DNA of 64,000 nucleotides from Elusimicrobiota bacterium. GTDB taxonomy: Bacteria > Elusimicrobiota > Endomicrobiia > CG1-02-37-114 > JAHJSO01. The stretch is from the NCBI GenBank assembly GCA_043826435.1, contig JBDRQF010000038.1, forward strand, positions 1-64,000. The letters are read 5' to 3'. Under the pieces are notes generated by a model, which was not told where the DNA came from, made no database searches, and saw only the letters and a program-made list of their open reading frames with translations. Shown here piece after piece: positions 1 through 64,000 of the stretch; positions within the stretch are counted from its first letter, which is position 1; each line of letters starts with the position of its first letter. The position numbers were made by a program, and so were the translations under genes.

Positions 1-1
1 C

Positions 2-337
2 AAGAGAGAGTTAGGGGAGTATGCGTGGTATAGTAGTGATCCAGAAAGCAAAACTCACCCAGTAGGGCAGAAGAAACCAAACGCTTGGGGACTCTATGAT
101 ATGCACGGAAATGTGTGGGAGTGGTGTTCTGACTGGTATGACAGTGGATATTATTCAAAAAGTCCGAGCAATAATCCGGAGGGTCCTGGTGGTGGGAGGT
201 ACCGTGTCCTGCGCGGTGGCAGTTGGGACTACAATGCTGGCTTTTGTCGTTCGACTATTCGCGGCTGGAGCGCTCCAGTCGGCAGGCTCAACGGCGGGGG
301 TTTTCGGTGTGCGGTTGGGGTAGTGCAAGGTCGTTGA
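2..337 (+). CDS. C-terminal part of an FGE-sulfatase (SUMF1, C-lectin fold) domain protein, 5'-truncated by the window edge
   Basis: Frame 2 is open from base 2: ...THPVGQKKPNAWGLYDMHGNVWEWCSDWY...RVLRGGSW...GFRCA, the canonical FGE-sulfatase motifs. Confidence 0.9.
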   Translation, partial: KRELGEYAWYSSDPESKTHPVGQKKPNAWGLYDMHGNVWEWCSDWYDSGYYSKSPSNNPEGPGGGRYRVLRGGSWDYNAGFCRSTIRGWSAPVGRLNGGGFRCAVGVVQGR

Positions 338-403
338 GAATCTGATAATCTGTTTCACCGCCGAAGGTGGTGCCGCAAAAAATTTTCAAAATAATAGAAG
401 TGA

Positions 404-661
404 GTGAATATGAAAACATCAGTAATTAGACCCGAAATAATTTCACCAAAAGTTTTCAAAGAAATTCCCTCTTGGGTAAAAAGATATTCCGTAGGTGAAA
501 CAAGCGAATATGTATATGCTGGCGGCTGCTCACCACCAGCATTCTACTACAAAGACACAGTTGAAAATACAAAAAATCAAGCAAGAACAGAACTTGCCAA
601 AACAATTAAGGTGCAAGTGAAAGAAGAAATAAATGTTGCCTTGATAGATAAAATAACATAG
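404..661 (+). CDS. Small hypothetical protein, possibly an LPP20-like fragment
   Basis: 85-aa ORF; PSWV...ARTELAKTIKVQV is only reminiscent of LPP20 lipoproteins; no signal peptide seen. Confidence 0.35.
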   Translation: MNMKTSVIRPEIISPKVFKEIPSWVKRYSVGETSEYVYAGGCSPPAFYYKDTVENTKNQARTELAKTIKVQVKEEINVALIDKIT

Positions 662-675
662 GAGGAAAATACCGT

Positions 676-954
676 ATGGACAGACGTAAACAATTATTAG
701 GTGGTGTTTTTTTACTCGGAGGAATATTGGGTGTAGTAGTTGTCAGATATTTTTTCCTAATTCCGATAGAAGTGCTTGGATGGAAAATATTCTGGCATTT
801 TTTAATTGAAGGTAAGATAATGAATCTTGATGCCGTTGCAAAATCTTCAACCTTTTTAAAATGCTTGATTGGATTTTTAGTCGGTGGAGTAATTCTCAGA
901 ATTATCAGTGAAATAATTTATAAGACATTTTATGAAGAGAAAAAACAACCGTAA
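676..954 (+). CDS. Small membrane protein
   Basis: GGAGG RBS at 661-665; 2-3 hydrophobic segments. Confidence 0.65.
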   Translation: MDRRKQLLGGVFLLGGILGVVVVRYFFLIPIEVLGWKIFWHFLIEGKIMNLDAVAKSSTFLKCLIGFLVGGVILRIISEIIYKTFYEEKKQP

Positions 955-979
955 TCTAAATTGAAACGATAGTTGTAAA

Positions 980-1363
980 ATGAAAATAAATATATTTGCA
1001 AATAAGAAGATAGGTGTGGTAATCATCTCTCTGATTTTCTTGACTTCTCTTATTCTTTTTATTAACCCGGATTTCTTGCTTGAAGTTTTACCATCTTGTG
1101 TTTTGAATACTGTCTTTGGAATAAAATGTCCTTTTTGTGGAATGACACAGGATATAGTTTTGATAGTAAAAGGATATCAACCAGTACATAATCCATTTTC
1201 GCCGGCTATGGTCGTAATTGCTTTTCTTGTGTATCCTTTGGTCTTAATTCTCAGATACTTCTTTAAGATTGAAATAAAAATTTCATACAATTTGGCAAAA
1301 ATTGTTCTATTATTAACAATGCTAATTATGGTTGTATTTAACAACATCAAATGCTCAAATTAA
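980..1363 (+). CDS. DUF2752-like membrane protein
   Basis: PSCVLNTVFGIKCPFCGMT motif plus hydrophobic helices. Confidence 0.75.
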   Translation: MKINIFANKKIGVVIISLIFLTSLILFINPDFLLEVLPSCVLNTVFGIKCPFCGMTQDIVLIVKGYQPVHNPFSPAMVVIAFLVYPLVLILRYFFKIEIKISYNLAKIVLLLTMLIMVVFNNIKCSN

Positions 1364-1376
1364 AACAGGAGGGTAT

Positions 1377-2534
1377 ATGGGACTTATTGGTATAATTATT
1401 GTTGTGGTAGTCGGCGTTTTAGTAGCACAGGACGCTAAGAAGAGAGGTATGAGTCCTTGGGTGTGGGGAATAGGGGTTTTTCTGTTATGCATTGTTTTTC
1501 TACCAATATATTTTATTGTTAGAAAACCATTAGTAACTGATAGTACTACCATTCCTATAAGACAAACTGGAGTGTCTGCAGATAACTCATATCCCAAAAA
1601 GAAATGCCCGCAATGTGCCGAGATGGTTAAAGAAGAGGCAAAAGTATGTCGTTTTTGTGGCTACAATTTTGAACAACCGGTTCCTCCTTCTGCAAAAGAA
1701 ACTGTAATTGCTTCGTCTGATGTCACCCCCTTAACCACCGTGTTACTTACTGACAAATATGAACTTTTGCGAGAATTTGGACGAGGAGGTATGGGCATTG
1801 TCTATGAAGCAGTAAACCGTGCTTTGGGTAAGAAAGTAGCAATAAAAAAAATGAGAGAAGAATTAAAAATTAACCCAAGAGAGAAAGAGAAATTTCTAAA
1901 AGAAGCAAGAACAGTTGCAGAACTTCATCACCCCAATATAATTGATATATATGATATTCTGGAGGAAAACAATGATATATATCTGATATTTGAATTTGTT
2001 GATGGGAAAACTTTGGATAGAATTTTAAATGAGCAAGGCAAAATGCCTTCGCGAAAGGCAATAAATATAATATCAGAAATTTGTAAAGCTATTGTATATG
2101 CGCATAACCATAGAGTTATCCATCGTGACCTTAAACCATCAAATGTTATGATTGGGTTTGACGGACAGATAAAAGTTATGGACTTTGGAATAGCCCGTGA
2201 AGCAAAAGATACTATTTCTCGTGTAAGTGGTTATGAGACATCTGGAACACTTTGTTATATGGCGCCAGAACAACATCTGGGGATATTTGATGCACGGACA
2301 GACATATTTGGTCTTGGTGTGATATTTTACGAAATGTTATTTGCAGAATCACCATTCAGAGGTCCTGATTTTCTTGCACAGAAGAGAGAAATGGTCTATC
2401 CAAAGCCAAAGGAAATATTGTCTGATATTCCCGACACAATAAATGAAGTCATTATTAAATGTTTGCAGGCAGAAAAAGAAAAGAGATACCAAAATGTGGA
2501 GGATTTATTGATTGTTTTGAGTAATATTCAATGA
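1377..2534 (+). CDS. Membrane-anchored Hanks-type Ser/Thr kinase with zinc ribbon
   Basis: RBS GGAGG before ATG 1377; 2 TM segments; CPQC..CRFC; GRGGMG, VAIK, HRDLKPSN, DFG and APE motifs. Confidence 0.92.
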   Translation: MGLIGIIIVVVVGVLVAQDAKKRGMSPWVWGIGVFLLCIVFLPIYFIVRKPLVTDSTTIPIRQTGVSADNSYPKKKCPQCAEMVKEEAKVCRFCGYNFEQPVPPSAKETVIASSDVTPLTTVLLTDKYELLREFGRGGMGIVYEAVNRALGKKVAIKKMREELKINPREKEKFLKEARTVAELHHPNIIDIYDILEENNDIYLIFEFVDGKTLDRILNEQGKMPSRKAINIISEICKAIVYAHNHRVIHRDLKPSNVMIGFDGQIKVMDFGIAREAKDTISRVSGYETSGTLCYMAPEQHLGIFDARTDIFGLGVIFYEMLFAESPFRGPDFLAQKREMVYPKPKEILSDIPDTINEVIIKCLQAEKEKRYQNVEDLLIVLSNIQ

Positions 2535-2613
2535 TAAGAAGTGTCTTTTTAAGCCCGTGCTTCTTGTGTAAATGAACAAGGTAAGGGAAATCGGGTTAAA
2601 GTGGAGAATAAAG

Positions 2614-2778
2614 ATGGCTCTAATAAAATGTCCTGAGTGCGGGAAAGAATTTTCTGAGTTTTCAAATAACTGTCCAAATTGTGGAATACCAACAGGGAAA
2701 ATAAAATTAATAGTATGTCCTGATTGTGGCGCAAAAAACAGAGATATAGCAAATTTCTGTAAAAGGTGGGGGTTGTAA
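2614..2778 (+). CDS. Double zinc-ribbon protein, probably truncated
   Basis: MALIKCPEC..CPNC..CPDC..CKRW then an early stop; GGAG RBS upstream. Confidence 0.55.
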   Translation: MALIKCPECGKEFSEFSNNCPNCGIPTGKIKLIVCPDCGAKNRDIANFCKRWGL

Positions 2779-2875
2779 TCGTGTTAATACTTGTCTATTT
2801 CGGAGTTAAGGGTTGTGAATCTATATCAAATGACCTGAAGAAGTTTCCAATTTCATATCCTTATAGAAGCGAGAA

Positions 2876-2904
2876 TTGACAAATTACATATTATATGATA
2901 ACAT
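2876..2904 (+). promoter_or_regulatory. sigma70-type promoter candidate
   Basis: TTGACA-17 bp-TAACAT upstream of the ATPase gene. Confidence 0.55.
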
Positions 2905-2943
2905 AATATATGTAAAAATATATAAAAGGGGGATATATATCTT

Positions 2944-4095
2944 ATGAAAAAATTAAATCCGTTTCGTTTTAGAGGTCCTGCATCTGTAAATTTGATGGCT
3001 GGTAGGGAAAACGAAAAAAAACAACTATTAAGTATTATAAAAAATAGTCAGAGTGCTGTTCTTTATGCGCCCCGAAGGACAGGCAAAACATGGCTTTTGG
3101 AAATAGTTGCCAAGGAAGCATCTAAAGAAAAAATTATACCTGTATATTTTGATTTATTTCCGATTTCATCTGTCATACATTTCATTGAATCATATGCTAC
3201 TGCTATAATCAAATCGATTGCTAAAACAAGTAAATCTGCGCAGGAATTATTTAATACACATTTTTCATTTTTAAATCCACAAATTACTTTTAGCAAAAAT
3301 AATTGGTTGATAACCTATAATTGGGAACGCACAGATAACGGGATAAAAAGATTATTCCCTATACTTCTCGCTTTGCCAGAAAGTATCGCTAAAGAAAAAA
3401 AAGCAAAATTGGTAGTTATTTTTGATGAATTTCAAGAAATAGATCGACTTGATGGGGAAAAATGGGAAAAAGAAATGCGCTCTATTTTTCAACAACAAAA
3501 AAGAGTATCTTACATTTTCTCTGGCAGTAAGACACATTTGTTGGTAAATATGTTTACTGATGTGCGTAGACCATTCTATCAGTCATCTGCAATGATTTTG
3601 CTTTCAGAAATATCAAATAATAATTGGAAAAAATTTATATCAAAAAAACTCAAAGGTACTAATGTAAATTTTATTGAAGATGTCATTGACCAACTTATTC
3701 TTTTAACAGGCGGACATCCTTATTATACCCAACTCTTATGTTATTTTGTTTGGGAGAAGTGTAATGTTAAAGGGATGATTATATCCGAAGATGTGACTCA
3801 ATGCTTAACTGAGGCGCTATATAATGAATATCCGTACTTTGGCCAGTTATGGGATGGACTACCACTAATCCAGAAGCAACTATTAATATCTATTGCTAAA
3901 GAAGGTGGAAGACATATTTTTTCAGGTGATTTTATGATTGCTAACTCATTAGGACCTGTTTCAAGTATACGGATAGCATCCATTGCTTTATCTAAACAAA
4001 AAGAGATATTAGATAAAGTAAAAGATGAATATAAATTTACTGATCCATTTTTTAGATTATGGATTCGCCGTGAAATTATTGGTTTCCCTGAATAA
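2944..4095 (+). CDS. AAA / archaeal-type P-loop ATPase (ATPase_2-like)
   Basis: NPF..GRE.E N-terminus, Walker A APRRTGKT, Walker B VVIFDEFQ, GGHPYY, C-terminal DPFFRLW. Confidence 0.88.
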   Translation: MKKLNPFRFRGPASVNLMAGRENEKKQLLSIIKNSQSAVLYAPRRTGKTWLLEIVAKEASKEKIIPVYFDLFPISSVIHFIESYATAIIKSIAKTSKSAQELFNTHFSFLNPQITFSKNNWLITYNWERTDNGIKRLFPILLALPESIAKEKKAKLVVIFDEFQEIDRLDGEKWEKEMRSIFQQQKRVSYIFSGSKTHLLVNMFTDVRRPFYQSSAMILLSEISNNNWKKFISKKLKGTNVNFIEDVIDQLILLTGGHPYYTQLLCYFVWEKCNVKGMIISEDVTQCLTEALYNEYPYFGQLWDGLPLIQKQLLISIAKEGGRHIFSGDFMIANSLGPVSSIRIASIALSKQKEILDKVKDEYKFTDPFFRLWIRREIIGFPE

Positions 4096-4151
4096 TCCCA
4101 TAAGATGAAAATAACAGTAAGAATGAAACAAATGCCTTCGGAGAAATTACT

Positions 4152-4889
4152 ATGATATACGCGATGATAGCCGATATTCATTCAAACATAGAAGCATTAA
4201 AGGTAGTCATTAAGCAGATTCAGGGCTCCGGAGTTGACAGGACCATATGTCTCGGAGATATAGTCGGTTACGGGCCCAATCCCAAAGAATGTATAGAATT
4301 AATAAAAACTCTTCCTGATGTTGAAGTGATTCTTGGTAATCACGATGCCGCGGTTATAAATAAAACAGAAATAAAGGACTTTAATGAATATGCAAAACAG
4401 GCGATAGAAATAAACAAAGGACTGCTCACCGAAGAAGATAAGGAATATCTGACAACGCTAAAAGAGAAACACACGGAAACAGATATTCTTTTTGTCCACG
4501 GTTCGCCAAGGGATCCTCTAAATGAATATCTTTTAACAATGAAGAAATTGCAGGAGAATATAGAGTTATTCAATGAGAAAATTTGTTTTGGAGGGCATAC
4601 GCATTTACCACTGGTTTATAGCAGGTCTGGTTCAGGAGAAGATCATATTGAGAATCCCGAAGACAATCAGGAATTCAAATTGCTTGAAGATAGAAAATAT
4701 ATTATTAATGTGGGTTCTGTCGGTCAGCCGAGAGATGGGGATAACCGCGCTTGTTTTGTATATTATGACACATCCGAAAATAAGATAACATATTGTCGCT
4801 TGAAATATGACATTGAATCGGTGCAGAAAAAAATGAAAAATCTACAACTGCCGAAATTTTTAATAAACCGTTTAAGCGAAGGGAAGTAA
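4152..4889 (+). CDS. Calcineurin-like metallophosphoesterase
   Basis: DIHSN, GDIVGYG, GNHD, HGSP, GHTH and NVGSVGQPRDG motifs. Confidence 0.92.
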   Translation: MIYAMIADIHSNIEALKVVIKQIQGSGVDRTICLGDIVGYGPNPKECIELIKTLPDVEVILGNHDAAVINKTEIKDFNEYAKQAIEINKGLLTEEDKEYLTTLKEKHTETDILFVHGSPRDPLNEYLLTMKKLQENIELFNEKICFGGHTHLPLVYSRSGSGEDHIENPEDNQEFKLLEDRKYIINVGSVGQPRDGDNRACFVYYDTSENKITYCRLKYDIESVQKKMKNLQLPKFLINRLSEGK

Positions 4890-4960
4890 AATTTTCACAG
4901 GACATAAGGGGTAATTGACATTTCACAAATTTTTTGGTAACCTGAATGTGACGGGGATGC

Positions 4961-5031
4961 GATTGCTTCGTCGCTAACGCTCCTCGCAATGACACGCGGA
5001 AAGTTTACAAATGACACGCGGAAAGTTTACA
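4961..5031. repeat. REP-like element (minus orientation) overlapping a 22-bp exact tandem duplication
   Basis: gattgcttcgtcgctaacgctcctcgcaatgaca; aatgacacgcggaaagtttaca at 4988-5009 and 5010-5031. Confidence 0.8.
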
Positions 5032-5045
5032 TCGGGTTACCAATC

Positions 5046-5711
5046 ATGTCCTTAACTTCATTTGAAGAAGTCATGTGCCCGTGCGGCGAGGTCTTTGAGG
5101 CGGAACTCGTCAGCGCCGTAAATGCCGGCCAGCATCCGTTTCTGAAAGACACGCTGATGTCGGGCGGGCTCAATGTCGTCGCCTGTCCATCCTGCAATAC
5201 CCTCTTTTACGCAGAACGTTTCCTGCTTTATATTGACCTGGCGGAAGAACTTGTTGCCTTTGTCTATCCGAAGTCATACTCGGATGAAAGCCATCAGTGG
5301 CAGGAAAAGATGCATTCTGATTTTGAGAAAGCCCGCAGTTTAATTGATGCGGACGAAGGGAACGGGGGTCTTGAATACCCGCCCGTTATCCTGTTCGGGA
5401 TGGATTCGCTGGTTGAATTGCTGCAGAAGGAGCAGTCCGCGCGGGACGAGATTGAAATGCTTGAGATTGCATCCGCCGGGAAAGGCAACGCCCTTTCCGT
5501 CTTGCGCCTGAAGCCGGTAGTGGCGAGGGAGATGCATCTGCCGCCTGTTTTGCCGAGAGTGAAGTCGGACGGCAACGACCTCCGTAAGGAAGTAATAAGC
5601 GGGCTTGAAAAACTGCTTGAAATATTTCCCGATATGGAAGTATTCCGCGGCATTTATGAAAGGATAAGAAAGGATGATTCGTTTAAAATAAACCCGGGGT
5701 GCCTTAAATAA
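5046..5711 (+). CDS. CpXC domain protein
   Basis: N-terminal CPCG...F.AEL..AVN and CPSC zinc knuckles, LLYID motif. Confidence 0.75.
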   Translation: MSLTSFEEVMCPCGEVFEAELVSAVNAGQHPFLKDTLMSGGLNVVACPSCNTLFYAERFLLYIDLAEELVAFVYPKSYSDESHQWQEKMHSDFEKARSLIDADEGNGGLEYPPVILFGMDSLVELLQKEQSARDEIEMLEIASAGKGNALSVLRLKPVVAREMHLPPVLPRVKSDGNDLRKEVISGLEKLLEIFPDMEVFRGIYERIRKDDSFKINPGCLK

Positions 5712-5712
5712 A

Positions 5713-7257
5713 ATGGATTATTTGTTAGCGGATGCGCCCGGCGACGGGCGGGGCTTTTCAAAGTTATATCTCAACCTCAGGGAGAGGTTCCTTGCATCAG
5801 GGCAGGACGACCGGGCGGGCGGTTCAGCCGGACAAACCTTTTCACTCATCAACGAAAAATCAATAAAGGTTATATGGTATGAAAAAAGGTATAACGCGGA
5901 CGCTCTTTTAACCGTTGACGGTAAAAAGATTGACGTGGAAAATCCGGGCGAGTGGAACCTCGGCCCCGGACCTGATTTTACGGGCGCCGAGATAAAGATA
6001 GACGGCAGGAGGTTTTCGGGCGACATTGAAGTCCACGGGAGGCATTCCGACTGGCAGAGACGCAGGAGCGGTGCAGGACATGAGTCCGGGAATACCGTCC
6101 TGCTCGTTTTTTTGATAGACGACAGGCCGAAAACTTCAGCGTGGTTGTCCGGGCAGTTTTTCCGGAAGAAAAACATTCCGCAGTTGTGCCTTGGTGAATT
6201 CATCAACCCGGAAATAATGTCTCCGGCCGGCGACATCGGGGGGTATCCGTGTGTAAAACGTCCGGCAAGGGGAGGTTGCGGCGATTCACTAACTTCAACA
6301 AGGTACGACTATCTTTTTCGTCTGATAAACTCTGCGGGTGACGGCAGGATGTGGCTGAAATCCCGCAGGTACGCATTGAAGAAACCGGGCGCTGAAACGG
6401 AACAGTCGCTCTATGAGGCGGTGTGCGAGTCACTGGGATATAAGGCGAACAAACAACAGATGTTATCCCTTGCGAAGAAAGTAGCGCTTAAGAAGCTAAA
6501 GCCGGTTTTTTTCAGGACTGACCCGGCTCAAAGGGCGATTGCGCTGCAGTCGGTATTTTTTAATATGGCGGGCCTTCTGCCTGAGAGAACGGACGGTTTT
6601 GATGAGGAGACAAAAATTTATGCGGGGCAATTGGGTAAAATCTGGGAAGAGAACAGGCATTTTTTTAACGACGTCCCGCCACTTAAAAAGGAAGAGTGGT
6701 GTTTCGGGAGGATAAGGCCGGTGGGTTATCCCACAAGACGGATTGCAGGGCTTTCTTACATACTCTGTAATTTTCTTGCGAACGGATTTGAAAGGGCGTT
6801 TCTTAAATGGGCGGAGACGCTGACGCCGGGAGAAAAGACGCATGGAGAAAAAATATTTTTCGTTACAGGCCGTGGGTATTTCGCCGCTCGGACAAAATTC
6901 GGGAGCAGCCCGATGGCAAGGCCGTCGGTACTTATAGGCGCAGACAGGTCACGGACGATGATAGTCAACGTAGTTATTCCCTACCTTTTGCAACATGCAT
7001 TAAAACGCAGGGACGCGCGGCTGGAGAAAGCGCTGTCCGAACTCTATGCGTGTTTCCCGCAGACGGAGGAAAATATGCACGTGAAGATGTTCTCTAACCG
7101 CCTTTTCGGAAATGGCCGCAAGATGCGTTTCAGGGAAGAACGGGTGCAGCAGGGACTCATACAGATGTTTTCTGACTTTTGCGACGTCAGGGTTGACGGT
7201 TGCAGGAGGTGCGCCCTTCCGCACATAATACGCTTTTCGCCGCAGGAGTTTTTATGA
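5713..7257 (+). CDS. DUF2851 family protein
   Basis: PGEWN..PGPDF, GDIEVH, LGYKANK, RP..YPTRRI, NVVIP, C-terminal FC...C..C. Confidence 0.75.
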   Translation: MDYLLADAPGDGRGFSKLYLNLRERFLASGQDDRAGGSAGQTFSLINEKSIKVIWYEKRYNADALLTVDGKKIDVENPGEWNLGPGPDFTGAEIKIDGRRFSGDIEVHGRHSDWQRRRSGAGHESGNTVLLVFLIDDRPKTSAWLSGQFFRKKNIPQLCLGEFINPEIMSPAGDIGGYPCVKRPARGGCGDSLTSTRYDYLFRLINSAGDGRMWLKSRRYALKKPGAETEQSLYEAVCESLGYKANKQQMLSLAKKVALKKLKPVFFRTDPAQRAIALQSVFFNMAGLLPERTDGFDEETKIYAGQLGKIWEENRHFFNDVPPLKKEEWCFGRIRPVGYPTRRIAGLSYILCNFLANGFERAFLKWAETLTPGEKTHGEKIFFVTGRGYFAARTKFGSSPMARPSVLIGADRSRTMIVNVVIPYLLQHALKRRDARLEKALSELYACFPQTEENMHVKMFSNRLFGNGRKMRFREERVQQGLIQMFSDFCDVRVDGCRRCALPHIIRFSPQEFL

Positions 7258-7307
7258 GCCGTTTGCCCGTCTTTACTTTCAACTAAAATTTTGGTATCAT
7301 AAGAGGG

Positions 7308-7387
7308 GATTGCTTCGGGGCTTCGCCCCTCGCAATGACAGTATAATAAGAGGGGATTGCTTCGGGGCTTCGCCCCTCGCAATGACA
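7308..7387 (-). repeat. Two tandem REP-like elements (47-bp period)
   Basis: gattgcttcggggcttcgcccctcgcaatgaca occurs twice. Confidence 0.85.
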
Positions 7388-7400
7388 GATGAGGAATGGG

Positions 7401-8726
7401 ATGAACCTTAAAAAAATTTTAATTAAAAATTACCCTGAAAGGTTGTATTCCCTTGTGACGTTTGCAGGGGAGACCGCATCGGCATTCGGTTTCAATGCCT
7501 ATCTTGTGGGCGGTTGCGTCCGGGACATTTTAATGAATAATGTCTCACGGGACATTGATATTGCGTTGGTTCCGGCGGAATTCCATGCAGGTGCGAACAT
7601 AAAAGGTGAAACGTCCCGTAAAGGCGAAACGCCCCGTAAGGGCGAAATGCCCCGTAAAAGTGAAACGCCCCCCGAGTGCCGTGCGGGGATAATTCGCCGT
7701 CTCAACGGCATGGCAGCCGTCATAAAAAAGAAATACAAAGGGTCGCAGTTAAAGGCGCACCCTGAATTCGGAACATTGTCCCTGTTTTTACCGGGCGGGC
7801 GACTTTCACGCAGCAATTCGCTTTCACACAGTGTAGCAAGGGTTGATTTCGCCATAGCGAGAAGGGAAAGATACCCGTCCGCCGGCTCCCTGCCCGCGGT
7901 GGACTTTCCCGCAGACATAAAAGCCGACTTATTACGCAGGGACTTTACAATCAATTCCATAGCCGTTTGTTTATCAGGAGGTCCATCCGGGGAAGTTCTT
8001 GATTTCTACGGCGGGATAAAAGACATAAGGGACAAAAAAATAAACGTTCTGCACCCACGGAGTTTCATTGACGACCCCACCCGTATTTTAAGGGCGCTCA
8101 GGTTTGCGGGCCGGCTCGGGTTTGGCGTCGGAGGAAACACCGGCCGTCTCCTGGCCGACGCAGTACGCAAAAATTATCCCGGGAAGGTATCGCAGGAAAG
8201 AATAACGAACGAATTTTTGCTGGCGATTGGGGAGCCGGACGCCCCGCATATCTTGAAATTATTTTCAAAATATGATATAAATAATACAATATGGCGGGAA
8301 CTTCTCGCGGGACTGCCTGGCCTGCGCAAAGGGAAGGGAAGTGTCCTTTCCGGGATGAGCCGGCTGCGCACGGTTGACGCCCGCCTGTGCCTTTTGTTGC
8401 GGGTGGCAATGCCGGGCAGGGGCTCGCCGGGCATAAAGAACTTTCTCAGGAAAATAAAAGTCAGACGAGAAACAGTCCGTCGGATAACGGGCGTCTTTGA
8501 ATATATGTCCGGTGCAAGGCAGGATGTGTTGCCGCTCTGGGCGAGTGAGTTTTTCAGGATAGCGGGTTTTAAGAAACCGCCTGTCTTAATCACGGGGCAT
8601 GACCTTCTGAAAGAGGGCTTTACCCCGGGGCCTTTGTTCAAAAAAATCCTGTCCGAAGTTCGTGCGAACACTTCCCTGAGTACCAGGAGAAAGGCGCTGG
8701 AATACATAAACAAAAAATACCGATGA
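7401..8726 (+). CDS. cca: tRNA nucleotidyltransferase (CCA/A-adding, class II)
   Basis: GGCVRD, DIDI, RRDFTIN and DDPTRILRALRF motifs; GAGGA RBS before ATG 7401. Confidence 0.85.
   Translation: MNLKKILIKNYPERLYSLVTFAGETASAFGFNAYLVGGCVRDILMNNVSRDIDIALVPAEFHAGANIKGETSRKGETPRKGEMPRKSETPPECRAGIIRRLNGMAAVIKKKYKGSQLKAHPEFGTLSLFLPGGRLSRSNSLSHSVARVDFAIARRERYPSAGSLPAVDFPADIKADLLRRDFTINSIAVCLSGGPSGEVLDFYGGIKDIRDKKINVLHPRSFIDDPTRILRALRFAGRLGFGVGGNTGRLLADAVRKNYPGKVSQERITNEFLLAIGEPDAPHILKLFSKYDINNTIWRELLAGLPGLRKGKGSVLSGMSRLRTVDARLCLLLRVAMPGRGSPGIKNFLRKIKVRRETVRRITGVFEYMSGARQDVLPLWASEFFRIAGFKKPPVLITGHDLLKEGFTPGPLFKKILSEVRANTSLSTRRKALEYINKKYR
7602..7673 (+). repeat. 4 x 18-bp in-frame tandem repeat inside the nucleotidyltransferase gene
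   Basis: aaaggtgaaacgtcccgt variants encoding KGETSR KGETPR KGEMPR KSETPP. Confidence 0.85.
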
Positions 8727-9367
8727 TAGCCATTGTTTACAGGGTACTTATTCTCTATCCGCTGCTCATCTTTTCCGTTACCATGCACGAATATTTCCAC
8801 GGGCTTGTTGCAGAAAAATTCGGCGACGATACGGCAAGGTATTCGGGCCGCCTTACACTCAACCCTCTTGCGCACATTGATTTTTTCGGCACCTTCCTCC
8901 TGCCTATGCTCGCCATAATAACAGGTGCGCCGGTGTTCGGTTGGGCAAAACCCGTGCCGGTTGATCCATACCGGCTGAATAACCCCCGGAAAGACATGAT
9001 ATTCATCGGACTGGCAGGGCCGGCGATAAATCTACTGATAGCCGTTGCGTCTGTGGCAATCATACGGATTATTATAAATATTGAGACATTTTACTTTGTT
9101 ATCCCGTTTTTTCAGTATATGATTATATTGAACGTAATACTGGGGGTGTTTAACATGGTGCCCATCCCTCCGCTGGACGGCAGCAGGGTATTGTCGGGAC
9201 TGCTCCCCCCGCACCTGGCGTTCCAGTACGAGAAGATTACGCCTTATGGTTTTTTCATTGTACTCTTTTTACTCATGAGCGGCATTCTCGGCACAGTCAT
9301 GGGCCCTGTGCTGAATTTTATCGTATCTATGTTGCTGGATGTAAGCAAACTGAGGTCAATACTGTGA
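8723..9367 (+). CDS. Site-2 protease (M50 family)
   Basis: HEYFH zinc motif, NMVPIPPLDG, multiple TM segments. Confidence 0.92.
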   Translation: MIAIVYRVLILYPLLIFSVTMHEYFHGLVAEKFGDDTARYSGRLTLNPLAHIDFFGTFLLPMLAIITGAPVFGWAKPVPVDPYRLNNPRKDMIFIGLAGPAINLLIAVASVAIIRIIINIETFYFVIPFFQYMIILNVILGVFNMVPIPPLDGSRVLSGLLPPHLAFQYEKITPYGFFIVLFLLMSGILGTVMGPVLNFIVSMLLDVSKLRSIL

Positions 9368-10350
9368 AGGATAATGTGAAGGGTAGAATACTTTCCGGGA
9401 TGAGGCCTACGGGGCGGCTCCACATAGGGCACTACAAGGGAGTCCTGTCAAACTGGGTGGCGCTTCAGGACAGGTACGAATGTTTCTACATGGTCGCCGA
9501 CCTGCACGCTCTTACATCTGAATACGCCGACACTTCAGCCATGCAGGAAAACATTGAGGAGATGGTTATTGACTGGCTTGCCTGCGGGCTTGACCCTGAA
9601 AAATCCGTTATTTTTCGCCAGTCGCAGATAAAACAGCACTCGGAGTTACACCTCCTTCTGTCAATGATTGTCCCGTTGGGATGGCTTACCCGGTGCCCTA
9701 CCTACAAGGAACAACTGAAGGAAATAAAAGACAGGGACATACATACTTACGGTTTTCTCGGATACCCCGTGTTGCAGGCCGCGGATATTTTGATTTACAA
9801 GGCGGACACTGTCCCCGTCGGGGAGGACCAGTTGCCTCACCTTGAACTTTCAAGGGAAATAGCCCGCAGGTTTAACAATTTTTACGGGAAGGTCCTCGTT
9901 GAGCCCGGGGCGTTACTGACGGAGTCACCGAGGGTACCCGGGACCGACGGCAGAAAGATGTCAAAATCATACGACAACGCAATATTCCTTTCGGATTCAG
10001 AACAGGAGATTGAAAAAAAGGTTATGAGCATGTTCACCGACCCGCAGAAAATCGGTCTCAATGATAAGGGGCACCCGGAGGGGTGTGTGGTTTTCGCATT
10101 CCAGCAGATGTATTCCGGCGAGATAAAACGGATAGAGGAGCAGTGCAGGGCGGGTAAGTTGGGCTGTGTGGCTGACAAGAAAGACCTTGCGAAAAAGGTT
10201 TCGGACTTTCTTTTGAAGATAAGGGAGGCCCGGGAAAAGATTTCATCAGACAAAAAGATTGTCAGGGAGATTCTGGCAGAGGGGAACAAAAAGGCGGAAG
10301 CGGTGGCAGAGAAGACAATGCAGGGAATCCGCAGGGCGATGAACCTATGA
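9364..10350 (+). CDS. trpS: Tryptophan--tRNA ligase
   Basis: SGMRPTG.LHIGH, YPVLQAADIL, GEDQ and KMSKS motifs; GTG start. Confidence 0.97.
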   Translation: MKDNVKGRILSGMRPTGRLHIGHYKGVLSNWVALQDRYECFYMVADLHALTSEYADTSAMQENIEEMVIDWLACGLDPEKSVIFRQSQIKQHSELHLLLSMIVPLGWLTRCPTYKEQLKEIKDRDIHTYGFLGYPVLQAADILIYKADTVPVGEDQLPHLELSREIARRFNNFYGKVLVEPGALLTESPRVPGTDGRKMSKSYDNAIFLSDSEQEIEKKVMSMFTDPQKIGLNDKGHPEGCVVFAFQQMYSGEIKRIEEQCRAGKLGCVADKKDLAKKVSDFLLKIREAREKISSDKKIVREILAEGNKKAEAVAEKTMQGIRRAMNL

Positions 10351-11087
10351 TGAATTCAGCACATCCCGCAACGCTTGACGTGCATCTGGAAATTTTTGAA
10401 GGCCCGCTGGACCTGCTCCTGTATTTGATAAGACGTAACGACCTGGACGTATACGACATCCCGGTATCGCAGATAACGGCCGAATACCTTGAGTACCTTG
10501 AACTTATGAAAGAACTGAACCTGGACGTGGCCGGGGAATTTCTGGTGATGGCCGCCACGCTTATGCAGATTAAATCAAGGATGCTACTTCCATCGCCGCC
10601 GGCAGGCGAAGAGCCGGAAGGCCCCGACCCGCGAGCGGAACTTGTAGCGAAGTTGCTGGAGTACCAGAAATATAAAGGTGCAGCCCGGATGCTTTCAGTC
10701 AGGGAGACGGACAACCATGGGTATTTTTACAGGTATGCCCCTGTTTTCATAGAGGAGGATTTCGTGCTTGAGGCGAACATCTTTGATTTGCTTGCCGCAT
10801 TCAAGGACGTCCTTACGCATTTACCGGCCGACGTCAAGGAAATCGTCTATGAGGAAATTCCCGTAGAGGAGAAGATAAGGGAAATCATCTCCCTGTTAGG
10901 GAAAGCCCCTGCGGACGGCCACGGCAGGAAATTCCTGAATTTCAGGGGAATAATGGAAAAGGAAAGAACCCGCCTCGGTATAATCGTTCTTTTCATCGCC
11001 ATGCTTGAACTCGTCCGCCTGAAACAAATTGTGGCGAGGCAGTCAAAAATCTTCGGAGAAATAAGGGTTTATCTCGTGCAGGATTAA
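10347..11087 (+). CDS. scpA: Segregation and condensation protein A
   Basis: FEGPLDLLLYLI, EFLVMAATL..IKSRMLLP, F.AMLEL. Confidence 0.96.
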   Translation: MMNSAHPATLDVHLEIFEGPLDLLLYLIRRNDLDVYDIPVSQITAEYLEYLELMKELNLDVAGEFLVMAATLMQIKSRMLLPSPPAGEEPEGPDPRAELVAKLLEYQKYKGAARMLSVRETDNHGYFYRYAPVFIEEDFVLEANIFDLLAAFKDVLTHLPADVKEIVYEEIPVEEKIREIISLLGKAPADGHGRKFLNFRGIMEKERTRLGIIVLFIAMLELVRLKQIVARQSKIFGEIRVYLVQD

Positions 11088-11107
11088 GCACGGACGCGGG
11101 ATTAAAA

Positions 11108-11722
11108 ATGGAAAAAAAAGACATAGGGAAAATTCTTGAGACGCTTTTTTTTATAACCGACCAGCCCGTCTCCGTTGAACAACTGAAAGATATATTTGAC
11201 GGACAGGTCAGCGAAGAGACGTTAAAAGAGGTAATCTCCTGTATTAAACAGGAATACGCAGACAGGGACTCACCCATTGAATTGAGGGAGGTCGCAGACG
11301 GGTTCCAGTTTTCCACGAAGCCCGCGTTCAGCCAGTGGGTAAGGAAATTATTCAAGGACAGGACAACGCTAAGGTTGTCGGTATCCGCGATTGAAACACT
11401 TTCAATCGTCGCTTACAAACAGCCGGTTACGCGTGCGGAGATTGAGGAGATAAGGGGGGTTGAGGTTACCGCCGTCCTTGAAACGCTCCTTGAGAGGAAA
11501 CTTATAAAAATATCAGGTAGGAAAGAGACGGTCGGCAGGCCACTCTTGTATGTCACTACGGGTGAGTTTATGAGATATTTCGGGTTGAGAGGGCTGGGCG
11601 ATTTGCCCTCGCTTGAGGAGTTCGCCGCTTCTGATACGGCGACACCGCAGCAAGAGACGCCACGGGAGCCGGAGGAGTCCGGATACAAGGAAGAACCCGG
11701 TGAAACCGAAGGTAATACCTGA
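11108..11722 (+). CDS. scpB: Segregation and condensation protein B
   Basis: ETLSIVAYKQPVTRAEIEEIRGV, GRPLLY.TT.EF. Confidence 0.96.
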   Translation: MEKKDIGKILETLFFITDQPVSVEQLKDIFDGQVSEETLKEVISCIKQEYADRDSPIELREVADGFQFSTKPAFSQWVRKLFKDRTTLRLSVSAIETLSIVAYKQPVTRAEIEEIRGVEVTAVLETLLERKLIKISGRKETVGRPLLYVTTGEFMRYFGLRGLGDLPSLEEFAASDTATPQQETPREPEESGYKEEPGETEGNT

Positions 11723-11749
11723 CGGCGGACCAGAAAAGAGGGGAATAAA

Positions 11750-12364
11750 ATGGGCATAGGAAAATTTTTTATTCGCAAGAGAAGGGACTTTATGATGATG
11801 CTGCACAACCAGTCGCTGAAGGTCAACGAGGCGATGAGGGCGCTGCATCAGTTTGTGCTTGACCCGACGAAAGAAAAATCCGAAAGGGTAATACATCTTG
11901 AAGAAGAAGCGGACGAACTTCGCAGGATTTTAATTGACGAACTGAACAAGTCCTTTGTTACGCCGATTGACAGGGAAGACATTTTCATACTCTCAAGGAC
12001 AATAGACGACATGGCTGATTATGCAAAATCAACCGTTGAAGAGATGCTGTTGTTCAACGTCCGGGTTGACAGGCACATTGAAAAGATTGCCGAGGCGATG
12101 TGTAGCGCCTCAAAGGAAATAGCTGCCGCCATAGGGTGCATGATGACCCACCACGGGGTGTGCCAGGAGCACATTGTCCGCGCGAAGAAAACCGAGAACT
12201 TCATTGAGCACAGATACAGGGAAGGGCTTGCAGAGTTATTCAAAAACCCGGATATCATTACAATTTTCAAGACGCGCGAGATTTACAGGCACCTTTCAAA
12301 CGCAGCCGACAAGGCGGACGAGGCCGCAGACATTATCGGCGATATTGTTGTAAAAAAGTCATAG
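11750..12364 (+). CDS. DUF47 (PhoU-like) phosphate transport regulator family
   Basis: LEEEAD..RR....L..SFVTPIDREDI..L....DD. Confidence 0.85.
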   Translation: MGIGKFFIRKRRDFMMMLHNQSLKVNEAMRALHQFVLDPTKEKSERVIHLEEEADELRRILIDELNKSFVTPIDREDIFILSRTIDDMADYAKSTVEEMLLFNVRVDRHIEKIAEAMCSASKEIAAAIGCMMTHHGVCQEHIVRAKKTENFIEHRYREGLAELFKNPDIITIFKTREIYRHLSNAADKADEAADIIGDIVVKKS

Positions 12365-12405
12365 TAAAAACGTCATAAGTTCCGTAAAACAAGGAGAATA
12401 TATCT

Positions 12406-13404
12406 ATGCGAGAACTCAGAAGGGATCCCGTGATAGGCAGGTGGGTGATTATATCCTACGAGAGAGGCAAAAGGCCTTCGGTTGAATACGAGAAAGAACC
12501 CGAGAACGATTCGTCAAAGACCTGCCCTTTTTGCCCGGGCAATGAGCACCTGACGTCGTCTGAAATTATCGCTTACAGGCAGGCGGGGACGCAGAAAGAC
12601 AAACCGGGCTGGTGGGTAAGGGTTATCTCGAACAAGTACCCGGTACTCGGAATTGAGGGCAGCATTAAGAGGTATGGCGAGGGGATGTATGATAGGATGG
12701 ACGGTATAGGCGCTCACGAGGTTATAATTGAAACCGCCGAGCATAAAAAGGAACTGCCTGATTTGGACGACAAGAGGGCTGAGGACATAATATGGGCTTA
12801 CAGGGACAGGATGGTTGACTTAAAAAAGGACATGCGGTTTGAATATATCCTCATATTCAAGAACCGCGGCAAGGCGGCAGGCGCCACTCTTGTCCACCCG
12901 CACTCCCAGCTGATAGCCCTGCCGATGGTTCCTGTCAGGGTCAAGCAGGAGCAGTCGGGTGCGAAGAGTTATTTTGATTACAAGGAAAGGTGCGTCTTTT
13001 GCGACATCATTGTTCAGGAACTTTCCAGCCCGGAGAGGGTCGTGTCCGAGAACGATGATTTTGTGGCCTTCTGTCCTTTTGCTTCAAGGTTCCCTTTTGA
13101 AATGTGGGTTATGCCGAAAAAACACGACTCCCAGTTTGACGATATCCAGAAACCGGAGGTGTCTTCCCTAACGCAGATATTAAAGATGGTCCTTTCAAAG
13201 TTGAACCGACTTCTTGGCAACCCGCCCTACAACTATTTACTCCACACGAGCCCGTTGAGGGTGTCAAAAGTGCCTTATTACCACTGGCATATTGAGATAA
13301 TGCCGAAACTTACAAAGGTGGCGGGCTTTGAGTGGGGCACGGGTTTTTATGTGAATCCTACTTCACCCGAGGAAGCAGCGAAGTTTTTGAGAGAGGTAGA
13401 ATAG
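12406..13404 (+). CDS. galT: GalT-family hexose-1-phosphate nucleotidyltransferase
   Basis: ELRRDP, CPFCPGNE, HEVIIE, HPHSQ active site, YHWHIEI.P. Confidence 0.9.
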   Translation: MRELRRDPVIGRWVIISYERGKRPSVEYEKEPENDSSKTCPFCPGNEHLTSSEIIAYRQAGTQKDKPGWWVRVISNKYPVLGIEGSIKRYGEGMYDRMDGIGAHEVIIETAEHKKELPDLDDKRAEDIIWAYRDRMVDLKKDMRFEYILIFKNRGKAAGATLVHPHSQLIALPMVPVRVKQEQSGAKSYFDYKERCVFCDIIVQELSSPERVVSENDDFVAFCPFASRFPFEMWVMPKKHDSQFDDIQKPEVSSLTQILKMVLSKLNRLLGNPPYNYLLHTSPLRVSKVPYYHWHIEIMPKLTKVAGFEWGTGFYVNPTSPEEAAKFLREVE

Positions 13405-13406
13405 CA

Positions 13407-14855
13407 ATGAAAATTGCAATTACGTCTTTTGAATGCGTCCCCTTTGTTAAAGTGGGGGGACTGGCTGATGTGGCGGGGACACTGCCCGGGTTCATAAAAA
13501 AGAAGGGGATAGACGTCCGGCTGTTCTTACCCCTGCATAAAAAGATTGACAGGAAAAAACACCGCATTAAGCCGATGAAACAGAAACTCCTTGTCCCGGT
13601 GGGAGACCATCTGGAGGAGGGGTACGTCTGGCAGGCGAAACTGCACGGCAGCATCCCCGTGTATTTTATTGAAAACGAGAAATATTTCGGCAGGGACGAC
13701 ATATACAGGACGTCAACCGGAGACCACCCCGACAACCCGTTCAGGTTTGTGTTTTTCAGCAGGGCGGTGCTTGAGTGCTGTAAGTCGGTTGATTTTAAAT
13801 CGGACGTTATCCACTGCAACGACATGCAGACGGGACTGATCCCGGCATATCTTAAAACCCTTTACAGGGTAGACGCATTCTTCAGCAGGGCAGCCACCGT
13901 CTATACGATACATAACATCGCTTATCAGGGGATTTATCCTGTTGATGTGTATCCCGTGGCAGGGTTCGGGTGGGAGGATTTCACGCCGGCGAAGTTTGAG
14001 TATTTCGGCCAGATGAATTTCATGAAAGCAGGGATTGTTTATTCCGATAAGATTACGACCGTCAGCCCTACTTATGCAAACGAGATAAGGACCACGAACC
14101 ATCACGGCAGGGGGCTTGAAGGCGTGCTGGCCGGCCGGCAGAAAGACCTTACCGGAGTCATTAACGGAATTGATTATAAAGAGTGGGACCCATCCGCGGA
14201 CGCGGGTATCAAAGCCCGTTACTCCGTTTCGGGCAGGGAAGGAAAGGGTGAGTGCAAAAGAGACCTGCAGGAAACCCTGAATTTACCCGTGTCCGAAGTT
14301 GCAGTCCTCGCCATGGTCTCCCGTCTGGATTGTCTGAAAGGCATTGATATCCTGTGTGAAATTTCAGAGAAGTTGCTGCAGTTGCCTGTCCAGCTGGTTA
14401 TTCTCGGCACGGGGGACAAGGCCTATCACGATTTACTGACGGTCATTTCAAAAAAATACCCGAAAAAATTCTCGTTGAATTTAAGATTTGACAACCCCCT
14501 TGCCCACAAAATATACGCGGGCAGCGACGTGTTCCTTATGCCCTCTATGACTGAGCCGTGCGGGCTCGGCCAGATGATAGCAATGAGGTACGGGACAATC
14601 CCCGTCGTTCACAGGACGGGAGGGCTTGCTGATTCTGTTGCAGAATTTGACCCGTCGACGAAGAAGGGGACGGGGTTTCTTTTCAGCGATTACAAGGGTG
14701 TGTCCCTGTATGGGGCAATAAAGAAGGCCCTGGATATTTTCAGGAATAACGAAGAGTGGCCGTCGCTCGTTAACAACGCAATGAAACATGACTTCTCGTG
14801 GGATAAACCGGTAAAGGAGTATGTTAAGGTTTACAGGAGCGCAATAAAAAAATAA
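13407..14855 (+). CDS. glgA: Glycogen synthase
   Basis: KVGGLADV, HCND.QT, TIHNIAYQG, EPCGL, TGGLAD. Confidence 0.95.
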   Translation: MKIAITSFECVPFVKVGGLADVAGTLPGFIKKKGIDVRLFLPLHKKIDRKKHRIKPMKQKLLVPVGDHLEEGYVWQAKLHGSIPVYFIENEKYFGRDDIYRTSTGDHPDNPFRFVFFSRAVLECCKSVDFKSDVIHCNDMQTGLIPAYLKTLYRVDAFFSRAATVYTIHNIAYQGIYPVDVYPVAGFGWEDFTPAKFEYFGQMNFMKAGIVYSDKITTVSPTYANEIRTTNHHGRGLEGVLAGRQKDLTGVINGIDYKEWDPSADAGIKARYSVSGREGKGECKRDLQETLNLPVSEVAVLAMVSRLDCLKGIDILCEISEKLLQLPVQLVILGTGDKAYHDLLTVISKKYPKKFSLNLRFDNPLAHKIYAGSDVFLMPSMTEPCGLGQMIAMRYGTIPVVHRTGGLADSVAEFDPSTKKGTGFLFSDYKGVSLYGAIKKALDIFRNNEEWPSLVNNAMKHDFSWDKPVKEYVKVYRSAIKK

Positions 14856-16492
14856 TGTTTAAGGTAAAGAGCGCGATTATTATCATACTGCTGGCGGTCC
14901 TGCTCGTCTGGGCGGCCAGGCAGACATACAAAAGGATTAAATACGACGCCCGCAACAATGCCGTTGAGGTGTGCGTTGATTTATCCGGGGTACAGCGATA
15001 CTGCCAGAGTATGCTCTACGATACGGGTAATTTCCTTGAACGGCTCAGGACAATGGGAGTAAGTTCTATTGTAATTTCCGAAGAGACGATTGACTCGCTT
15101 GAAAGAGCGAACAAAATAGTTTATTTTTCGGGAGCGGACGTAACAAAGTACAAAATGATGGGAGTGCTCACCCCTGCCGCATCCATTTCACCGGATACCA
15201 TCGTCCTGTCTGATGCAAAATTCGCTGAATACATAAACTCTGTCTGGACGGAGAAGACGGGCAAAAAACTGCACGAGACAAGGGCGTGGGGTTACAGGTT
15301 CTATAAAGTGAACCCGGCCATGAAAGATAGCGGGTGGGGTTACCTGCCCGAAAATATTTCCCTCGCCCGGGAATATGATTTTGGGATAATATATAAACCG
15401 TACAAAAAATTCCGGGTGCCGCGCTCCCTGCCTGAAAATTTTTCAATGATACTGTTTACCGACGTCCAGACGTTTGATGCCGACCGTCTTCAGAACGTCC
15501 GGATAGGCGTTATAGAGGCGTCTCCCGAAGAGAGGGCGTTTTCGGGAGACCTTGTGCCGCTGAAAGAAAATGTTTTCAGGGTGCATACCATTGAAACGGC
15601 GGAGTTGTCCCGGCTCCCCGTCATCACGGGAAAATTTATAAACAGGTGGCTGAGGGCAGTCAGGGAGAGAAATTGCAGGGTACTTTACATAAACCTAATA
15701 GATGAATTAGGCGTTGAAGAAAACCTGAATTATGTCCGCAGTGTTTGCGCCGGGGTTAAGGACGGCGGCTATTCGCTCACCCGGACAGGGCGGCAGTCCA
15801 TAATCAACGGCGTTCCTGCATCTGCCGGTAAGTTTCTGGCGTTTTTGTTTTCAATTGCAGGGCCTGTGGCATCGCTTTACTGGCTACGGAAGAGCGGGGG
15901 CAATTACATCCTGAAGTTCTGGCTTTTTTGTCTCGCAAGCATTCTCACGGGCATTGTTGCATCGTCTTTTATTTCCCGCACCGAATTTTTTTTAAAACTG
16001 GACCAGTTCAGAGGGGTTAAACTGGCAATGATTGTCCCGTTCATTCTTTCTGTCCCCGTATTATTCAACTTAGACGAACTCAGAAAGATGCTGGATAAAA
16101 CCGTTAATTTCAAATCCCTGCTTATATTCCTCGCCGTGCTTTTTTGTCTGGCTGTCGTTATTGTCAGGAGCAACAACGTCCGGAGCATTATGGACGTTGA
16201 GGCGTTGTTAAGGGAAGGGCTTGAAACTGCGTTCATAATAAGGCCGCGTTTCAAAGAGTTCCTTTTCGGACACCCGCTGCTTCTGTTAGGGTTGGGGACG
16301 GGTTCAAAACTTTTGATACTCATAGGTTTTATCGGGCAGTTGTCAATTGTAAACACTTTTCTTCACCTGCACACTCCCGTATGGGTTTCGGTCGCCAGGG
16401 CCGTCCTGGGGGCGATAACCGGTTTCACAATTGGTTACTTAATCTTGTTCGTAGTGAAGAAATGTAAACACGGGCGCAATATATTAGGATGA
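14855..16492 (+). CDS. DUF5693-like membrane protein
   Basis: RW.RAVRERN.R, FRGVKL, RPRFKEFLFGHP and NTF.HLHTP motifs; this family is typically adjacent to csaB. Confidence 0.8.
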   Translation: MFKVKSAIIIILLAVLLVWAARQTYKRIKYDARNNAVEVCVDLSGVQRYCQSMLYDTGNFLERLRTMGVSSIVISEETIDSLERANKIVYFSGADVTKYKMMGVLTPAASISPDTIVLSDAKFAEYINSVWTEKTGKKLHETRAWGYRFYKVNPAMKDSGWGYLPENISLAREYDFGIIYKPYKKFRVPRSLPENFSMILFTDVQTFDADRLQNVRIGVIEASPEERAFSGDLVPLKENVFRVHTIETAELSRLPVITGKFINRWLRAVRERNCRVLYINLIDELGVEENLNYVRSVCAGVKDGGYSLTRTGRQSIINGVPASAGKFLAFLFSIAGPVASLYWLRKSGGNYILKFWLFCLASILTGIVASSFISRTEFFLKLDQFRGVKLAMIVPFILSVPVLFNLDELRKMLDKTVNFKSLLIFLAVLFCLAVVIVRSNNVRSIMDVEALLREGLETAFIIRPRFKEFLFGHPLLLLGLGTGSKLLILIGFIGQLSIVNTFLHLHTPVWVSVARAVLGAITGFTIGYLILFVVKKCKHGRNILG

Positions 16493-16505
16493 GAATTCGC
16501 AAATA

Positions 16506-17588
16506 ATGAAAAACGTGCTGATAGCCGGCTATTTCGGGTTTGGTAATGCGGGGGACGAACTGATACTTAACAGTATTATTGAGAACGTCCGCAAGGAAAA
16601 GGCCGGCGCAAAGATAACGGTTCTTTCAAACTCCCCGCTGGAAACGGCGCTTCTATACGGCGTTACTGCCGTCAGCAGGTGGAATTTGCCCGGGGTAGCC
16701 CGTTCAATAAAGGCGTGCGATGTTTTTATCTCTGCCGGCGGGTTATACCAGGATAAAACGGGCAACCTCAGTTTATATTACTACCTGTCTCTTATACTTA
16801 CAGCGAGGTTTTTCAGGAAAAGAATTTTCCTCTACGGCGTGGAGTTCGCGCCCATAAAACACAGTATAAATAAACTTATGATAAAATTTGTTATGGGCTT
16901 TATAGATAAAATCGGCGTCAGGTCGCAGGGTTCAATGGATTTCCTTAAAGGTATAGGCGTTGAGAAGAACGTCTTTTTAAGCGCCGACGCTTTGTTGCTC
17001 ATGGATACGCTGCCGGCCAAAAAACAGAACCCGGACAGTCCCTCAGACAAACCTCCAGACAGGCCGAGGAAAATAGCGATGATATTAAAGAAGTCCACGC
17101 CGTATCACAGGGATTTGCTGGCGCAACTGTGTTCAGCGCTTTATAACAGGTTTTCAGCAGAGATTTATTTTGTCCCGTTCCACCTGGACAGGGACGTACA
17201 TTTCTGTATTGACGTGGCGAATAAATTAAACTTTCCGACGCTGATTGAGGTTTTTAATAAACCGTCTGATTTGTTCGGGATACTGTCGGATATGGACCTC
17301 GTCGTAAGCCAGCGCCTGCACGGGCTGATACTGTCGTCGCTGTTGAAAATACCGATGTTCGGAATATCTTCCGACCCGAAATTGGGCTTCTTCTCCTCGG
17401 AGATCGACCAGAGGCACATAGTGATGGAACAGTTTGACATAATAACGGTAGTAGAGTTGATAAACGATGTGTGGAAATGGCGAAAGGAGTTTATATCCGC
17501 TCTTGAACAGAAGATTGACAAACTGAGATACAGGTCCTATCTGAATGTCACAAATCTGGTTAGCATGGCGGAATGGGAAGGTCAATGA
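16506..17588 (+). CDS. csaB: Polysaccharide pyruvyl transferase
   Basis: GYFGFGNAGDE, GGLYQD.T...SL.YY, RLHGLI, DPK. Confidence 0.88.
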   Translation: MKNVLIAGYFGFGNAGDELILNSIIENVRKEKAGAKITVLSNSPLETALLYGVTAVSRWNLPGVARSIKACDVFISAGGLYQDKTGNLSLYYYLSLILTARFFRKRIFLYGVEFAPIKHSINKLMIKFVMGFIDKIGVRSQGSMDFLKGIGVEKNVFLSADALLLMDTLPAKKQNPDSPSDKPPDRPRKIAMILKKSTPYHRDLLAQLCSALYNRFSAEIYFVPFHLDRDVHFCIDVANKLNFPTLIEVFNKPSDLFGILSDMDLVVSQRLHGLILSSLLKIPMFGISSDPKLGFFSSEIDQRHIVMEQFDIITVVELINDVWKWRKEFISALEQKIDKLRYRSYLNVTNLVSMAEWEGQ

Positions 17589-18280
17589 ATAAAAATATCT
17601 TGCGTAAGTCCTTTACGGCAGCGTCGGTTGTATTGCTTACGGGTTTTGTCGCCATTGCAAGGAATAACGTTGCCTTACAGTCGGCAAATATAAGGGACAG
17701 GTTTGATATCGCGGTTTTCCTGGAATATAACGTTACTGCCCCTGAGGTGGTCAGTGAAAAGATAAGGGCGATTGACAATGTATTCAGCGTAAAATATGTT
17801 TCAAAGGAAGATGCAAGGATCCGCGTGCAGGAACTCAGGAGTGAGATAACCATTGCCGAGGGCAACCCTTTCCCGGACAGTTTCCTAATTATTCCCGCGA
17901 GTATCTCCATGGCGGAGATAACTTATCTGAGTGGCGAAATAAAAAAGATAAAAGGTATTGAGGACGTCCAGTTTGACAGGGCTATGGTGGAAACGATTGA
18001 AGGGCTGGACTATGCAGGCGTTTTTGCAACGTCCGTCCTAACAGGGGCGCTTGTTTTGTCTGTCGTCGTTTTTTTGCTGAAGTTCCCCGGGGTAAAGGAA
18101 AGTTTTGCGCTGACGTCCGGGTTTCTGCCTGTAGGGACAATTGCGGTCCTTGCATCCGGGGTGCTCTCGCTGTTGCTGCTTGAAATCATCAGGGCGTACC
18201 TGGCAGGCGTAAATCTTGTAGGTTTCTCAATCCCCGGGATGCTGGCCGTTTTCCTCGCAGGCGTTTTTCTTTCGTTATGA
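17585..18280 (+). CDS. FtsX-like permease (divergent)
   Basis: I.VFL, V.YVSKEDA and NPFPDSF extracellular-domain motifs; TM segments; precedes an envC-like gene. Confidence 0.7.
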   Translation: MNKNILRKSFTAASVVLLTGFVAIARNNVALQSANIRDRFDIAVFLEYNVTAPEVVSEKIRAIDNVFSVKYVSKEDARIRVQELRSEITIAEGNPFPDSFLIIPASISMAEITYLSGEIKKIKGIEDVQFDRAMVETIEGLDYAGVFATSVLTGALVLSVVVFLLKFPGVKESFALTSGFLPVGTIAVLASGVLSLLLLEIIRAYLAGVNLVGFSIPGMLAVFLAGVFLSL

Positions 18281-19443
18281 AAAATATTTTTATTTTTTTA
18301 TCCTGCGTTCTTCTTATCCAGGCCGTTGTTTCAGGCGAGAGTTATGATCGCCTCATAAAGCAATATAAAAAGGAAATCAATAAAAAATCGTCGGAACTTA
18401 TCAAAAAGGAAAAGGAACTCCAGGAGAAAAAGGCGGAGCAGGACAAGTATAAAAAAGAGGAACAGCAGGTCCGCAACGAGCTCACCAGAATTCGCAGGGA
18501 ATTAGGCAACCTTTCCGCCGAGATAACAAAGATACAGTCAAAGATAAGAAGCACAATGAAGAACATAAGGCAGTCTGAGGCGGAAATAAAATCCGCGCGG
18601 ACGGAAAAATCACAGTGGCAGGATATAATGAGAAAAGAACTCGCAATGTTTTATCGAAGATACCGGACTTCGGCGGTTCTGACAGACGTTCCCTGGGAGA
18701 AAAAATATTTTTCCTATGCGATTAAAGCCAAAACGCAGATTGTAAACAACGCGGACATCCGCAGGGCGTCTGCGGAGGAGTCATATATGAGATACGAACT
18801 ATTAAAGGACGAACTCTTGGTTTTAAAAGATAGGCACACAGCGAAACAACGGGAATATAAGAATCTCCAGACGGCAAAGGCGGAACTTCTTAAATCAGCC
18901 ACGGGCAGGAGGGTTGCCGCCGAAGAAGAGGTAAAAGCCCTCAGAGAGACGGCCGGGGAACTAAAGGCGCTGCTACGTTCTCTTGAAGAAAAGAAAACCC
19001 AGACGATTGAAATGAAAAAGCAGGAGGAGTTTGCAAAAAAACACTTTGCCGAGAAAAAGAAACTCCTGCCATGGCCCGTTTCAGGCGAAGTCATTATGCA
19101 CTTCGGGAAAAACAAGCACCCGAAACTTGACACGTACGAAATCTGTAACGGCATAAAAATAAGGACTGCATCAAACCAGCAAGTGAGCGCCGTTGACGCG
19201 GGGGAGGTTGTTTATGCCCGCGAATTCAGGTCATACGGCAGGACGATAATCATTGACCACCGGGGAGACACGTACACGATATACGGACACCTGGGCGAAT
19301 TCCTGGTTGAAAAAGGCGCAAAGGTGTCTGCGGGCCAGACAATCGGCAAGCCGGGTAGCGACAACGGGTATTTATACTTTGAATTGCGTATTGACGACCA
19401 ACCGCAGGACCCGATTGCCTGGCTGAAGGAGGAGAAAAAATAA
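18277..19443 (+). CDS. envC: EnvC-like murein hydrolase activator (coiled coil plus degenerate M23)
   Basis: Signal peptide, long coiled coil, LPWPVSG, G..I, LYFELR with zinc ligands missing. Confidence 0.8.
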   Translation: MKNIFIFLSCVLLIQAVVSGESYDRLIKQYKKEINKKSSELIKKEKELQEKKAEQDKYKKEEQQVRNELTRIRRELGNLSAEITKIQSKIRSTMKNIRQSEAEIKSARTEKSQWQDIMRKELAMFYRRYRTSAVLTDVPWEKKYFSYAIKAKTQIVNNADIRRASAEESYMRYELLKDELLVLKDRHTAKQREYKNLQTAKAELLKSATGRRVAAEEEVKALRETAGELKALLRSLEEKKTQTIEMKKQEEFAKKHFAEKKKLLPWPVSGEVIMHFGKNKHPKLDTYEICNGIKIRTASNQQVSAVDAGEVVYAREFRSYGRTIIIDHRGDTYTIYGHLGEFLVEKGAKVSAGQTIGKPGSDNGYLYFELRIDDQPQDPIAWLKEEKK

Positions 19444-19444
19444 A

Positions 19445-20713
19445 ATGTTCAGAAAAACAATTCTTTTTGTATTGGCGATTTTATTGTTGTGCGGCGGTAC
19501 ATGCGTACCGGCGGACGGGGCGACAGCAGACAAGACAGACAAGACATACGACCAATTAAAACTTCTCCTTGACATACTCGCCTATACCCAGCAGAACTAT
19601 GTTGACGAGATTGACACGCAAAAACTCATATACAGCGCTGCCTCGGGCATGTTAAGACCCCTTGACCCGTTCTCCCAGTTTATGGAACCAAGGATATTCA
19701 ACGAGATGAAGATAGAAACAGAGGGTAAATACGGCGGGTTAGGGATAAGGATATCAGTAAGAGACAACTGGCTTACGGTTATCACCCCTATGCCGGGCAC
19801 ACCCGCTGCGAAGATAGGCATACTACCGGGTGATAAGATAATAGGGATAGAGGGCGTGTCAACGCAGGGTATAACTATGGAAGAGGCGGTAAAGAAACTC
19901 AGGGGCGACCCAGGTACGAAGGTAAAGATAACAGTTGCCAGGGATGGGATGAAAGAGCCGGTTGATTTTGAAATTACCCGGGAGATAATAAAACTTGAAT
20001 CGTTGCGTTCAAAACTGCTTGAGGGAGAAATCGGCTACGTCCACCTTCTTGAATTCAATAACAACAGCGAAGAGGACATAAAAAAGGCGATGAGAGACCT
20101 TGAGAACAAGGGGATGAAATCGTTTATTCTTGACCTGCGGAACAACCCGGGAGGCCTGCTGGACGTGGCGGTGAAAATTACCAGAATGTTCCTGGCTGAA
20201 GAAAAGATGATTGTATATACCCGCGGCAGGATACCCCGCAGCCACATGGAATACCGCGCGGACAAGATAGCCCCATGGTCGGACATCCCCATGGCTGTCC
20301 TGATTAACCGCGGCTCCGCCTCGGGTTCAGAGATTGTTGCGGGCGCCCTGCAGGACCACAAAAGGGCGGTAGTAGTCGGCTCGAGGACTTTCGGCAAGGC
20401 GAGCGTCCAGACCATACTCCCCCTGCAGGACGGATGCGCCATGAAACTGACCACTGCAAAATACTACACCCCTGCGGGCCGGCTTATACAGGTTGATACC
20501 GAGACGAAAAAAGGCGGTATAGAGCCGGATATAAAGGTTGATGTTTCGCCTGAGGTTGAAGCGAAAATCCAGGCCCAGGAGGAGATACTCTATCCCGACG
20601 GTAAAGAGCCGAAGGACGTTGCGAAAGACGAGAGGCCTGTTGACGAGGTTCTCCACCGGGCGACTGAGCTGCTTAAGGCAAGAGACATACTCCTGCAATT
20701 AAAAAAGGGCTAA
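19445..20713 (+). CDS. ctpA: C-terminal processing peptidase (S41A) with PDZ domain
   Basis: DPFS, GGLGI, DLRNNPGG, SASGSEI, FGKASVQ. Confidence 0.93.
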   Translation: MFRKTILFVLAILLLCGGTCVPADGATADKTDKTYDQLKLLLDILAYTQQNYVDEIDTQKLIYSAASGMLRPLDPFSQFMEPRIFNEMKIETEGKYGGLGIRISVRDNWLTVITPMPGTPAAKIGILPGDKIIGIEGVSTQGITMEEAVKKLRGDPGTKVKITVARDGMKEPVDFEITREIIKLESLRSKLLEGEIGYVHLLEFNNNSEEDIKKAMRDLENKGMKSFILDLRNNPGGLLDVAVKITRMFLAEEKMIVYTRGRIPRSHMEYRADKIAPWSDIPMAVLINRGSASGSEIVAGALQDHKRAVVVGSRTFGKASVQTILPLQDGCAMKLTTAKYYTPAGRLIQVDTETKKGGIEPDIKVDVSPEVEAKIQAQEEILYPDGKEPKDVAKDERPVDEVLHRATELLKARDILLQLKKG

Positions 20714-21787
20714 ATGCGAAAGGTCTTTTTTGTTTTACTTGCGATACTGTGTGCGCTGGCCGTATTTCTTTACCTGGAGAAAAAGGATTGGACGGGTTAT
20801 GTCCTGAAATTAAACGATGCGGTAAACGGGGCGCTTGTCCGCAACGGGGTCGGCGACGAGCACATCGTTGAACACTATTATAAAGAGGGGAAGAAGGGAC
20901 TTAAAAAATATCTTGAAATCACCAGAAAAATTAACCTGCGTAACCGCCCGCGAAAAGACCTTGATTTAATAAAGCAACACATAACCGATGCCGTCCGTGA
21001 ATTAAAACCCGAAGTCCGTTACTTCAAAAAAGGGGATTATTCATTCCATTTGCAATTGGGCAGGGATAAAATAAATTTTATAAATCTTGTGTTTTTATTG
21101 AAGGAAAAAACGAAGGTCGCCGTTGTCATAGACGACCTCGGATACCAGACGGCAGCCCTTGATGATTTTCTCTCATTGCCCGTTCCCGTGACTTTCGCCA
21201 TTCTTCCGAAAGAGAGGTATTCAAGGGAAATAGCCAAAAGGTTGCAGGACGCAGGCAGGCCTTATTTGATGCATCTCCCGATGGAGCCGGAGCACATGGA
21301 GAAGAACAACCCCGGCAAGGCAGCTCTCCTTGTGAATATGACCGATGCGGAAATAGAAAGAACGTTCCTTGAAAACCTAAAATGGGTAGGCAACCCGGCG
21401 GGGGTCAACAACCACATGGGCTCGGAGTTCACGAAACACAGGGATAAAATGAAGGTCGTACTGGAAATTGTCCGACGGAAAGGTATGTTTTTTTTCGACT
21501 CTTCAACGACCCCCGGGTCAGTGGCGGGTGCAGTCGCCGGAGAAATCGGTTTGCCGTTCGGAGTCAATAACGTATTTCTGGATATGGTTGACGACCCCGA
21601 ACACATAGAGAAGCAGTTCGCTTTACTGGCGCGGGTCGCAAAAAAAAACGGCAGGGCAGCGGGCATCGGTCACATCCACAAGAAACACCTCATTGAGGTT
21701 TTAAGAAAGATAGTACCCGTTTTTGAAGAAGAAGGTATTGAGTTTGTGGACCTCACTGGCTATATAGAAAGGAAACCGGCAAAATAA
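20714..21787 (+). CDS. Divergent polysaccharide deacetylase (YibQ family)
   Basis: VVIDDLG, HLPMEP, NNHMGS, DS.T, FLD, GIGH. Confidence 0.92.
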   Translation: MRKVFFVLLAILCALAVFLYLEKKDWTGYVLKLNDAVNGALVRNGVGDEHIVEHYYKEGKKGLKKYLEITRKINLRNRPRKDLDLIKQHITDAVRELKPEVRYFKKGDYSFHLQLGRDKINFINLVFLLKEKTKVAVVIDDLGYQTAALDDFLSLPVPVTFAILPKERYSREIAKRLQDAGRPYLMHLPMEPEHMEKNNPGKAALLVNMTDAEIERTFLENLKWVGNPAGVNNHMGSEFTKHRDKMKVVLEIVRRKGMFFFDSSTTPGSVAGAVAGEIGLPFGVNNVFLDMVDDPEHIEKQFALLARVAKKNGRAAGIGHIHKKHLIEVLRKIVPVFEEEGIEFVDLTGYIERKPAK

Positions 21788-22983
21788 TGTTAATCCTCGG
21801 TATAGAAACATCCTGCGATGAGACGTCGGCGGCCGTGGTTGAGGACGGCCGCAGGGTTATTTCAAACGTCGTGTCCTCGCAGGAGAAAATCCATTCAAAA
21901 TATTTCGGCGTTGTGCCTGAACTTGCAAGCAGGGAACACCTTTTAAACATAAACGGGGTACTGGAAAAAGCGGTTGAGCCGGTTGCAAAACATGGCATTT
22001 CATCGGATGGTCATTGCGAGGCGGAGCCGAAGCAATCTCACCGCCCACTCTGTCATTGCGAGGCGGAGCCGAAGCAATCCTCTTCAACCGGAATGAAGTT
22101 TGCAAAACTGGACATTTCATCTGCGCTGAGCAGGGCGATGAAAAGAATATCCGCCATTGCATGGACGTCCGGGCCCGGGCTTGCGGGTTCTCTTATCGTC
22201 GGCCAGACGGTTGCGCTTACGCTCTCTTACGTAACGGGCAAGCCGCTTGTCCCGGTTAATCACCTGGAGGGGCATATTTTCAGCGTCGTGCTTGATAATC
22301 CGGAAATCAGTCCGCCATTCCTGTCACTGATTGTTTCAGGCGGGCATACCGACCTTGTTTTTGTTGAAAGGTTCGGCAGATACAGGACACTGGGCAGGAC
22401 GCGCGACGACGCCGCAGGCGAGGCGTTTGATAAAGTCGCCAGGATTCTGGGTTTAAAATATCCCGGTGGCCCGCAGGTACAGAAGTTCGCTGCGGGCGTT
22501 GACCCGGGGAAAATCCGTTTCCCCAGGCCATTTATGGAAGAAACGGATGACTTTAGTTTCAGCGGTTTAAAAACGGCGGTCGTTTATTACGTCAGGGACC
22601 TACTGGACGGTAAAATCGGCGGTAAGGCCCGCAGGCGGGCTCAACGGCGACACCTGTCCATGTGTGAGATAAAAGATATATGCGCTGGTTTCCAGGAAGC
22701 AGTGGTTGAAACGCTTTTATATAAAACGATGAGGGCTGCGAAAAGATTAGGCGTTCACAGGGTGGCTGTGTGCGGAGGGGTTTCTGCGAACAGCCGGCTG
22801 AGGGACTTATTCAAAAAAAGGACATCCCCGGGGACGAAGGTTTTTTTTCCGTCTCCTGTGAACTGCACGGACAATGCAGCGATGATTGCGTCCGCAGGTT
22901 ATTTCCTGCGGATGAGCGCGGGCAGGGCAAAAACAAAGGAGTTCGGGATTGACCCCGGTCTTGAAATCAAAAACTGGTATTAG
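21787..22983 (+). CDS. tsaD: tRNA threonylcarbamoyltransferase TsaD carrying an in-frame repeat insertion
   Basis: LGIETSCDET, GPGL, NHLEGH, VSGGHT, DDAAGEAFDK, CTDNAAMI. Confidence 0.96.
   Translation: MLILGIETSCDETSAAVVEDGRRVISNVVSSQEKIHSKYFGVVPELASREHLLNINGVLEKAVEPVAKHGISSDGHCEAEPKQSHRPLCHCEAEPKQSSSTGMKFAKLDISSALSRAMKRISAIAWTSGPGLAGSLIVGQTVALTLSYVTGKPLVPVNHLEGHIFSVVLDNPEISPPFLSLIVSGGHTDLVFVERFGRYRTLGRTRDDAAGEAFDKVARILGLKYPGGPQVQKFAAGVDPGKIRFPRPFMEETDDFSFSGLKTAVVYYVRDLLDGKIGGKARRRAQRRHLSMCEIKDICAGFQEAVVETLLYKTMRAAKRLGVHRVAVCGGVSANSRLRDLFKKRTSPGTKVFFPSPVNCTDNAAMIASAGYFLRMSAGRAKTKEFGIDPGLEIKNWY
22010..22079 (+). repeat. Two REP-like elements (42-bp period) inside tsaD
   Basis: gtcattgcgaggcggagccgaagcaatc occurs twice, translated as HCEAEPKQS. 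Confidence 0.9.
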
Positions 22984-22991
22984 ACAGCCCT

Positions 22992-23146
22992 TGTCATTGC
23001 GAGGCGAAGCCGAAGCAATCTCTTTGCCCGCTCTGTCATTGCGAGGCGAAGCCGAAGCAATCTCTTTGCCCACTCTGTCATTGCGAGGCGTAGCCGAAGC
23101 AATCTCTTTGCCCACTCTGTCATTGCGAGGCGTAGCCGAAGCAATC
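22992..23146 (+). repeat. Four tandem REP-like elements (42-bp period) flanked by a 19-bp direct repeat
   Basis: tgtcattgcgaggcg(a/t)agccgaagcaatc x4; aactggtattagacagccc at 22972-22990 and 23171-23189. Confidence 0.92.
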
Positions 23147-23190
23147 CCCTTGTCTTATTTGAAAAGCAGGAACTGGTATTAGACAGCCCA

Positions 23191-24018
23191 ATGAGTGTAA
23201 TGAAAAATAAATTTTGTGATCTGGACATGGACCGACTTAAAAGACAGGGGTTCCCTGAGGTTATTTACTGTCCGGGCAAGACGACCCGGCAAATTATAGA
23301 GATTGTGAAAAGGTTTGTTTCCGCAGGACCGGTCGTTTCGGCAGGGCAAACCCGTGCATGCCGGCAGGCCGGTCAACCGCCGGTTATGTGTACCCGCACG
23401 GACAGGAAAACGTATCTAACAGTCAAAAGGAGATTTCCGCAGGCGAGATTTTATCCGGTTGCAAAAATAATAGCAGTACCTTACGGGAAATATCCGGTTG
23501 AAACCGGCAGACAGGGCTACCCGGAGGCACCGTTTGTGTGCGTGGTGACTGCCGGCACAGCAGACATTCCCGTTGCGGAAGAATCCGCTGTTGTGTGCGG
23601 GCTGCTCGGCACGCGGGTTGAAAGAATCTACGACGTTGGTGTGGCAGGCGTCCACCGCATTCTTAAACATAAAGATACACTTTCTTCTGCCTGCTGCGTT
23701 ATTGTGGTTGCGGGTATGGAGGGGGCGCTGCCTTCGGTCGTCGGGGGGCTTGTCCCATGCCCCGTCGTCGGGGTTCCCACGTCCGTTGGCTACGGCGCGA
23801 ATTTCTCCGGGTTGTCAGCCCTCCTCACAATGCTCAACTCCTGCGCTGCTAACGTCTGCACGGTGAACATTGACGACGGGTTCGGAGCGGGGGTAATAGC
23901 GCATCTCATCGCCAGAGGGCAGTCGGCCAGAGGGCAGTCGGCCAGAGGGCAGTCGGCCAGAGGGCGGTCAGTCAGAGGGCGGTCGGTCAGCCGGCAAAGA
24001 CGCAATAAAAAACAATGA
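23191..24018 (+). CDS. larB: Nickel pincer cofactor biosynthesis protein LarB
   Basis: D..R..R.GFPEVIY..GKT, AGTADIPVAEE, DVGVAG.HR, AGMEGALPSV, PTSVGYG, VNID.GFGA. Confidence 0.92.
   Translation: MSVMKNKFCDLDMDRLKRQGFPEVIYCPGKTTRQIIEIVKRFVSAGPVVSAGQTRACRQAGQPPVMCTRTDRKTYLTVKRRFPQARFYPVAKIIAVPYGKYPVETGRQGYPEAPFVCVVTAGTADIPVAEESAVVCGLLGTRVERIYDVGVAGVHRILKHKDTLSSACCVIVVAGMEGALPSVVGGLVPCPVVGVPTSVGYGANFSGLSALLTMLNSCAANVCTVNIDDGFGAGVIAHLIARGQSARGQSARGQSARGRSVRGRSVSRQRRNKKQ
23911..23985 (+). repeat. 5 x 15-bp in-frame tandem repeat at the larB 3' end
   Basis: gccagagggcagtcg x3 plus 2 variants (ARGQS repeats). Confidence 0.9.
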
Positions 24019-25112
24019 AAATCTCATATATAAATTGTCCTTCAGGAGTTTCAGGCGACATGCTCCTTGCATCACTCATAGACGCAGGGATTAACGCCGG
24101 GCAACTTGAAAGGCATCTTAAAAGGGCGCTCCGTCTGAAAAACTGGGCGCTGGTGACTAAACGGATACGGGCAGGACACAATACGGCTGTCCAGGTGAGA
24201 GTGCTTGCCCGTGGGAAGTTGACTTTTGATTCACCCTACCGTATGCGACGGCTGATTGCAGGGAGTAAACTGCCCGGCGCGGTCAGGGAAAAATCAATAC
24301 TTGCGCTTGACACCCTGATACAAGCGGAATCCAGAGTCCACGGCGTCCCGTGTTCAAAAGTCCATTTCCATGAGTTAAATTCAATTGACACGATAATTGA
24401 CATAACCGGCGTCCTGTTAGGGTTTTACAATCTGGGTTCTGAAAGGATATACTCTTCGCCGCTTAATCTGGGAACACCCGCGCCGGCAACCCTTGAAATT
24501 GTCCACGCAAAAAGGATTCCTGTTTTGAGTAAGGGTGAGTTTTTTGAACTGACCACGCCGACGGGAGCCGCCCTGATTTCTGTTCTTGTTGATTCGTTCG
24601 CTTCCGTCGCCGGAGCGCCTGCGTTTGTGCTGAAGAGGTACGGCTACGGCGCCGGTGAGTTTGGATACACCGGTTCCCCTGACGTCCTGCAACTCTTTGT
24701 GGGATATGATGAGGGCGGTTCTGCGGGTTACCTTGCGGACCGCGTTATCATTTTTGAAACCAACATTGACGACATGGACCCGCGGCTCTACCCCTACGTT
24801 ATGGAAGAACTCTTTAAGGCAGGGGCGCTGGACGTATGGCTTACGAACATTACGATGAAACACGGAAGGCCCGGCGTCATGCTCTGCGTCCTGTTAAAGC
24901 CCGGCGATGAAGATAAAATCCGGGGGATAATTTTTAAGGAAACAACGACGTTAGGCGTCCGGAAAAGATGCGTTCTTATTGACGATGCGTCCCGCTGGAA
25001 ACTCCCCAGAAAAAAAAGGGGGAAATACAAAATCGGTTTTCTGCCGGACGGCTCAAGGAAAACAGCGGTTGAGTATAGGTCAGCCCTTAAGGATTTTTTG
25101 AAAACCACTTGA
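24015..25112 (+). CDS. larC: Nickel insertion protein LarC
   Basis: SGVSGDM, AESRVHG..VHFHE, DTIIDI, ELTTPTGAA, ETNIDD, MK.GRPG, ETTTLGVR. Confidence 0.9.
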   Translation: MKISYINCPSGVSGDMLLASLIDAGINAGQLERHLKRALRLKNWALVTKRIRAGHNTAVQVRVLARGKLTFDSPYRMRRLIAGSKLPGAVREKSILALDTLIQAESRVHGVPCSKVHFHELNSIDTIIDITGVLLGFYNLGSERIYSSPLNLGTPAPATLEIVHAKRIPVLSKGEFFELTTPTGAALISVLVDSFASVAGAPAFVLKRYGYGAGEFGYTGSPDVLQLFVGYDEGGSAGYLADRVIIFETNIDDMDPRLYPYVMEELFKAGALDVWLTNITMKHGRPGVMLCVLLKPGDEDKIRGIIFKETTTLGVRKRCVLIDDASRWKLPRKKRGKYKIGFLPDGSRKTAVEYRSALKDFLKTT

Positions 25113-25137
25113 CAAAAAATAATAATTTTGATATAAT
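25109..25137 (+). promoter_or_regulatory. Consensus sigma70 promoter
   Basis: TTGACA-17 bp-TATAAT. Confidence 0.85.
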
Positions 25138-25237
25138 TTCGTAGGGATGTCACCGTTTTTTTTGTAGCAACAGTGAAGTAAGAAGTTTAATTTATATTGA
25201 AATAAGCGACCGGGTTGTACGAAAGGCAGGACTGACA

Positions 25238-25885
25238 ATGATAAATTCACCAAAAAGGCAACGCAACCAGGACCTTTTGAGAATCTCTGAAATCGCCAGA
25301 AAGGCGGAAATACTCCCGTCAAAAATCAGGTATTATACCGACATGGGACTCCTGAATGTAAAGGGCTGGACGCAGGGCGGACACCGTCTCTATGACGAGC
25401 AGGAAACCCTCCAGCGTCTCAATTCCATAGAGTTTTTGAGCAAAAAAGGGGTTTCAATTACTGAAATTAAAAAGGAACTGAATTCCACCATCCGGAAAAA
25501 GAAACTCCTCGTGATTGACGATGAGCCGGAAATCGGCGACCTCATTTCAGACCTCATCAAACAGATGCAAACAGGCAGTGACGTTGAGTTTGACGTAAAG
25601 GTGGTGTATGACGGGTTTTCAGCGGGTCGTCTGATAAGCGAATACGTGCCTGATTTGATAATACTGGATTTGCTCCTTCCCGGGGTTGACGGTTTTGAGG
25701 TCTGCAGGGAAATAAAGAATGCGGGGCACCTGGTCAATACGAAAGTCCTTGCTGTAACCGGCTACGATTCACCCGAGAACAGGAAAAAGATTTTGCAGGC
25801 GGGTGCGGACGACTTCCTCGCCAAACCCCTGGAGGTCCAGGCAATCAGGGAAAAGATAAAAAACCTGCTGGGAATAGAAAAATGA
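25238..25885 (+). CDS. MerR-type HTH plus receiver-domain regulator
   Basis: ISEIA...IRYY...GLL...GGHRLY, then VIDDE, DLLLPGVDG, KP. Confidence 0.88.
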   Translation: MINSPKRQRNQDLLRISEIARKAEILPSKIRYYTDMGLLNVKGWTQGGHRLYDEQETLQRLNSIEFLSKKGVSITEIKKELNSTIRKKKLLVIDDEPEIGDLISDLIKQMQTGSDVEFDVKVVYDGFSAGRLISEYVPDLIILDLLLPGVDGFEVCREIKNAGHLVNTKVLAVTGYDSPENRKKILQAGADDFLAKPLEVQAIREKIKNLLGIEK

Positions 25886-26802
25886 AATTTTTGATTGCGA
25901 TTTTTTTACAGGTCATCGTTTCAGAGGTTGTGTTTGCTGGCGGGCTTTCATCCCCGAACGCCTCAATGTATTTAGGCAACCTGAAAATCGGGCAGACATA
26001 CTCACTTGAAAAATCAATGGGAATGCCATTCAGGGCGACATATAAAGACAGAGCAATCGGCGGGATATACATAGGACTCCAGAATGCGACAACGACCACC
26101 GCTGATGGTTTTGAGCCAATTCCTGATATTGGTTGGATAAAAATTATAAAGGACTATTTTACAGTTGACCCAGGAGAAGAAGTAAAAACAGATATACTTA
26201 TTACAATTCCTAACGACGAAAAGTATTTAGGGAAAAAATATGTTCTGGACATCAGGCCTGAAACTACGGCCCCCAGAACCGGCAGGGGGGAATTGGTGAT
26301 TGGGGCAGGTCTCCTTTGTCGTCTGCGGCTTGAAATAGCGGCGAAGCCGCCGACGGCTGAAGAAATTAGACAGTTAAAAAAACAAGCGCTCAGTGGAGAA
26401 ATGAACGTTGTGGTTTCACCGGAGAGAATTTTTCTTACGGGGGTGCCTGCGGGGGAAAAGATTGACCTAAAAAAGAAATACAACGAGACATTAAAGATAA
26501 TAAATTCAACAGAGTATAAAACAAACGCAATAATTAAATCAGTACCTGTAAAAACCACAGGACTTTTTGTGCCGGAGGGATATAAAGAGGCAGATAATCC
26601 CGGATGGCTCAGTATAAAAAGGGGGGAAGTTAAAATCGGTTCCAATAAGATTGTAGAAATCCCCCTTTATCTTGAAATCCCTGAAGAAAAAGCAGGCGAA
26701 AAGTTCTATTTTGTAATCAGAACACAACTCATTTCAGATATCAGGAATGTTGTGTACCATACAAAGGTCTATGTTGAAACAACGGCAATTTCAGGTGAAT
26801 GA
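25882..26802 (+). CDS. Secreted two-domain beta protein (chaperone/DUF916-like, tentative)
   Basis: Signal peptide; two internally similar halves (GFEPIPDIGWIKI / GYKEADNPGWLSI; ITIP / LEIP). Confidence 0.6.
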   Translation: MKFLIAIFLQVIVSEVVFAGGLSSPNASMYLGNLKIGQTYSLEKSMGMPFRATYKDRAIGGIYIGLQNATTTTADGFEPIPDIGWIKIIKDYFTVDPGEEVKTDILITIPNDEKYLGKKYVLDIRPETTAPRTGRGELVIGAGLLCRLRLEIAAKPPTAEEIRQLKKQALSGEMNVVVSPERIFLTGVPAGEKIDLKKKYNETLKIINSTEYKTNAIIKSVPVKTTGLFVPEGYKEADNPGWLSIKRGEVKIGSNKIVEIPLYLEIPEEKAGEKFYFVIRTQLISDIRNVVYHTKVYVETTAISGE

Positions 26803-26822
26803 AAAATCTTTTTAAAAAACCC

Positions 26823-26851
26823 TTGACAAATTCGGAAATGTGTGTTATAAT
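26823..26851 (+). promoter_or_regulatory. Consensus sigma70 promoter with extended -10
   Basis: TTGACA-17 bp-TATAAT preceded by TGn; A/T tract upstream. Confidence 0.85.
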
Positions 26852-26929
26852 GTATCAGGGAGTAAGAAGCGTGGTTTAACTTTGTATTGTTTGTATGTAA
26901 AAAATTAAAAAAGGGGGAGGTGATTAGAG

Positions 26930-27592
26930 ATGAGAAAATTTATTGGTGTGATTCTTGCTTTAGGGTTGGTCGCAGTTGCTTTTTCAGGGTTGTTCGCAGC
27001 CACCAGTGACGACGCCTATGTTATTGCTCGTTGTACTGTTAGCGTGAGCGTATTGATACCTAACACCTCAGAACAGGTTAATTTAACTGCCGGTGGTGCA
27101 GGTTCTGTCAATGAGGTGCGGATATCCACATTTGTGTGGGTTATGAATGACTCAGATGGTGCTATTTGTAAATGGGCACTCAGGGTATCAAGTCAGAATG
27201 AGTCTAATGACGGAGGAGTCGCCGATCCATGGGCACAAGTTACTGCTCCAACAGCATGGACACTTTCTACAGACGACACTGCTGCACCAAATGAAGTTGT
27301 GCTTCGGTGCGCTTTTGTCAGTATTACTGCCGCGGAGAGCCATTTCACTGGATCTGCTGGTTATCTGAGTTTAAATGACCAGTACTACAATATTGGTACG
27401 GGGTTTGCAAACCCTGCCAGTGACGCGTACACGGATGCCTGGGCCGATGGCGGATACAACGATGTGAACCCAAATCCAGGAGTACAGAGCACGAGAAACC
27501 TGTATTTCAGGTTAAGGTATCCGACTGCTGTGACTGACCAGTTATACAGAAGGTTCGTAATAACGGTCACCGCTGCACTTGCCGGAAATTAA
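26930..27592 (+). CDS. Secreted beta-rich protein, candidate fibre/pilin-like subunit
   Basis: Strong RBS GGGGAGGTGA, signal peptide, C-terminal LYFRLRYP...VITVTA strand pattern; own promoter and terminator. Confidence 0.65.
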   Translation: MRKFIGVILALGLVAVAFSGLFAATSDDAYVIARCTVSVSVLIPNTSEQVNLTAGGAGSVNEVRISTFVWVMNDSDGAICKWALRVSSQNESNDGGVADPWAQVTAPTAWTLSTDDTAAPNEVVLRCAFVSITAAESHFTGSAGYLSLNDQYYNIGTGFANPASDAYTDAWADGGYNDVNPNPGVQSTRNLYFRLRYPTAVTDQLYRRFVITVTAALAGN

Positions 27593-27634
27593 AGTTTTAT
27601 CGGGACTTGTTAAGTCCGACATAAAGCTTTTTTT
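27592..27634 (+). terminator. Rho-independent terminator candidate
   Basis: tcgggactt-gtt-aagtccga hairpin inside a longer inverted repeat, followed by a T run. Confidence 0.6.
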
Positions 27635-27910
27635 GGCAGGGTGTGGTTTTTAGTTTGTAACAGGGTTGTTGTTAGTTAGAGATATAGTTATTGGTATGAA
27701 GGTTATACCGGTGCGTTTGAACTGACCGAAGGTAGTCCCGATGTTTTCGGGACCTCCTTGGATTAGTAAAAATTCCCCCGTAGAGGTAGACTTCTGTGCC
27801 CGCTAGTTTTATTTATAAAGGGCTGACAGAAAGTCAGCTTTTTGTCTTGTCAGAGACAGGCCGTTTCCCTGCCTTAAAAGAGCCCTGTCTAATTTTTTTT
27901 AAAAAACCCC

Positions 27911-27939
27911 TTGACAAATCCGTATTTTTCAGTTATATA
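27911..27939 (+). promoter_or_regulatory. sigma70 promoter upstream of the hairpin array
   Basis: TTGACA-17 bp-TATATA preceded by ttttttttaaaaaacccc. Confidence 0.65.
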
Positions 27940-28020
27940 CAGCCGTTATCTTTAAATCTCATTTTTTCCGTTTCTTTTTGTGAGACAGGGGAAAATGAGA
28001 TTTCATATTGTTATATTATA

Positions 28021-28459
28021 GGGCTGGGCACAGAGGTTTATCCTCTGCGGGGGAACCCAGCCCTTGTTATTTTTAGCCGGGCACAGTGTCTCTTAACCTC
28101 TACGGGGGAGGAAGAGTCCTTTGTCCCGGCTTTTGTCATTATAGGCGGGCAGGAGTTCTATCTCTACGGGGGGGAAGGAATATCCTGTCCACCTGCAATT
28201 ATGTATGGCGGACGCACAGGGGTCTACGCTCTACGGGGGAGCAATGACACGCCTGTCGTCCGCCTTGCTATTTTCGGGCGGGCACAGGACCTTACTTCTA
28301 CGGGGGAGAAATGTCTTTGTTGTCCGCCCGGCACTTATCGGCAGGTACAGGGGTTTACTTCTACGGGGAAGAAAAAGTCCTGTTACCTGCCATGGACTTA
28401 TCGGCAGGCACAGGGGTCAACTTCTGCGGGGGAAAACAGAAGGAGTCCTGTTGCCTGCC
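28021..28459 (+). repeat. Array of 7 degenerate hairpin units (about 55-68 nt period), most with a cUACGg apical loop; candidate structured RNA
   Basis: Units follow stem-ACAGG-N-YTCTRCGGGG-N-CCTGT-stem with unit-specific complementary outer stems; unit 1 is truncated. Confidence 0.85.
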
Positions 28460-28475
28460 TTTTGCATAAACTAAA

Positions 28476-31400
28476 ATGATATATAAAAAGGACTCAACCA
28501 TCAGAAGGTTTTTGTGTCTGTCAATCGCAACAGCGATTTTTCTGAGCGGTTTGCCTTTGACAAACACCTATTCATACGCTAATTCAGGCGTCGCCTATCT
28601 GATATGCAGAGTCGTCGGAGAATATGATTCACCATATCCTGTTACCAATCTAACTGCTGACTCAATGGTTATCGGATATTCAACCTGGACTGTTGCAGGG
28701 ACATCCGGCAGAATAAAACTTATCTGGACAGCGCCCGAAGACAGACCGTCAGGCGACCAGCCACATTCATACCTTGTCCGGTATGCAACTTTCAGCATAT
28801 ATGATATAGGAGGGAGTACACAAACGTGGTGGGACCACTCTTCTGCCAGAACGCTTACTTCTTTGAGTCTGCCACCTAACTGGGGCATACCTTCAGAAGT
28901 TTCTCCGCACTCAACTGAAATTAAAACGCTCACGGGTATGTCCCCCGGCGCACATTACTGGTTCGGGATTAAAGCACTTGACAAATTCTATAACCACAGT
29001 GATTTAGACGATAATTCCAGTTCAGTTATATACCAGTCCAGTGCCTTTGCCTCCACTCTTATATCATGGCCTTCCCCGATTACAAGTATAACCGCATTAG
29101 CAGCAGACAATCTACCGGGTGGTATAAAACTCAGGTGGTTTTCACCTTATAATAACAGTGACGATGGTGGTTATTATACAGGCGATATAATAAAAGGTAG
29201 ATACAGAATTGTATATGCTACTCATACGCCACCTTTCTTTGCGGGTGATGACAGGTATAATCCCCAGTCAAAATGGAGCAATTCAAGTTCCATATATATT
29301 TCAACTTCTACAGTTCCTCTTGCTGAACAGACATATTTAATTACAGGACTTCTTTCAAATGCAACCTACTTTTTCCGTATATGGACAGCGGATGAATGGT
29401 ACCTAATTGACAAGGCAACAAACAACTGGTCAGGAGAGTCCTATCCGGCGTTTGCTACACCTTTTGCCTATTATGCGCCGAATGATGTGAAGAACCTGAC
29501 AGCACTATCAAAAGCATCTGTTGATTTGAGCACAGGCAGTTACATAGAACTGAACTGGACGAACCCTGGCAATATTTCCGACCTGGACGGAATAAGAATA
29601 TGCTACAGTACGACGGCATATCCATCCAACAAGGACTTCCCTGTGCAGTTAAATCTCACAGGACTGCCTTATTCAACAACAGATGCTTTCGTTGGATATA
29701 TTCATCTAAAACTGCCACCGAGAACAACCTATTACTACAATATTTTTGCATTCAGTAAGATGGGGCTGTTCTCCGGCGGCGCAATGACATACTGTTACAC
29801 GTCGAAAGATATAATATCCCCTGAGCCCCCCGCGGGCCTTTCAGCCCAGACGGATGCAAACACTTCAAACGGGACATACATCACACTCAACTGGTCAAAC
29901 CCGGACAAGGGGCAGTACAGGAATGCCGACTGGACTGATATAGAAATTTATGTGAGCACATTTTCATCCACGGGACAGCAGTCAACATTTGACGCTTCCC
30001 TTGCCCGGTCGCTTTCAACCTCTGCAACCTTCTATAAATGGACAAATTTAGTCCCGCAGACGACCTATTATTTATGGGTAAGGAATTTAGACGGCGGGAA
30101 TAACTTCTCCTCTTCAACCGTTAAATCGTTTACATGGAAAGACACCGTCCCGCCAGGGGCAATTACAGAAAAGGCATACACACCTTCATATTCGGAAGAC
30201 ATTGATGTCGGATGCAAACTTGATATCTCATTCAGGTATCCGGCCGATTCTGACCTTGACAGGTCCTATGTTACCTACAGAGACGACAAATACCCGTCCA
30301 ATCCTGGCGACGGTATTTCAGAGGAACTTCCGAAACCCTCAGCAGGAGAGAAAATCATCAGAAGTTATAGTGAACTCATCGGGAATACCACTTACTATTT
30401 CAGCATATTCCTGTATGACTGGTCCGGCAATCTGACGACATCAACCGTTATGGGCGTCGTGCCTGTCCCTCAGGACAAAACCCTTCCGTTTATGCCGTTA
30501 GGTATGAAGCCGGTGAAGGAGAACAATACATTTAAACTCTACTGGTCTGCCGTTGAATACCAACACTACATAACTGACGTTTCGTCAATATCCGGGATTA
30601 CCAGTCCGGTGCCGAAGTCCAGCGAACTTTACAGGTATCAGATATACGAGTCGGACGATTGGTCCGACTGGAAATTATTGGCGCGGGTAAAACCCGGTCA
30701 GGCGACTGAAATTTCATTATCAATAGGAGACACCGTTAAATACTATAAGGTCCGTTCCGTTGACATCGGCGGGAATTACAATGATTCAATGATTGCGGAC
30801 AACTCCGACGGACTTAACCTGTATTCATTGGCAGCCGACAATTCCTATGTGGCGATAAGCAGGGAAGTCCAGCCGGTTCTGAACGGTGCAACAAACAACC
30901 TTGGCGGCGATATATACATAAAGTGGACAAGGAACACAGGGCAGGAGAAAGGCCCGATATTCAAATCATGGACGATTGAACCGCACATTATAAACAAAGG
31001 TGTCCTTGAGAAAGTGAAAGGGTTCGGCTTTGGCGAGCCGAAGGCAGAGATATCGCTGATGTACGACGTCGGGACAATATCCTCGCGAGGCCCGCAGATG
31101 AGTTCTGCAATAAGCGAGCCGGAAAAGTGGCTATCAATCTTCTTCCACAACGGCAGGGAATGGCTGAAACTCCCCTCGTCCGTTGACGCCGGCAGAAAGC
31201 GTCTTAGTTGCAATGTGAAATTTATAGGCGATTATCAGATAAGGTATGCCCTGAATTCAACCGAGTTCACTTATTTCAAGGTCATGCCTAAAATTATTAC
31301 GCCGAATAACGACGGGACGAATGATAAGGCGTTATTTATATTTGACAACCCGAAGACGACAAACATTAAAATAAAAATATTTGACTTAACGGGTGCAGAG

Positions 31401-31565
31401 GTGAAAGACCTCGGCGAATACAATCAGCACTCTTATGTAAGCGGGGAGATAAAGTCCTGGGACGGCACTGACTCGCAAGGCAACCGTGTGCCGCCGGGGA
31501 CATATATATATCAACTTGAGGGAGAGGAAAAGGTATTCAATGGAACGATTATCGTTGCAAGGTAA
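28476..31565 (+). CDS. Large secreted FN3/Ig-repeat protein with a CHU_C / type-B T9SS-like C-terminal domain
   Basis: Signal peptide; repeated P..V.NLTA...I.L.W..P and TYYF units; C-terminus PKIITPNNDGTND...IFDL.G...WDG...G.YIY...VFNGTIIVAR. Confidence 0.8.
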   Translation: MIYKKDSTIRRFLCLSIATAIFLSGLPLTNTYSYANSGVAYLICRVVGEYDSPYPVTNLTADSMVIGYSTWTVAGTSGRIKLIWTAPEDRPSGDQPHSYLVRYATFSIYDIGGSTQTWWDHSSARTLTSLSLPPNWGIPSEVSPHSTEIKTLTGMSPGAHYWFGIKALDKFYNHSDLDDNSSSVIYQSSAFASTLISWPSPITSITALAADNLPGGIKLRWFSPYNNSDDGGYYTGDIIKGRYRIVYATHTPPFFAGDDRYNPQSKWSNSSSIYISTSTVPLAEQTYLITGLLSNATYFFRIWTADEWYLIDKATNNWSGESYPAFATPFAYYAPNDVKNLTALSKASVDLSTGSYIELNWTNPGNISDLDGIRICYSTTAYPSNKDFPVQLNLTGLPYSTTDAFVGYIHLKLPPRTTYYYNIFAFSKMGLFSGGAMTYCYTSKDIISPEPPAGLSAQTDANTSNGTYITLNWSNPDKGQYRNADWTDIEIYVSTFSSTGQQSTFDASLARSLSTSATFYKWTNLVPQTTYYLWVRNLDGGNNFSSSTVKSFTWKDTVPPGAITEKAYTPSYSEDIDVGCKLDISFRYPADSDLDRSYVTYRDDKYPSNPGDGISEELPKPSAGEKIIRSYSELIGNTTYYFSIFLYDWSGNLTTSTVMGVVPVPQDKTLPFMPLGMKPVKENNTFKLYWSAVEYQHYITDVSSISGITSPVPKSSELYRYQIYESDDWSDWKLLARVKPGQATEISLSIGDTVKYYKVRSVDIGGNYNDSMIADNSDGLNLYSLAADNSYVAISREVQPVLNGATNNLGGDIYIKWTRNTGQEKGPIFKSWTIEPHIINKGVLEKVKGFGFGEPKAEISLMYDVGTISSRGPQMSSAISEPEKWLSIFFHNGREWLKLPSSVDAGRKRLSCNVKFIGDYQIRYALNSTEFTYFKVMPKIITPNNDGTNDKALFIFDNPKTTNIKIKIFDLTGAEVKDLGEYNQHSYVSGEIKSWDGTDSQGNRVPPGTYIYQLEGEEKVFNGTIIVAR

Positions 31566-31581
31566 TATCATGGAAATTATT

Positions 31582-31769
31582 TGCGGAGCACAGGTGTCTG
31601 CCTCTACGGGGAATAGAAGGCATCCTGTCGCTCCGCAGTGGGATTATTTTGCGGGTACAGGGGTTTACTTCTACGGGGAAGAAAAAGTCCTGTTACCCGC
31701 ATACAATTATCAATCGGGCGGGCGCAGATGTCTATTCTACGGGGGTAGAAAACATTCTGTTGCCTGCCC
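31582..31769 (+). repeat. Second array, 3 units of the same hairpin motif
   Basis: Units at 31582-31637, 31650-31701 and 31716-31769; the second unit has a core identical to 28344-28387. Confidence 0.85.
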
Positions 31770-31804
31770 CGGAATTATCATCAATTTCAAACAGGGGGAC
31801 TTAA

Positions 31805-33361
31805 ATGAAAATCTCAAAAACTAAAATTCAAAAATTCCTGGCAGCGCTTCTGCTACTAATCTTAATGTTGCCGGTTGTGTCAGAGGCGGCATTTGAGCAG
31901 ATATCCGTAGGCGCCCGTCCCGCAGGGCTCGGCGGCGCCTACACCGCCCTTTCCGATGATGTGTATTCCGTTTACTACAACCCCGCGGGGCTTGCCCTTA
32001 TACCGCGGACAGAACTCACAACCCAGTATTCACAGTTATACATGGGTCTTTGGGATAACTCAGCGCTGGCATACTCTTTTGTCGGCATTGCCCAGCCGAT
32101 AAAATTCGCAAAGGACTTCGGGACTGTCGGCTTATCCTGGCTGCAGTTTAATTCAAGTAACCTGTACAAGGAAAATACCATGGCTCTGTCTTACGGGAAG
32201 AATTTCCGCATCGGTGGGAAGCCGCTCCTGGATTTGGGGATAAACCTGAAATCGCTTTCATTGGGTTACGGCGAACACGAATACACTTACGATGCCCTGA
32301 CGGACGACGGTGTTACCTGGTCATCCTCCCAGGGTGGCGGGACTAAACGGGCCGATTCGCTATTTGAAAAATACGGTTTTGACAAGTCCGCATTTACCAT
32401 TGACTTCGGCGCAAGATATTCAATTTTCAGAAATTATCGACTGGGACTTATGGTTTCAAACATAACGGAGCCGAATATCGCCCTTGACCCGTCGGTTGAC
32501 GCAAAACTCAGCAGGGCGATAAACTTAGGGATAGCCCACACAGGCCCGAACTACAATCTGGGGTTTGACTTTATGACGAAACAGTTTAATAAACTGACGG
32601 ATTCAAGGATTGCGGTTGCGGGTGAGCAGTACTTTCCGTTCGGGCTGGGTATAAGGGCAAGTTTGGTGACAGGCACGAGGAACCTGTTTAATTTCTCCTG
32701 CGGTTTCGGTTACAGGACCGACGTCCTGCAACTTGACTATGCGATTGAGTATCCCTTGACCGGAATAAAATCTACATTGGGCAGCCACAGGGTTTCGCTG
32801 ATAGTGAGGTTCGGACCTGTGATGAGGTTTGAAGCGCCGGGCACGGAACTCCAGGAGAAACTGTCCGAAACCGAGAGAAAACTTAAGTCAGCGAACGTTG
32901 AAATAGAAAAACTCAGGAAAGACCTGGATGAATTGCTGAAAAAGCCGTCGGCAGTCATTCCGAAGCCGCCTGAGAAACCGTCAGCCCCTGCGGTTGCCGC
33001 CCCTGCGAAACCGGAAGCAGACGACGTCCGGTCGCAATATAATAAGGACTATTCCGACTACAGGAAACAGGCGGAGAAAATGAAATTTGCCGACCGCATA
33101 GGAAAAATAAAATCAATCGTTGACGCATATCATGGAAAAACAGACGTATCTGAAGCAGAAAGGGAATACAAGATTCTTCTTGAAGAACAAGGGACGCAGA
33201 CAAAGATGTATAAGGACAGCATGATTTACTACAGAAAAATGACGCTCGGTGGGATTGACAACAAAACAAAGGTTGACCTTCTCAGGAGAATCATTACGAA
33301 ATACGAACCGTATGACATTGAACTAAAAGAGGCAAAGGAAGAACTTGAAAAACTAAAGTAA
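31805..33361 (+). CDS. PorV/PorQ (UPF0164)-like outer-membrane beta-barrel with C-terminal helical extension
   Basis: GARPAGLGGAYTALSDD...YYNPAGL plug motif, alternating beta strands, LDYA...HRVSL.VRF; then coiled coil and Pro/Ala linker. Confidence 0.8.
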   Translation: MKISKTKIQKFLAALLLLILMLPVVSEAAFEQISVGARPAGLGGAYTALSDDVYSVYYNPAGLALIPRTELTTQYSQLYMGLWDNSALAYSFVGIAQPIKFAKDFGTVGLSWLQFNSSNLYKENTMALSYGKNFRIGGKPLLDLGINLKSLSLGYGEHEYTYDALTDDGVTWSSSQGGGTKRADSLFEKYGFDKSAFTIDFGARYSIFRNYRLGLMVSNITEPNIALDPSVDAKLSRAINLGIAHTGPNYNLGFDFMTKQFNKLTDSRIAVAGEQYFPFGLGIRASLVTGTRNLFNFSCGFGYRTDVLQLDYAIEYPLTGIKSTLGSHRVSLIVRFGPVMRFEAPGTELQEKLSETERKLKSANVEIEKLRKDLDELLKKPSAVIPKPPEKPSAPAVAAPAKPEADDVRSQYNKDYSDYRKQAEKMKFADRIGKIKSIVDAYHGKTDVSEAEREYKILLEEQGTQTKMYKDSMIYYRKMTLGGIDNKTKVDLLRRIITKYEPYDIELKEAKEELEKLK

Positions 33362-33383
33362 GAAGTTGTCGTTGCGAAAACCC

Positions 33384-33520
33384 TGTCATTGCGAGGAGCC
33401 CCCACGCTCTGCTCGGGGTAAACTCCGCGACGAAGCAATCTGCTTTGTTGATGAGATTGCTTCACTTCGTTCGCAATGACATGTGTCGTTTGAGATTGCT
33501 TCACTTTGCTCGCAATGACA
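33384..33520. repeat. REP-like cluster, one forward and two inverted copies
   Basis: tgtcattgcgagg...gaagcaatc; gattgcttc...cgcaatgaca x2. Confidence 0.85.
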
Positions 33521-33569
33521 TGAAAGAGTGTCAATCAATTATACAGACACCAATTTGGGGAGGCCCAAA

Positions 33570-33968
33570 ATGCTTAAAACGATTATTCTTTGTTTATTCG
33601 TGTTGTTCGCCGATGGTTTGTTCCGGACAGGCAGGTTTTCAGCGGAGCAACTTGACTTTGAATTGAAAAAAGTGTATCCTAAAATTATCACGCCTGGCAC
33701 TGGACAGCAGGATAACAATCTAGTTTTCTTTGAATTTTACGAACCGCGATCGGGCGATTTTTCCATTTTGATATACGACACGGCGGGGTTCAGGGTCAGG
33801 GAAATATCATCCCTTGATAAAAAACCATTTTCACAATCGTCAATGAATTACTACCTCTCATGGGACGGGACGGACATGAACAACGCAGGCGTTCCACCCG
33901 GGGTTTACGTTTATTGTCTTGAAAATGGCAGGAGGGTTTTCAACGGCACAATCATTGTGGCAAGATAG
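33570..33968 (+). CDS. Small secreted protein consisting almost solely of a CHU_C/FlgD-Ig sorting-type domain
   Basis: GGGGAGG RBS; hydrophobic N-terminus; PKIITP...IYD..G...WDGTD...VPPGVYVY...VFNGTIIVAR. Confidence 0.8.
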   Translation: MLKTIILCLFVLFADGLFRTGRFSAEQLDFELKKVYPKIITPGTGQQDNNLVFFEFYEPRSGDFSILIYDTAGFRVREISSLDKKPFSQSSMNYYLSWDGTDMNNAGVPPGVYVYCLENGRRVFNGTIIVAR

Positions 33969-33981
33969 GATAACCAAATGT

Positions 33982-34082
33982 TGTCATTGCGACCACGAGC
34001 CCCACAGGGGCGTGGTGGGAAGCAATCGCATGTTCCACTCATAAAATAAAGGGGATTGCTTCGGCTACGCCTCGCAATGACA
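33982..34082. repeat. REP-like inverted pair
   Basis: tgtcattgcga...gaagcaatc then gattgcttcggctacgcctcgcaatgaca. Confidence 0.8.
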
Positions 34083-34095
34083 GATGGAGGTAGCT

Positions 34096-35526
34096 ATGTC
34101 AATAAGAACGCGGCTTTTTATTGCTTTCGGAGTGCTGGTGTCAGTCGTAATACTGATTAGCGCCATATTCATTTTTTACACGCAACAGACAAGGTCGCTG
34201 CTTGAGAAAAGCATCTACACCTCTACGAAACTTTCTGTATGGAAAGAGATATCCGTTTCGTTTGAAAGGCAGGTCCGCGCCCTTAACTATTTTCTGGTAC
34301 TCGGGGATATCGCCGAGAAGGAAAGGTTTACGGAACAGACGGAAATTATTAAAGACCGGATTAAGAAGGGCGCAATGGAATCCGGTAATGCCGATTTTAT
34401 AACCCTGTATGACAATTTCACCCGCCTGTCAAACCAGTTCTTCAGGATAAAAGAGGGAAATATTTTCCAGTTTTACGAGTCAAGGATATCCGCCCCGCAG
34501 AAGTCAATACAGAAGACAATAGAGAGTAAAATCACCGACTATACGGGGGCCCTTAACCTTTATGAAACGACAATACAGAAATTCAGCAGGGTGAATTCCA
34601 TAATCTCAATAGGGTTCGGCATTGGAGCGGTGATAATCGGTTTTTTTCTCGGGCTGACCACTTTCAGGTCTATATGGAATCCGCTGAAAGGTCTCATTAT
34701 GGGGACCGTTGAAATCGGTTCTGGTAATCTGGAATACAAGATAAATGTCGGTTCGGGCCACGAGATAGCCCGTTTGGCGAACAGTTTTAACAAGATGGTT
34801 GAAGACCTGAAAAACATGCAACTGCAGGTTGTCCAGATGGACAGGATGTCAAGCATAGGTCAGCTGGCAGGAGGGGTGGCGCATGAAATCAACAACCCCC
34901 TGACCGGGGTGCTCGGCCAGACGCAACTGCTTCTTGAGAAGACCCCTGAGACCGACCCTTCCTTTTCAAACCTGCAGAAGATTGAACAGGCGGCGCAGAG
35001 GTGCAGGAAAATTGTCCGGGCTTTACTGGATTTCGCCCGTGAGAAAAACTACGTGTTTAAGGAAATGCCGCTTGAAAAGATAATGGATGAAACGCTTGCT
35101 TTTTGCGAGTCGGAAATGAGGTCCGCAAAAATAGAGATAATAAAAAACATACCGCCGGATATACCCGGTGTCAGGGTCTCATCAAGCCATATCCAGCAGG
35201 TTTTCCTTAACGTAATCAACAACGCAATATATGCGATGTCTCACGGCACAGACAAGGGAGCGGCGAGGGGCAAGTTGTTTATCACTGCAAGGAGAAACAA
35301 TAACTCGGTTGACATATCTTTCAGGGATACCGGGATAGGCATCAAAAAGGAGGACATTAACCACATTTTTGACCCGTTCTGGACAACAAAGGACATAGGC
35401 AAGGGGACAGGACTGGGCCTGACGGTAAGTTACGGGATTATACAGAAACACAATGGGAAAATTGTCGCTCATAGCGAGGGGGAGGGGAAAGGGACTGAAA
35501 TTCTGGTGTCCCTGCTGCTGAAATGA
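34096..35526 (+). CDS. Membrane sensor histidine kinase (HAMP, NtrB-like)
   Basis: 2 TM segments, HAMP, AHEINNPL H-box, N-box, DTGIGI, GKGTGLGL. Confidence 0.93.
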   Translation: MSIRTRLFIAFGVLVSVVILISAIFIFYTQQTRSLLEKSIYTSTKLSVWKEISVSFERQVRALNYFLVLGDIAEKERFTEQTEIIKDRIKKGAMESGNADFITLYDNFTRLSNQFFRIKEGNIFQFYESRISAPQKSIQKTIESKITDYTGALNLYETTIQKFSRVNSIISIGFGIGAVIIGFFLGLTTFRSIWNPLKGLIMGTVEIGSGNLEYKINVGSGHEIARLANSFNKMVEDLKNMQLQVVQMDRMSSIGQLAGGVAHEINNPLTGVLGQTQLLLEKTPETDPSFSNLQKIEQAAQRCRKIVRALLDFAREKNYVFKEMPLEKIMDETLAFCESEMRSAKIEIIKNIPPDIPGVRVSSSHIQQVFLNVINNAIYAMSHGTDKGAARGKLFITARRNNNSVDISFRDTGIGIKKEDINHIFDPFWTTKDIGKGTGLGLTVSYGIIQKHNGKIVAHSEGEGKGTEILVSLLLK

Positions 35527-35876
35527 TATTCGTAATAGAAGACGATCCCGACGTGATGGCGCTGATAAAAGACGTGTTCACGGAGAAGGGGATACCCGCC
35601 ATGTTTTTTTCTTCAGCCACGGCGGGTTTAAGGGAGATTGTGAAATCCCACCCCGACCTTGTGATTATGGACCTGATGATGCCGCATATATCGGGTTTTG
35701 AGATTTGCAGGTATATCAGGGCTGACATGAAACTGAAAAACATAAAAATAATGGTCATTACGGGCTATGACTCGCCGAAGGTCAGGCGGGAAATATTCAG
35801 TTACGGCATTGATGACTACATTTCAAAGCCGTTTGATATTGATGAATTTCTGGAAAAGGTGAGCAGGTTTATTTAA
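35523..35876 (+). CDS. Single-domain response regulator
   Basis: IEDD, MDLMMP..SG, ITG, SKPF. Confidence 0.92.
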   Translation: MIFVIEDDPDVMALIKDVFTEKGIPAMFFSSATAGLREIVKSHPDLVIMDLMMPHISGFEICRYIRADMKLKNIKIMVITGYDSPKVRREIFSYGIDDYISKPFDIDEFLEKVSRFI

Positions 35877-35886
35877 CAGAAAATTA

Positions 35887-35916
35887 TTGACAATTATGGA
35901 CAGAATGTGGTATAAT
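35887..35916 (+). promoter_or_regulatory. sigma70 promoter with extended -10
   Basis: TTGACA-18 bp-TATAAT preceded by TGn. Confidence 0.7.
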
Positions 35917-35930
35917 AATACCAGTAAGTG

Positions 35931-36039
35931 TGTCATTGCGAGGCGAAGCCGAAGCAATCTTTCTTATGTCATTGCGAGGGGCGAAGTCCCGAAGCAATCC
36001 CTATTCGTTATGTCGTTGCGAGGCGAAGCCGAAGCAATC
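35931..36039 (+). repeat. Three tandem REP-like elements in the leader of the giant gene
   Basis: tgtc(a/g)ttgcgagg...gaagcaatc x3. Confidence 0.85.
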
Positions 36040-36113
36040 TCTCTTTATGGGTAGTTGGTGTTTGCCGGGATGTTGCCGGGTTTTGGGTCAATAAGTTTTT
36101 GGGTTACTTGAAA

Positions 36114-39100
36114 ATGGCTAAAAGGTTGGCGGTGTGTTTTTTCCTGTGTGTCGTTGTGGTTTTTCTTGCCGCAGGGGACAGCCATGCCCTGTGGTGGGTT
36201 GAGACGAATTCAACCGACTGGAACGACGGGTATTTTTACAGGTCAACCTCAACTGTGGACGACCTAAGAATCAGGGAATGGACCGACTGGCTCGGTTCTA
36301 CATGGACGCAGAGAATGGTTATTGTTATCAATAACGAGAATAACCCCAATACCCTTACCGACTATCAAATCACCCTTACAACAAATACAAAGATATTAGT
36401 TGACGCTAACCGCATGGACCCGCAGGGGAATTCCATAAGATTTACTGAATCAGACGGTGTGACAATCATTCCCCACTGGACCGAGTTCTGGAATATAACG
36501 ACCTCAACCGGCTCAAAATTCTGGGTGAGGGTTTCAACGATACCTGCCAACCTGTCGTCCAAGGAAATATATATGTATTATGGAAATGTTAGCACAAACA
36601 ATGTCTCAAACAGGGGCGCTGTTCTGGATCTCTATGAGGACTGGGAATCAGGAGAAATTGCTTATGGAACTAAATGGTTTGGTTCTGATAGTGAACCATT
36701 CAGAATAGCAATAGACACCTACACATCCAGTAGTGATTTTGATATGGTCTATAGAGGAACATATTCTGTTTGTAATGCAAATATTCTGGATACTCAAATA
36801 TCAGGTATATACACTAACCTGAATGTCTCAATGCCTGTAAAAATAAATTTCTGGTGGAGTAGATATGGAGAAAATCAAGAGGATTATCCTGAGTTTTTAA
36901 TAGATGGTATTTCACGGGGGCAACTTAAAGCTCAAATAATCCCACCCCCCTGGACTGCTGCCCAGTTCAATACAACATATAGCGGACTTATAACAATTAA
37001 GTGGCGCTACTACAAAAATCCAGGCACTACAGTACTGCCTGACAGGGGCTGGATAGACAATATAGTTGTGACAAAATACGCCGATCCTGAACCGACCGTT
37101 TTCGTTCCATATAGTGAAACAAAAACCAATTATTATTCCTCAGCAAAATATCACTCAGATGTTCTTGTTACCCAGGGGGAAAATTCTATTGTAAACTATA
37201 CCTCATGGAGCGTGTCAGGAATTGGCACGACAAAGATATATATGCGTGCCAGTGACACTAGTTTTCTTGTTACCGCTACCCTCCCATCATGGGCACAGGT
37301 GTACGATGAATCAAAACCTTCTGGAATACAGGGGAAATATATCCAGTACCAGGCAGAGTTCACTTCTGACGGTTCAACCGCACCTTCTCTTGGAGAAATA
37401 TCAATAGAATACAGGTCACCGCCGCCTCCCCCGAAAAATTTTATGGCTACAACAATCTCAACCTCCGTTATACTGTGGACATGGGAAGACCAGGCAAACG
37501 TTGTTATGTCAACAAGTACCTATGTGTACAGAATCTATATGAGCACACGCGCGCTAACTGCTGGTGGAGTTGGTGGATATGTGTCACCCGGCACTTCTTC
37601 ATTAGGCCTCTGGAAAGAACTTACAGGGGATACAACTTTCTGGTATGAGGATAACCTGATTGCCAATAAGGGTTATACAAGGTCGGTGGTTGCCGCAAAT
37701 GATGTGGGTGGGAATGTGGGTTCCCCTGCGATGGTTATGAAATACACCCGTGCTGTACCGCCGAATGTCAAATCAGAATATTTCAGATTTTTACCGATTT
37801 CGGGCTCTGAATATGTCCCCATATCCACAGGGGTATGGCACCAGCATAAATATTTTGGGGCAACTACAGGAAATTTTGTAAGTCAAATCAGCAGTGGTCC
37901 TGGAACAATTCAGTACTACAGGGTGGACTGGGCAACCGTGTCTTTCCGGGCATGGAATAACAATGAGACCCGTTGGGAGCCAGTGGTATCAACAGTTACC
38001 CATCCTGATTCCGGAGAAACAATAACAAAAAAACCCGAAGTGTTACAACAGGCAACATTGAACAGGAATTCATGGTATTTTCATGTTGCAAGTTATAATG
38101 GCGATAATGAATTGAGTACTTCAAGTGTTTTGGGACCTTTTTATTTCAATGGGTGCCCTTCCACAATAACTGATTTAGTGGCACTACCTTCAACCAGCCA
38201 GGAGGGCTGCGTCATTTTGAGATGGACAGCTCCCTATGCGGACTCCACTTTTAACAACATATCTTCCGGGAAATATTATCTGAAATACCGGGAAAACTTT
38301 AACATAAGCAATGATTCCCAGTTTGATGCTGCCGCTGGTTTGGTTAAGTTAACAACGACGGTTGCCAATCAGAGAGAGACCTATGTAATTAGCGGATTGA
38401 TTCCCGGCAATACTTACTGGTTTGCGATTAAAGCAGAAGATAGTGAAGGCAACAAGTCCGAATTGTTTGTAACCACTGACACCGCAATATTCTTCAATCG
38501 GAGAACGACCGCAGCCAAGATTGCCAAAATTGCTTTCAAGACATCTCCGCAAACGTATTCCGTGGGCGAAACGGCAGCACAGATTTTTGTTGAAACACAG
38601 GACTCGGCAAACAACCCTCTGGCAGTCGCTGAAGATACAAACATATATCTATATACTGATTCCTCTGAGGGAGAGTTTGCAACAACCCTGTCACCGACCC
38701 CTAACTGGACCGCTTCAGGCCAGGGGTTCGTAAAGGTTTTAAAAGGCACAAGCACTGCTGCCGGTTTCTGGTACCGCGATAAGAAAGCAGGCACACCAAG
38801 GATTACCTGTGATGAAGGCCCGGATAAACAATGGACAGCCGGCGAACAAATCCAGTCGGTTGTCCCCGGTTCTGCTGTGAAGTTTCGTATTGTGTATGAT
38901 ACCCCGAATAACTATGACTCAATAACAAAAGAACCATACCCGTCTAATTCTACCCTGTGGAGTGAAAAGACCGCATTCATTCAGGCGATTGACGGATACG
39001 GTAATATTTCGGATAGATACAGGGGAGGTATAATTTCAACCACAACGCCTGCCGAACAGGCAATGATACCCAGCAGCCATACCTTTACGGCTGTTGACGG

Positions 39101-42100
39101 CGGTTCAAAGACGGTTAAGATTCAGAACTTTTATATTGCAGGTCCTGCATGGACAAAGGTCCAGGAAGTTACTGACGAGAATTACAGGGATGTTTATTTT
39201 TATGATGAAAATACGGGCTGGGCAGTGGGAGACAAAGGGACGGTCAAAAAAACCGGCAACAAGGGCTCATCTTGGTATTCCCAGATTTACGGGGCATCAA
39301 CCTTAAACGGATTGAACGGGGTGTATTTTTTTGATATGTTCACCGGTTGGGCTGCCGGACAGGCAGGCCGTATAATAAAGACAGTTGACGGCGGCAATAC
39401 ATGGTCTGCACAAAACAGCGGTTCGTCGGCAATTCTTTACGGCGTGTATTTTGTAAATGCAAGCACGGGCTTTGCCTGTGGTGCTTCCGGGACGCTGTTA
39501 AAAACGTATGATGGAGGTAGCCCCTGGTTTTCAAGCAACACCGGGCTCCCTGTGAATGACCTGCACTCAGTTTATTTTATAGATGAAAATTCGGGCTGGG
39601 TCGCGGGTAAGAACGGCAGTGTTTACAGGACAACAGACAGCGGGGCGAACTGGGTATCCGTTTCCGTGCCCGGTTTAACCACCCAGAATTTATACAACAT
39701 AAGATTTTTAACCAGAAAAGCAGCGCCCGGCACGGGTTTTATAGTCGGTAACAGCAGTGAAATATACAGGACTACCGACGGTGGGACCAGCTGGACCGGA
39801 GTTAACAGCAGTACCTCCCAGATAATCTATGACATTGATTTTAATGACCCGAATACGGGGATAGCGGCTGGTTCAAACGGGGCAATAGTCAGGACGACAA
39901 ACGGCGGCACCAGTTGGTCCGTTATGTCTTCAACATACACAAAATCGTTTTACTGCGCGGATTTTTATAGCGCTGGTTTTGCTCTGGGTGCCGAAGGGAC
40001 AATAGTTAAGTCACCCGATCTCGGATTGACCTGGGCGCAGTGGCTGATGGAAGGAAAATCAGCCGTTCTTAACTGGAAAGGCACGGTTTTTGTCCCCGCC
40101 TCCGACTCATTCCCGCCCCCTGCAACACTCAGGATGGGAAGGGACAATCAGGCGATGTTCTTATTGGGCATGAGGATTCTCAACTACCAGACAGGTGATA
40201 ACGCCAAACTCACGACGGTTATATTTGACAAAACGGGGACAATAAATAACGCAGAAGCAAGTTCGGTAACGGTGAAATTATATCGTGATACCGGCGATAG
40301 GCAATTCAGTCCGACTGGCGATACATTTAAGGGGCAGACAATGTTTTCTCCCGGCACCGGACAGGCAACATTTTCAGGTCTCAGCGAGACCCTCAGCGGG
40401 ACAACCGTCTACTATTTTATTGTCCTTAACATCCCCGTTTTATCTGACATAATAAATGATACTATCGGTGTCCGGTTTCCGCAGAATGCATTTACAATTG
40501 AGGCAGGCGGCGTCCCGATGGCGAGGAACAATTTAGCATACAGCGTACCTCCTGCTACAATAGTCCCCAGTTCATGCACTGTTTCGTTTATGGACACTGA
40601 CATTGCACCAACAGAAACAACCCAGGGAACAAAGGACCTCCAGGTGTTCCGTTTTGATATGTCAACCGACAGGTCGGACAGCCCCTGGCGACGACTGACC
40701 GTAGAAAGGACAGGACAGAATACCGCGGATTCTGACATTGACAAGGTGAGTGTTTACGCCATATCCGTTGCACCTGAAAACTTTATAAGTTCAGGTGTTT
40801 TTAGCGCGGGTATTTGTAACATAAACTTTAGCAATGCGCCGCTGATAATCACTACAACACAGCAATTTTTTGTTACAATGGATATATCACCGAATGCAAG
40901 ATATTCAACCGATACGGACACTGCGACAGTCGGATTGAGACTTTTCTCAACGACAAACTATGTCAGGTTGGACACAGACGGGATGAACGGCATATCCCCT
41001 TCGGGAAAGGAAATTGCGTCAAAACTGGTAAAGATAAACGTTGCCTATGATATGGTGCTGATTTCCCCGGTATTCCTGACCGTTCCTGAAATTTACCAGG
41101 GCGAGGAAAAGGCATTTCTGGCGCTAAACATATCAATAGACGCCAACAATGCCACCTGGACACGGATGCGTCTGGGAAAAACAGGGACGGCCGGCGACAG
41201 CGACATAACCTCTGCATCACTCTACCGGGATTATGACGGTAACGGCAGTTTTAACGTGAACATAGACACTTATGTGGCGGGAAGCAATTTTTCAGGCGGA
41301 ATAAGCGACATTGTTTTTGCTACCCCTGAGACAATTGATAGGGTTCTGCCGCAGTACGCCACGTATTTTGTAACCCTTAAAATAGCCAAGACGTCAGGGA
41401 TTGACAAGACAGTGGCAATCAGGGTCGCCACACAGACATATGTTACAGTCGCCCTGCCTGACAGGGTTTCGTCCGCAAACTTTCCGATACAGTCCTCCAC
41501 CGCTACCATTAAAGACTATCCTGATACGGTTCAGGCAACGCTGACGGATATGGCACCCTATGACGCCAGGGTTGACGAAACAGTTCTTGCCGGGAAGATT
41601 CAATTAGTTACCTATGTGGATGCAACTTTCCAGAGTTTGCGCCTTGCGCACGAGGGTTCTGCCTCCACTGATGCGGTCAGGACAATAAGATTCTACAGCG
41701 ATTATAATTCAGACGGCGGTTTTTCTGCGTCGGACGACATGCTTATTGCTACCGCTTCATTCAACTCATCAGGAATAGGTATGCTGAATTTTGCAACTCC
41801 TCCCGTTATCCGTGACAGCACCCGGACGTTTTTTGTGGTCATTGAACTCAACCCGGACAAAGCGGAGCCGGGTAAAAATATTGGCTTTGGTGTTGATTAT
41901 ACCGGCTTTCAGTATAACCTGCCTAACATGGGCAATAACTTCGGTTATTTCAGGTGTTCCCTTGTGAAGTTACTGGATAGGAGAACGCCGACAGTCCCTG
42001 CTGTTGATTTGCAGTTTGACAACCCCACACCTGTCAGGATATCAGGCAGGGATGTATATTTTACGAATAAATCAGCCGAGATAAAGTTCAACTGGCGGTC

Positions 42101-42971
42101 GGAAGCCCTCAACGGCATAAAAGAATTAAAATATACGATCGCCTCATACCAGATTGTAACAGGCACGGAAACGCCTGATGTCCTGTCGTACTGGAATACA
42201 ACGGCCGACAGCAGCGTATCCTTTTCCGACATAAACTTGAAGCACAATACCGTGTATCACCTCTGGCTTAAGGTCTATAGCACCGACGATTTTGTCAGGA
42301 CAAAAAACATTGAGTTTAAGGTTGATACCACACCGCCGCCTGCACCCAATGCACCCGTACACACGGCCAGGAACGGTGTGTCAGCCGCACAGTCGCAGAA
42401 CTCATACTGGGTTTCATGGTCAGCCGTGTCCGACGCAGAGTCAGACATAATGTTCTACGAACTCCAGGAACGCTTGGACACTTCGCCCGTGTGGGTAAGC
42501 GTAAGCAGTACGATAGCACCGTCAATCACCGACTACCAGATAAAGAACAAGGAAGAAGGGAAGTTTTACTATTACCGTGTCAGGGCAAGGAACTATGCGG
42601 GGACATGGGGAAGTTTCTCTTCGGATTCAAAGGCGGCGTATTTATCATTGCCGTCAGGGCCGATAGAACAATTGGCGAACTATCCTAATCCGTTTGATTC
42701 CCGTTATCAGAAAACGACGATTACCTATATTCTAAAAGAGGACTCGGAAGTCACAGTGAGAATTTTTGACCTATTCGGCATTCCTGTTACCACAATGCAC
42801 TTTCTAAAAGGGCAGAGCCCCGGTGGGGTGCAGGGGGCGAACAACATTTTATGGGATGCTACCAACGACCAGGGGCAGAAGATTGTCCAGGGGATGTATA
42901 TAATGTCCGTTGAGGTAAAATCAGACAGTTCAACCATTCGCAAGAACTGGAAAATAGGAGTGATACATTGA
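36114..42971 (+). CDS. Giant (2285 aa) secreted surface protein: DUF2341-like, FN3, Ycf48/BNR propeller, Ig repeats, FlgD-Ig / type-A T9SS-like C-terminal domain
   Basis: Signal peptide from ATG 36114; LTDYQI..SIRFT..HWTE..WVRV..IYMYYGN; repeated GWAVG..G....T.DGG.TW; NYPNPF...TITY.L...IFDL.G...WD..ND.G..GMY. Confidence 0.85.
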   Translation: MAKRLAVCFFLCVVVVFLAAGDSHALWWVETNSTDWNDGYFYRSTSTVDDLRIREWTDWLGSTWTQRMVIVINNENNPNTLTDYQITLTTNTKILVDANRMDPQGNSIRFTESDGVTIIPHWTEFWNITTSTGSKFWVRVSTIPANLSSKEIYMYYGNVSTNNVSNRGAVLDLYEDWESGEIAYGTKWFGSDSEPFRIAIDTYTSSSDFDMVYRGTYSVCNANILDTQISGIYTNLNVSMPVKINFWWSRYGENQEDYPEFLIDGISRGQLKAQIIPPPWTAAQFNTTYSGLITIKWRYYKNPGTTVLPDRGWIDNIVVTKYADPEPTVFVPYSETKTNYYSSAKYHSDVLVTQGENSIVNYTSWSVSGIGTTKIYMRASDTSFLVTATLPSWAQVYDESKPSGIQGKYIQYQAEFTSDGSTAPSLGEISIEYRSPPPPPKNFMATTISTSVILWTWEDQANVVMSTSTYVYRIYMSTRALTAGGVGGYVSPGTSSLGLWKELTGDTTFWYEDNLIANKGYTRSVVAANDVGGNVGSPAMVMKYTRAVPPNVKSEYFRFLPISGSEYVPISTGVWHQHKYFGATTGNFVSQISSGPGTIQYYRVDWATVSFRAWNNNETRWEPVVSTVTHPDSGETITKKPEVLQQATLNRNSWYFHVASYNGDNELSTSSVLGPFYFNGCPSTITDLVALPSTSQEGCVILRWTAPYADSTFNNISSGKYYLKYRENFNISNDSQFDAAAGLVKLTTTVANQRETYVISGLIPGNTYWFAIKAEDSEGNKSELFVTTDTAIFFNRRTTAAKIAKIAFKTSPQTYSVGETAAQIFVETQDSANNPLAVAEDTNIYLYTDSSEGEFATTLSPTPNWTASGQGFVKVLKGTSTAAGFWYRDKKAGTPRITCDEGPDKQWTAGEQIQSVVPGSAVKFRIVYDTPNNYDSITKEPYPSNSTLWSEKTAFIQAIDGYGNISDRYRGGIISTTTPAEQAMIPSSHTFTAVDGGSKTVKIQNFYIAGPAWTKVQEVTDENYRDVYFYDENTGWAVGDKGTVKKTGNKGSSWYSQIYGASTLNGLNGVYFFDMFTGWAAGQAGRIIKTVDGGNTWSAQNSGSSAILYGVYFVNASTGFACGASGTLLKTYDGGSPWFSSNTGLPVNDLHSVYFIDENSGWVAGKNGSVYRTTDSGANWVSVSVPGLTTQNLYNIRFLTRKAAPGTGFIVGNSSEIYRTTDGGTSWTGVNSSTSQIIYDIDFNDPNTGIAAGSNGAIVRTTNGGTSWSVMSSTYTKSFYCADFYSAGFALGAEGTIVKSPDLGLTWAQWLMEGKSAVLNWKGTVFVPASDSFPPPATLRMGRDNQAMFLLGMRILNYQTGDNAKLTTVIFDKTGTINNAEASSVTVKLYRDTGDRQFSPTGDTFKGQTMFSPGTGQATFSGLSETLSGTTVYYFIVLNIPVLSDIINDTIGVRFPQNAFTIEAGGVPMARNNLAYSVPPATIVPSSCTVSFMDTDIAPTETTQGTKDLQVFRFDMSTDRSDSPWRRLTVERTGQNTADSDIDKVSVYAISVAPENFISSGVFSAGICNINFSNAPLIITTTQQFFVTMDISPNARYSTDTDTATVGLRLFSTTNYVRLDTDGMNGISPSGKEIASKLVKINVAYDMVLISPVFLTVPEIYQGEEKAFLALNISIDANNATWTRMRLGKTGTAGDSDITSASLYRDYDGNGSFNVNIDTYVAGSNFSGGISDIVFATPETIDRVLPQYATYFVTLKIAKTSGIDKTVAIRVATQTYVTVALPDRVSSANFPIQSSTATIKDYPDTVQATLTDMAPYDARVDETVLAGKIQLVTYVDATFQSLRLAHEGSASTDAVRTIRFYSDYNSDGGFSASDDMLIATASFNSSGIGMLNFATPPVIRDSTRTFFVVIELNPDKAEPGKNIGFGVDYTGFQYNLPNMGNNFGYFRCSLVKLLDRRTPTVPAVDLQFDNPTPVRISGRDVYFTNKSAEIKFNWRSEALNGIKELKYTIASYQIVTGTETPDVLSYWNTTADSSVSFSDINLKHNTVYHLWLKVYSTDDFVRTKNIEFKVDTTPPPAPNAPVHTARNGVSAAQSQNSYWVSWSAVSDAESDIMFYELQERLDTSPVWVSVSSTIAPSITDYQIKNKEEGKFYYYRVRARNYAGTWGSFSSDSKAAYLSLPSGPIEQLANYPNPFDSRYQKTTITYILKEDSEVTVRIFDLFGIPVTTMHFLKGQSPGGVQGANNILWDATNDQGQKIVQGMYIMSVEVKSDSSTIRKNWKIGVIH

Positions 42972-42992
42972 GAGTAACTATTCACTCATCCG

Positions 42993-43196
42993 TGTCATTG
43001 CGAGGAGCGTTAGCGACGAGGCAATCTCATAAGACAAAGGGGATTGCTTCGGCTGTGCCTCGCAATGACAGGGTGGGCAAGGGGATTGCTTCGGCTGTGC
43101 CTCGCAATGACAGGGTGGGCAAGGGGATTGCTTCGGCTGCGCCTCGCAATGACAGGGTGGGCAAGGGGATTGCTTCGGCTGCGCCTCGCAATGACA
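42993..43196. repeat. REP-like cluster, one forward and four tandem inverted copies (42-bp period)
   Basis: gattgcttcggctg(t/c)gcctcgcaatgaca x4 separated by gggtgggcaaggg. Confidence 0.92.
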
Positions 43197-43198
43197 AT

Positions 43199-44806
43199 AT
43201 GAACAAGGTGCTTGCCGCCCTGTTGTCTTTCCCCGTGTGCCTTATGATAGCAGCCGGTTGTTTCGCCGCAGGCACCGACCCGTCTGCATTCCTGTCTTAC
43301 GGGGCTGGCGGCAGGGCTTTCGGCCTCGGGGGCGCCTATGCAGGGATATCCGAAGACGCAACCGCCACTTATTACAACCCGGCTGCTCTCGGGGCGCTCC
43401 AGTATAAGCAACTGCTAACGTCCTACTCAACCCTGTGGGAAAACACGGATTACAGTTATGCCGGCTACACCCACCCTCTGGTGGATGCGGGAGCGTTGGG
43501 TTTTAACATTGTCCGGCTTTATTCAGGCGGGGCTGAACGCAGGGATATTTATAACAAGCCACAGGGGAATTTTGACCACTCGCGCACAGGCATAACGGTG
43601 GGTTACGGTAAGGGCATATACAAAAACATTTATGCGGGGCTTAACGGCAAATTCATTAATTCAGTCCTGGACACGAACACGGCGAATTACTTTTCCGTTG
43701 ACGTCGCGGGTTATTACCGTATAAACCACGTGCTGAGCATAGGCGCCAACCTCCAGAACGTAATTCCCATAACGATGAGCAGTACCGACGACCGCCTGCC
43801 GCTGAATTTCAAGATGGGAGCGGGTTACAAGGTATTCGGGGACAAAGTGTTGTTTGCGGTTGACCTGAACAAGAACTCGGGACGCAGTTCCAGTATCATT
43901 GATTTTTATTCATTGGGGCTGGAGAGCAGACCTTTTAATTTCTTGAGTTTCCGCCTTGGCAAAAACGTCCATGAGGTTACTGCCGGTTTCGGTTTGAAAC
44001 AATCCATAACAGGCATTATATTTTCTCTTGACTATGCAGTCGCAATGCATGATTATTTAGGGGTTTCGCACAGGGCGTCTCTTGATTTCAGGTTCGGCAG
44101 GAGTATAGAAGAGATAAAACTTGCCCGGAAAACACAGGAGGACTCATCCGTCAGTGAACTGAAACCCGAAGAGATAATGATTAAAGAACAGAAAGAAGAC
44201 AAATTCAGGGCACTGTATCAGGATGCGGTTGAAAGTTATAAACAGGGACTGTTTTCAATCGCACTTGAGAAATTCAATGCGGCAAAGGAAATTTTACCCG
44301 AAGACACGCTTGTGCCGGTCTATATTGAGCGGCTTGGTACAATCGTCGGGGTGATAACTCAGCACATAAGTTCCGGGAAGACAGGCGATCTTCTCAGGAG
44401 GGGGGTTGCATACTTCGTTGAAGGTGATGGTGAAAGCGCCGTCAAGACGATTGCTTATCTTCTCTCCATTGAGCCGGAGAATTTTACGGTTGAACGGCTT
44501 CTGAACCGCCTGGAGGAGAAAACAGGGATTAAGGCGGAGAAATCAACCCCGATGACAAACCTGTCTGTTGTGGAACAGAAATTATATGAGTGCTTAATAC
44601 ATTTCAAGAAGAGGGATTTCTGGAAAGCGATATCCCTGTGTGAACAGATACTTGTTCTTGAACCCGACAATGTGGCCGCTTACAAGCGAATGGGAAGCGC
44701 GTTTTATGCTCTCGGGGAAAAAGAAAAGGCAAAAGAGGTCTGGCAGAAAGCCCTTTTAATACAGCCCGACCCGAAGTTGAAGGACTTTATTGAAAAAATG
44801 AAATAA
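43199..44806 (+). CDS. PorV/PorQ-like outer-membrane barrel with C-terminal TPRs
   Basis: AFLSYGAGGRAFGLGGAY.G..EDA.A.YYNPA, LDYA...HRASL.FRF; TPR helices (AYKRMGSAFYALG..A...WQKAL). Confidence 0.82.
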   Translation: MNKVLAALLSFPVCLMIAAGCFAAGTDPSAFLSYGAGGRAFGLGGAYAGISEDATATYYNPAALGALQYKQLLTSYSTLWENTDYSYAGYTHPLVDAGALGFNIVRLYSGGAERRDIYNKPQGNFDHSRTGITVGYGKGIYKNIYAGLNGKFINSVLDTNTANYFSVDVAGYYRINHVLSIGANLQNVIPITMSSTDDRLPLNFKMGAGYKVFGDKVLFAVDLNKNSGRSSSIIDFYSLGLESRPFNFLSFRLGKNVHEVTAGFGLKQSITGIIFSLDYAVAMHDYLGVSHRASLDFRFGRSIEEIKLARKTQEDSSVSELKPEEIMIKEQKEDKFRALYQDAVESYKQGLFSIALEKFNAAKEILPEDTLVPVYIERLGTIVGVITQHISSGKTGDLLRRGVAYFVEGDGESAVKTIAYLLSIEPENFTVERLLNRLEEKTGIKAEKSTPMTNLSVVEQKLYECLIHFKKRDFWKAISLCEQILVLEPDNVAAYKRMGSAFYALGEKEKAKEVWQKALLIQPDPKLKDFIEKMK

Positions 44807-44824
44807 AACAAGGGGAAAGTATAT

Positions 44825-46306
44825 ATGGGTGTTATATTGCTCCTGTGCGTGTTGATTGGTTTTTGTCCCGAAACAATGGCCCAGTCCATGATGGAACAAA
44901 AACTGGCCCTTGAGAGCTCAATCCAGGAGAGGACGGAGAGAATCGTAGAGAAAATAATCGGTTCCAGAGAGACAGTGGTTCTTGTGAATGTTGAACTGGC
45001 GACTGAGAAATCCAAAACCGAGAGGCCGCTTTACCCCGGTATGACCGGCTCACAGGAGGAATATCTGCCGGGGATAACATATTCCTATGTTCCCCTTGAC
45101 CTTGAGGCGGCAGGGTATTCAAATGTAACAATCAAAAAAATAAACATATCTATAACTGTTGACACAAAAATTACCACGCCTGTGGTTGACAGGATTAAGA
45201 AAGAAATTACATCGCTTATGGGTCTCAATACCCTCAGGGGTGACGTTGTGGACGTTCAGAAGATTGTGTTTTCGTCAAAAAAGATTAACTGGGGGGAGCA
45301 ACTGCTGAACTTGTTTTCAAATTTATACTGGATTGCTGTTCTCGGACTTATCGCACTGTTTCTTTTCGGGCCGCTCAGGAACTTCTTTAAGACAATCGTA
45401 AAGGCGATGGAAATCAGAATAGATGCGGATACAAAAATAAGGAATTATGACGATGCGTCGCGTGCGGGTATCGGCGGAGGCAATCCTTTTATGCCGTCAG
45501 GCCCCATAGAACTTACGCTGGACAGAAAAAGACCTCAACTAAAGAAAGGGGAAGAAGAACAAATGAAGATGAAAAAGTTCGGGTTCATTGACGCCAACAA
45601 CCTTAAGAATCTTATTTTCCTGCTGAAAGAAGAAAAACCGGAGAAGATTGCAATACTCACGAGTTATCTGTCTTCCGAGTTCACGTCGCAGGTTATTAAT
45701 TCTCTCCCGCCGAAGAAACAGGCGCAGGTTGCTCTCACGCTTACGATGCCCAGAATAATTGACCCGCAGGAGGTTGACGAACTGGAGAAGGAAATGAAGC
45801 AAAAGATTGACTACCTCGTCGGCGGGGACGATTATTTTATGAATTTGCTTGACCAGGTTGATATTGAAACGCAGGAAAATATTTTGCAGAATCTGGAAGG
45901 GACAAACCCCGCGCTGGCGACAAAGATAAGACAGGTGCTTTTCTTCTTTAACGACATCGTAATCCTTGACAAGCAGGTCCTGCAGAAGGTTATAAGGGAG
46001 ATCCAGAAGCAGGGGCTGTCCCTTGCGCTTGCGCTCAAAGGCGCAGCGGATGGGGTAAAATCAAAGGTTATGGAAACATTGACCGAAGGAGCCAGGGCGA
46101 TGCTTGCCGAGCAGATTGACCTCCTGGGAGACGTAACGGAAAAGAGGGCTCAGGATGAACAGAAGCAGATTGCAATAATTATCAAGCAGTTAGAAAGGGC
46201 GGGGGAGATTATTATTGACAGGGGCAAAAAGTTTAATATCATTGATGAGGACAAATCAACCGCAGTCGTACCGGAAGAGGTAAACGGAGAAGAAAGGAGT
46301 ATATAA
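44825..46306 (+). CDS. FliF(RBM3)-like ring domain fused to FliG middle/C-terminal domains
   Basis: Signal peptide; IKKINISITVD...MGLNTLRGDVVDV (FliF C-terminal pattern); one TM; EKPEKIAILTSYL, GG, FFFNDI, LALALKGA, GEIII (FliG pattern). Confidence 0.8.
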   Translation: MGVILLLCVLIGFCPETMAQSMMEQKLALESSIQERTERIVEKIIGSRETVVLVNVELATEKSKTERPLYPGMTGSQEEYLPGITYSYVPLDLEAAGYSNVTIKKINISITVDTKITTPVVDRIKKEITSLMGLNTLRGDVVDVQKIVFSSKKINWGEQLLNLFSNLYWIAVLGLIALFLFGPLRNFFKTIVKAMEIRIDADTKIRNYDDASRAGIGGGNPFMPSGPIELTLDRKRPQLKKGEEEQMKMKKFGFIDANNLKNLIFLLKEEKPEKIAILTSYLSSEFTSQVINSLPPKKQAQVALTLTMPRIIDPQEVDELEKEMKQKIDYLVGGDDYFMNLLDQVDIETQENILQNLEGTNPALATKIRQVLFFFNDIVILDKQVLQKVIREIQKQGLSLALALKGAADGVKSKVMETLTEGARAMLAEQIDLLGDVTEKRAQDEQKQIAIIIKQLERAGEIIIDRGKKFNIIDEDKSTAVVPEEVNGEERSI

Positions 46307-46309
46307 CTT

Positions 46310-47089
46310 ATGGACTTTATGACAATTACGGGGTTGTTGGTTGGCGGGCTTGCAGTGTATTATGCCCTGGCAGTGGGGGGTATAGGGGATCTTATATTTA
46401 ATCTACCTGCTGCAGTTCTGGTATTCGGTGGAACACTTGGAGCGACCATGGTTACATATCCATGGTCAATATTTAGCAGGGTGCCAAAAGCGGTAGGACT
46501 GATGCTATTCCCCCCAAAGCGACTTTCGCCGGAACACTATATTACACTTCTGGTGCAACTTTCAGAGAGGGCAAAAAAATCAGGTATTGACAGTTTACAG
46601 GATGACATACCGAAAATACAGGACCCATTTTTAGTGGATGGATTACAGATGCTTCTGGACGGCCTGGATGCAAATATGGTCAGGGAGAACCTGGACAAAG
46701 AAATCGTTTTTTTGAGACGCAGGCATTCCCAGCTTACCTCTGTTTTCAGAAGTATGGGCACCTATGCCCCAATATTCGGTCTTCTCGGAACCCTTATAGG
46801 TGTTGTTCAGGTTTTGCAGAACCTTACTGACCCCACGTCCATTGGTGCGGCTATGGCTGTGGCGGTTGTCACAACTTTCTATGGGATATTCAGCACAAAT
46901 TTTTTCTATCTGCCGACTGCAGGAAAACTGGATTCTTTAACCGAGCAGGAGGTCCTCCTGAAAGAGGTTGCTATTGAGGGGATCTTAGCCATACAAAAAG
47001 GGGATATCCCGATGATTGTTTCCCGCAAACTGCATGCCTATCTGGCGTACAAAATAAGACAATTCCACCGAAAGAAAGAGACTAAATAA
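46310..47089 (+). CDS. motA: MotA/PomA-family stator subunit
   Basis: VFGGTLGA, DPFL..GLQML.DG, APIFGLLGTLIG, AVVTTFYG, P...KL, EGILAIQ.G. Confidence 0.93.
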   Translation: MDFMTITGLLVGGLAVYYALAVGGIGDLIFNLPAAVLVFGGTLGATMVTYPWSIFSRVPKAVGLMLFPPKRLSPEHYITLLVQLSERAKKSGIDSLQDDIPKIQDPFLVDGLQMLLDGLDANMVRENLDKEIVFLRRRHSQLTSVFRSMGTYAPIFGLLGTLIGVVQVLQNLTDPTSIGAAMAVAVVTTFYGIFSTNFFYLPTAGKLDSLTEQEVLLKEVAIEGILAIQKGDIPMIVSRKLHAYLAYKIRQFHRKKETK

Positions 47090-47095
47090 ATTAAA

Positions 47096-47758
47096 ATGCC
47101 GCCAGAAACGAAACAAAAAGAACAGGAAAAAATTAGCAGGGAACAAAAATCAAACGAAAAACAGATATGGCTTACTGTTTACTCTGATATGACGACGAAC
47201 CTCGCCTTATTTTTTCTTATATTGTTTTCCCTTACCCGTCTCAGCGCTCCCCAGCGGGAAAAACTTTATGAATCGCTGAAAAAACAGTATAAAGAAAAAA
47301 CAAAGCAGGAAGAGGTGCAGGTCGTAAAAGAAGAGGAGCAGAAGAAAAAGGATGTGGATGAGTTAAAAAAATTAGCGTATGTGGAAGAAACACAACAACA
47401 GATAAAGATAACCCTGCCAAGCCCCGTGCTTTTTGATTTAAACAAGGTGGAACTCAAAACACAGGCGATGAATATACTTTCGCAGATAGCGACGGTTCTG
47501 AAGGGCTCTGATTATCCGATTATTGTGGAGGGACATACTGATAACCTCCCGGTTTATGGCGGGAGATACCCTTCCAACTGGCACCTCTCTTCTGCAAGGG
47601 CTTTCTCTGTGATAGAATATTTTGTTAATGAGGGGAAGATTAACCCTAAAAGGTTTTCGGCGATGGGTCATGCTGAATACAGGCCCGTTGTTCCAAATGA
47701 TACAGAAGAAAACCGTTCCATAAACAGGAGAATTGAAATTATAGTGGTAAAGATATGA
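47096..47758 (+). CDS. motB: MotB-family stator subunit 1 (Asp retained)
   Basis: WLTVYSDMTT TM motif; OmpA-like domain EGHTD, NWHLSSARA, NRRIEI. Confidence 0.92.
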   Translation: MPPETKQKEQEKISREQKSNEKQIWLTVYSDMTTNLALFFLILFSLTRLSAPQREKLYESLKKQYKEKTKQEEVQVVKEEEQKKKDVDELKKLAYVEETQQQIKITLPSPVLFDLNKVELKTQAMNILSQIATVLKGSDYPIIVEGHTDNLPVYGGRYPSNWHLSSARAFSVIEYFVNEGKINPKRFSAMGHAEYRPVVPNDTEENRSINRRIEIIVVKI

Positions 47759-48447
47759 GTGCTGAAAATAACAAAAAAAGTTATTCGGAAGAAAATATAG
47801 AAATCGGGGAAACAATTGACCCCGGTTCTGCGTGGCTGATACCTTATGGGAACATGATGACCATCCTGATGGTATTCTTTTTAATCCTTTATGTATTTTC
47901 TTACCAGGCGGACAGCGCTACCTATGAGAGGGTCGTGACAAAGATTCAAAAGGAATTTACGACCAAGGGGGAAAAGGCGGAAAAAATAGCCAGGAAGGCG
48001 CAGGAAGCGGAACAGGTTGAAAAGATGGCGGAGTATTTTGCTGAAAAGGGTTTTGACAAATTCGCCAAAGTTGAGATTAATGCCGAGAGGGTCAGGGTTA
48101 CCCTTTCAAATCCTGTGCTTTTTTCACTCGGTGAGGCGGTTCTTAAACCAGAGGCGAAACTCCTTTTAAAGCCCATATCCGAACTCACCAAGATTCTCCC
48201 TTCAAAAATAATAATTGAAGGACATACTGACAACCTCCCGATTTATGGCGGTAAATACAAATCAAACTGGGAACTCTCGGCGGACAGGGCGATAAGCGTG
48301 GTCAGATATATGGTTAATGAAGAAGATGTCGCTCCTGAAAGGTTTGCTGTGGCGGGATATGGAGAGTTTCGTCCGGTAGCGCCAAACGATACCGAGGACA
48401 ACAGGGGGAAAAACAGAAGGATAGAGATAGTACTTTTGCGGTCATAA
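47755..48447 (+). CDS. motB: MotB-family stator subunit 2 (conserved Asp replaced by Asn)
   Basis: AWLIPYGNMMT TM motif; EGHTD, NWELSADRA, NRRIEI. Confidence 0.9.
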   Translation: MSAENNKKSYSEENIEIGETIDPGSAWLIPYGNMMTILMVFFLILYVFSYQADSATYERVVTKIQKEFTTKGEKAEKIARKAQEAEQVEKMAEYFAEKGFDKFAKVEINAERVRVTLSNPVLFSLGEAVLKPEAKLLLKPISELTKILPSKIIIEGHTDNLPIYGGKYKSNWELSADRAISVVRYMVNEEDVAPERFAVAGYGEFRPVAPNDTEDNRGKNRRIEIVLLRS

Positions 48448-48479
48448 ACTGGCGCCCTTTAATTTTTTTTAAAAAACCC

Positions 48480-48507
48480 TTGACATTTCTCAAAAAACCG
48501 TTATACT
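48480..48507 (+). promoter_or_regulatory. sigma70 promoter candidate
   Basis: TTGACA-16 bp-TATACT with ttttttttaaaaaaccc upstream. Confidence 0.65.
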
Positions 48508-48555
48508 AATAATGTTTACAATTTTGTAACCTATGATACCGGAGGGATATAAAAT

Positions 48556-50370
48556 ATGGCCGAAAATACGTTGTCTGAAGACAGGGTTTTAAGAGAACTT
48601 CTGCGAACGGAAAGCGATATGGCAAAAGAGACAATCCGGCTTTTACAATCCCGTTACAATTCAGAAAAGCAGCAGTGGGACAAGGTATTTAAAGGAAAAG
48701 AGTCCGACTTAGTCGCTCTAAGGGGCAAACTGGTTGAAACCGAACAACGGCTTAAACAACTGAGGGATGAATCGTCCTGGCAGAGCCACCGGGAGATGGA
48801 ACACCTGAAACTGTCCGTTGAAGAAATAAAAATAAGGAAAGAGAAGGAAATAGAAAAATGGCAGGTCATAGAAAATAAGGTCAGGACGTACAGGCAGATT
48901 GCCGACGAGACCCAGTCCAGGCTACTTGAGGAACAGATGAAACTGGCGGAAACGAGAGAAAAGCGCCTGCAGGAAGAGCAGGACTTCCGCCAGCAGATTG
49001 AAAAATACAACGGACAGGTGGTTGAACTTCAGAACACACTGCTGAAAAAGGAACAGGACTGGACAATAGACAGGGCGAGATACGAGAAGGATGTTGAACG
49101 TCTCTCCGAACAACTTAAAACATTTGAACTGGTTATCCATGACGATAGGACAAGCAGGGATAAAACGATCGGGGATAAGGACGAACACATAATCAGGTTC
49201 CAGAAGGCGCTTCAGGATTTAAGCGTTGAACTGGTTCAGGAGAGACAGCGGAACGAAACACTCCTGCAGGAAGTGGCAGAGCGGGATAAAAGGATAACCG
49301 GTCTGGAAAGCAGGAATAATGAAATTATAACCCGGATTGAACAGGAACGCAGGGAATGGCAGGAGGCATGGCAGAAGCAGCAAAAGGAGTGGGAAGAGCA
49401 TAAGAAAGAAATCATAGTCAAAGAGGATGTCATACAGACGCAGACCGAAGAACAGGTCTCCAAGGTTATGTCAATGCTTGCCGCCCTTGAGATGGAACTG
49501 GTTCAGGAGAGGCATCGCAGGAAAGAGGTTGAGGACAATAATACTGAAAAGATAAAGCAGGTTGAAACGCTCCGGCAGGAAGTGATGAGAATAACCCACA
49601 GGGCTGAAGAGGAAAGAAAGAAACTCGAAGGTTCCTTGTTCGTCCAGGAGGTTGCGTTTGAGTCGCAGCGGACTGCTATCCTTGAAAAATACCAGCAACT
49701 GCAGGTAGAAATTATATCACTGAAAGGCGCCCTTTCCGAAGAGCATCAGGTTCTGGCGCTGGAAAAGGAAAAGACGAAGGGAATTGAAACGGCGTTCCAG
49801 CAAGCCAGAGACAATAACACCCGAATGTTAAACACGGTTGAACAGGACAAGGCACACTGGCAGAAAGTCCTTCTTGAAGAGCAGATCCGTTCCGAGCAGC
49901 GGCTGAAAGAGTATGTATCATTGACCGAACAGGTAAAGAAATCAAGGGAAACGGAAGTCCGAAAACTGCAGGACGAAATAACCTTACTTTCGGCGGAGAT
50001 GGACGAACTCAGGTTGATTTACATATCAACAAAGGTTGAGAATGACCAGAGGAAGTCAAGGATTGCAGAACTTGAGGCGGAGTTTCAGAAGGTTGTCCAG
50101 CAGTGGGAGAGGGAAAGGGCGGAGTGGGAGGACTTACTCGTTAACGAGCAGCAACTCTGGGAGCGGAGAAAAAACGAGGCGATACTCAGGGAGCAGCGGC
50201 TCGCAGGAGAAAGGGAAAAAGAAATAAAACAACTCATGTCACAACTGGATGACGCAAGAGTGAAATTTATATCCACCCGTCAGGAACTGCACGAGAAAGA
50301 AAATAAAATATACGAACTGCAATTGCAGATAAACGGACTTGCGTCCTCTCCGCTTGCAAAACCCACTTGA
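48556..50370 (+). CDS. Long coiled-coil protein (604 aa, E/Q/K/R-rich with recurrent Trp)
   Basis: Heptad-like charged composition; no signal peptide or TM; GGAGG RBS. Confidence 0.85.
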   Translation: MAENTLSEDRVLRELLRTESDMAKETIRLLQSRYNSEKQQWDKVFKGKESDLVALRGKLVETEQRLKQLRDESSWQSHREMEHLKLSVEEIKIRKEKEIEKWQVIENKVRTYRQIADETQSRLLEEQMKLAETREKRLQEEQDFRQQIEKYNGQVVELQNTLLKKEQDWTIDRARYEKDVERLSEQLKTFELVIHDDRTSRDKTIGDKDEHIIRFQKALQDLSVELVQERQRNETLLQEVAERDKRITGLESRNNEIITRIEQERREWQEAWQKQQKEWEEHKKEIIVKEDVIQTQTEEQVSKVMSMLAALEMELVQERHRRKEVEDNNTEKIKQVETLRQEVMRITHRAEEERKKLEGSLFVQEVAFESQRTAILEKYQQLQVEIISLKGALSEEHQVLALEKEKTKGIETAFQQARDNNTRMLNTVEQDKAHWQKVLLEEQIRSEQRLKEYVSLTEQVKKSRETEVRKLQDEITLLSAEMDELRLIYISTKVENDQRKSRIAELEAEFQKVVQQWERERAEWEDLLVNEQQLWERRKNEAILREQRLAGEREKEIKQLMSQLDDARVKFISTRQELHEKENKIYELQLQINGLASSPLAKPT

Positions 50371-50411
50371 TATACCCGCAGGGTAGCGGTTCTACCTGAA
50401 AAAATTTCAAA

Positions 50412-52034
50412 ATGGAAAACGAAGAATTAATTAATAAAACGAAGATATTGTTGGTTGATGATGATTCGGCAGTTGCAGGTATGTGTAAAAGGGTTCTTGA
50501 GAGTAATAATTATTATGTAGAGACCGTCTCAAGCGGCAGGGACGCCCTTGCGATACTGAATAATAAATTTTTTAATATGGTTTTAGCCGATATAAAACTG
50601 CCGGGCGACATGGACGGTATCGCACTTTTGAAGGAAATAAGACATAAATACCCGTCAGTTATTGTTATAATAATGACCGCTTACGGCACCATTGAAACAG
50701 CCATTACGACGATGAAAGAAGGCGCTTGCGATTATCTGATAAAACCGTTTGATATACACATTCTGTTAAATACTGTCCGGCGCTCTCTTGAGTTCTGTCG
50801 TTTAAAATCTGAGTCGGAGGTTCTTCTAAATGCCATATCTTTATTTGAATTTGTATCAGAGACATCTTCAGACAAAACGGGGGAGGAATTGCTCTCGTTA
50901 CTTCTGGGGAATGCCTTAAAGATTATGAGGGCCAATTCGGGCTCGGTTTTTGTTTACAATAAAATAACAGAAAAGTTGGAGATGATGACTTGTATCGGAA
51001 TGGAGGAAAAGATTAAAAAGGAAGTGAGTATAGGCGAAGGCATAGTCGGTTATGTTGCCAGAAGCAGGAAGACACTGATTTTACACAACGGACTGCACAA
51101 ATATCCACTGTTTAAAACATACCCACCAAGGAAAGAAATTGTCAGTTCAATTATCAATCCAATTCTGTTAAAAGGAATGCTTCTGGGTGTCCTGTGTCTG
51201 AATAAGACAGAATACTTGCCTGTACTTTTTTCAGATGAGGACAAAAGGATAATTAAAATGTTTTCAAACTACGCCGCACTTGTAATCGGGTCTTTTCAGG
51301 CGTCTGCTGAATTGCTGTTTCTGAACAGGTTAAAATCAGAATTTCTTTCAAACGTAAGCCATGAATTGAGAACCCCGCTTATGGCTATTTCAGGCGCCGC
51401 TGAACTCCTTGATGACCCTACGCCGAGTAAAAACAAAAAACAGATGTTAGGACTGATTCAGAGAAATGTTCAAAGGATGGATAAATTAGTGGCTGACCTC
51501 CTGGATTTTTCAAAAATGGAGTCGGGTAAACTGATTTACAATTTCAGAAAAACCCGGATATCAAATGTGTTAAATAAACTAATCATGGATTTTGAGAATG
51601 AATTCAGGAAAAAAGAGATAAAATTTATCAGACGGATACAGGAAGGGATTCCTCCAATAGTAATTGATTCTGAACGAATGTATCAGGCGGTTTCAAATTT
51701 ATTGACTAACACACTTAAGTTTACTCCGCTGGGGGGGGAGGTGGAACTCAGATGTTCCAAAAACAAGACCTGCGTTATGGTATCCGTAAAAGACACAGGG
51801 ATAGGCATTAGCAAAAAATATCACGACAAAATATACTCAAATTTTTTCCAGGTGGACGGTTCCAGCACGAGGAACGAAAGGGGTTTGGGCCTGGGTCTTG
51901 CTATTGCGAATTCAATCGTCTCGGCACACAAAGGGAAGATTAAACTCAAATCAGAGCCGGGTAAAGGCAGTACATTCACGATATATCTGCCATGTTCCAA
52001 CGCCATGGAGTCATTGCGAAGGACGAAGTCCTGA
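50412..52034 (+). CDS. Cytoplasmic hybrid kinase REC-GAF-HisKA-HATPase
   Basis: LVDDD/DIKLPG receiver; GEGIVG GAF; SHELRTPL; N, G1 and G2 boxes. Confidence 0.92.
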   Translation: MENEELINKTKILLVDDDSAVAGMCKRVLESNNYYVETVSSGRDALAILNNKFFNMVLADIKLPGDMDGIALLKEIRHKYPSVIVIIMTAYGTIETAITTMKEGACDYLIKPFDIHILLNTVRRSLEFCRLKSESEVLLNAISLFEFVSETSSDKTGEELLSLLLGNALKIMRANSGSVFVYNKITEKLEMMTCIGMEEKIKKEVSIGEGIVGYVARSRKTLILHNGLHKYPLFKTYPPRKEIVSSIINPILLKGMLLGVLCLNKTEYLPVLFSDEDKRIIKMFSNYAALVIGSFQASAELLFLNRLKSEFLSNVSHELRTPLMAISGAAELLDDPTPSKNKKQMLGLIQRNVQRMDKLVADLLDFSKMESGKLIYNFRKTRISNVLNKLIMDFENEFRKKEIKFIRRIQEGIPPIVIDSERMYQAVSNLLTNTLKFTPLGGEVELRCSKNKTCVMVSVKDTGIGISKKYHDKIYSNFFQVDGSSTRNERGLGLGLAIANSIVSAHKGKIKLKSEPGKGSTFTIYLPCSNAMESLRRTKS

Positions 52035-52080
52035 AGCAATCGTAAACCAACAAGATTCCTCGCTCCGCCCGGAATAACAA
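52010..52080. repeat. Degenerate REP-like pair overlapping the kinase stop codon
   Basis: gtcattgcgaaggacgaagtcctgaagcaatc followed by a weak inverted copy. Confidence 0.6.
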
Positions 52081-52094
52081 TACGGAGTCATAAA

Positions 52095-52385
52095 ATGACT
52101 AATGGAGATGTCGGACGATTAAAACAGGCAAAAGAAAGAATAAGACGAGTTATTGAAAAATACTGTTCGGTAACGGGATACAAACTCAACCCGGATGCGG
52201 AAATAGTTGAGACCGTTCTGGAAGGGCTCGCCAGGAATAAAATAAAATACGGCAGGTATTACTGTCCGTGCAGGATTGTTACGGGCAAGCCGGCGGAAGA
52301 CCAGCCGAAAGCATGTCCATGCAGGTGGCATAAGGAAGAGATAGAAAGGGACGGGCATTGCCACTGCAATTTATTCTTCCGATGA
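52095..52385 (+). CDS. Ferredoxin:thioredoxin reductase catalytic subunit-like protein
   Basis: CPC...CPC...CHC motifs. Confidence 0.9.
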   Translation: MTNGDVGRLKQAKERIRRVIEKYCSVTGYKLNPDAEIVETVLEGLARNKIKYGRYYCPCRIVTGKPAEDQPKACPCRWHKEEIERDGHCHCNLFFR

Positions 52386-55084
52386 AACAATTTCTTATTA
52401 TTGACGGAAACGCCTACATCCACAGGGCATATCATGCCCTGCCACCGCTTTTTACTTCAAAAGGGGAGATGGTCCAGGCGGTTTACGGTTTCCTCAGGAT
52501 GCTGGTAAAGATAATAAAAACGTTCAAACCTGAATATCTCGCCGTTTGTTTTGACCACCCGTCAAAGACCTTCAGGCATATTGAGTTTGCCGGTTACAAG
52601 GCGAACCGCAGGGAAACGGAAGAAGGGTTGAAAACGCAAATACCGGCCATCAGAGAGGCGGTGAGTTCTCTGGGGATAACGGCAGTTGAAAAGGAGGGCT
52701 ATGAGGCGGATGATATAATCGCCACACTGGCAAGGAAGAACGTTGCGGACGGGATGAAAATAATCATCGTGACCGGGGACAAGGACATCCTCCAGTTAGT
52801 GGACAAAAATATAAACGTGCTGAACGAACCGAAAGAAACCCTTTTTACGCCGGAGAAAGTCGTTGAAAAATACGGTGTCAGTCCCGGACAGATGGTGGAC
52901 GTGTTTTCTCTTTCGGGAGATGCGACGGATAACGTTCCGGGTGTGCATGGTATCGGCGAAAAGACAGCATCAAAACTTATTGCCGAATACGGTTCGGTTG
53001 AAGAACTGCTGAAAAACATTGAAAAACTGCCCACTGCCGTTTCAAAAAAAATAAAGACGGGAATGGAGAATTTATTGCTGAGCAGAAACCTGATAAAACT
53101 TGACGACTGCGTCCCTGTGGAGACGGACATAGAGCGATTCACCCTGCAGCCGGGCAGGGTCCGGAGTGAGAGATTCGTATCGTTGTTGAAGGATATGGAG
53201 TTTAACTCGCTCATTAACGAATTCATAAAATCCGGGATAATGCCTGCTACGAAGGACAACCGGGAATACGGGTGCAGGACGCTGGCGGGTGAAGATGAAC
53301 TGGCGGCAGTGATAGAAGAGATAAGGAAGTCAGGGATGTTCTCAATAGTTTTACGGACGACAGAAAAGAGCCCTCTTAAAGCGGAGATAACAGGCATGGC
53401 TGTTTCAACGGGGGAGGGCACTGCGGCATACGTTCCCATATTGACAGGCTTTCCCGTTGACCGGTTCAGCAGTGTCCTGCAGGACCCCGGGATAAAAAAG
53501 ATAGGACATAATCTGAAATATATCATGCTCTGTCTTGTAAAATACGGGATAGAAATGAAAGGAGCGTATTTTGATACGATGGTCGCTTCGTATTGCCTGA
53601 ACCCTTCAAGAAAAAACCATGTCCTGAAGGACGTGGTTTTTGAGTATCTCGGTATAAACATACCGGAGTCAGTGGGGGGAACCGGCGGGGAAGACAGGCA
53701 GATAAGCATGGACGCGATGGCTACGGACGGTGGGGCCGCCCGAGGTACCAGTCCGGAGGACGGGTCGTGCGCCGCTGCCGGTTTCGTCCTGCGTCTGCAC
53801 GGGGTACTTAAAAAGGAACTGACGGGGAAAAACTTGAACCCTCTTTTTGAGACAATTGAAATGCCGTTGCTTGCAGTACTGGCGGATATGGAACTCTCGG
53901 GCGTGAAGGTTGACCTTCAGTACCTGAACCTTCTTTCAGTAGAATTTAAGGTGGAGATAGAGAGGTATGAAAGGGACATATACTCCATGGCGGGCAAAGG
54001 GTTTAATATTAACTCACCGAAACAATTGTCTTTTATACTCTTTGACAAACTGGGACTGAAGAGCGTAAAGAAAACAAAGACCGGATATTCAACGGACGAA
54101 GAGGTATTGCGGAGCCTTGCGGGCGTCCATCCTCTTCCTGAAAAGATTATTGAATACAGGGAATTACAGAAGTTGAAGTCCACCTATGTGGATGCACTTA
54201 TTGATATGGCGCAGCCGCAAACCGGCAGGGTCCACACCACCTTTAACCAGACGGTTACCGCTACAGGGCGTCTTTCTTCAACCGAACCGAACCTGCAGAA
54301 TATCCCTGTCAGGACGCAGATGGGTAAAAAAATAAGAACGGCATTCATTCCGGAAAAGGGTTATGTTTTTCTCTCCGCCGACTATTCGCAGATTGATTTG
54401 AGGGTACTTGCCCATATCTCAAAAGACAAATCCCTGATGTCCGCTTTCAGTAAAGGAGAGGACATCCACACCGCTACCGCTATGGAGATTTTCGGCGTCC
54501 CACCGGAAAAGGTTGACGAGCAGTTGCGGCGGGTCGCCAAAACGATAAATTTCGGAATTGTTTACGGGATGTCCGCATTCGGACTTGCGCAGCAGTTGGG
54601 CATTCCGGATGAACAGGCGCGGCGTTACATTGACGATTATTTTAAGAGGTATGCGGGCGTCCGGGACTGGATTGACTCAACCCTTGATACCGTCAGGAAA
54701 GAAGGCCGTGTTTCAACGTTGATGGGCCGGCTGCGCTTCATCCCGGAGATAAATTCAAAGAACGGGGCAATGAGGTCGTTTGCAGAGAGGGTTGCAATAA
54801 ACACTCCCGTCCAGGGCACAAGCGCCGACATTATAAAACAGGCAATGATTAACATCCACAGGAGGTTCGCTTCCGAAAAAACAAGGGGAAGGATGCTCCT
54901 GCAGGTGCACGACGAATTGCTTTTTGAGGTCCGGGAGAGGGATGCGATTGAGTTCGGTGCGGCCATCAAATCGGAAATGGAGACCGCAGTTAAACTTGAC
55001 GTGCCCGTTGTAGTTGACATAAAAACAGGGATGAACTGGCGGGATATGCAGCCAGCCGACAATTCCCGGGGGGCGCAGGGGTGA
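52382..55084 (+). CDS. polA: DNA polymerase I
   Basis: IDG..RAYHA, EADD, GDKD, TGRLSS.EPNLQNIP, DYSQI, K.INFG.VYG, QVHDEL. Confidence 0.97.
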   Translation: MKQFLIIDGNAYIHRAYHALPPLFTSKGEMVQAVYGFLRMLVKIIKTFKPEYLAVCFDHPSKTFRHIEFAGYKANRRETEEGLKTQIPAIREAVSSLGITAVEKEGYEADDIIATLARKNVADGMKIIIVTGDKDILQLVDKNINVLNEPKETLFTPEKVVEKYGVSPGQMVDVFSLSGDATDNVPGVHGIGEKTASKLIAEYGSVEELLKNIEKLPTAVSKKIKTGMENLLLSRNLIKLDDCVPVETDIERFTLQPGRVRSERFVSLLKDMEFNSLINEFIKSGIMPATKDNREYGCRTLAGEDELAAVIEEIRKSGMFSIVLRTTEKSPLKAEITGMAVSTGEGTAAYVPILTGFPVDRFSSVLQDPGIKKIGHNLKYIMLCLVKYGIEMKGAYFDTMVASYCLNPSRKNHVLKDVVFEYLGINIPESVGGTGGEDRQISMDAMATDGGAARGTSPEDGSCAAAGFVLRLHGVLKKELTGKNLNPLFETIEMPLLAVLADMELSGVKVDLQYLNLLSVEFKVEIERYERDIYSMAGKGFNINSPKQLSFILFDKLGLKSVKKTKTGYSTDEEVLRSLAGVHPLPEKIIEYRELQKLKSTYVDALIDMAQPQTGRVHTTFNQTVTATGRLSSTEPNLQNIPVRTQMGKKIRTAFIPEKGYVFLSADYSQIDLRVLAHISKDKSLMSAFSKGEDIHTATAMEIFGVPPEKVDEQLRRVAKTINFGIVYGMSAFGLAQQLGIPDEQARRYIDDYFKRYAGVRDWIDSTLDTVRKEGRVSTLMGRLRFIPEINSKNGAMRSFAERVAINTPVQGTSADIIKQAMINIHRRFASEKTRGRMLLQVHDELLFEVRERDAIEFGAAIKSEMETAVKLDVPVVVDIKTGMNWRDMQPADNSRGAQG

Positions 55085-55740
55085 CAAAAATTTTATGGCG
55101 GAATAAAAAACATCCTATAATAGGCGTTACAGGCGGTATTGCCACCGGCAAGTCAACCGTGGTGGCCCATTTCCGCCGGGCGGGCGCAAAGGTAATTGAT
55201 GCAGACAAAATTGCCCGCGAGGTTGTCCGTAAAGACAGCCCAGTATATGCGAAAATTGTCCGTGAGTTCAAAACGGACATTCTCAAAAAGGATAAAACCC
55301 TTGACAGGAAAAAACTCGGCGAAATAATTTTTAACGACCAGGCAGACAAAAGGAAACTTGAAAGGATAACGCACCCGGCAATCATAAAAAGGATAAAAGA
55401 AAAGGTTGCAGTTTACGCCGCTTACTCCGCTGAAAAAAAACCGGTGGTTGTAGTCATAGACGCCCCGCTCCTCTTTGAGGCGGGACTGGAAAAACTTGTT
55501 GATGTTGTGGCGCTGGTATATCTTCCGTACCGTGTACAGTTAGCCCGGCTGATGAAGAGGGACAAACTGCCGGGAGATCAGGCGGCTGCTATGATTTCTT
55601 CCCAGATGCCCCTTTCAAAAAAAAGGAAAATGTCCGACTTTGTGATTGACAACTCGTTACCGGCGGGCGCCGTTAAAAACAGGTTAAAAATATTTTTCAG
55701 GAAATTTTTTTTCAGAAACCCCTTGACAAAAAAACAATAA
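55081..55740 (+). CDS. coaE: Dephospho-CoA kinase
   Basis: GVTGGIATGKST, DAD.IA, HP, DAPLLFE. Confidence 0.95.
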   Translation: MTKILWRNKKHPIIGVTGGIATGKSTVVAHFRRAGAKVIDADKIAREVVRKDSPVYAKIVREFKTDILKKDKTLDRKKLGEIIFNDQADKRKLERITHPAIIKRIKEKVAVYAAYSAEKKPVVVVIDAPLLFEAGLEKLVDVVALVYLPYRVQLARLMKRDKLPGDQAAAMISSQMPLSKKRKMSDFVIDNSLPAGAVKNRLKIFFRKFFFRNPLTKKQ

Positions 55741-55751
55741 ATTGGTATAAT
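55723..55751 (+). promoter_or_regulatory. Consensus sigma70 promoter for rho, followed by a leader of about 260 nt
   Basis: TTGACA-17 bp-TATAAT. Confidence 0.85.
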
Positions 55752-56015
55752 TTGTCGCAGAGAGGTACTTCCGCTTATTTTAAGGAGTTTGGATACAGGC
55801 CTAAAGACATATCTATGCGTTTAGTTGCTTTCCTATGATCGAATTAAAATAACACTTGTCCGAACGTTCTTACAGGGTTTTAGTGCGAACACACCTGGAT
55901 TTATCCGGGTATGTTGTGCAAAAACTGATGACTACCGAAGGGTAGGGCAATTCCAACCGGGAGGGATTCAACCTTATTTGACAGCCCGGTAGAACAATCT
56001 AGAGAGGATTTTAAA

Positions 56016-57287
56016 ATGGAAAATCTGATGGACATTACGGCGTTGAACAAACTTACTTTGCCGGAACTCATGAAAACGGCAAGGGACATGAGCATTGAGA
56101 CGAATTCCGGTCTGCGGAAGCAGGAACTCATCGCGAAGATCCTTGAGGCGCAGACAAAGGTGAACGGACTTATTTATAACGAGGGCGTACTTGAGGTCTT
56201 GCCTGACGGTTTCGGTTTTCTCAGGTCAACGGACTACAACTACCTGCCGAGCCCCGACGACATATACATCTCACCGTCACAGATAAAAAAGTTCGGGCTG
56301 AGGAAGGGTGATCTTGTTTCGGGGTATGTGCGGCCGCCGAAAGAGGGCGAGAGGTTTTTCGCCCTGCTGCAGATTAAATCGGTCAACGGGGATGAACCCG
56401 AGAAGATAAGAGACAGAATATTTTTTGATAACCTTACCCCGCTCTACCCGTGCGAGAGGATCCGGCTTGAAACATCAAAAGATGAATTGACGACAAGAGC
56501 GATTGATTTGATATCCCCGCTGGGCAAAGGGCAGAGGACTCTTATAAACGCCGCGCCGAGGACGGGCAAAACGGTAATCCTGCAAAAAATAGCGAATGCA
56601 ATTACAAAGAATCATCCTGAAATCGTTTTGCTTGTGCTCCTTATTGACGAGCGTCCTGAAGAGGTCACCGACATGCAGAGGTCGGTTAAGGGCGAGGTTA
56701 TATCCTCAACCTTTGATGAGCCGGCCGACAGGCACGTACAGGTGGCGGAGATGGTGCTTGAAAAAGCGAAACGGCTCACCGAGCATGGCAAGGACGTCGT
56801 AATACTGCTTGATTCGGTCACTCGTCTGGCGCGCGCATACAACACCACGACCCCCGCCAGCGGCAGGGTGCTTTCGGGAGGCATTGATGCCACTGCCCTC
56901 CAGAGGCCGAAGAGGTTTTTCGGGGCGGCAAGAAAAATTGAAGAGGGCGGTAGTTTAACCATAATCGGGACGGCTCTCGTTGAGACGGGGAGCCGTATGG
57001 ACGACGTAATATTTGAGGAATTCAAGGGGACGGGGAATATGGAGATATACCTGGACAGGAAACTCGCCGACAGGAGAATATTTCCGTCCATAGACGTAGG
57101 CCGGTCGGGCACCAGAAAAGAGGAACTGCTTCTGGAAGAGGACGACCTGAACAAGATGTGGATACTCAGAAAACTACTGAGTTCACTCAACCCGGTTGAA
57201 GCGATGATACTGCTTATCGAAAAACTTTCCGCAACGAAATCCAACAAGGACTTTCTGAAATCAATGGAAACGTCCTCAATGGGCTAA
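56016..57287 (+). CDS. rho: Transcription termination factor Rho
   Basis: [46 protein letters not shown]. Confidence 0.98.
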
Positions 57288-57293
57288 ATAATT

Positions 57294-57322
57294 TTGCTTT
57301 TTTCCGGATTTTTTTGTATAAT
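57294..57322 (+). promoter_or_regulatory. sigma70 promoter for rpmE
   Basis: TTGCTT-17 bp-TATAAT. Confidence 0.7.
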
Positions 57323-57385
57323 GATCAAAGACAGGCGGCCGTGTTGCTGCCGGGAGGCAAGAACCGGAGGAGGTTACCAGAAAAC

Positions 57386-57706
57386 ATGAAAGAAAGCATA
57401 CATCCGAAATACGTTGAGGCAACCGTTAAATGCGCTTGCGGGAATACTTTTATAACCAGGTCAACCAAACCGGTAATAAAATTAGACATATGTTCAAAGT
57501 GCCATCCCTTTTTCACAGGCAAACAGAAACTCCTTGACAGCGCCGGCAGGGTTGAGAAGTTCAGAAAGAAATTCAAGGAAATAAAGGTCAGGGCCAGGAG
57601 GGTGAAGAAAACCCGCGTTTCGGTTAGCGCAGCGGCCAAAGCCAAAAGGAAACTGCTCACGTCATCCCCGAAGAAAAAGGCAAAAAAAGAAACGAAAGAA
57701 ATTTAG
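57386..57706 (+). CDS. rpmE: 50S ribosomal protein L31 (zinc-binding type) with Lys-rich tail
   Basis: [13 protein letters not shown]...[21 protein letters not shown] upstream. Confidence 0.95.
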
Positions 57707-57721
57707 GGAGGAGTCATCCGG

Positions 57722-57761
57722 GACAGGGCTTGGTTTTTGAAGGATACCGCCCTGTCTTTTT
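57722..57761 (+). terminator. Terminator-like hairpin after rpmE
   Basis: gacagggc...gccctgtc followed by TTTTT. Confidence 0.55.
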
Positions 57762-57787
57762 GATTTATAGAGGGATCCCGGCAACAA

Positions 57788-58855
57788 ATGAATTCCGCAT
57801 ATTTTGATGACCTTGAAAAAAAGTTCGTCCAGATTGAGAAGAAAATCATTGACCCGGACGTCATAAAAAACAAGACAGAATACAAAACGTGCCTGCAGGA
57901 GCACGGTTTTCTTTTGCCCCGGGTGCAGAAATACAGGGAACTGAAAAGAATCAACAGGCACATTAAAGAGTTGGATGAACTTATATCGGGTTCCGCCGAA
58001 GAGGAGATGGTATCCATGGCTGAACAGGAGAAAAAGGAATTCCTGGACAGATTATCCGGTGTTGAGCGCGCTCTAAGAGAGTTTGAAAGCAAAAAGAACA
58101 AGGACAGTTCTCCCGGAAGCATAATACTTGAAATACGCGCAGGCGCCGGAGGCGAAGAATCGGCGCTGTTTGCATCAGACCTGTTAAGAATGTATATGAG
58201 ATTTACTGAAAAGAAGGGATATAAGACGGAAATAATCAGTACGCATTCAACCGGGCTGAAAGGTTTAAAAGAGGTCTTTGTATCCGTAAAGGGGGAGGAC
58301 GCCTGGGATAACTTCAAGTACGAAAGCGGGACGCACAGAGTGCAGAGGGTGCCTGTTACCGAGTCATCCGGCAGGATACACACGAGTACGGCGACCGTTG
58401 CCGTTTTGCCCGAGGTTGATGATATTCATCTCTCAATAAAACCGGAAGAGTTGAGAATTGATACGTTCGGCGCATCGGGGCATGGGGGACAGCACCTGCA
58501 GAAAACGGAATCAGCCGTGCGCATTACTCACATCCCGACAGGGACAGTGGCGCAGTGCCAGGATGACCGTTCACAACTAAAGAACAAGGAAAAGGCGATG
58601 CGCCTCCTGCGCGCCCGCTTGTACCAGGAGAAAAAAAGGGAACAGGAGGAGAAAATTACAGCGGACCGCAGACAGCAGATAGGCGGCGCAAAGCGGGCGG
58701 AGAAAATAAGGACTTACAATTTTTCACAAAACAGGGTTACCGACCACCGACTGAACCATTCCGAATATAACCTGACCAAAATTTTAGACGGGCACATAGA
58801 CAATTTTATAAAACTGCTTAAAACCCATGAAAACGATACAGGAAATGCTCAGTAA
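57788..58855 (+). CDS. prfA: Peptide chain release factor 1
   Basis: EIRAG.GGEE, HRVQRVPVT (PxT motif), GGQ. Confidence 0.96.
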   Translation: MNSAYFDDLEKKFVQIEKKIIDPDVIKNKTEYKTCLQEHGFLLPRVQKYRELKRINRHIKELDELISGSAEEEMVSMAEQEKKEFLDRLSGVERALREFESKKNKDSSPGSIILEIRAGAGGEESALFASDLLRMYMRFTEKKGYKTEIISTHSTGLKGLKEVFVSVKGEDAWDNFKYESGTHRVQRVPVTESSGRIHTSTATVAVLPEVDDIHLSIKPEELRIDTFGASGHGGQHLQKTESAVRITHIPTGTVAQCQDDRSQLKNKEKAMRLLRARLYQEKKREQEEKITADRRQQIGGAKRAEKIRTYNFSQNRVTDHRLNHSEYNLTKILDGHIDNFIKLLKTHENDTGNAQ

Positions 58856-59711
58856 TGCATCGGCGCTGCTGAGGAAAAACGGGGTGCAAGAACCGGAGTT
58901 GGACGCAATGGTTTTGCTTTCAGATGCCATGGGATGTGCGGCCGCCGGAATATTTATGAAGAAGAACGTTTTCCTGCCGGGTCGTATTGAAAAGAAATTC
59001 CGGAAATATTTATCGGACAGGGCGCTCAGGAGACCGCTTCCGTATATAACCGGGAGTAAAGAATTTATGGGGCTGGAGTTCAGGGTGGCCGAAGGGGTTT
59101 TTATACCGAGACAGGAGACAGAAATTCTGGTGGAGAAGGTTATCGGTCTGGCTGGGCCAACGGGCAGGCCTCTCATCCTGGATGCCGGGACCGGCAGCGG
59201 GAATATAGCGGTTTCTGTTGCAATATCTGTACCGGGAGCCCGTATAGTCGCAGTTGACTTATCACGGGTTGCAGCCGGGCTGGCGAAGAAAAATGCATTA
59301 CGTCACGGCGTTGATAAAAGGATACGGTTTTTTGTTTCGGACATGTTAGCGGATAACTTTGCCCCTGCGCCGCAAGGGACACATTTTGATATAATCGTCT
59401 CAAACCCGCCGTATATAGCGGGGCATGAATTCAGTTCTCTCCAGGAAGAGATTCATTTTGAACCCCGCGAGTCGCTGGACGGCGGCGCCGACGGGTTAAG
59501 GTATTACCGGAAACTGAAAGATATAGGCCTGTTATACCTGAAGCCGGGAGGATATTTGTGTGTTGAAGTCGGGTGGGGGCAGGCGGCTGCGGTCAGGAAA
59601 ATATTTAAGGGGCGATGCAGCCGTTTTTTTACGGTTGAAAAAACCATAATGGATTATTCTGGCATTGAAAGAGTAGTAGTTGCCAAAAAAAATGGACAGG
59701 GTTATAATTGA
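58827..59711 (+). CDS. prmC: Release factor glutamine methyltransferase
   Basis: IPRQETE, D.GTGSG, NPPY, EP..LDGG.DGL. Confidence 0.95.
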   Translation: MKTIQEMLSNASALLRKNGVQEPELDAMVLLSDAMGCAAAGIFMKKNVFLPGRIEKKFRKYLSDRALRRPLPYITGSKEFMGLEFRVAEGVFIPRQETEILVEKVIGLAGPTGRPLILDAGTGSGNIAVSVAISVPGARIVAVDLSRVAAGLAKKNALRHGVDKRIRFFVSDMLADNFAPAPQGTHFDIIVSNPPYIAGHEFSSLQEEIHFEPRESLDGGADGLRYYRKLKDIGLLYLKPGGYLCVEVGWGQAAAVRKIFKGRCSRFFTVEKTIMDYSGIERVVVAKKNGQGYN

Positions 59712-60960
59712 AGGCGGGTACAAACTTAAAGGTGAAATAATAATTTCAGGGGCGAAGAACGCTGCGCTGCCCATACTCTTTGCAACACTGCTTACGGACC
59801 GCAGGTGCGTCCTGGATAATGTCCCTGATTTAAGGGACATTGATGCAGCGGTCTCTATCCTGAAATTTTTCGGGAAGGATGTTGAGAAAAAAGGCAACAG
59901 GGTGATGGTTTCAAACCGTGGCATCCCGGTCGGTTCGCTGACAGCCCCCTACGACCTGATTAAGAAGATGAGGGCGAGTTTTTTATCTGCAGGGCCGATG
60001 CTTTCACGTTACGGGAGAATAAAGGTATCGCTGCCGGGCGGATGCGCCATCGGTGTCCGTCCCGTTGATATACACCTTGACGGGTTTGAACGGTTGGGAG
60101 CGAAGGTTTCTCTGGAGGGCGGGTACATTGACATTACCGCCAAACATCTGAAAGGCGCCGACATTTACCTGAGGTATCCGAGCGTCGGGGCGACTGAAAA
60201 CCTGATACTTGCCTGCGCTCTCTCGCACGGTGTTTCCTGCATCCATAATGCCGCCAGGGAGCCCGAGATAGACGACCTTATTCGTTTCCTGAACGCCCTC
60301 GGTGCAGATATTGAGAGGACGGGGCCAAAGACGATAAGAATCAGGGGGGTAAAATATCTTAACGGGATAGATTCATACAGCATAATCCCCGACAGGATTG
60401 AAACAGGCACCTACCTTATAGCGGCCGCAGTTACGGAAGGTAAACTGACGCTCCTCAAGTGTAACCCGGAACACCTGCTGACCGTTACCGGGGCATTAAG
60501 AAAGGCAGGGTTAGGGCTGAAGATTACGCCGGATTCAATAGATGTAAGATACACGGGCAGGATAAACCCGGTTGACATAACCACGGCGCCTTATCCCGGT
60601 TTTCCGACGGATTTACAGGCCCAGTGGATGGTCTTAATGTCAAAGGCGTCCGGCAGTTCGGTAATAAGAGAAAAGGTTTTTGAAAACAGGTTCCTGCACG
60701 TTGCAGAACTTGTCCGATTGGGCGCCAAACTCATTGTTAATGGCAGGAACGTTTATGTCACCGGCGGCGGCCGGCTGACCGGTGCGACTGTTATGGTTTC
60801 GGATTTAAGGGCGGGCGCTGCTCTTTTACTTGCGGGTTTGCGCGCAAAAGGCGGGACGACGGTTACGCGGGTGTATCACCTTGACAGGGGATACGAGAAC
60901 TACGTGGATAAATTAAGCGGTGCGGGGGCGCACATAAAAAGAATAAAAGGGGATTTGTAA
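59692..60960 (+). CDS. murA: UDP-N-acetylglucosamine 1-carboxyvinyltransferase
   Basis: SGAKNAALP, LPGGCAIG.RP, SVGATEN, PGFPTD.Q, DLRAGA. Confidence 0.97.
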   Translation: MDRVIIEGGYKLKGEIIISGAKNAALPILFATLLTDRRCVLDNVPDLRDIDAAVSILKFFGKDVEKKGNRVMVSNRGIPVGSLTAPYDLIKKMRASFLSAGPMLSRYGRIKVSLPGGCAIGVRPVDIHLDGFERLGAKVSLEGGYIDITAKHLKGADIYLRYPSVGATENLILACALSHGVSCIHNAAREPEIDDLIRFLNALGADIERTGPKTIRIRGVKYLNGIDSYSIIPDRIETGTYLIAAAVTEGKLTLLKCNPEHLLTVTGALRKAGLGLKITPDSIDVRYTGRINPVDITTAPYPGFPTDLQAQWMVLMSKASGSSVIREKVFENRFLHVAELVRLGAKLIVNGRNVYVTGGGRLTGATVMVSDLRAGAALLLAGLRAKGGTTVTRVYHLDRGYENYVDKLSGAGAHIKRIKGDL

Positions 60961-60983
60961 TACCGGAGTTTTTTTTGTATAAT
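60955..60983 (+). promoter_or_regulatory. Promoter giving a probably leaderless hisD transcript
   Basis: TTGTAA-17 bp-TATAAT ending 8 nt before ATG 60992; no Shine-Dalgarno. Confidence 0.6.
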
Positions 60984-60991
60984 CTACTAAT

Positions 60992-62191
60992 ATGAAAAAT
61001 ACGGGCGGGCAGGTCAGGAAGAAGGTTGAGAAAATAATTGAAACGGTCAGGGCGGAGGGTGATTCAGCCGTTTCGCGCTGGACTGAAAAGTTTGACGGGG
61101 TAAAACTGTCGCCAGGTAAGTTTGCCGTTAACACGGATGATATTTTTAATTCCGGGAGGCATATAGACCGGGGCCTTAAAAAAGCGATTTTATCGTCAAA
61201 AAAGAACATTGAATTATTTCACAGGGAAGAATTAAAAAGGATTAAGAAGACGTGGACGATAAAGACCGGTGACTGCAAACTCGGCCAGGTTATAAGGCCG
61301 GTTGAAAATGCCGGGATATACGTTTCAGGCGGGAGGTACAATTATCCGTCCGTCGTCCTTATGACGGCGATACCCGCTCTGGTTGCGGGCGTTAAGGATA
61401 TCGTTATGGTAACGCCGCCGGGAAACCTGACCGCCCCGGTATTGTTTGCGGCGAAATGCGCCGGCATAAAAAGGATATTCCGTGTGGGAGGGGCGCAGGC
61501 AATCGCAGCCCTCGCCATTGGGACTGAAACAATACCGAAAGTGGATTTTATCGCAGGACCCGGCAACGAATACGTCACTGAGGCAAAAAGGCAGTTATTC
61601 GGCGAGGCGGGTATAGACCTGCTTGCAGGCCCGAGTGAACTGGCGGTAATTACCGACGGGAATGCAAACCCCGAGGCGGTGGCGTACGACCTTCTTGCCC
61701 AGGCGGAACACTCACCTGAAGCGAAGGTATGGTTGTTTTCGTCGTCAAAGAGATTTACCGGGCTCGTGAAGAGGGCGTTATATTCAAAAACAAAAAATAA
61801 AAAGCAGTTTAATTTTACATCCGCAGGGATAAACGCCCTTATCCGCAGGGTAAACGATGTGGCGCCGGAACACCTTGAAATCATGCTTAAAAACCCGCAT
61901 TCAATAATACCGCGGATAAAAAATGCAGGCGCAATATTCGTCGGCGACTACTCACCCGTGGCGCTGGGCGACTATTATGCGGGGCCGTCGCACGTCCTGC
62001 CTACGAATGCGACTGCAAGGTTTTCATCAGGGCTTTGCGCTCAGACGTTTATGAAATGCACCAGCATAATTGAATACACTAGGGGGGCGTTGAAAAAAGC
62101 AGCCGGCCCTGTGATGAAACTGGCGGAATCGGAAAAACTTTATAACCATGCCAAATCACTGGAGTGCCGCTTCACGGGCGGACGAGCGTAG
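60992..62191 (+). CDS. hisD: Histidinol dehydrogenase
   Basis: GGAQAIAALA.GTE, GPGN.YV, AGPSE, QAEH, APEHL, GDY.AGPSHVLPT. Confidence 0.96.
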   Translation: MKNTGGQVRKKVEKIIETVRAEGDSAVSRWTEKFDGVKLSPGKFAVNTDDIFNSGRHIDRGLKKAILSSKKNIELFHREELKRIKKTWTIKTGDCKLGQVIRPVENAGIYVSGGRYNYPSVVLMTAIPALVAGVKDIVMVTPPGNLTAPVLFAAKCAGIKRIFRVGGAQAIAALAIGTETIPKVDFIAGPGNEYVTEAKRQLFGEAGIDLLAGPSELAVITDGNANPEAVAYDLLAQAEHSPEAKVWLFSSSKRFTGLVKRALYSKTKNKKQFNFTSAGINALIRRVNDVAPEHLEIMLKNPHSIIPRIKNAGAIFVGDYSPVALGDYYAGPSHVLPTNATARFSSGLCAQTFMKCTSIIEYTRGALKKAAGPVMKLAESEKLYNHAKSLECRFTGGRA

Positions 62192-62215
62192 CGAGGACGC
62201 CCTGTGCACGACAAC

Positions 62216-62800
62216 ATGAAATCAAAAGTATTACGGAAGACGAAGGAAACGAACGTTGCAGTATCTATTAACCTGAGGGGCGGGGGGAAACATAAAATTT
62301 TCACCACAATTCCTTTCCTTGACCACATGCTCAGCGTGTTTTCTATGCACGGACTGATTGATTTAACCCTGCAGGCGTCAGGCGATACGGATGTTGACCA
62401 GCACCACCTGGTGGAGGACGTGGGTATAACGTTAGGGACGGCGATCAGGAAAGCCCTCGGGAGCAAGAAAGGCATCTCAAGATACGGGAACTTTCTTGTC
62501 CCGATGGACGAAGCGCTCTCTTATGTTGTCGTTGACATATCTTCTCGGCCGTACCTCCACTATAACGTCCGGTTCAGGCGGGGTTTGGTCCGGGGGGATT
62601 TTGACTTCGGGCTGATTGAGGACTTTTTCAGGGCGGTTGCAACCAATGGCGGACTGACCTTGCATATCTCCCTTCAGCACGGTAAAAATAACCACCATAT
62701 ATGCGAATCAATATTCAAGGGTTTTGGTAAGGCGCTGTCCATTGCTGTCCGGCCGCAACCCGGGCTGAAGGGTTGTCCGTCAACAAAAGGCAAACTCTGA
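62216..62800 (+). CDS. hisB: Imidazoleglycerol-phosphate dehydratase
   Basis: R.TKET, FLDHML, HH.VED, PMDE, NHH..E..FK, PSTKG. Confidence 0.96.
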   Translation: MKSKVLRKTKETNVAVSINLRGGGKHKIFTTIPFLDHMLSVFSMHGLIDLTLQASGDTDVDQHHLVEDVGITLGTAIRKALGSKKGISRYGNFLVPMDEALSYVVVDISSRPYLHYNVRFRRGLVRGDFDFGLIEDFFRAVATNGGLTLHISLQHGKNNHHICESIFKGFGKALSIAVRPQPGLKGCPSTKGKL

Positions 62801-63549
62801 TGGAAATAATACCTGCGATTGATATCAGGAAAGGGAAATGCGTAATGCTGACCCAGGGGAAACTGGAGAAAGAGACGATATACTCCAGCGACCCCGTTTT
62901 CATGGCGAGGATGTGGCAGGCAAAGGGGGCGAAACGGATTCACATAGTTGATTTGGACGGCGCTTTCTGTGGGGTCCCGCAAAACTGGCCCGTAATTGAG
63001 GAGATAAGGAAGTCCTGCAACGGTATTATTCTGGAGTTTGGCGGAGGGATAAGGAGCATAGAGACGATTGACAAACTCGTCCGGGCGGGGTATGACCGCA
63101 TAATCGTCGCCACTCTTTCAATATACAACCCCGACGAGGTCAGGAAGGCGGTGGAAAAATACGGCGAGAAGGTCATCGGGGCGCTGGACGTTGTGGACGG
63201 CAGGGTCGCAATAGGCGGGTGGAAAGACATTACGGAGATTGAGGCGCCCGAACTCCTGAAGAAATTGGAGGAGATGGGCATAAAGGAAGTCGTAGTGACC
63301 GACGTTATGAGGGACGGTATGCTCGGAGGCGCCAACATTGAAGAGATAAAAAACCTGGCGACTTCAACTTCAATCAAAATAATCGCTTCGGGCGGCGTAG
63401 GTTCAATTGAGGATATAAAAGCGATTAAAATGCTTGAACGCTACGGCGTTACCGGGGTGATTGTCGGCAAGGCGTTGTATAACGAGTCGGTGATTTTTGA
63501 AGAGGCGTTGTCGGTGGGGTCAGCGGTTGGGTATGAAAAAATTTCTTAA
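62800..63549 (+). CDS. hisA: ProFAR isomerase
   Basis: [35 protein letters not shown]. Confidence 0.95.
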
Positions 63550-63904
63550 AAGCGTTAAGTTTGATAAGAACGGGCTGGTGCCTGCCGTAATACAGGACGT
63601 GCGGGACGGCGAAATCCTGATGGTCGCCTATATGAACAGGGAATCGCTTAAAAAGACAATCCTTGAAGGTGTGACATGGTTTTACAGCAGGTCAAGAAAA
63701 AAACTCTGGAAGAAAGGCGAGACCTCAGGCAACCTCCAGAAAGTAAAGGGCATATTTGTTGACTGCGACGCCGACTGCCTCCTGATTAAGGTTGTCCAGA
63801 AGGGGGATTGCGCCTGCCATACCGGTTACAGGAGTTGTTTTTTCAGAAAACTCTCTCCGCGCAACTGCTCGCTGAAAACGACCGGCCACAGAGTTAAGGG
63901 ATAA
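63533..63904 (+). CDS. hisI: Phosphoribosyl-AMP cyclohydrolase
   Basis: GLVPA..QD, SRSR..LW.KGETSG, DCD.D, ACHTG..SCF. Confidence 0.95.
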
Positions 63905-63907
63905 TGT

Positions 63908-64000
63908 ATGCATTACCCCGACCTACAGGGTTTCATCCGGTTATCAAATAAATACAACACGATACCCGTATTCAGGGAAATCATCACCGACTTAGAGACG
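63908..64000 (+). CDS. trpE: Anthranilate synthase component I, N-terminus (cut by the window edge)
   Basis: Translates as MHYPDLQGFIRLSNKYNTIPVFREIITDLET, matching the TrpE N-terminal IPV.RE...D.ETP pattern. Confidence 0.7.
   Translation, partial: MHYPDLQGFIRLSNKYNTIPVFREIITDLET

Follow-up and report, generated by a model that had tools for sequence, protein, structure and literature searches.

A tandem array of seven hairpins precedes the gene of a large fn3 protein in the genome of an uncultured Elusimicrobiota bacterium, and the question raised by this locus is whether the array acts as RNA, as a DNA repeat or as coding sequence, and what it does for the genes on either side. A preliminary description, made from the letters alone, had taken it for the 5′ leader of the downstream gene, transcribed from a promoter at 27911, with an undescribed structured RNA motif or a new REP-like family as the two readings. 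The best explanation of the results from the window, meaning the whole 64-kb stretch of DNA that was analysed, and from its relatives is that the array belongs to an RNA control module specific to this lineage, in an operon of the order gene X, module, type-IX-style cargo and barrel.

Seven sense-strand RNA hairpins in front of the cargo gene

All seven units were located where the preliminary description had placed them, and the distance of 16 nt that it gave between the array end and the next ATG agrees with the end of U7 and the cargo ATG at 28476.

28021..28459, + strand: hairpin array of seven tandem units, U1-U7
28021-28063, + strand: U1, core at 28043
28075-28131, + strand: U2, core at 28098
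28144-28193, + strand: U3, core at 28162
28207-28264, + strand: U4, core at 28229
28275-28330, + strand: U5, core at 28296
28340-28391, + strand: U6, core at 28359
28403-28459, + strand: U7, core at 28422

The core-to-core spacing in the array is 55, 64, 67, 67, 63 and 63 nt, and A+T rich linkers of 9-13 nt separate the units. The outer stem of each unit, 7-9 bp long, varies in its letters between units with complementarity kept; the inner stem is ACAGG/CCTGT in its clean form, and the apical part carries the invariant core TCTRCGGGG. The five outer-stem pairs quoted at the outset were all correct, G-U pairs included. The shared frame ACAGG-N-YTCTRCGGGG-N-CCTGT stood in its core, since YTCTRCGGGG is present in seven of seven units, and failed in its flanks, the exact ACAGG...CCTGT being found only in U4, U6 and U7 (3/7). 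U2, U3 and U5 are variants of this frame, and U1 is atypical and short, lacks CCTGT and scored 14.5 bits as against 44-72 bits for the remaining units with the covariance model, which gave units E-values of 1e-9 to 7e-17. The tetraloop sequence cUACGg reported for five units was counted as CTACGG in five of the seven, with CTGCGG in U1 and U7. A UNCG tetraloop would place CUACGG as loop and closing pair; the MFE and the alifold structures predict an apex closed by U-G/C-G pairs around ACGG(G) instead.

The + strand from 27940 to 28480 folds at −244.6 kcal/mol (z = −10.7), and none of 100 shuffles folded as well. The opposite strand of the array folds at −208 kcal/mol (z = −10.4); the + strand is the more stable of the two and both beat their shuffles. 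Covariation was tested on 63 model-aligned units, 59 of them distinct, in an alignment that is fitted to the model and in this way favours structure. Standard pairs occupied 92.1% of 646 cells compared with 71.1% in shuffles, and changes on both sides were seen in 134 cells compared with 32 ± 8 in shuffles and 10-41 when the partners were slid. Compensatory change on both sides was found at all 12 stem pairs, so that the stems do covary as had been proposed. RNAalifold, run independently of the model, predicted the same two stems. In the sense units G-U/U-G cells numbered 47 and A-C/C-A cells 8, so that selection for the structure acts in RNA, on the operon strand, and the + strand structure suggested earlier is supported. 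The apical 5-bp stem NYUCU/GGARN of the window units is not kept in relatives; conservation there is accordingly one of sequence, and this stem was left out of the second covariance model used below. In sum, the units form hairpins in the sense-strand RNA, built of an outer stem that varies and covaries, the conserved stem ACAGG/CCUGU and an apex with the conserved sequence GUCUACCUCURCGGGG.

An invariant apex on a variable stem in many tandem copies (3-14) is also what might be expected if the array served to titrate or assemble an RNA-binding protein that specifically recognises the apical sequence. This reading is improbable, since the neighbourhood is without a conserved gene for an RNA-binding protein and the complementary box described below would not be recognised by a protein that binds the sense RNA. 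A Csr/Rsm-type sponge RNA was rejected on the same side of the question, CsrA (PF02599) not being found in the genome, which is 96.7% complete.

A repeat family of uncultured Elusimicrobiota

Three further units were located with the covariance model between the cargo and barrel genes.

31583-31769, + strand: V1-V3, three further units
31583-31636, + strand: V1
31651-31700, + strand: V2
31716-31769, + strand: V3

V2 shares its inner part with U6, from which its outer stem differs by a compensating change of A-T to G-C. A covariance model trained on six units (R1) and run against the genome's own 1.83-Mb assembly of 61 contigs gave ten matches, nine of them at the array locus and the tenth marginal (E = 3.6). 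The second covariance model, R2 (15 sequences, 12 base pairs), found the hairpin family in 14 of 122 genomes of the same class. Per family of the class, it was present in 3/3 genomes in each of two families and in 4/10 in a third; the largest family gave one marginal match in 89 genomes and essentially lacks it. A search of 185,579 species genomes for the exact 22-nt pattern ACRGRRGTCTACCTCTRCGGGG gave nine stretches. All of them lie in MAGs titled Elusimicrobia, Elusimicrobiota, Endomicrobiia or Endomicrobiales bar one, which its submitters titled Ignavibacteria and a genome-based classification places in the same class; 30 metagenome stretches also carry the pattern.

Searching Rfam 15 with the 64-kb window gave no match at the gathering threshold, as the proposal of an undescribed structured motif had anticipated, and at E <= 10 the best match in 27700-28700 was Atu_C8 with 23.2 bits against a threshold of 50. 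No description of the hairpin family was present among the literature matches listed (RNA motifs, tandem or intergenic hairpins, Elusimicrobia), and Elusimicrobia are not mentioned in the accessible text of bioRxiv 10.64898/2026.10.21.760802 or PMC5737381, the supplements of which could list the motif. The hairpins of the array are genuine, and the undescribed RNA repeat family to which they belong adds to the known RNAs one that is restricted to uncultured Elusimicrobiota and absent from Rfam and, supplements aside, from the literature searched.

A conserved operon and an inverted copy that reads as a start site

The array lies in the following gene order.

26930..27592, + strand: gene X, 220-aa secreted protein of an Elusimicrobiota-only family, with SD GGGGGAGGTGAT
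28476..31565, + strand: cargo gene, 1029 aa, fn3 and a CHU_C type-IX-style C-terminal domain (profile matches)
31805..33361, + strand: barrel gene, 518 aa, TraF_2/UPF0164-like (PorV/PorP-like) outer-membrane protein (profile match)

Gene X is the conserved gene immediately 5′ of the module, a gene of 220-280 aa with a signal peptide being found there in ten genomes, and its SD is the strongest in the neighbourhood. It has no Pfam family and no PDB relative (best E = 0.13), its Atlas clusters are Elusimicrobiota only, and an Atlas structure search gave weak hints, with TM of 0.44-0.50, to camelysin/TasA-like Peptidase_M73 folds. The cargo gene has a signal peptide and an ATG without SD. The neighbourhood is kept in the ten genomes, where a MerR-receiver regulator, a secreted Ig-like protein of roughly 305 aa and gene X come first, followed by a single inverted copy of the unit, a sense array of 3-14 units and, in some, extra small genes. 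Next comes an fn3 cargo of 960-1270 aa, with a CHU_C type-IX-style tail in seven of the ten, and then further units, a TraF_2/PorP-like barrel of 500-610 aa and often one more unit. Two RNA libraries from separate studies have contigs over gene X, at 26955-27675 and 27092-27670; such libraries may include DNA, and these contigs do not rank genes by expression. They end at 27670-27675, before the inverted copy, one of them with a loose end, and these ends do not mark a transcript 3′ end. No RNA-library contig lay on 27676-33480 (box, array, cargo and barrel), an absence that is uninformative on expression.

The inverted copy, here called the start-site box, and a hairpin between it and gene X are placed as follows.

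27737..27755, + strand: small hairpin GTCCCG...CGGGAC between gene X and the box, read from the fold
27765..27805, + strand reading TTCCCCCGTAGAGGTAGACTTCTGTGCCCGC: start-site box, a single inverted half-unit (covariance model)

The small hairpin is kept in relatives with changed stem letters, as judged by eye in eight loci. The covariance model matches the box on the − strand at 27765-27800 with 22.7 bits, and the reverse complement of the inverted copy on the operon strand is CCCCGUAGAGGUAGACUUCUGUG. On that strand the inverted copy reads as an SD (GAGGU, 27783-27787), 9 nt and GUG (27796-27798), with two in-frame TAG codons in the box at 27781 and 27787. The box is more conserved than the units: ACRGAAGTCTACCTCTRCGGGG, or the same with GGGG replacing GAAG, is near-invariant in ten genomes of several families, with a T-rich stretch in place of the unit's 3′ half, and GAGGTAG...GTG was found in 23 of 23 loci. 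In the ten genomes and in 22 of 30 metagenome loci a sense array follows a single inverted copy; the other eight loci have one orientation only and none is mixed. In an independent DNA run (X3) one extra A was seen at position 27767, in the A-run just 5′ of the box.

The 16S rRNA of this genome, which uses SD sequences with similar spacing, ends in CACCUCCUUUCU, and it follows that the ACCUC of the unit core is the anti-SD pentamer. Set against the box, ACCUC of the unit faces GAGGU and CAC faces GUG, and the conserved part of the units is the exact reverse complement of SD-spacer-GUG over about 22 nt. When the ten window units were cofolded one by one with box RNA, the gain beyond the separate folds was −18.4 to −28.8 kcal/mol, as against about 0 for shuffled box RNA. 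When 60 units from ten genomes, which are not independent, were compared with their own inverted copy, 92 changes were A>G or C>U, 19 were other transitions and 76 were transversions. The A>G / C>U bias is what pairing of the sense units with operon-strand box RNA would tolerate, and the stem within each unit, or a stronger constraint on G and U positions, could also produce it. At the R position the inverted copy has G in two genomes, and G is found in all 16 of their units. The 76 transversions would weaken pairing outside a 10-nt seed, as would a further 52 in positions 9-23 of an ungapped anchor-based comparison, which is usable at those positions only, indels upstream of the core mis-registering the units.

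An inverted repeat on either side of a segment of 130-620 bp that holds a promoter-like site can also be read at the level of DNA, as recombination sites that invert the box-array segment or as a REP/MITE-like repeat, and one Y1 transposase-like gene (Y1_Tnp) is present elsewhere in the genome, on contig C17 and outside the array contig. Such an element is very improbable. The units occupy one locus of the 1.83-Mb assembly and, bar one copy, run in the operon sense, which disposes of the REP-like family of the preliminary description; the G-U versus A-C bias is strand specific, and no site-specific recombinase or transposase was found within the 64-kb window. Inversion of the inverton or shufflon kind found no support: 123 of 124 BLAST alignments of the segments between box and array from 32 loci are collinear, the exception being an internal palindrome. 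DNA contigs of two independent runs (X3, X5) are collinear with the window and hold no strand-changing joints, contigs being able to hide rare variants. REP/BIME elements were likewise rejected on dispersal and on orientation, which is fixed in the ten genomes and 22 metagenome loci. RAYT-associated REP sequences have GTAG at the foot of the palindrome and a cognate RAYT gene; in the units GTAG is found on the opposite strand only, in the apex. The genome's true dispersed hairpin repeat looks different from the units, with the core GTCATTGCGAGG in 123 copies, in both orientations and on 36 of the 61 contigs. Tandem copies of this repeat, 40-47 nt long, were seen in the window at 22992-23146, 35931-36045, 43037-43196 and 7294-7388, and at others.

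A leader frame kept open through predicted terminators and hairpins

The GUG of the box opens a reading frame that runs to the cargo gene and contains several further elements.

27796..28479, + strand: leader open frame, GUG to TGA, 227 codons (open 681 nt)
27822..27843, + strand: T1, terminator-like hairpin GCTGAC-AGAAA-GTCAGC then TTTTT (sequence and fold)
27912..27940, + strand: promoter-like site TTGACA-17-TATATA of the preliminary description, unverified, inside the leader frame
27954..28003, + strand: T2, long hairpin with 12-nt perfect arms extended in the fold, then a U-rich stretch (fold)

This frame crosses T1, the promoter-like site, T2 and all seven units without a stop, and its TGA overlaps the cargo ATG as ATGA; the other two frames over the same span have 8 and 9 stops. 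The frame is open for 339-1704 nt from the GUG in all 23 loci, which are mutually related with only about ten independent sequence lineages, and the other two frames there contain 6-41 stops. In three of the 23 it reaches the end of the available sequence, leaving 20 complete. The idea of an untranslated leader lacks support in view of this stop-free passage from GUG 27796 through the array to the cargo ATG, found likewise in the related loci. In the non-repeat part alone, from the GUG to the first unit, none of 1116 pooled codons from 17 of 17 loci is an in-phase stop, and the other two frames hold 136, from which about 68 would be expected in phase. One lineage has a 1-nt insertion between the TAG codons of the box and the GUG, and there the open frame tracks the GUG. 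The end of the frame is ATGA at the start of the next gene in nine of the 20 complete cases, TAA-1 nt-ATG in three and something else in eight. The leader frame is probably translated, and both its phase and its SD point to the GUG as the start.

The peptide from this frame is not conserved. Substitutions in codon positions 1, 2 and 3 numbered 435, 461 and 469 in 14 pairs, indels shift the frame locally and further indels restore it, and none of nine leader translations matched a Pfam family. The unit spacing is not a multiple of three, and the core is translated as STG, LYG or LRG. With neither a codon-position bias nor a conserved peptide, selection acts on the openness of this frame and not on its product. 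A long ORF with SD and start codon in every lineage could as such be an ordinary gene for a repetitive protein, the hairpins being a by-product. This is hardly credible and was rejected, since the core-to-core spacing listed above puts the core in all three frames and since the third-position excess and the Pfam match of such a gene are missing and the local frame shifts are restored.

Terminator-like hairpins inside the frame and 5′ of the first unit were found in 13 of 17 loci by a simple scan, which over-extends G-U/A-U pairs and missed the T1 of the window that is visible in the fold. The promoter at 27911 found no support, lying inside the open frame and not being called by a consensus promoter scan. 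Since every lineage keeps the frame open from the box on, a functional transcript must include the box and the 27911 promoter is not the main one; it is at best secondary. In one relative (L010, G009:C52, about 8900-9100 in locus coordinates) the leader from box to array is 618 nt long and contains short purine-rich and pyrimidine-rich repeat runs (CAGAGGACAGAGG..., CTCTCATCTCT...), still stop-free in phase. A second open frame covers the units between cargo and barrel.

31570..31824, + strand: second open frame, ATG 4 nt past the cargo stop, covering V1-V3, too short for statistics

It ends 17 nt within the barrel gene. The frames over the middle and post-barrel units are too short for their openness to be informative, and in the middle array of one relative (L009) no frame is open through all three units.

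A possible translation-coupled attenuator and its rivals

The reading tentatively preferred here, with a chance of being right that falls a little short of even, is an attenuator coupled to translation, each of its hairpins holding in store a sequence complementary to the start site of the leader itself. Transcription would come in from gene X, and a ribosome starting at the GUG would trail the polymerase and prevent the internal terminators from forming. With the terminators blocked in this way, the polymerase would continue into the array and the cargo genes, and the ribosome would terminate at the ATGA and restart on the cargo gene. Each unit would fold locally during synthesis and lock its anti-start-site stretch in a metastable state; by computation, the duplex of start site and unit is favoured over the separate folds by 18-29 kcal/mol. 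A unit once opened, most simply by the translating ribosome, could capture the start site and stop further initiation, and cutting by RNase III, which is encoded in the genome, may follow. Cargo and barrel would in the end be produced at a low, self-limiting level as against an abundant product of gene X. Several downstream genes in relatives carry their own SD, and coupling is therefore not always needed. A module of this kind suggests a new way to couple translation with the control of a surface-protein operon.

It is doubtful that the hairpins form a ribosome-actuated, self-closing switch, in which they would be kinetic traps holding 3-14 anti-start-site copies. The pioneer ribosome, needed to override the terminators, would here unzip the hairpins, the start site would be captured in a duplex of far greater stability, and each transcript would be translated once or a few times only. 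If this is so, cis-acting RNA devices would gain a new class, one that limits or counts rounds of translation and sets the ratio of a minor to a major surface component.

The leader may also be translated with the hairpins acting alone, by pacing or stalling ribosomes or by protecting the junctions between cistrons from nucleases in the way of selective processing and stabilisation, and with the likeness to the start site left over from an origin by inverted duplication. Very stable hairpins do stand at gene junctions, after the cargo and barrel genes as well as before them, and many transversions separate the units from the inverted copy. A lone unit, distant from any inverted copy, is moreover found at another locus after a FliG-TPR fusion gene in two relatives belonging to the window's order. 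What this reading leaves unexplained is the exact reverse complementarity of about 22 nt to SD-spacer-GUG and the match at the R position, where all 16 units have G with the G of their inverted copy, and it is considered unlikely.

Units at a second locus would require a factor acting in trans, and the inverted copy could supply one if transcripts of gene X, ending at the hairpin and U tract immediately 3′ of the box, carried it as the seed of an antisense RNA that pairs with the units in read-through mRNAs, in the manner of an anti-repeat with its repeats, and leads to RNase III cleavage. A single-stranded, conserved box directly 5′ of a U-tailed hairpin in most lineages, the strong computed pairing of box and units and the presence of RNase III in the genome all speak for this. 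The stop-free frame that begins in the box is left without explanation, and the RNA-library contigs over gene X stop before the box, a weak argument on the same side; a trans antisense RNA is distinctly unlikely.

Relation to known systems

The attenuator proposed here shares parts with several known cases. The pyrBI operon is controlled by translation-coupled transcription attenuation with a leader ORF. Suppression of intrinsic terminators by the ribosome, and ribosome-polymerase coupling, are treated in the accessible portions of PMC4824070 and PMC5021804. As in attenuators of the pyrBI type, the leader frame has its own start site and crosses a terminator (predicted in the present case), the peptide is unimportant, and a nearby trailing ribosome can prevent termination, as it would do here. 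Unlike these, the leader frames of the family have 113-568 codons and not tens of codons, carry 3-14 stable hairpins each with the reverse complement of the leader's start site, and overlap the next gene stop to start. Nothing in them points to a metabolite or charged-tRNA signal. Translational coupling through termination and reinitiation at ATGA overlaps is described in the accessible part of PMC6728339. The overlap of the leader TGA with the next ATG in 9/20 complete loci is of this form, with the difference that the upstream partner is a non-conserved leader frame and not a protein gene.

In mRNAs of the hok/sok type, the RNA forms metastable hairpins while it is being made, the start region is shut by long-range pairing, and hok is coupled to the overlapping frame mok. 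Kinetically trapped local folds set against a more stable, start-masking long-range pairing, together with a coupled frame, are proposed for the present module too. Unlike in hok/sok there is no toxin, the anti-start sequence is tandemly repeated, terminators lie inside the frame and the genes controlled would be those of a surface-protein operon.

A CRISPR array with a tracrRNA anti-repeat likewise has an adjacent inverted copy able to pair with the repeats. The likeness lies in the tandem arrangement with a period of about 63-67 nt, in the single adjacent inverted copy and in RNase III as a possible partner. The preliminary description had nevertheless been right that this is not a CRISPR: the linkers of 9-15 nt contrast with spacers of 30-40 nt, the units differ from each other and are self-complementary, and no Cas family was found among the 50 scanned ORFs of the window. 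REP/BIME elements and intercistronic stabiliser hairpins are stable imperfect palindromes, in tandem, at gene junctions, and the present units resemble them in all three respects; they are unlike them in not being dispersed, in their fixed orientation and in the strand-specific G-U bias.

From each of these cases the module differs in combining a long, unconstrained frame with tandem hairpins that mirror the start site, and the signature is an unusual one, a long frame being kept open across terminators and start-site-mirroring hairpins with its peptide unconstrained. If the proposed mechanism is true, terminator suppression by the ribosome, stop-start coupling and start-site masking are joined in one module, which would explain unequal expression of the gene of a major surface subunit and its rarer partners from one operon. 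"Hypothetical proteins" called across such arrays are not to be taken as protein families, and leaders that are stop-free yet unconstrained offer a signature by which translated regulatory leaders can be sought in metagenomes.

Other features of the window

Two further observations were made in the window. A 15-nt unit, GCCAGAGGGCAGTCG, is repeated 5.3 times at 23911-23990, at the end of an AIR-carboxylase-like ORF (23191-24018) and just 5′ of a nickel-insertion (LarC-like) gene. Further downstream, from 35928 to 48447, the gene of a 2347-aa BNR/fn3 surface protein precedes those of a TPR protein, a 493-aa FliG-like protein, MotA and two MotB/OmpA proteins, a stator-rotor-like set that adjoins giant surface proteins.

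Follow-up and report, generated by a model that had tools for sequence, protein, structure and literature searches.

A FliF–FliG fusion operon with a PorV-like barrel in an Elusimicrobiota genome: a candidate non-flagellar rotor–stator machine

The window (the whole stretch of DNA analysed, i.e. positions 1 to 64,000 of the forward strand of contig JBDRQF010000038.1, Elusimicrobiota bacterium, assembly GCA_043826435.1) contains, at 43199-48447, five tightly packed genes encoding a PorV-like barrel with a TPR domain, a FliF–FliG fusion, MotA, MotB and a MotB paralogue. The reading that we tentatively favour, at somewhat below an even chance, is that this operon encodes a stand-alone non-flagellar rotor–stator machine which uses only the core parts of the flagellar motor and acts on an outer-membrane surface-protein complex. 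No published description of the operon was found. The features of the region are as follows.

28476-31565, + strand: 1029-residue protein with fn3 and a CHU_C / T9SS type-B sorting domain (profile search)
31805-33361, + strand: 518-residue weakly PorV/PorP-like barrel (profile search)
33528-33968, + strand: 146-residue stand-alone CTD-like protein (CHU_C 22.8 bits, cut-off 27)
34084-35526, + strand: sensor histidine kinase, HAMP-HisKA-HATPase (Pfam)
35523-35876, + strand: receiver-only (CheY-like) response regulator (Pfam Response_reg, 94.5 bits)
35928-42971, + strand: giant surface protein of 2347 residues with DUF2341, BNR/Ycf48 β-propeller repeats and fn3 (Pfam)
42972-43198, no strand: spacer holding a 42-bp dispersed REP-like repeat in four tandem copies (sequence)
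43199-44806, + strand: PorV-like 14-strand outer-membrane barrel with a C-terminal TPR domain (PorV_fam, predicted structure)
44825-46306, + strand: FliF–FliG fusion, the rotor protein (Pfam, model, Foldseek)
46310-47089, + strand: MotA-type stator A subunit (MotA_ExbB, 84.4 bits)
47096-47758, + strand: MotB with plug and OmpA-like peptidoglycan-binding domain and the conserved proton-carrying Asp
47755-48447, + strand: MotB paralogue with plug and OmpA-like domain and Asn where E. coli has Asp32
48556-50370, + strand: 604-residue protein rich in Glu, Leu, Gln, Arg and Lys (no Pfam or NCBIfam match)

Every gene listed in the initial annotation was found, all on the + strand. Its description of a fusion 18 bp past the second barrel, tightly coupled to motA, motB and motB′, agrees with spacings of 18, 3, 6 and −4 bp along the five-gene series.

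The fusion comprises, in order, a signal/transmembrane helix, a periplasmic domain resembling the FliF RBM3/collar, a transmembrane helix, a disordered Gly-rich linker and the middle and C-terminal (torque) domains of FliG. Pfam matches were obtained to YscJ_FliF_C (26 bits, cut-off 23.8), FliG_M (46.7 bits) and FliG_C (83.4 bits). In Foldseek the predicted model matched the FliG MC structure 1lkv (E 5.4e-11), with about 34% identity to Thermotoga FliG in the alignment, and the ring domain matched the FliF RBM3/collar in 6sd1, 7bk0 and 6sd3 (E 1e-3 to 4e-3, probability 1.0). Unlike flagellar FliF, the protein is cut to one ring-building domain, the N-terminal FliF ring region being unmatched; unlike flagellar FliG, it has lost the separate N-domain and is covalently joined to FliF. 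The fusion was aligned across 29 sequences. Of the FliG charged residues, Lys264 is kept and position 288 is acidic; Arg281 and Arg297 are not kept.

The stator is of flagellar type. The best NCBIfam matches of MotA were to flagellar MotA/PomA/MotP (187-205 bits, all below their cut-offs), TolQ reaching only E 0.0034. In E. coli numbering, Pro173 and Pro222 are kept, Arg90 is replaced by Lys and Glu98 by Gln; Lys90 faces the conserved acidic FliG residue. Because FliG Arg281 and Arg297 and MotA Glu98 are not kept, only part of the canonical charge pairing remains. The first MotB has retained its Asp in every system examined. The second, in contrast to a flagellar stator, carries Asn for Asp in nine of 12 aligned two-MotB systems (Asp in L012, L019 and L022) and in one further such system (G147:C3).

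The barrel upstream of the fusion scored 113.7 bits against PorV_fam (cut-off 90). It was aligned with its orthologues (23 sequences). Its model has 14 strands and 11 helices (pLDDT 85.3), and in Foldseek this was closest to chain F of two structures of the T9SS translocon, 8gl6 (E 1.4e-11) and 6h3i (E 1.2e-09). The TPR domain, of about 220 residues, lies at the C-terminus and would face the periplasm. Translation likely starts at ATG 43199 rather than TTG 42968; the 227 bases before this ATG contain the four repeat copies. The 13-base core of the repeat has 45 matches across 15 contigs of the genome. The giant protein upstream likelier starts at an ATG near 36114 than at 35928, because the first approximately 60 codons translate a dispersed repeat. 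Its tail (42663-42947) is CTD-like, matching the CTD part of the PorU profile (E 4.9e-10). Genome-wide, CTD tails were located at 17 sites spread over about a dozen large ORFs, and matches to PorV/PorP-like barrels number more than 30. The catalytic part of PorU was not detected in the genome, so that the CTDs may stay bound to barrels.

Conservation was assessed in 34 related motor loci, 32 of them evaluable for the gene upstream of the fusion, and in a sample of 201 Elusimicrobiota genomes. In 24 of the 32 loci the fusion is immediately preceded, on its own strand, by a barrel-TPR gene; in the other eight no barrel lies upstream. Among the genomes, FliG_C was found in 69, the TPR domain of the barrel in 65 and both together in 64, i.e. 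in 64 of the 65 TPR-positive genomes. Pairwise identities of fusion and barrel correlate (ρ 0.87-0.92), which shows only that the two are inherited as a unit. The linkage of motor and TPR-bearing barrel seen in the initial annotation is conserved. With the giant CTD protein it is looser: only 11 of the 34 loci have a homologue of that protein next to the barrel, on its upstream side. In this genome a third system (C12) has the same barrel–fusion order, and the second motor copy (C33) has no barrel. In five type A′ loci the upstream barrel is missing, and these loci gave no barrel/TPR match. In a third form of the module a TPR lipoprotein of about 285 residues replaces the barrel, and its homologue can follow MotB′. 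Because the module also occurs without a barrel, the TPR domain, whether barrel-borne or not, is the motor's most regular partner, more so than PorV or the CTD cargo. Type B operons keep the order flbD–motA–motB, another likeness to the flagellar motor core (FlbD/SwrD); FlbD is a stator helper in Bacillus and Borrelia. A c-di-GMP riboswitch stands directly before the barrel gene in all four type B loci tested and in C12, so that in these the motor operon seems to start with the barrel gene.

In the rotor–stator model, the FliF RBM3/collar domain of the fusion would build an inner-membrane ring with FliG on its cytoplasmic face. Ion flow through MotA, MotB and MotB′, anchored to peptidoglycan by the OmpA-like domains of the two MotB proteins, would push on the FliG C-domain and so rotate the ring much as in a flagellum. 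On its periplasmic side the ring would contact a conserved, outer-membrane-anchored TPR domain where a flagellum has its rod and export gate, making the module a rotor–stator tethered to the outer membrane. Here the TPR domain forms the tail of the PorV-like barrel, which, by analogy with PorV and PorQ, may hold the CTD of the giant protein encoded just upstream. Torque or force would then move, turn or load the outer-membrane surface-protein complex, the motor not being a general engine of secretion; motor-driven movement of adhesins, as initially suggested, may be among its outputs. Control would be exerted here by the adjacent kinase and receiver and in sister-type operons by the c-di-GMP riboswitch. 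Several observations weigh against the model: charge pairing between FliG and MotA is incomplete, the second MotB lacks the essential Asp, no RNA run was listed as covering the region, the ring and TPR domains are short, with peptidoglycan between the two membranes, and the barrel (eight of 32 loci, and C33) or an adjacent giant protein (all but 11 of 34) can be missing.

The relation to flagella was addressed by profile searches of the 96.7%-complete genome. FHIPEP/FlhA, Flg_bb_rod (rod/hook) and FliMN_C had no match in it, flagellin, FlhB and FliP being outside the search; each profile matched four or five of 14 control genomes, including the four flagellated ones. FliG_C occurs without FlhA in 64 of the 201 phylum genomes. 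These results support the initial description of the motor as non-flagellar, and the FlhA, rod/hook and FliM/N searches revealed no complete flagellar set elsewhere that might use these stators. Five phylum genomes do have FlhA and canonical FliG, as might be expected if the genes were decaying remnants of a lost flagellum or served one encoded elsewhere in the genome, but this reading is close to refuted: there are several motor paralogues per genome, with frames intact in all but a few among the matches listed, and the fused family forms at least 150 clusters at 50% identity. In a tree, 37 fused FliG domains split from 14 canonical ones on a branch with support of 100/100, separate also from the canonical FliG of flagellated phylum members, and one flagellated genome (G062) carries both kinds. 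A ring that does not rotate, serving as a static platform or sensor that binds MotAB-like channels, e.g. a signalling or brake-like device read by the adjacent kinases, appears improbable. It would accommodate the lost FliG and MotA charges, the MotB paralogue without a proton-carrying Asp and the kinase and receiver genes; however, the MotB Asp, both MotA channel prolines, the facing of Lys90 and the acidic FliG residue, and FlbD in type B are all maintained.

Two further alternatives concern the output. The motor could replace GldLM/PorLM and power T9SS-like CTD export, via a SprA-like translocon or by hand-over to PorV-like barrels. The initial annotation, which proposed that the motor may energise secretion, reported no gldKLMN or sprA genes in the window. 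Genome-wide, GldL, GldM and GldN were likewise unmatched (GldK was outside the search), although these negatives are weak because the models had no working positive control (the two NCBIfam GldL/GldM models and the GldN model matched no controls, and Pfam GldM matched two, only below its cut-off); for sprA the statement does not extend to the genome, as a distant SprA-like gene (124.5 bits against a cut-off of 200) lies on another contig. This gene, the numerous barrels and CTD tails, the unmatched Gld proteins and the PorV-like character of the motor-adjacent barrel would all suit such an engine. Against it, the SprA-like gene occurs in 178 of the 201 genomes, including 44 of 64 in family f4 and 57 of 59 in family f19, where FliG_C (1/64 and 0/59) and the TPR barrel (0/64 and 0/59) are nearly or wholly lacking, and some motor copies have no barrel or CTD cargo nearby. 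The motor is therefore probably not a general secretion engine, and we consider this alternative quite unlikely. A task in envelope maintenance or at the cell wall, comparable to that of Tol-Pal, in which a PMF-driven link from inner membrane through peptidoglycan to an outer-membrane TPR protein would serve constriction, outer-membrane tethering or wall remodelling and the giant proteins would be incidental, is also unlikely, though slightly less so. In its favour, the TPR partner is in some cases no more than a lipoprotein, the neighbours of type A′ operons are genes of cell-wall and housekeeping function (upstream a class A PBP, downstream an Amidase_3), paralogous copies are several per genome and most loci lack the giant protein. 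Separate TolQ/ExbB-type genes are, however, present in the genome, the module was not found in the two large families, which fits an accessory rather than a core envelope role, and c-di-GMP riboswitch control is more typical of surface-behaviour genes.

The rotor–stator model may be compared with known machines. Beyond the flagellum, from which it differs in having an outer-membrane TPR/PorV-like protein as motor partner, the module shares with GldLM/PorLM of the T9SS a 5:2-superfamily motor that sits in the inner membrane, is driven by ions and is encoded with CTD surface-protein handling, and with Bacteroidota T9SS/gliding systems a barrel that is PorV-like by profile and fold and the presence of CTD cargo. 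Its rotor would be FliF–FliG rather than a GldM shaft, and the distant SprA-like gene and the missing PorU catalytic part are further differences. In Myxococcus AglRQS-Glt, a MotA/TolQ-type channel with two different B subunits transmits force to outer-membrane and surface adhesion proteins, an arrangement similar to that considered here; unlike the Elusimicrobiota motor, AglRQS resembles TolQR and contains neither FliG nor FliF parts. An engineered Vibrio FliF–FliG fusion is reported to form rings (PMC11481574, PMC10941966). The engineered Salmonella and Vibrio fusions likewise place a ring-forming FliF part and FliG on one polypeptide, but are laboratory constructs with full-length FliF inside a complete flagellum, whereas the Elusimicrobiota fusion occurs in nature, retains only a minimal part of FliF and, on our reading, works without a flagellum.

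The limits of the conserved unit differ from those first drawn. The stretch 28476-33968 had been assigned to one cluster with the motor; relatives of its three genes were matched in none of the 34 motor loci, and it is probably a separate module. The 1029-residue protein scored 40.8 bits against CHU_C (cut-off 27) and 31.1 against TIGR04131 (cut-off 35), the 518-residue barrel 46 bits against PorV_fam (cut-off 90) and 32 against PorP_fam (cut-off 90.55), and the 146-residue protein resembles the tail of the 1029-residue protein (phmmer 5.7e-19). A type-B-like CTD protein beside a PorP-like barrel, which we take to be the SprB/SprF pattern of Bacteroidota gliding, recurs in many similar pairs elsewhere in the genome, e.g. 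on C39. For the unit, a start at the kinase (34084) is more likely than one at 28476. The kinase and receiver genes, which overlap by 4 bp, lie inside the cluster and were absent from the initial annotation. A kinase homologue and a receiver homologue lie upstream of the motor in L019, L020 and L025 and a kinase homologue downstream of MotB′ in L017, L018, L021 and L024; type A/A′ systems are accompanied by a related kinase. At the other end, the 604-residue protein, in which no transmembrane or signal segment was found, is predicted to be cytoplasmic and, from its composition, a coiled coil. Its position may correspond to that of a giant coiled-coil protein encoded in type B operons; L012 and L022 are the only loci in which a homologue comes after MotB′.

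Every gene named in the initial annotation was found in the window, all on the + strand; a histidine kinase and a receiver-only regulator were missing from that list. The locus is laid out as follows.

Features of the motor locus in the window
34084–35526: histidine kinase, upstream of the motor block
35523–35876: receiver-only regulator, upstream of the motor block
35928–42971: 2347-residue giant protein, upstream of the motor block
43199–48447, + strand: tight motor block of five genes, with gaps of 18, 3, 6 and −4 bp
43199–44806, + strand: PorV-like barrel with a TPR tail
44825–46306, + strand: FliF–FliG fusion
46310–47089, + strand: MotA
47096–47758, + strand: MotB
47755–48447, + strand: second MotB (MotB′)
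48556–50370: 604-residue protein, downstream of the motor block

A hybrid kinase is also encoded downstream of the block. The 604-residue protein is rich in Glu, Leu, Gln, Arg and Lys and lacks a transmembrane or signal segment; from this composition it is read as a probable coiled coil. The barrel ORF as listed opens at a TTG codon at 42968, and the alignment of orthologues starts at the ATG at 43199. The first 76 codons from the TTG are a translated repeat consisting of four copies of a 42 bp unit, which also lengthens the 5′ end of the giant gene call. This REP-like unit forms tandem arrays in intergenic spacers (42972–43198, about 22010–23119, 34069 and 35932), its 13-base core was hit 45 times across 15 contigs of the whole genome (G000), and its translation gives rise to spurious protein hits. 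No riboswitch was found in the window at E up to 1.

The barrel was assigned to the PorV/PorQ family on a PorV_fam score of 113.7 bits (curated cut-off 90). Its predicted model (pLDDT 85.3) has 14 strands followed by 11 helices, and its top structural matches are chain F of the T9SS translocon structures 8gl6 (E = 1.4e-11) and 6h3i (E = 1.2e-09), which we take to be PorV; FadL-type channels rank next. The first barrel of the window (31805–33361) scored under every cut-off.

The fusion was modelled at a pLDDT of 76.2. From the N-terminus it comprises a hydrophobic helix, an alpha-beta-(40-residue conserved loop)-beta-alpha-beta domain, a transmembrane helix, a disordered glycine-rich linker and the FliG middle and C domains. 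The C-terminal half carries the FliG torque domain, with scores of 46.7 bits for FliG_M and 83.4 bits for FliG_C, and matches the FliG structure 1lkv using Foldseek (E = 5.4e-11, 34% identity). For the periplasmic part, the same program gave matches to RBM3/collar structures of the Salmonella MS-ring (6sd1, 7bk0 and 6sd3; E = 1e-3 to 4e-3, probability 1.0). It is not a full-length FliF with RBM1, RBM2 and RBM3: about 130 periplasmic residues form one alpha-beta-beta-alpha-beta motif with an inserted loop, and no match to RBM1 or RBM2 was seen in the fusion. RBM1 and RBM2 are the parts of FliF that house the export gate.

MotA is of the flagellar type. Its nearest models are those of NCBIfam for MotA/PomA/MotP (187–205 bits, all under the equivalog cut-offs), it barely matched TolQ (E = 0.0034), and it keeps the channel prolines Pro173 and Pro222 of the Escherichia coli protein; Arg90 and Glu98 are replaced by Lys and Gln, respectively. 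On the rotor side, only two of the five charged torque-helix residues of FliG are retained (E. coli numbering), namely Lys264 and an acidic residue at 288, with Gly, Gln and Thr at 281, 289 and 297, respectively. Both MotB proteins have a plug and an OmpA-like domain. The first combines the plug and the peptidoglycan-binding, OmpA-like domain with the proton-carrying Asp32, an aspartate present in the first MotB of all systems in which that position is covered. The second has Asn at this position, as in nine of 12 aligned two-MotB systems; it is Asp in loci L012, L019 and L022. Beyond these 12, the two-MotB system on contig C3 of genome G147 also has Asn in its second MotB. The rows listed with Asn are the window (47755–48447), a second copy in the same genome (C33:3–518), L014, L016, L017, L018, L021, L023, L024 and L075:4883–5632. 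The pairing of Asn in the second MotB with Asp in the first points to a stator with one protonatable site or to a regulatory subunit.

G000 is a 1.83 Mb assembly that is 96.7% complete, and its proteins have relatives labelled Elusimicrobiota. It was searched for flagellar genes using three models (FHIPEP/FlhA, Flg_bb_rod and FliMN_C). The FHIPEP/FlhA export gate was not found; this model responded in five of 14 control genomes and was over the cut-off in the four flagellated ones. Neither rod and hook proteins (Flg_bb_rod) nor the switch proteins FliM/FliN (FliMN_C) were found in G000, and each of these two models responded in the four flagellated genomes among the 14 controls. FliG_C itself occurs twice. 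The second copy, on contig C33, consists of a 491-residue fusion with MotA, MotB and an Asn-type MotB that is truncated by the end of the contig; this copy adjoins a hydrolase and a transporter, and the barrel is absent. A third system is split across the ends of contigs C12, C39 and C29. C12 carries a 3881-residue protein, a c-di-GMP-I riboswitch (C12:11868–11957, locus L052; 71.7 bits), a 549-residue PorV-TPR barrel (134.8 bits) and a further fusion of which only the initial ~90 codons are present; at the start of C39 (C39:1–2748) lies a homologue to the long coiled-coil protein found in the type B operons described below, and C29 carries FlbD, MotA and MotB.

An alignment of 29 fusions, used as the query against genomes of species representatives, yielded 34 related loci. 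The titles of 32 name Elusimicrobiota or a class within it; the other two, titled Ignavibacteria and Thermodesulfovibrio, fell within Elusimicrobiota sequences in the tree. Gene order was taken from profile hits; ORF calling picked antisense ORFs in GC-rich loci, and L033 was assigned by hand. In 24 of the 32 evaluable loci (those with at least 1.7 kb of upstream sequence), the gene immediately preceding the fusion, on the same strand, encodes a barrel-TPR protein. The other eight are five loci of type A′, situated among housekeeping genes, together with L028, L029 and L044. In 11 of the 34 loci, the upstream genes include one for a relative of the giant protein.

Two operon types predominate. 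Type A, to which the window belongs, has the order [kinase, receiver], giant protein, barrel-TPR, fusion of about 490 residues, MotA, MotB and MotB′. Type B has barrel-TPR, a fusion of 610–700 residues, a proline-rich coiled-coil protein of 705–1079 residues, FlbD (PF06289, E = 4.5e-25), MotA and one MotB. A c-di-GMP riboswitch stands immediately before the barrel gene in all four type B loci tested (L030, L035, L037 and L042) and in none of the three type A loci tested; type A operons have the kinase and receiver instead. The type B fusion has an extra C-terminal TPR, seen in L031, which is presumably cytoplasmic and may form a cytoplasmic partner pair with the coiled-coil protein. The latter (L031:11229–13592, L045:5742–7889 and C39:1–2748) has a long proline-rich, PPPLPP-like start and no transmembrane segment.

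A profile search of 1.84 billion representatives returned 1051 proteins at E up to 1e-30; the fused family is thus large, nearly all of the best 150 of these being full-length matches of 450–750 residues. In a tree of the FliG middle and C domains, 37 fused copies were split from 14 canonical FliGs with a branch support of 100/100, the canonical set including the E. coli protein and three from flagellated members of the phylum. Look-alikes from the ESM Atlas in Cloacimonadota, Bdellovibrionota, Bacteroidota and Thermodesulfobacteriota are treated as leads only. The titles of L045 (Ca. Endomicrobium trichonymphae), L014 (Ignavibacteria) and L016 (Thermodesulfovibrio) are at odds with their sequences. 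Binning or labelling errors are likely for all three, since their sequences are near-identical to or nested among other Elusimicrobiota rows. L045 was set aside as evidence for retention in an endosymbiont, being near-identical to groundwater sequences in the tree.

Phylogenetic profiling covered one sample of 201 genomes from the phylum, all with a completeness of 80% or more. Of these, 69 carry FliG_C (51 of 74 genera), 65 the TPR domain of the barrel (E up to 1e-15) and five FlhA. From comparison of the lists by hand, 64 genomes carry FliG_C and the TPR domain together and 131 carry neither; because related genomes are not independent, this co-occurrence should be read as a pattern without statistical weight. 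The five genomes with FliG_C and no TPR domain comprise three with FlhA and a FliG of canonical size, one with a FliG of canonical size and no FlhA, and one with a 499-residue fusion. The single genome with the TPR domain and no FliG_C is 88% complete. Two families with heavy sampling are essentially devoid of both genes: in f4, FliG_C was found in one of 64 genomes and the TPR domain in none; f19 had neither in any of its 59. Some lineages probably do have true flagella, since a few members of the phylum (G062, G060, G102, G168 and G117) encode FlhA together with a canonical-size FliG; one of these members, G062 (loci L069, L072 and L073), has two fusions in addition to a canonical FliG with FlhA.

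The same TPR search also found TPR-only ORFs of ~300 residues about 3 kb downstream of fusions of 480–520 residues. The system on contig C3 of G147 has the order FecR-domain protein, fusion, MotA, MotB (Asp), MotB′ (Asn) and a 285-residue TPR protein. The last has a signal peptide and a lipobox-like cysteine, from which lipid anchoring to the outer membrane would be expected. Given such TPR-only proteins near fusions, the TPR domain, on a barrel or on a lipid anchor, is the most regular partner of the motor. The five type A′ loci, in which no barrel or TPR match was found, are the exceptions.

The best-supported reading of these data is a non-flagellar rotor–stator module that is tied to the outer membrane via the TPR domain. 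In the locus of the window the tie would run through the PorV-like barrel, possibly holding the tail of the adjacent giant protein. We infer ring assembly, rotation, the contact between TPR and ring, the contact between barrel and CTD, and the output from gene content. FliG and FliF are treated as flagellum-specific, and rotor genes without a filament are usually read as decay. In this phylum, in which flagella are largely lacking, the torque-generating core is intact, fused and duplicated; most of the families sampled have it, and it is linked to an outer-membrane protein. Flagellar remnants, as a rival reading, are close to excluded. Less likely rivals are a Tol-like envelope function, an energiser of secretion and a non-rotating platform. 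The correlation of identities between fusion and barrel was considered as evidence of contact and rejected.

The initial annotation proposed that the motor may energise secretion or movement of CTD-bearing adhesins, and listed no gldKLMN or sprA genes in the window. The lack of T9SS core genes in the window does not extend to the genome, in which a distant SprA-like gene for an outer-membrane protein of 1738 residues lies on contig C36 (C36:35005–40224, loci L049 and L055). It matches SprA/Sov (TIGR04189) in collinear pieces with E = 2.5e-36 and 124.5 bits, against a cut-off of 200. The Pfam model SprA_N had no match in G000 despite this NCBIfam match, and single-model negatives are therefore weak here. 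GldM (PF12081 and TIGR03517), GldL (TIGR03513) and GldN (TIGR03523) had no match in G000; the three NCBIfam models responded in no control genome, and PF12081 only below its cut-off in two. For the PorU sortase, all 17 profile matches in G000 cover the C-terminal CTD part only and never reach the catalytic part.

The SprA-like gene was found in 178 of the 201 genomes, including 44 of 64 in f4 and 57 of 59 in f19. Its presence in these motor-less families argues against the motor as the general engine of a T9SS-like pathway; it may still have a role with particular cargo. The same distribution suggests that a T9SS-like translocon may exist beyond the phyla in which, to our knowledge, T9SS has been described. 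More than 30 ORFs of G000 match PorV/PorP-like barrels, often next to giant ORFs, and CTD tails were found in 17 places, in about a dozen large ORFs. The 1029-residue protein of the window scores 40.8 bits for CHU_C (cut-off 27). The putative CTD of the 2347-residue protein gave matches below threshold only (FlgD_ig, 23.3 against 27; CTD part of the PorU profile, E = 4.9e-10). The 1.83 Mb of G000 hold 38 ORFs of 1000 residues or more, many with a CTD-like tail, which together with the barrel ORFs amounts to a very large commitment to surface proteins anchored in barrels.

A more specific proposal, which we put forward tentatively and consider unlikely in its full form, is a new surface organelle of Elusimicrobiota. 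A FliF–FliG ring turned by MotAB would spin or drag the barrel by its periplasmic TPR tail, with the giant adhesin plugged in the barrel moving along. The outcome would be a rotary or gliding-like surface movement, or active attachment to particles and detachment from them, switched by c-di-GMP or a two-component system. Such an organelle would be the converse of the injectisome, as a flagellar descendant that keeps the torque generator and drops the export apparatus. Elusimicrobia are described as having no flagellar genes and as strong binders of cellulose particles (PMC7031533). No description of a natural FliF–FliG fusion or of this operon was found in full-text searches of the literature.

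If it works as a motor, the 5:2 ion-driven family would gain a new output in addition to the flagellum, Tol, Ton, GldLM, Agl and Zorya, and diderm bacteria a new means to power events at the cell surface. The module would also provide a natural minimal rotor, of one ring-building domain and FliG, for studies of torque, and the Asp/Asn pair of MotB proteins would be a natural experiment on the number of proton sites that a stator needs. For flagellar evolution, the module may be either a descendant pared down to the motor core or kin to a rotor that predates the flagellum.

The DNA data sets containing the region are groundwater metagenomes, and no RNA runs containing 41000–49000 were listed. 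The SprA-like gene of C36 sits amid the housekeeping genes gap, pgk and lptFG. Upstream of the 1029-residue protein, the segment 25882–28479 holds three ORFs without a family match; two of the three have signal-peptide-like N-termini, and a paralogue of one adjoins another giant protein on contig C53.

Follow-up and report, generated by a model that had tools for sequence, protein, structure and literature searches.

We have identified a conserved, naturally Asp-less MotB that is encoded in tandem with an Asp-bearing MotB in a groundwater Elusimicrobiota bacterium. The motB/motB' genes are an ancient co-inherited paralogous pair in which loss of the channel Asp is confined to the second copy. 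From sequence we infer, at a probability of about 0.5, the heterodimer, the coupling and the rotation of a MotA5-MotB-MotB' unit with one ion site, acting on a ring of FliF-FliG fusion proteins.

Current models of the 5:2 motors (MotAB, ExbBD, TolQR, GldLM, ZorAB) hold that two axle aspartates alternate in ion binding and release. A conserved one-Asp/one-Asn unit would directly test the need for both ion sites, and would also let ion cost per turn and direction setting be tested. Sister lineages with Asp/Asp, Asp/Asn, Asp/Ser and Asp/Thr pairs would serve as natural controls, together with a candidate compensating residue in MotA. The system would further give access to a rotor-stator of flagellar type, common in Elusimicrobiota and so far uncharacterised. 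A search of main-text literature turned up no account of an Asp-less MotB partner, and none of a natural FliF-FliG fusion in Elusimicrobiota or of PorV/T9SS in Elusimicrobia. The available portion of PMC12505986 contains neither the string 'Elusimicrob' nor 'aspartate'.

Tandem motB genes and their products

The window, that is, the whole stretch of 64,000 nucleotides that was analysed, carries the motA/motB/motB' cassette behind a FliF(RBM3)-FliG fusion gene and a PorV-like outer-membrane gene. The features are as follows.

35928..42971, plus strand: giant 2347-aa surface-type protein (BNR/Ycf48-like, DUF2341, fn3); its C-terminal tail resembles T9SS cargo C-terminal domains
43199..44806, plus strand: PorV/PorQ-family outer-membrane barrel with a C-terminal TPR tail (NF033709 and TPR profile matches)
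44825..46306, plus strand: FliF-FliG fusion; signal/TM helix, periplasmic RBM3-like ring-building domain, TM helix, cytoplasmic FliG M and C domains
46310..47089, plus strand: motA; 259 aa, flagellar-type (PomA/MotP-like) stator A subunit
47096..47758, plus strand: motB; 220 aa, Asp31 kept, MotB_plug and OmpA-like domain
47755..48447, plus strand: motB'; 230 aa, Asn33 at the channel Asp site, MotB_plug TM segment and OmpA-like peptidoglycan-binding domain
48556..50370, plus strand: downstream 604-aa coiled-coil-like protein without family match

Only 6 nt separate motA from motB, and the motB stop and motB' start share the 4-nt overlap noted earlier, ATGA (47755-47758). Packing is likewise tight in related cassettes, with overlapping B-B' genes in 8 of 32. 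The original statement of a single motA holds for the operon but not for the genome, which has three motA genes. The 604-aa downstream protein is probably not a core component, being present in 2 of 81 other loci examined.

The TM motif of MotB reads WLTVYSDMTT, with Asp31 encoded by gat at 47186-47188, and that of MotB' reads WLIPYGNMMT, with Asn33 encoded by aac at 47851-47853. In alignments with MotB chains of known structure from C. sporogenes (6ysf) and B. subtilis (6ysl), Asn33 falls on the channel Asp, as had been proposed from the window alone; the ion-binding Asp regarded as invariant in MotB/PomB (E. coli D32/PomB D24) is thus absent from MotB' and present in MotB. The two proteins share 38% identity across 224 columns (E 3e-55). 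Both exceed the Pfam cut-offs for MotB_plug (PF13677, cut-off 24; MotB 38.3 bits, MotB' 41.7 bits) and for OmpA (PF00691, cut-off 27.2; 69.0 and 70.3 bits, respectively), the latter in agreement with the earlier claim that both OmpA-like domains are intact. OmpA-like motifs (TDN...SNWELS..RA...NRR) are present in both the MotB and MotB' groups. NCBIfam MotB/MotD/MotS equivalog cut-offs were not reached, the best scores being 154.3 for MotB (MotD, cut-off 283) and 154.5 for MotB' (MotB, cut-off 301).

The TM motif of MotB is W-x3-Y-S-D-x2-T-N-L, in which W25, D31, N35 and L36 are invariant in alignment A3. In the Asn/Ser group of MotB', the TM residues W, Y, N, M, T, L, M and F are each conserved in at least 90% of sequences, and W27, Y31, T36, M39 and F42 are invariant or nearly so (alignment A4). 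The TM and plug segment is the most conserved part of MotB'.

Conservation and evolution of the Asn site

It had been allowed that orthologues might keep Asp, the Asn then being a strain-specific mutation or a sequencing error. Orthologues instead retain Asn, as does a paralogous cassette of the same genome (contig C33), whose motifs WLTVMSDLMT and WMLPYGNLMM repeat the Asp/Asn pattern. All 16 closest MotB' homologues have Asn, and contigs from runs X2, X3 and X4 of two other studies show no difference at 47851-47853 or 47186-47188; together these rule out both explanations. None of the sequencing runs listed as containing the stretch is an RNA run, and the one RNA run compared, X6, produced no contig matching it. 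Among the best 120 MotB' homologues the channel-site residue is Asn in 47, Thr in 4, Ser in 3 and Asp in 63, with 3 sequences incomplete there. The 131 MotB-sized proteins in the best 150 representatives include 19 Asp-less clusters (50% identity). A search of genome contigs with the Asp-less alignment, from which 80 loci were kept of 601 matches, returned mainly generic MotBs from other phyla; the MotB-like ORFs in these loci comprised 81 with Asp, one Asn, one Thr, two Gly, one Val and seven that could not be aligned.

The channel residues of cassette MotBs were read by hmmalign to a MotB profile. Across 33 tandem cassettes of the phylum, every first MotB that was readable (32 copies) has Asp; the second MotBs comprise 19 with Asn, 12 with Asp and 2 with Ser. 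Locus L013 carries a Thr variant of the second MotB. A 567-aa "fused" MotB in L140 was rejected as two genes joined by a run of N. Across homologues, tandem cassettes and representatives, the Asp is replaced by small polar residues only (Asn, Ser or Thr).

Asn-type motB' is under purifying selection. Four unsaturated orthologue pairs gave dN/dS values of 0.099, 0.107, 0.073 and 0.075 (0.07-0.11), all from closer pairs of other clades, since the nearest pairs of the window's own gene, WIN/L119 and L119/L120, were saturated (dS undefined); first-position MotB gave 0.045-0.09. The low dN/dS, conserved TM helix and intact OmpA motifs together argue that MotB' is functional. Phylogenetic analysis of 80 MotBs brings all 32 first-position copies together in a single group (SH-aLRT 86), and the first- and second-position subtrees mirror one another. 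On an independent, supported tree of MotA and the fusion protein, the state of the second copy changes five times, with all changes forced by starred branches. Reversals from Asn to Asp, which take one transition, are possible among the five; alternatively, the site may be seen as loosely constrained.

Of 21 Asp-less cassettes, 19 have Thr at MotA residue 188 (the counterpart of PomA T185); of 12 Asp/Asp cassettes, 11 have Ala or Gly there. The exceptions are L159, L145 and L152. Five independent contrasts between this residue and MotB' state gave the same direction in three to four and the opposite direction in none (sign test p 0.125, not significant). This co-change of the MotA channel residue with MotB' state is suggestive, and would fit a MotB' placed within reach of the MotA channel.

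Partner proteins and the predicted machine

MotA contains a MotA_ExbB channel domain (PF01618, 84.4 bits) and resembles 9lu9 (E 9.1e-50) and 8bri (E 3.2e-44) along nearly its full length (residues 1-246/256). Its K89 and Q97 occupy the PomA R88 and E96 positions, and Thr161, Thr188 and Thr189 those of PomA T158, T185 and T186. The R88 position (E. coli R90) is K or R in all 51 MotAs compared, and the E96 position (E. coli E98) is Gln in 41, Glu in 7, Ser in 2 and Leu in 1.

The fusion protein matches FliG_C (PF01706, 83.4 bits), FliG_M (PF14841, 46.7 bits) and YscJ_FliF_C (26.0 bits). Its FliG part aligns to T. maritima FliG-MC (1lkv) with E 1.4e-33 by sequence and E 1.4e-11 by Foldseek. The AF2 model (mean pLDDT 77.3) matches the FliF RBM3/collar 6sd1_A with E 4.8e-3 and a TM score of 0.55 on the target. 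The periplasmic part is a single RBM3-like alpha-beta-beta-alpha-beta domain with a disordered insert (residues 64-98); the full RBM1-RBM2-RBM3 set of the FliF MS-ring is absent from the fusion. In place of the FliF-binding N domain of FliG, the fusion has the TM helix and RBM3-like domain joined covalently to its FliG part, and only E270 and P272 of the FliM-binding EHPQR motif are conserved. Where T. maritima FliG has its torque-helix Arg, the fusion has a conserved Gly, and positions 429, 430 and 432 are kept acidic or amide. The FliG part and MotA thus seem matched to each other.

The cassette is part of a FliF-FliG/MotAB/PorV-like system without a match to the four flagellar families tested. 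Searches of the genome, which is 96.68% complete, for FlhA (FHIPEP), flagellin (Flagellin_N), FliM/N (FliMN_C) and rod proteins (Flg_bb_rod) gave no matches; the same searches were positive in 4 of 14 named control genomes (E. coli, B. subtilis, C. vibrioides and T. maritima). The original reading stands as regards a conserved, functional Asp-less MotB partner, supported by orthologues, the paralogous cassette and dN/dS, but not as regards a flagellar stator. The fusion gene occurs in 175 of 401 sampled genomes versus 9 of 401 for FlhA. One preprint, in the part available, calls the role of these genes unclear (10.1101/2022.07.08.499144).

The barrel scores 113.7 bits against PorV/PorQ-family NF033709 (cut-off 90) and does not reach the equivalog cut-offs for PorV (44.6, cut-off 250) or PorQ (61, cut-off 220). 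Its start is likely Met78 at 43199, before a signal-peptide-like stretch, rather than the listed ORF start at 42968. Barrel homologues occur in 66 of 82 related loci and lie directly upstream of the fusion gene in 44. The tail of the giant protein is similar to the PorU profile over profile positions 996-1089 (E 4.9e-10). GldL and GldM profiles found no match in the genome and were silent in the control genomes too; the SprA profile scored 70.2 bits on a 1744-aa ORF (cut-off 200).

We propose that the motB and motB' products are two non-identical B subunits of one flagellar-type stator, most likely assembled as MotA5-MotB1-MotB'1. The ionisable Asp would come from MotB alone, the second axle helix carrying the neutral Asn of MotB', and both subunits would be anchored to peptidoglycan through their OmpA-like domains. 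The target of this stator would be a ring built from the membrane-anchored FliF(RBM3)-FliG fusion encoded directly upstream, and the ring would belong to a flagellum-free envelope machine that is genetically linked to the PorV-like protein and giant surface proteins. This heterodimer fits the ancient co-inherited pair, the Asp loss in the second copy only, the conserved TM helix and the suggestive co-change in MotA. Duplicated homodimer paralogues also tend to cross-assemble. Counting against it, E. coli MotB D32N is reportedly non-functional and dominant-negative; by that precedent, a canonical stator should be poisoned by an axle that pairs Asp with Asn.

A rather less probable arrangement is that of two alternative homodimeric units, a working, ion-driven MotA5MotB2 and a MotA5MotB'2 that lacks any ionisable site and would be inert, filling positions at the rotor or on the cell wall to serve as brake, placeholder or regulator. 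The stator-B architecture is complete in both proteins, and Asp-to-Asn stators are non-conducting in model systems. Where 6ysf and 6ysl have Asp, the PomB chains of 8zyz/8zz0 have Asn; we take these chains to be the engineered D24N mutant. Moreover, Aquifex aeolicus MotB1 and MotB2 each work separately with MotA as chimeras, according to the accessible part of PMC4525482, which also weighs against a heterodimer. Separate homodimers leave unexplained why the two genes are co-inherited almost without loss (33 tandem cassettes and L140), why both copies are kept in Asp/Asp lineages, and why the MotA channel residue tends to shift with MotB' state.

It is unlikely that MotB' lies outside the stator, with its TM helix as a membrane anchor for a peptidoglycan-bound structural or scaffold element of MotY- or Pal-like type. 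Such a role would suit an intact OmpA-like domain without the catalytic Asp, in a machine with other envelope parts such as the PorV-like barrel with its TPR tail. A plain anchor, however, would not need a TM and plug segment that is the best-conserved part of the protein and still scores above the MotB_plug cut-off, nor does it account for Asp replacements confined to Asn, Ser and Thr. A sequencing error, strain-specific mutation or decaying pseudogene has virtually no probability, given the codon unchanged in three runs from two other studies, the Asn common to the C33 cassette and 16 nearest homologues, a motB' dN/dS of ~0.1 and the 19 Asp-less clusters.

An extension of the heterodimer reading, which we offer tentatively and at clearly below even odds, is a natural 5:1:1 ion-driven rotary unit which would run on a single ion-binding carboxylate, with a neutral Asn, Ser or Thr on the other axle helix and a compensating MotA Thr, and would turn a minimal FliF(RBM3)-FliG ring coupled to PorV-type barrels and giant CTD-tailed surface proteins instead of a flagellum. 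If true, this would be a new envelope-spanning rotary machine that moves or exports adhesins in a largely flagellum-less phylum.

Comparison with known systems

The canonical MotA5MotB2/PomA5PomB2 stators (6ysf, 6ysl, 8bri, 6ykm, 9lu9) share with this system a full-length PomA/MotP-like MotA (E 3e-44 to 9e-50), a MotB_plug TM segment and OmpA-like domain in both B proteins, and the MotB channel Asp. The Elusimicrobiota cassette differs in having two unlike B subunits, the second without Asp, in having Gln at the PomA E96 position, and in scores below the NCBIfam equivalog cut-offs. It also lacks a match to the four flagellar families, and its presumed rotor is the FliF(RBM3)-FliG fusion.

D32N of E. 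coli MotB and D24N of V. alginolyticus PomB are laboratory loss-of-function mutants with Asn in both B chains. These engineered forms have Asn at exactly the aligned position, whereas here the Asn is natural, conserved and encoded beside an Asp-bearing partner.

Aquifex aeolicus (Takekawa et al. 2015, PMC4525482) likewise has one motA followed by two motB genes in one operon. As given in the available sections of that paper, the N-terminal and TM regions of its MotB1 and MotB2 are 97% identical, with one difference (Gly20/Ser20), and the periplasmic parts differ. The two Aquifex MotBs do not differ at the channel Asp site and serve a flagellar system, whereas the TM helices here are of two conserved types, one Asp-less. 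The AglR-AglQ-AglS gliding motor of Myxococcus xanthus (PMC9389320) combines one A-type with two different B-type subunits in non-flagellar surface motility, and hetero- versus homodimer assembly is an open question there too, as far as the accessible text goes. In that text AglQ and AglS are both described with a mid-membrane Asp, and the motor has no FliG partner. AglR is grouped with non-flagellar TolQ/ExbB-like transporters in the available portion of PMC12505986, whereas the MotA studied here is flagellar-type.

Type IX secretion and gliding (PorV shuttle, CTD cargo, GldLM 5:2 motor) shares a PorV/PorQ barrel, giant proteins with CTD-like tails and an adjoining motor of 5:2 type with the present system, in which the motor is instead MotAB with a FliG-bearing ring.

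A tandem MotB pair behind a FliF-FliG fusion gene

The cassette is a non-flagellar rotor-stator that carries a conserved, selected MotB paralogue (MotB') lacking the channel Asp, the ion-binding aspartate of the MotB transmembrane (TM) helix. Its genes are as follows:

44825-46306, just upstream of motA: gene of a FliF(RBM3)-FliG fusion protein, 493 aa
46310-47089, forward strand: motA, 259 aa
47096-47758, forward strand: motB, 220 aa; TM segment WLTVYSDMTT, with Asp31
47755-48447, forward strand: motB', 230 aa; TM segment WLIPYGNMMT, with Asn33 (codon aac, 47851-47853)

The original prediction of tandem MotB paralogues, the second with Asn in place of Asp, was borne out, as were the overlap between the motB stop and the motB' start (ATGA) and the intact OmpA-like domains. 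Both proteins score above the curated cut-offs for Pfam MotB_plug and OmpA, and they are 38% identical. When the solved MotB chains of C. sporogenes and B. subtilis are aligned, their channel Asp falls in the column of Asn33, where the PDB PomB chains 8zyz and 8zz0 have Asn; we take these two to be the engineered D24N form of PomB.

In the fusion protein, a signal/TM helix is followed by a periplasmic alpha-beta-beta-alpha-beta domain that contains a disordered insert, and a second TM helix leads into the middle and C-terminal domains of FliG. Foldseek matched the cytoplasmic part to FliG-MC (1lkv, E 1.4e-11) and the periplasmic part to the RBM3/collar ring domain of FliF (6sd1_A, E 4.8e-3), and the FliM-binding EHPQR motif is degenerate, with E270 and P272 alone retained. 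The named sources of the homologues indicate that the host is an Elusimicrobiota bacterium. Its genome (1.83 Mb, 61 contigs, 96.68% complete) yielded no match to FHIPEP/FlhA, Flagellin_N, FliMN_C or Flg_bb_rod in searches that were positive in four flagellated control genomes. The fusion protein was found in 175 of 401 genomes sampled from the phylum (92 of 123 genera), and FlhA in nine. Free-living Elusimicrobiota without flagellar structural genes have been described in a 2022 preprint as having numerous motAB, flbD and fliG homologues of unclear role (10.1101/2022.07.08.499144); the portion of that report used here mentions neither the fusion protein nor an Asp-less MotB.

A second, diverged cassette lies on contig C33 of the host genome and consists of a FliG-bearing fusion gene, motA, motB (WLTVMSDLMT) and a motB' (WMLPYGNLMM) that runs off the contig end. 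FliG_C matches are confined to these two cassettes, yet a second giant-protein/PorV-TPR pair at the end of contig C12 is followed by the incomplete N-terminus of a third FliF-like protein (13752-14057), so a third cassette may be unassembled. A third stator locus (contig C29, 890-2785; L002) has an FlbD-like small ORF, a 280-aa motA and one motB, which keeps Asp (WFSSYGDLVT). It has no neighbouring FliG gene, in a genome lacking matches to the flagellar families tested.

Spread and descent of the Asp-less MotB

The Asn and Asp codons showed no listed difference in contigs covering the stretch from three groundwater DNA runs, which belong to two studies other than the possible source. With the aac codon unchanged in these runs, and Asn recurring in the second cassette and, without exception, in hits 1 to 16 of the MotB' homologue search, the concern that orthologues would retain Asp was not realized, and an artefactual or strain-specific Asn is scarcely credible. 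In the best 120 of 7906 homologues (E <= 1e-10), the aligned residue is Asn in 47, Thr in four, Ser in three and Asp in 63, with three incomplete. An Asp-less-profile search of 1.84 billion cluster representatives returned 131 MotB-sized proteins among its best 150, with Asn in 15, Thr in two, Ser in two and Asp in 105 (seven unalignable). In two Desulfobacteraceae MAGs (L041 and L054), two MotB-like genes come after motA, the first with Gly (WQIVYTGF, WAVIYAGF) and the second with Asp; these are Asp-less MotB partners in another phylum, in reversed order relative to the Elusimicrobiota cassettes.

Table. Types of 82 cassettes (80 loci fetched around fusion-gene matches and the two cassettes of the host genome)
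Fusion-MotA-MotB(Asp)-MotB'(Asn): 18, plus one with a miscalled first-MotB start (L129)
Fusion-MotA-MotB(Asp)-MotB'(Ser): 2
Fusion-MotA-MotB(Asp)-MotB'(Asp): 12
Fusion-MotA with single MotB(Asp): 18, a few interrupted by contig ends; includes L140, an Asp/Asp pair divided by a run of N
Fusion-MotA only: 6
Fusion gene without adjoining stator gene: 24
Fusion-MotA with cut MotB: 1

The first-position MotB has Asp in 32 of 32 readable copies, and all losses of Asp are in the second copy, including a Thr variant (L013). At the second site Asp, Asn, Ser and Thr are all tolerated; at the first, only Asp is. Single-MotB cassettes are mostly of a longer, 650-690-aa fusion type, and the single MotBs of L173-L195 have Glu four residues past the channel Asp (YADLMTE). 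The 24 loci without adjoining stator genes (L160-L167, L169, L172 and others) have fusion genes of ~600-660 aa with a PorV-like gene directly upstream and no motA/motB within ~4 kb downstream, any stator genes lying elsewhere.

Rooted on the C29 MotB, a tree of 80 MotBs gathers the 32 first-position copies in a single group (SH-aLRT 86) and leaves the second-position copies apart from it. The two subtrees mirror one another, so the duplication must be old and the pair jointly inherited. An independent tree built from MotA and the fusion protein covers 33 cassettes and has 25 of its 30 inner branches starred; on it, the MotB' state has to change five times between Asp and Asp-less, each change forced by starred branches. 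Some of these may be reversals, since the root is undefined and Asp to Asn is a single transition.

Asn-type motB' is under purifying selection, with Nei-Gojobori dN/dS of 0.099, 0.107, 0.073 and 0.075 in four unsaturated pairs, pairs with the window's own motB' being saturated; these values are similar to those of motB (0.045-0.09) and motA (0.02-0.14). MotB' is most strongly conserved in its TM segment (W-x2-P-Y-G-N-x-M-T), and OmpA-type peptidoglycan motifs are retained in both paralogues. In tandem cassettes the motif of the first copy, MotB, is W-x3-Y-S-D-x2-T-N-L and includes an invariant Asn four residues past Asp (D-x-x-T-N). Relative to the solved MotB/PomB chains aligned here, it is unusual for the residue one turn of the helix away from Asp to be polar or acidic.

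PorV-like barrels and other neighbours

Upstream of the fusion gene is an outer-membrane barrel of the PorV/PorQ family that carries a TPR tail (NF033709, 113.7 bits, cut-off 90), preceded by a 2347-aa surface-type protein whose tail resembles the C-terminal domains (CTDs) of T9SS cargo. A PorV-like ORF occurs in 66 of the 82 loci and directly upstream of the fusion gene in 44. Given this genetic association with PorV-like barrels and giant CTD-tailed proteins, the ring may serve in the handling of surface adhesins. One ORF distantly resembles SprA, and GldL and GldM were not found in searches that had no positive control.

More than 20 paralogues of the barrel are spread over the 1.83-Mb genome, and they often adjoin ORFs of very great length (up to 4662 aa) that have CTD-like tails. 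In the window, PorV-like ORFs occur in the 31805-33361 region and at 42968-44806, and one such barrel comes after a 1029-aa fn3 protein that weakly matches a T9SS type-B sorting domain. A 42-bp tandem repeat (43037-43196) of 3.8 copies with 99% matches sits between the giant gene and the point where the PorV-like gene probably starts; read in frame, it gives the GKGIASA(V/A)PRNDRV repeats that head the listed ORF. Stretches resembling it are found at 22990-23151 and on contigs C53, C30 and C23. Downstream of the cassette, a response-regulator/GAF/histidine-kinase hybrid (50412-52034) may regulate the system, as homologues lie downstream of tandem cassettes in L124, L127, L128 and L129.

Possible composition of the stator unit

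MotA is PomA/MotP-like. PomA T158, T185 and T186, which with PomB D24 presumably form the Na+ site, correspond to Thr161, Thr188 and Thr189, and Na+ coupling of the stator in the window is a lead from this correspondence. At residue 188, Thr occurs in 19 of 21 Asp-less cassettes and Ala or Gly in 11 of 12 Asp/Asp cassettes. L159 departs from this pattern by combining Asp with Thr, and L145 and L152 by combining Asn with Ala. Across five phylogenetically independent contrasts, the change ran in the same direction in three to four, in the opposite direction in none, and was absent in one to two (sign test p 0.125, 0.05 being out of reach with so few pairs). This covariation suggests that the MotB' helix may sit in the MotA channel.

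At the rotor interface, the PomA R88 position is Lys89 (K/R in 51 of 51 cassette MotAs) and the E96 position is Gln97 (Gln in 41 of 51). A conserved Gly occupies the fusion-protein site that aligns with the torque-helix Arg of FliG from T. maritima, and positions 429, 430 and 432 remain acidic or amide. From these columns and the charge pairing quoted in PMC12505986, one classic pair seems to be kept and the other lost on both partners.

The likeliest reading, at a probability of about 0.5, is a MotA5-MotB-MotB' unit working on a ring of the fusion protein. MotB would provide its sole ionisable site, MotB' would contribute to the second axle helix a polar residue that always stays neutral, and both would anchor to the cell wall. 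Such a unit is favoured by the old, co-inherited and tightly packed pair, the one-sided loss of Asp, the constrained MotB' TM helix, the way in which the MotA-188 changes run, and the fact that the subunits of a homodimer generally tend to cross-assemble once duplicated. Counting against it, MotB D32N is dominant-negative in E. coli. So does the Aquifex operon, each MotB of which works alone with MotA in chimeras (PMC4525482). A separate MotA5MotB'2 complex acting as an inert brake or placeholder is distinctly less probable. Less probable still is a MotB' that has left the stator as a wall-bound scaffold, which would fit its peptidoglycan motifs and not its conserved TM segment. The conserved Asp-less paralogue under selection (orthologous Asn, dN/dS ~0.1) stands, and the original interpretation, an asymmetric heterodimer with one working channel or a brake or regulatory subunit, is partly supported.

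Our literature search found no description of an Asp-less MotB partner. According to a review of 5:2 (MotA5MotB2-type) motors, AglQ and AglS both retain Asp and their hetero- or homodimer state is unknown (PMC9389320). The pairs with an Asp-less MotB' offer a natural test of the two-site model of such motors.
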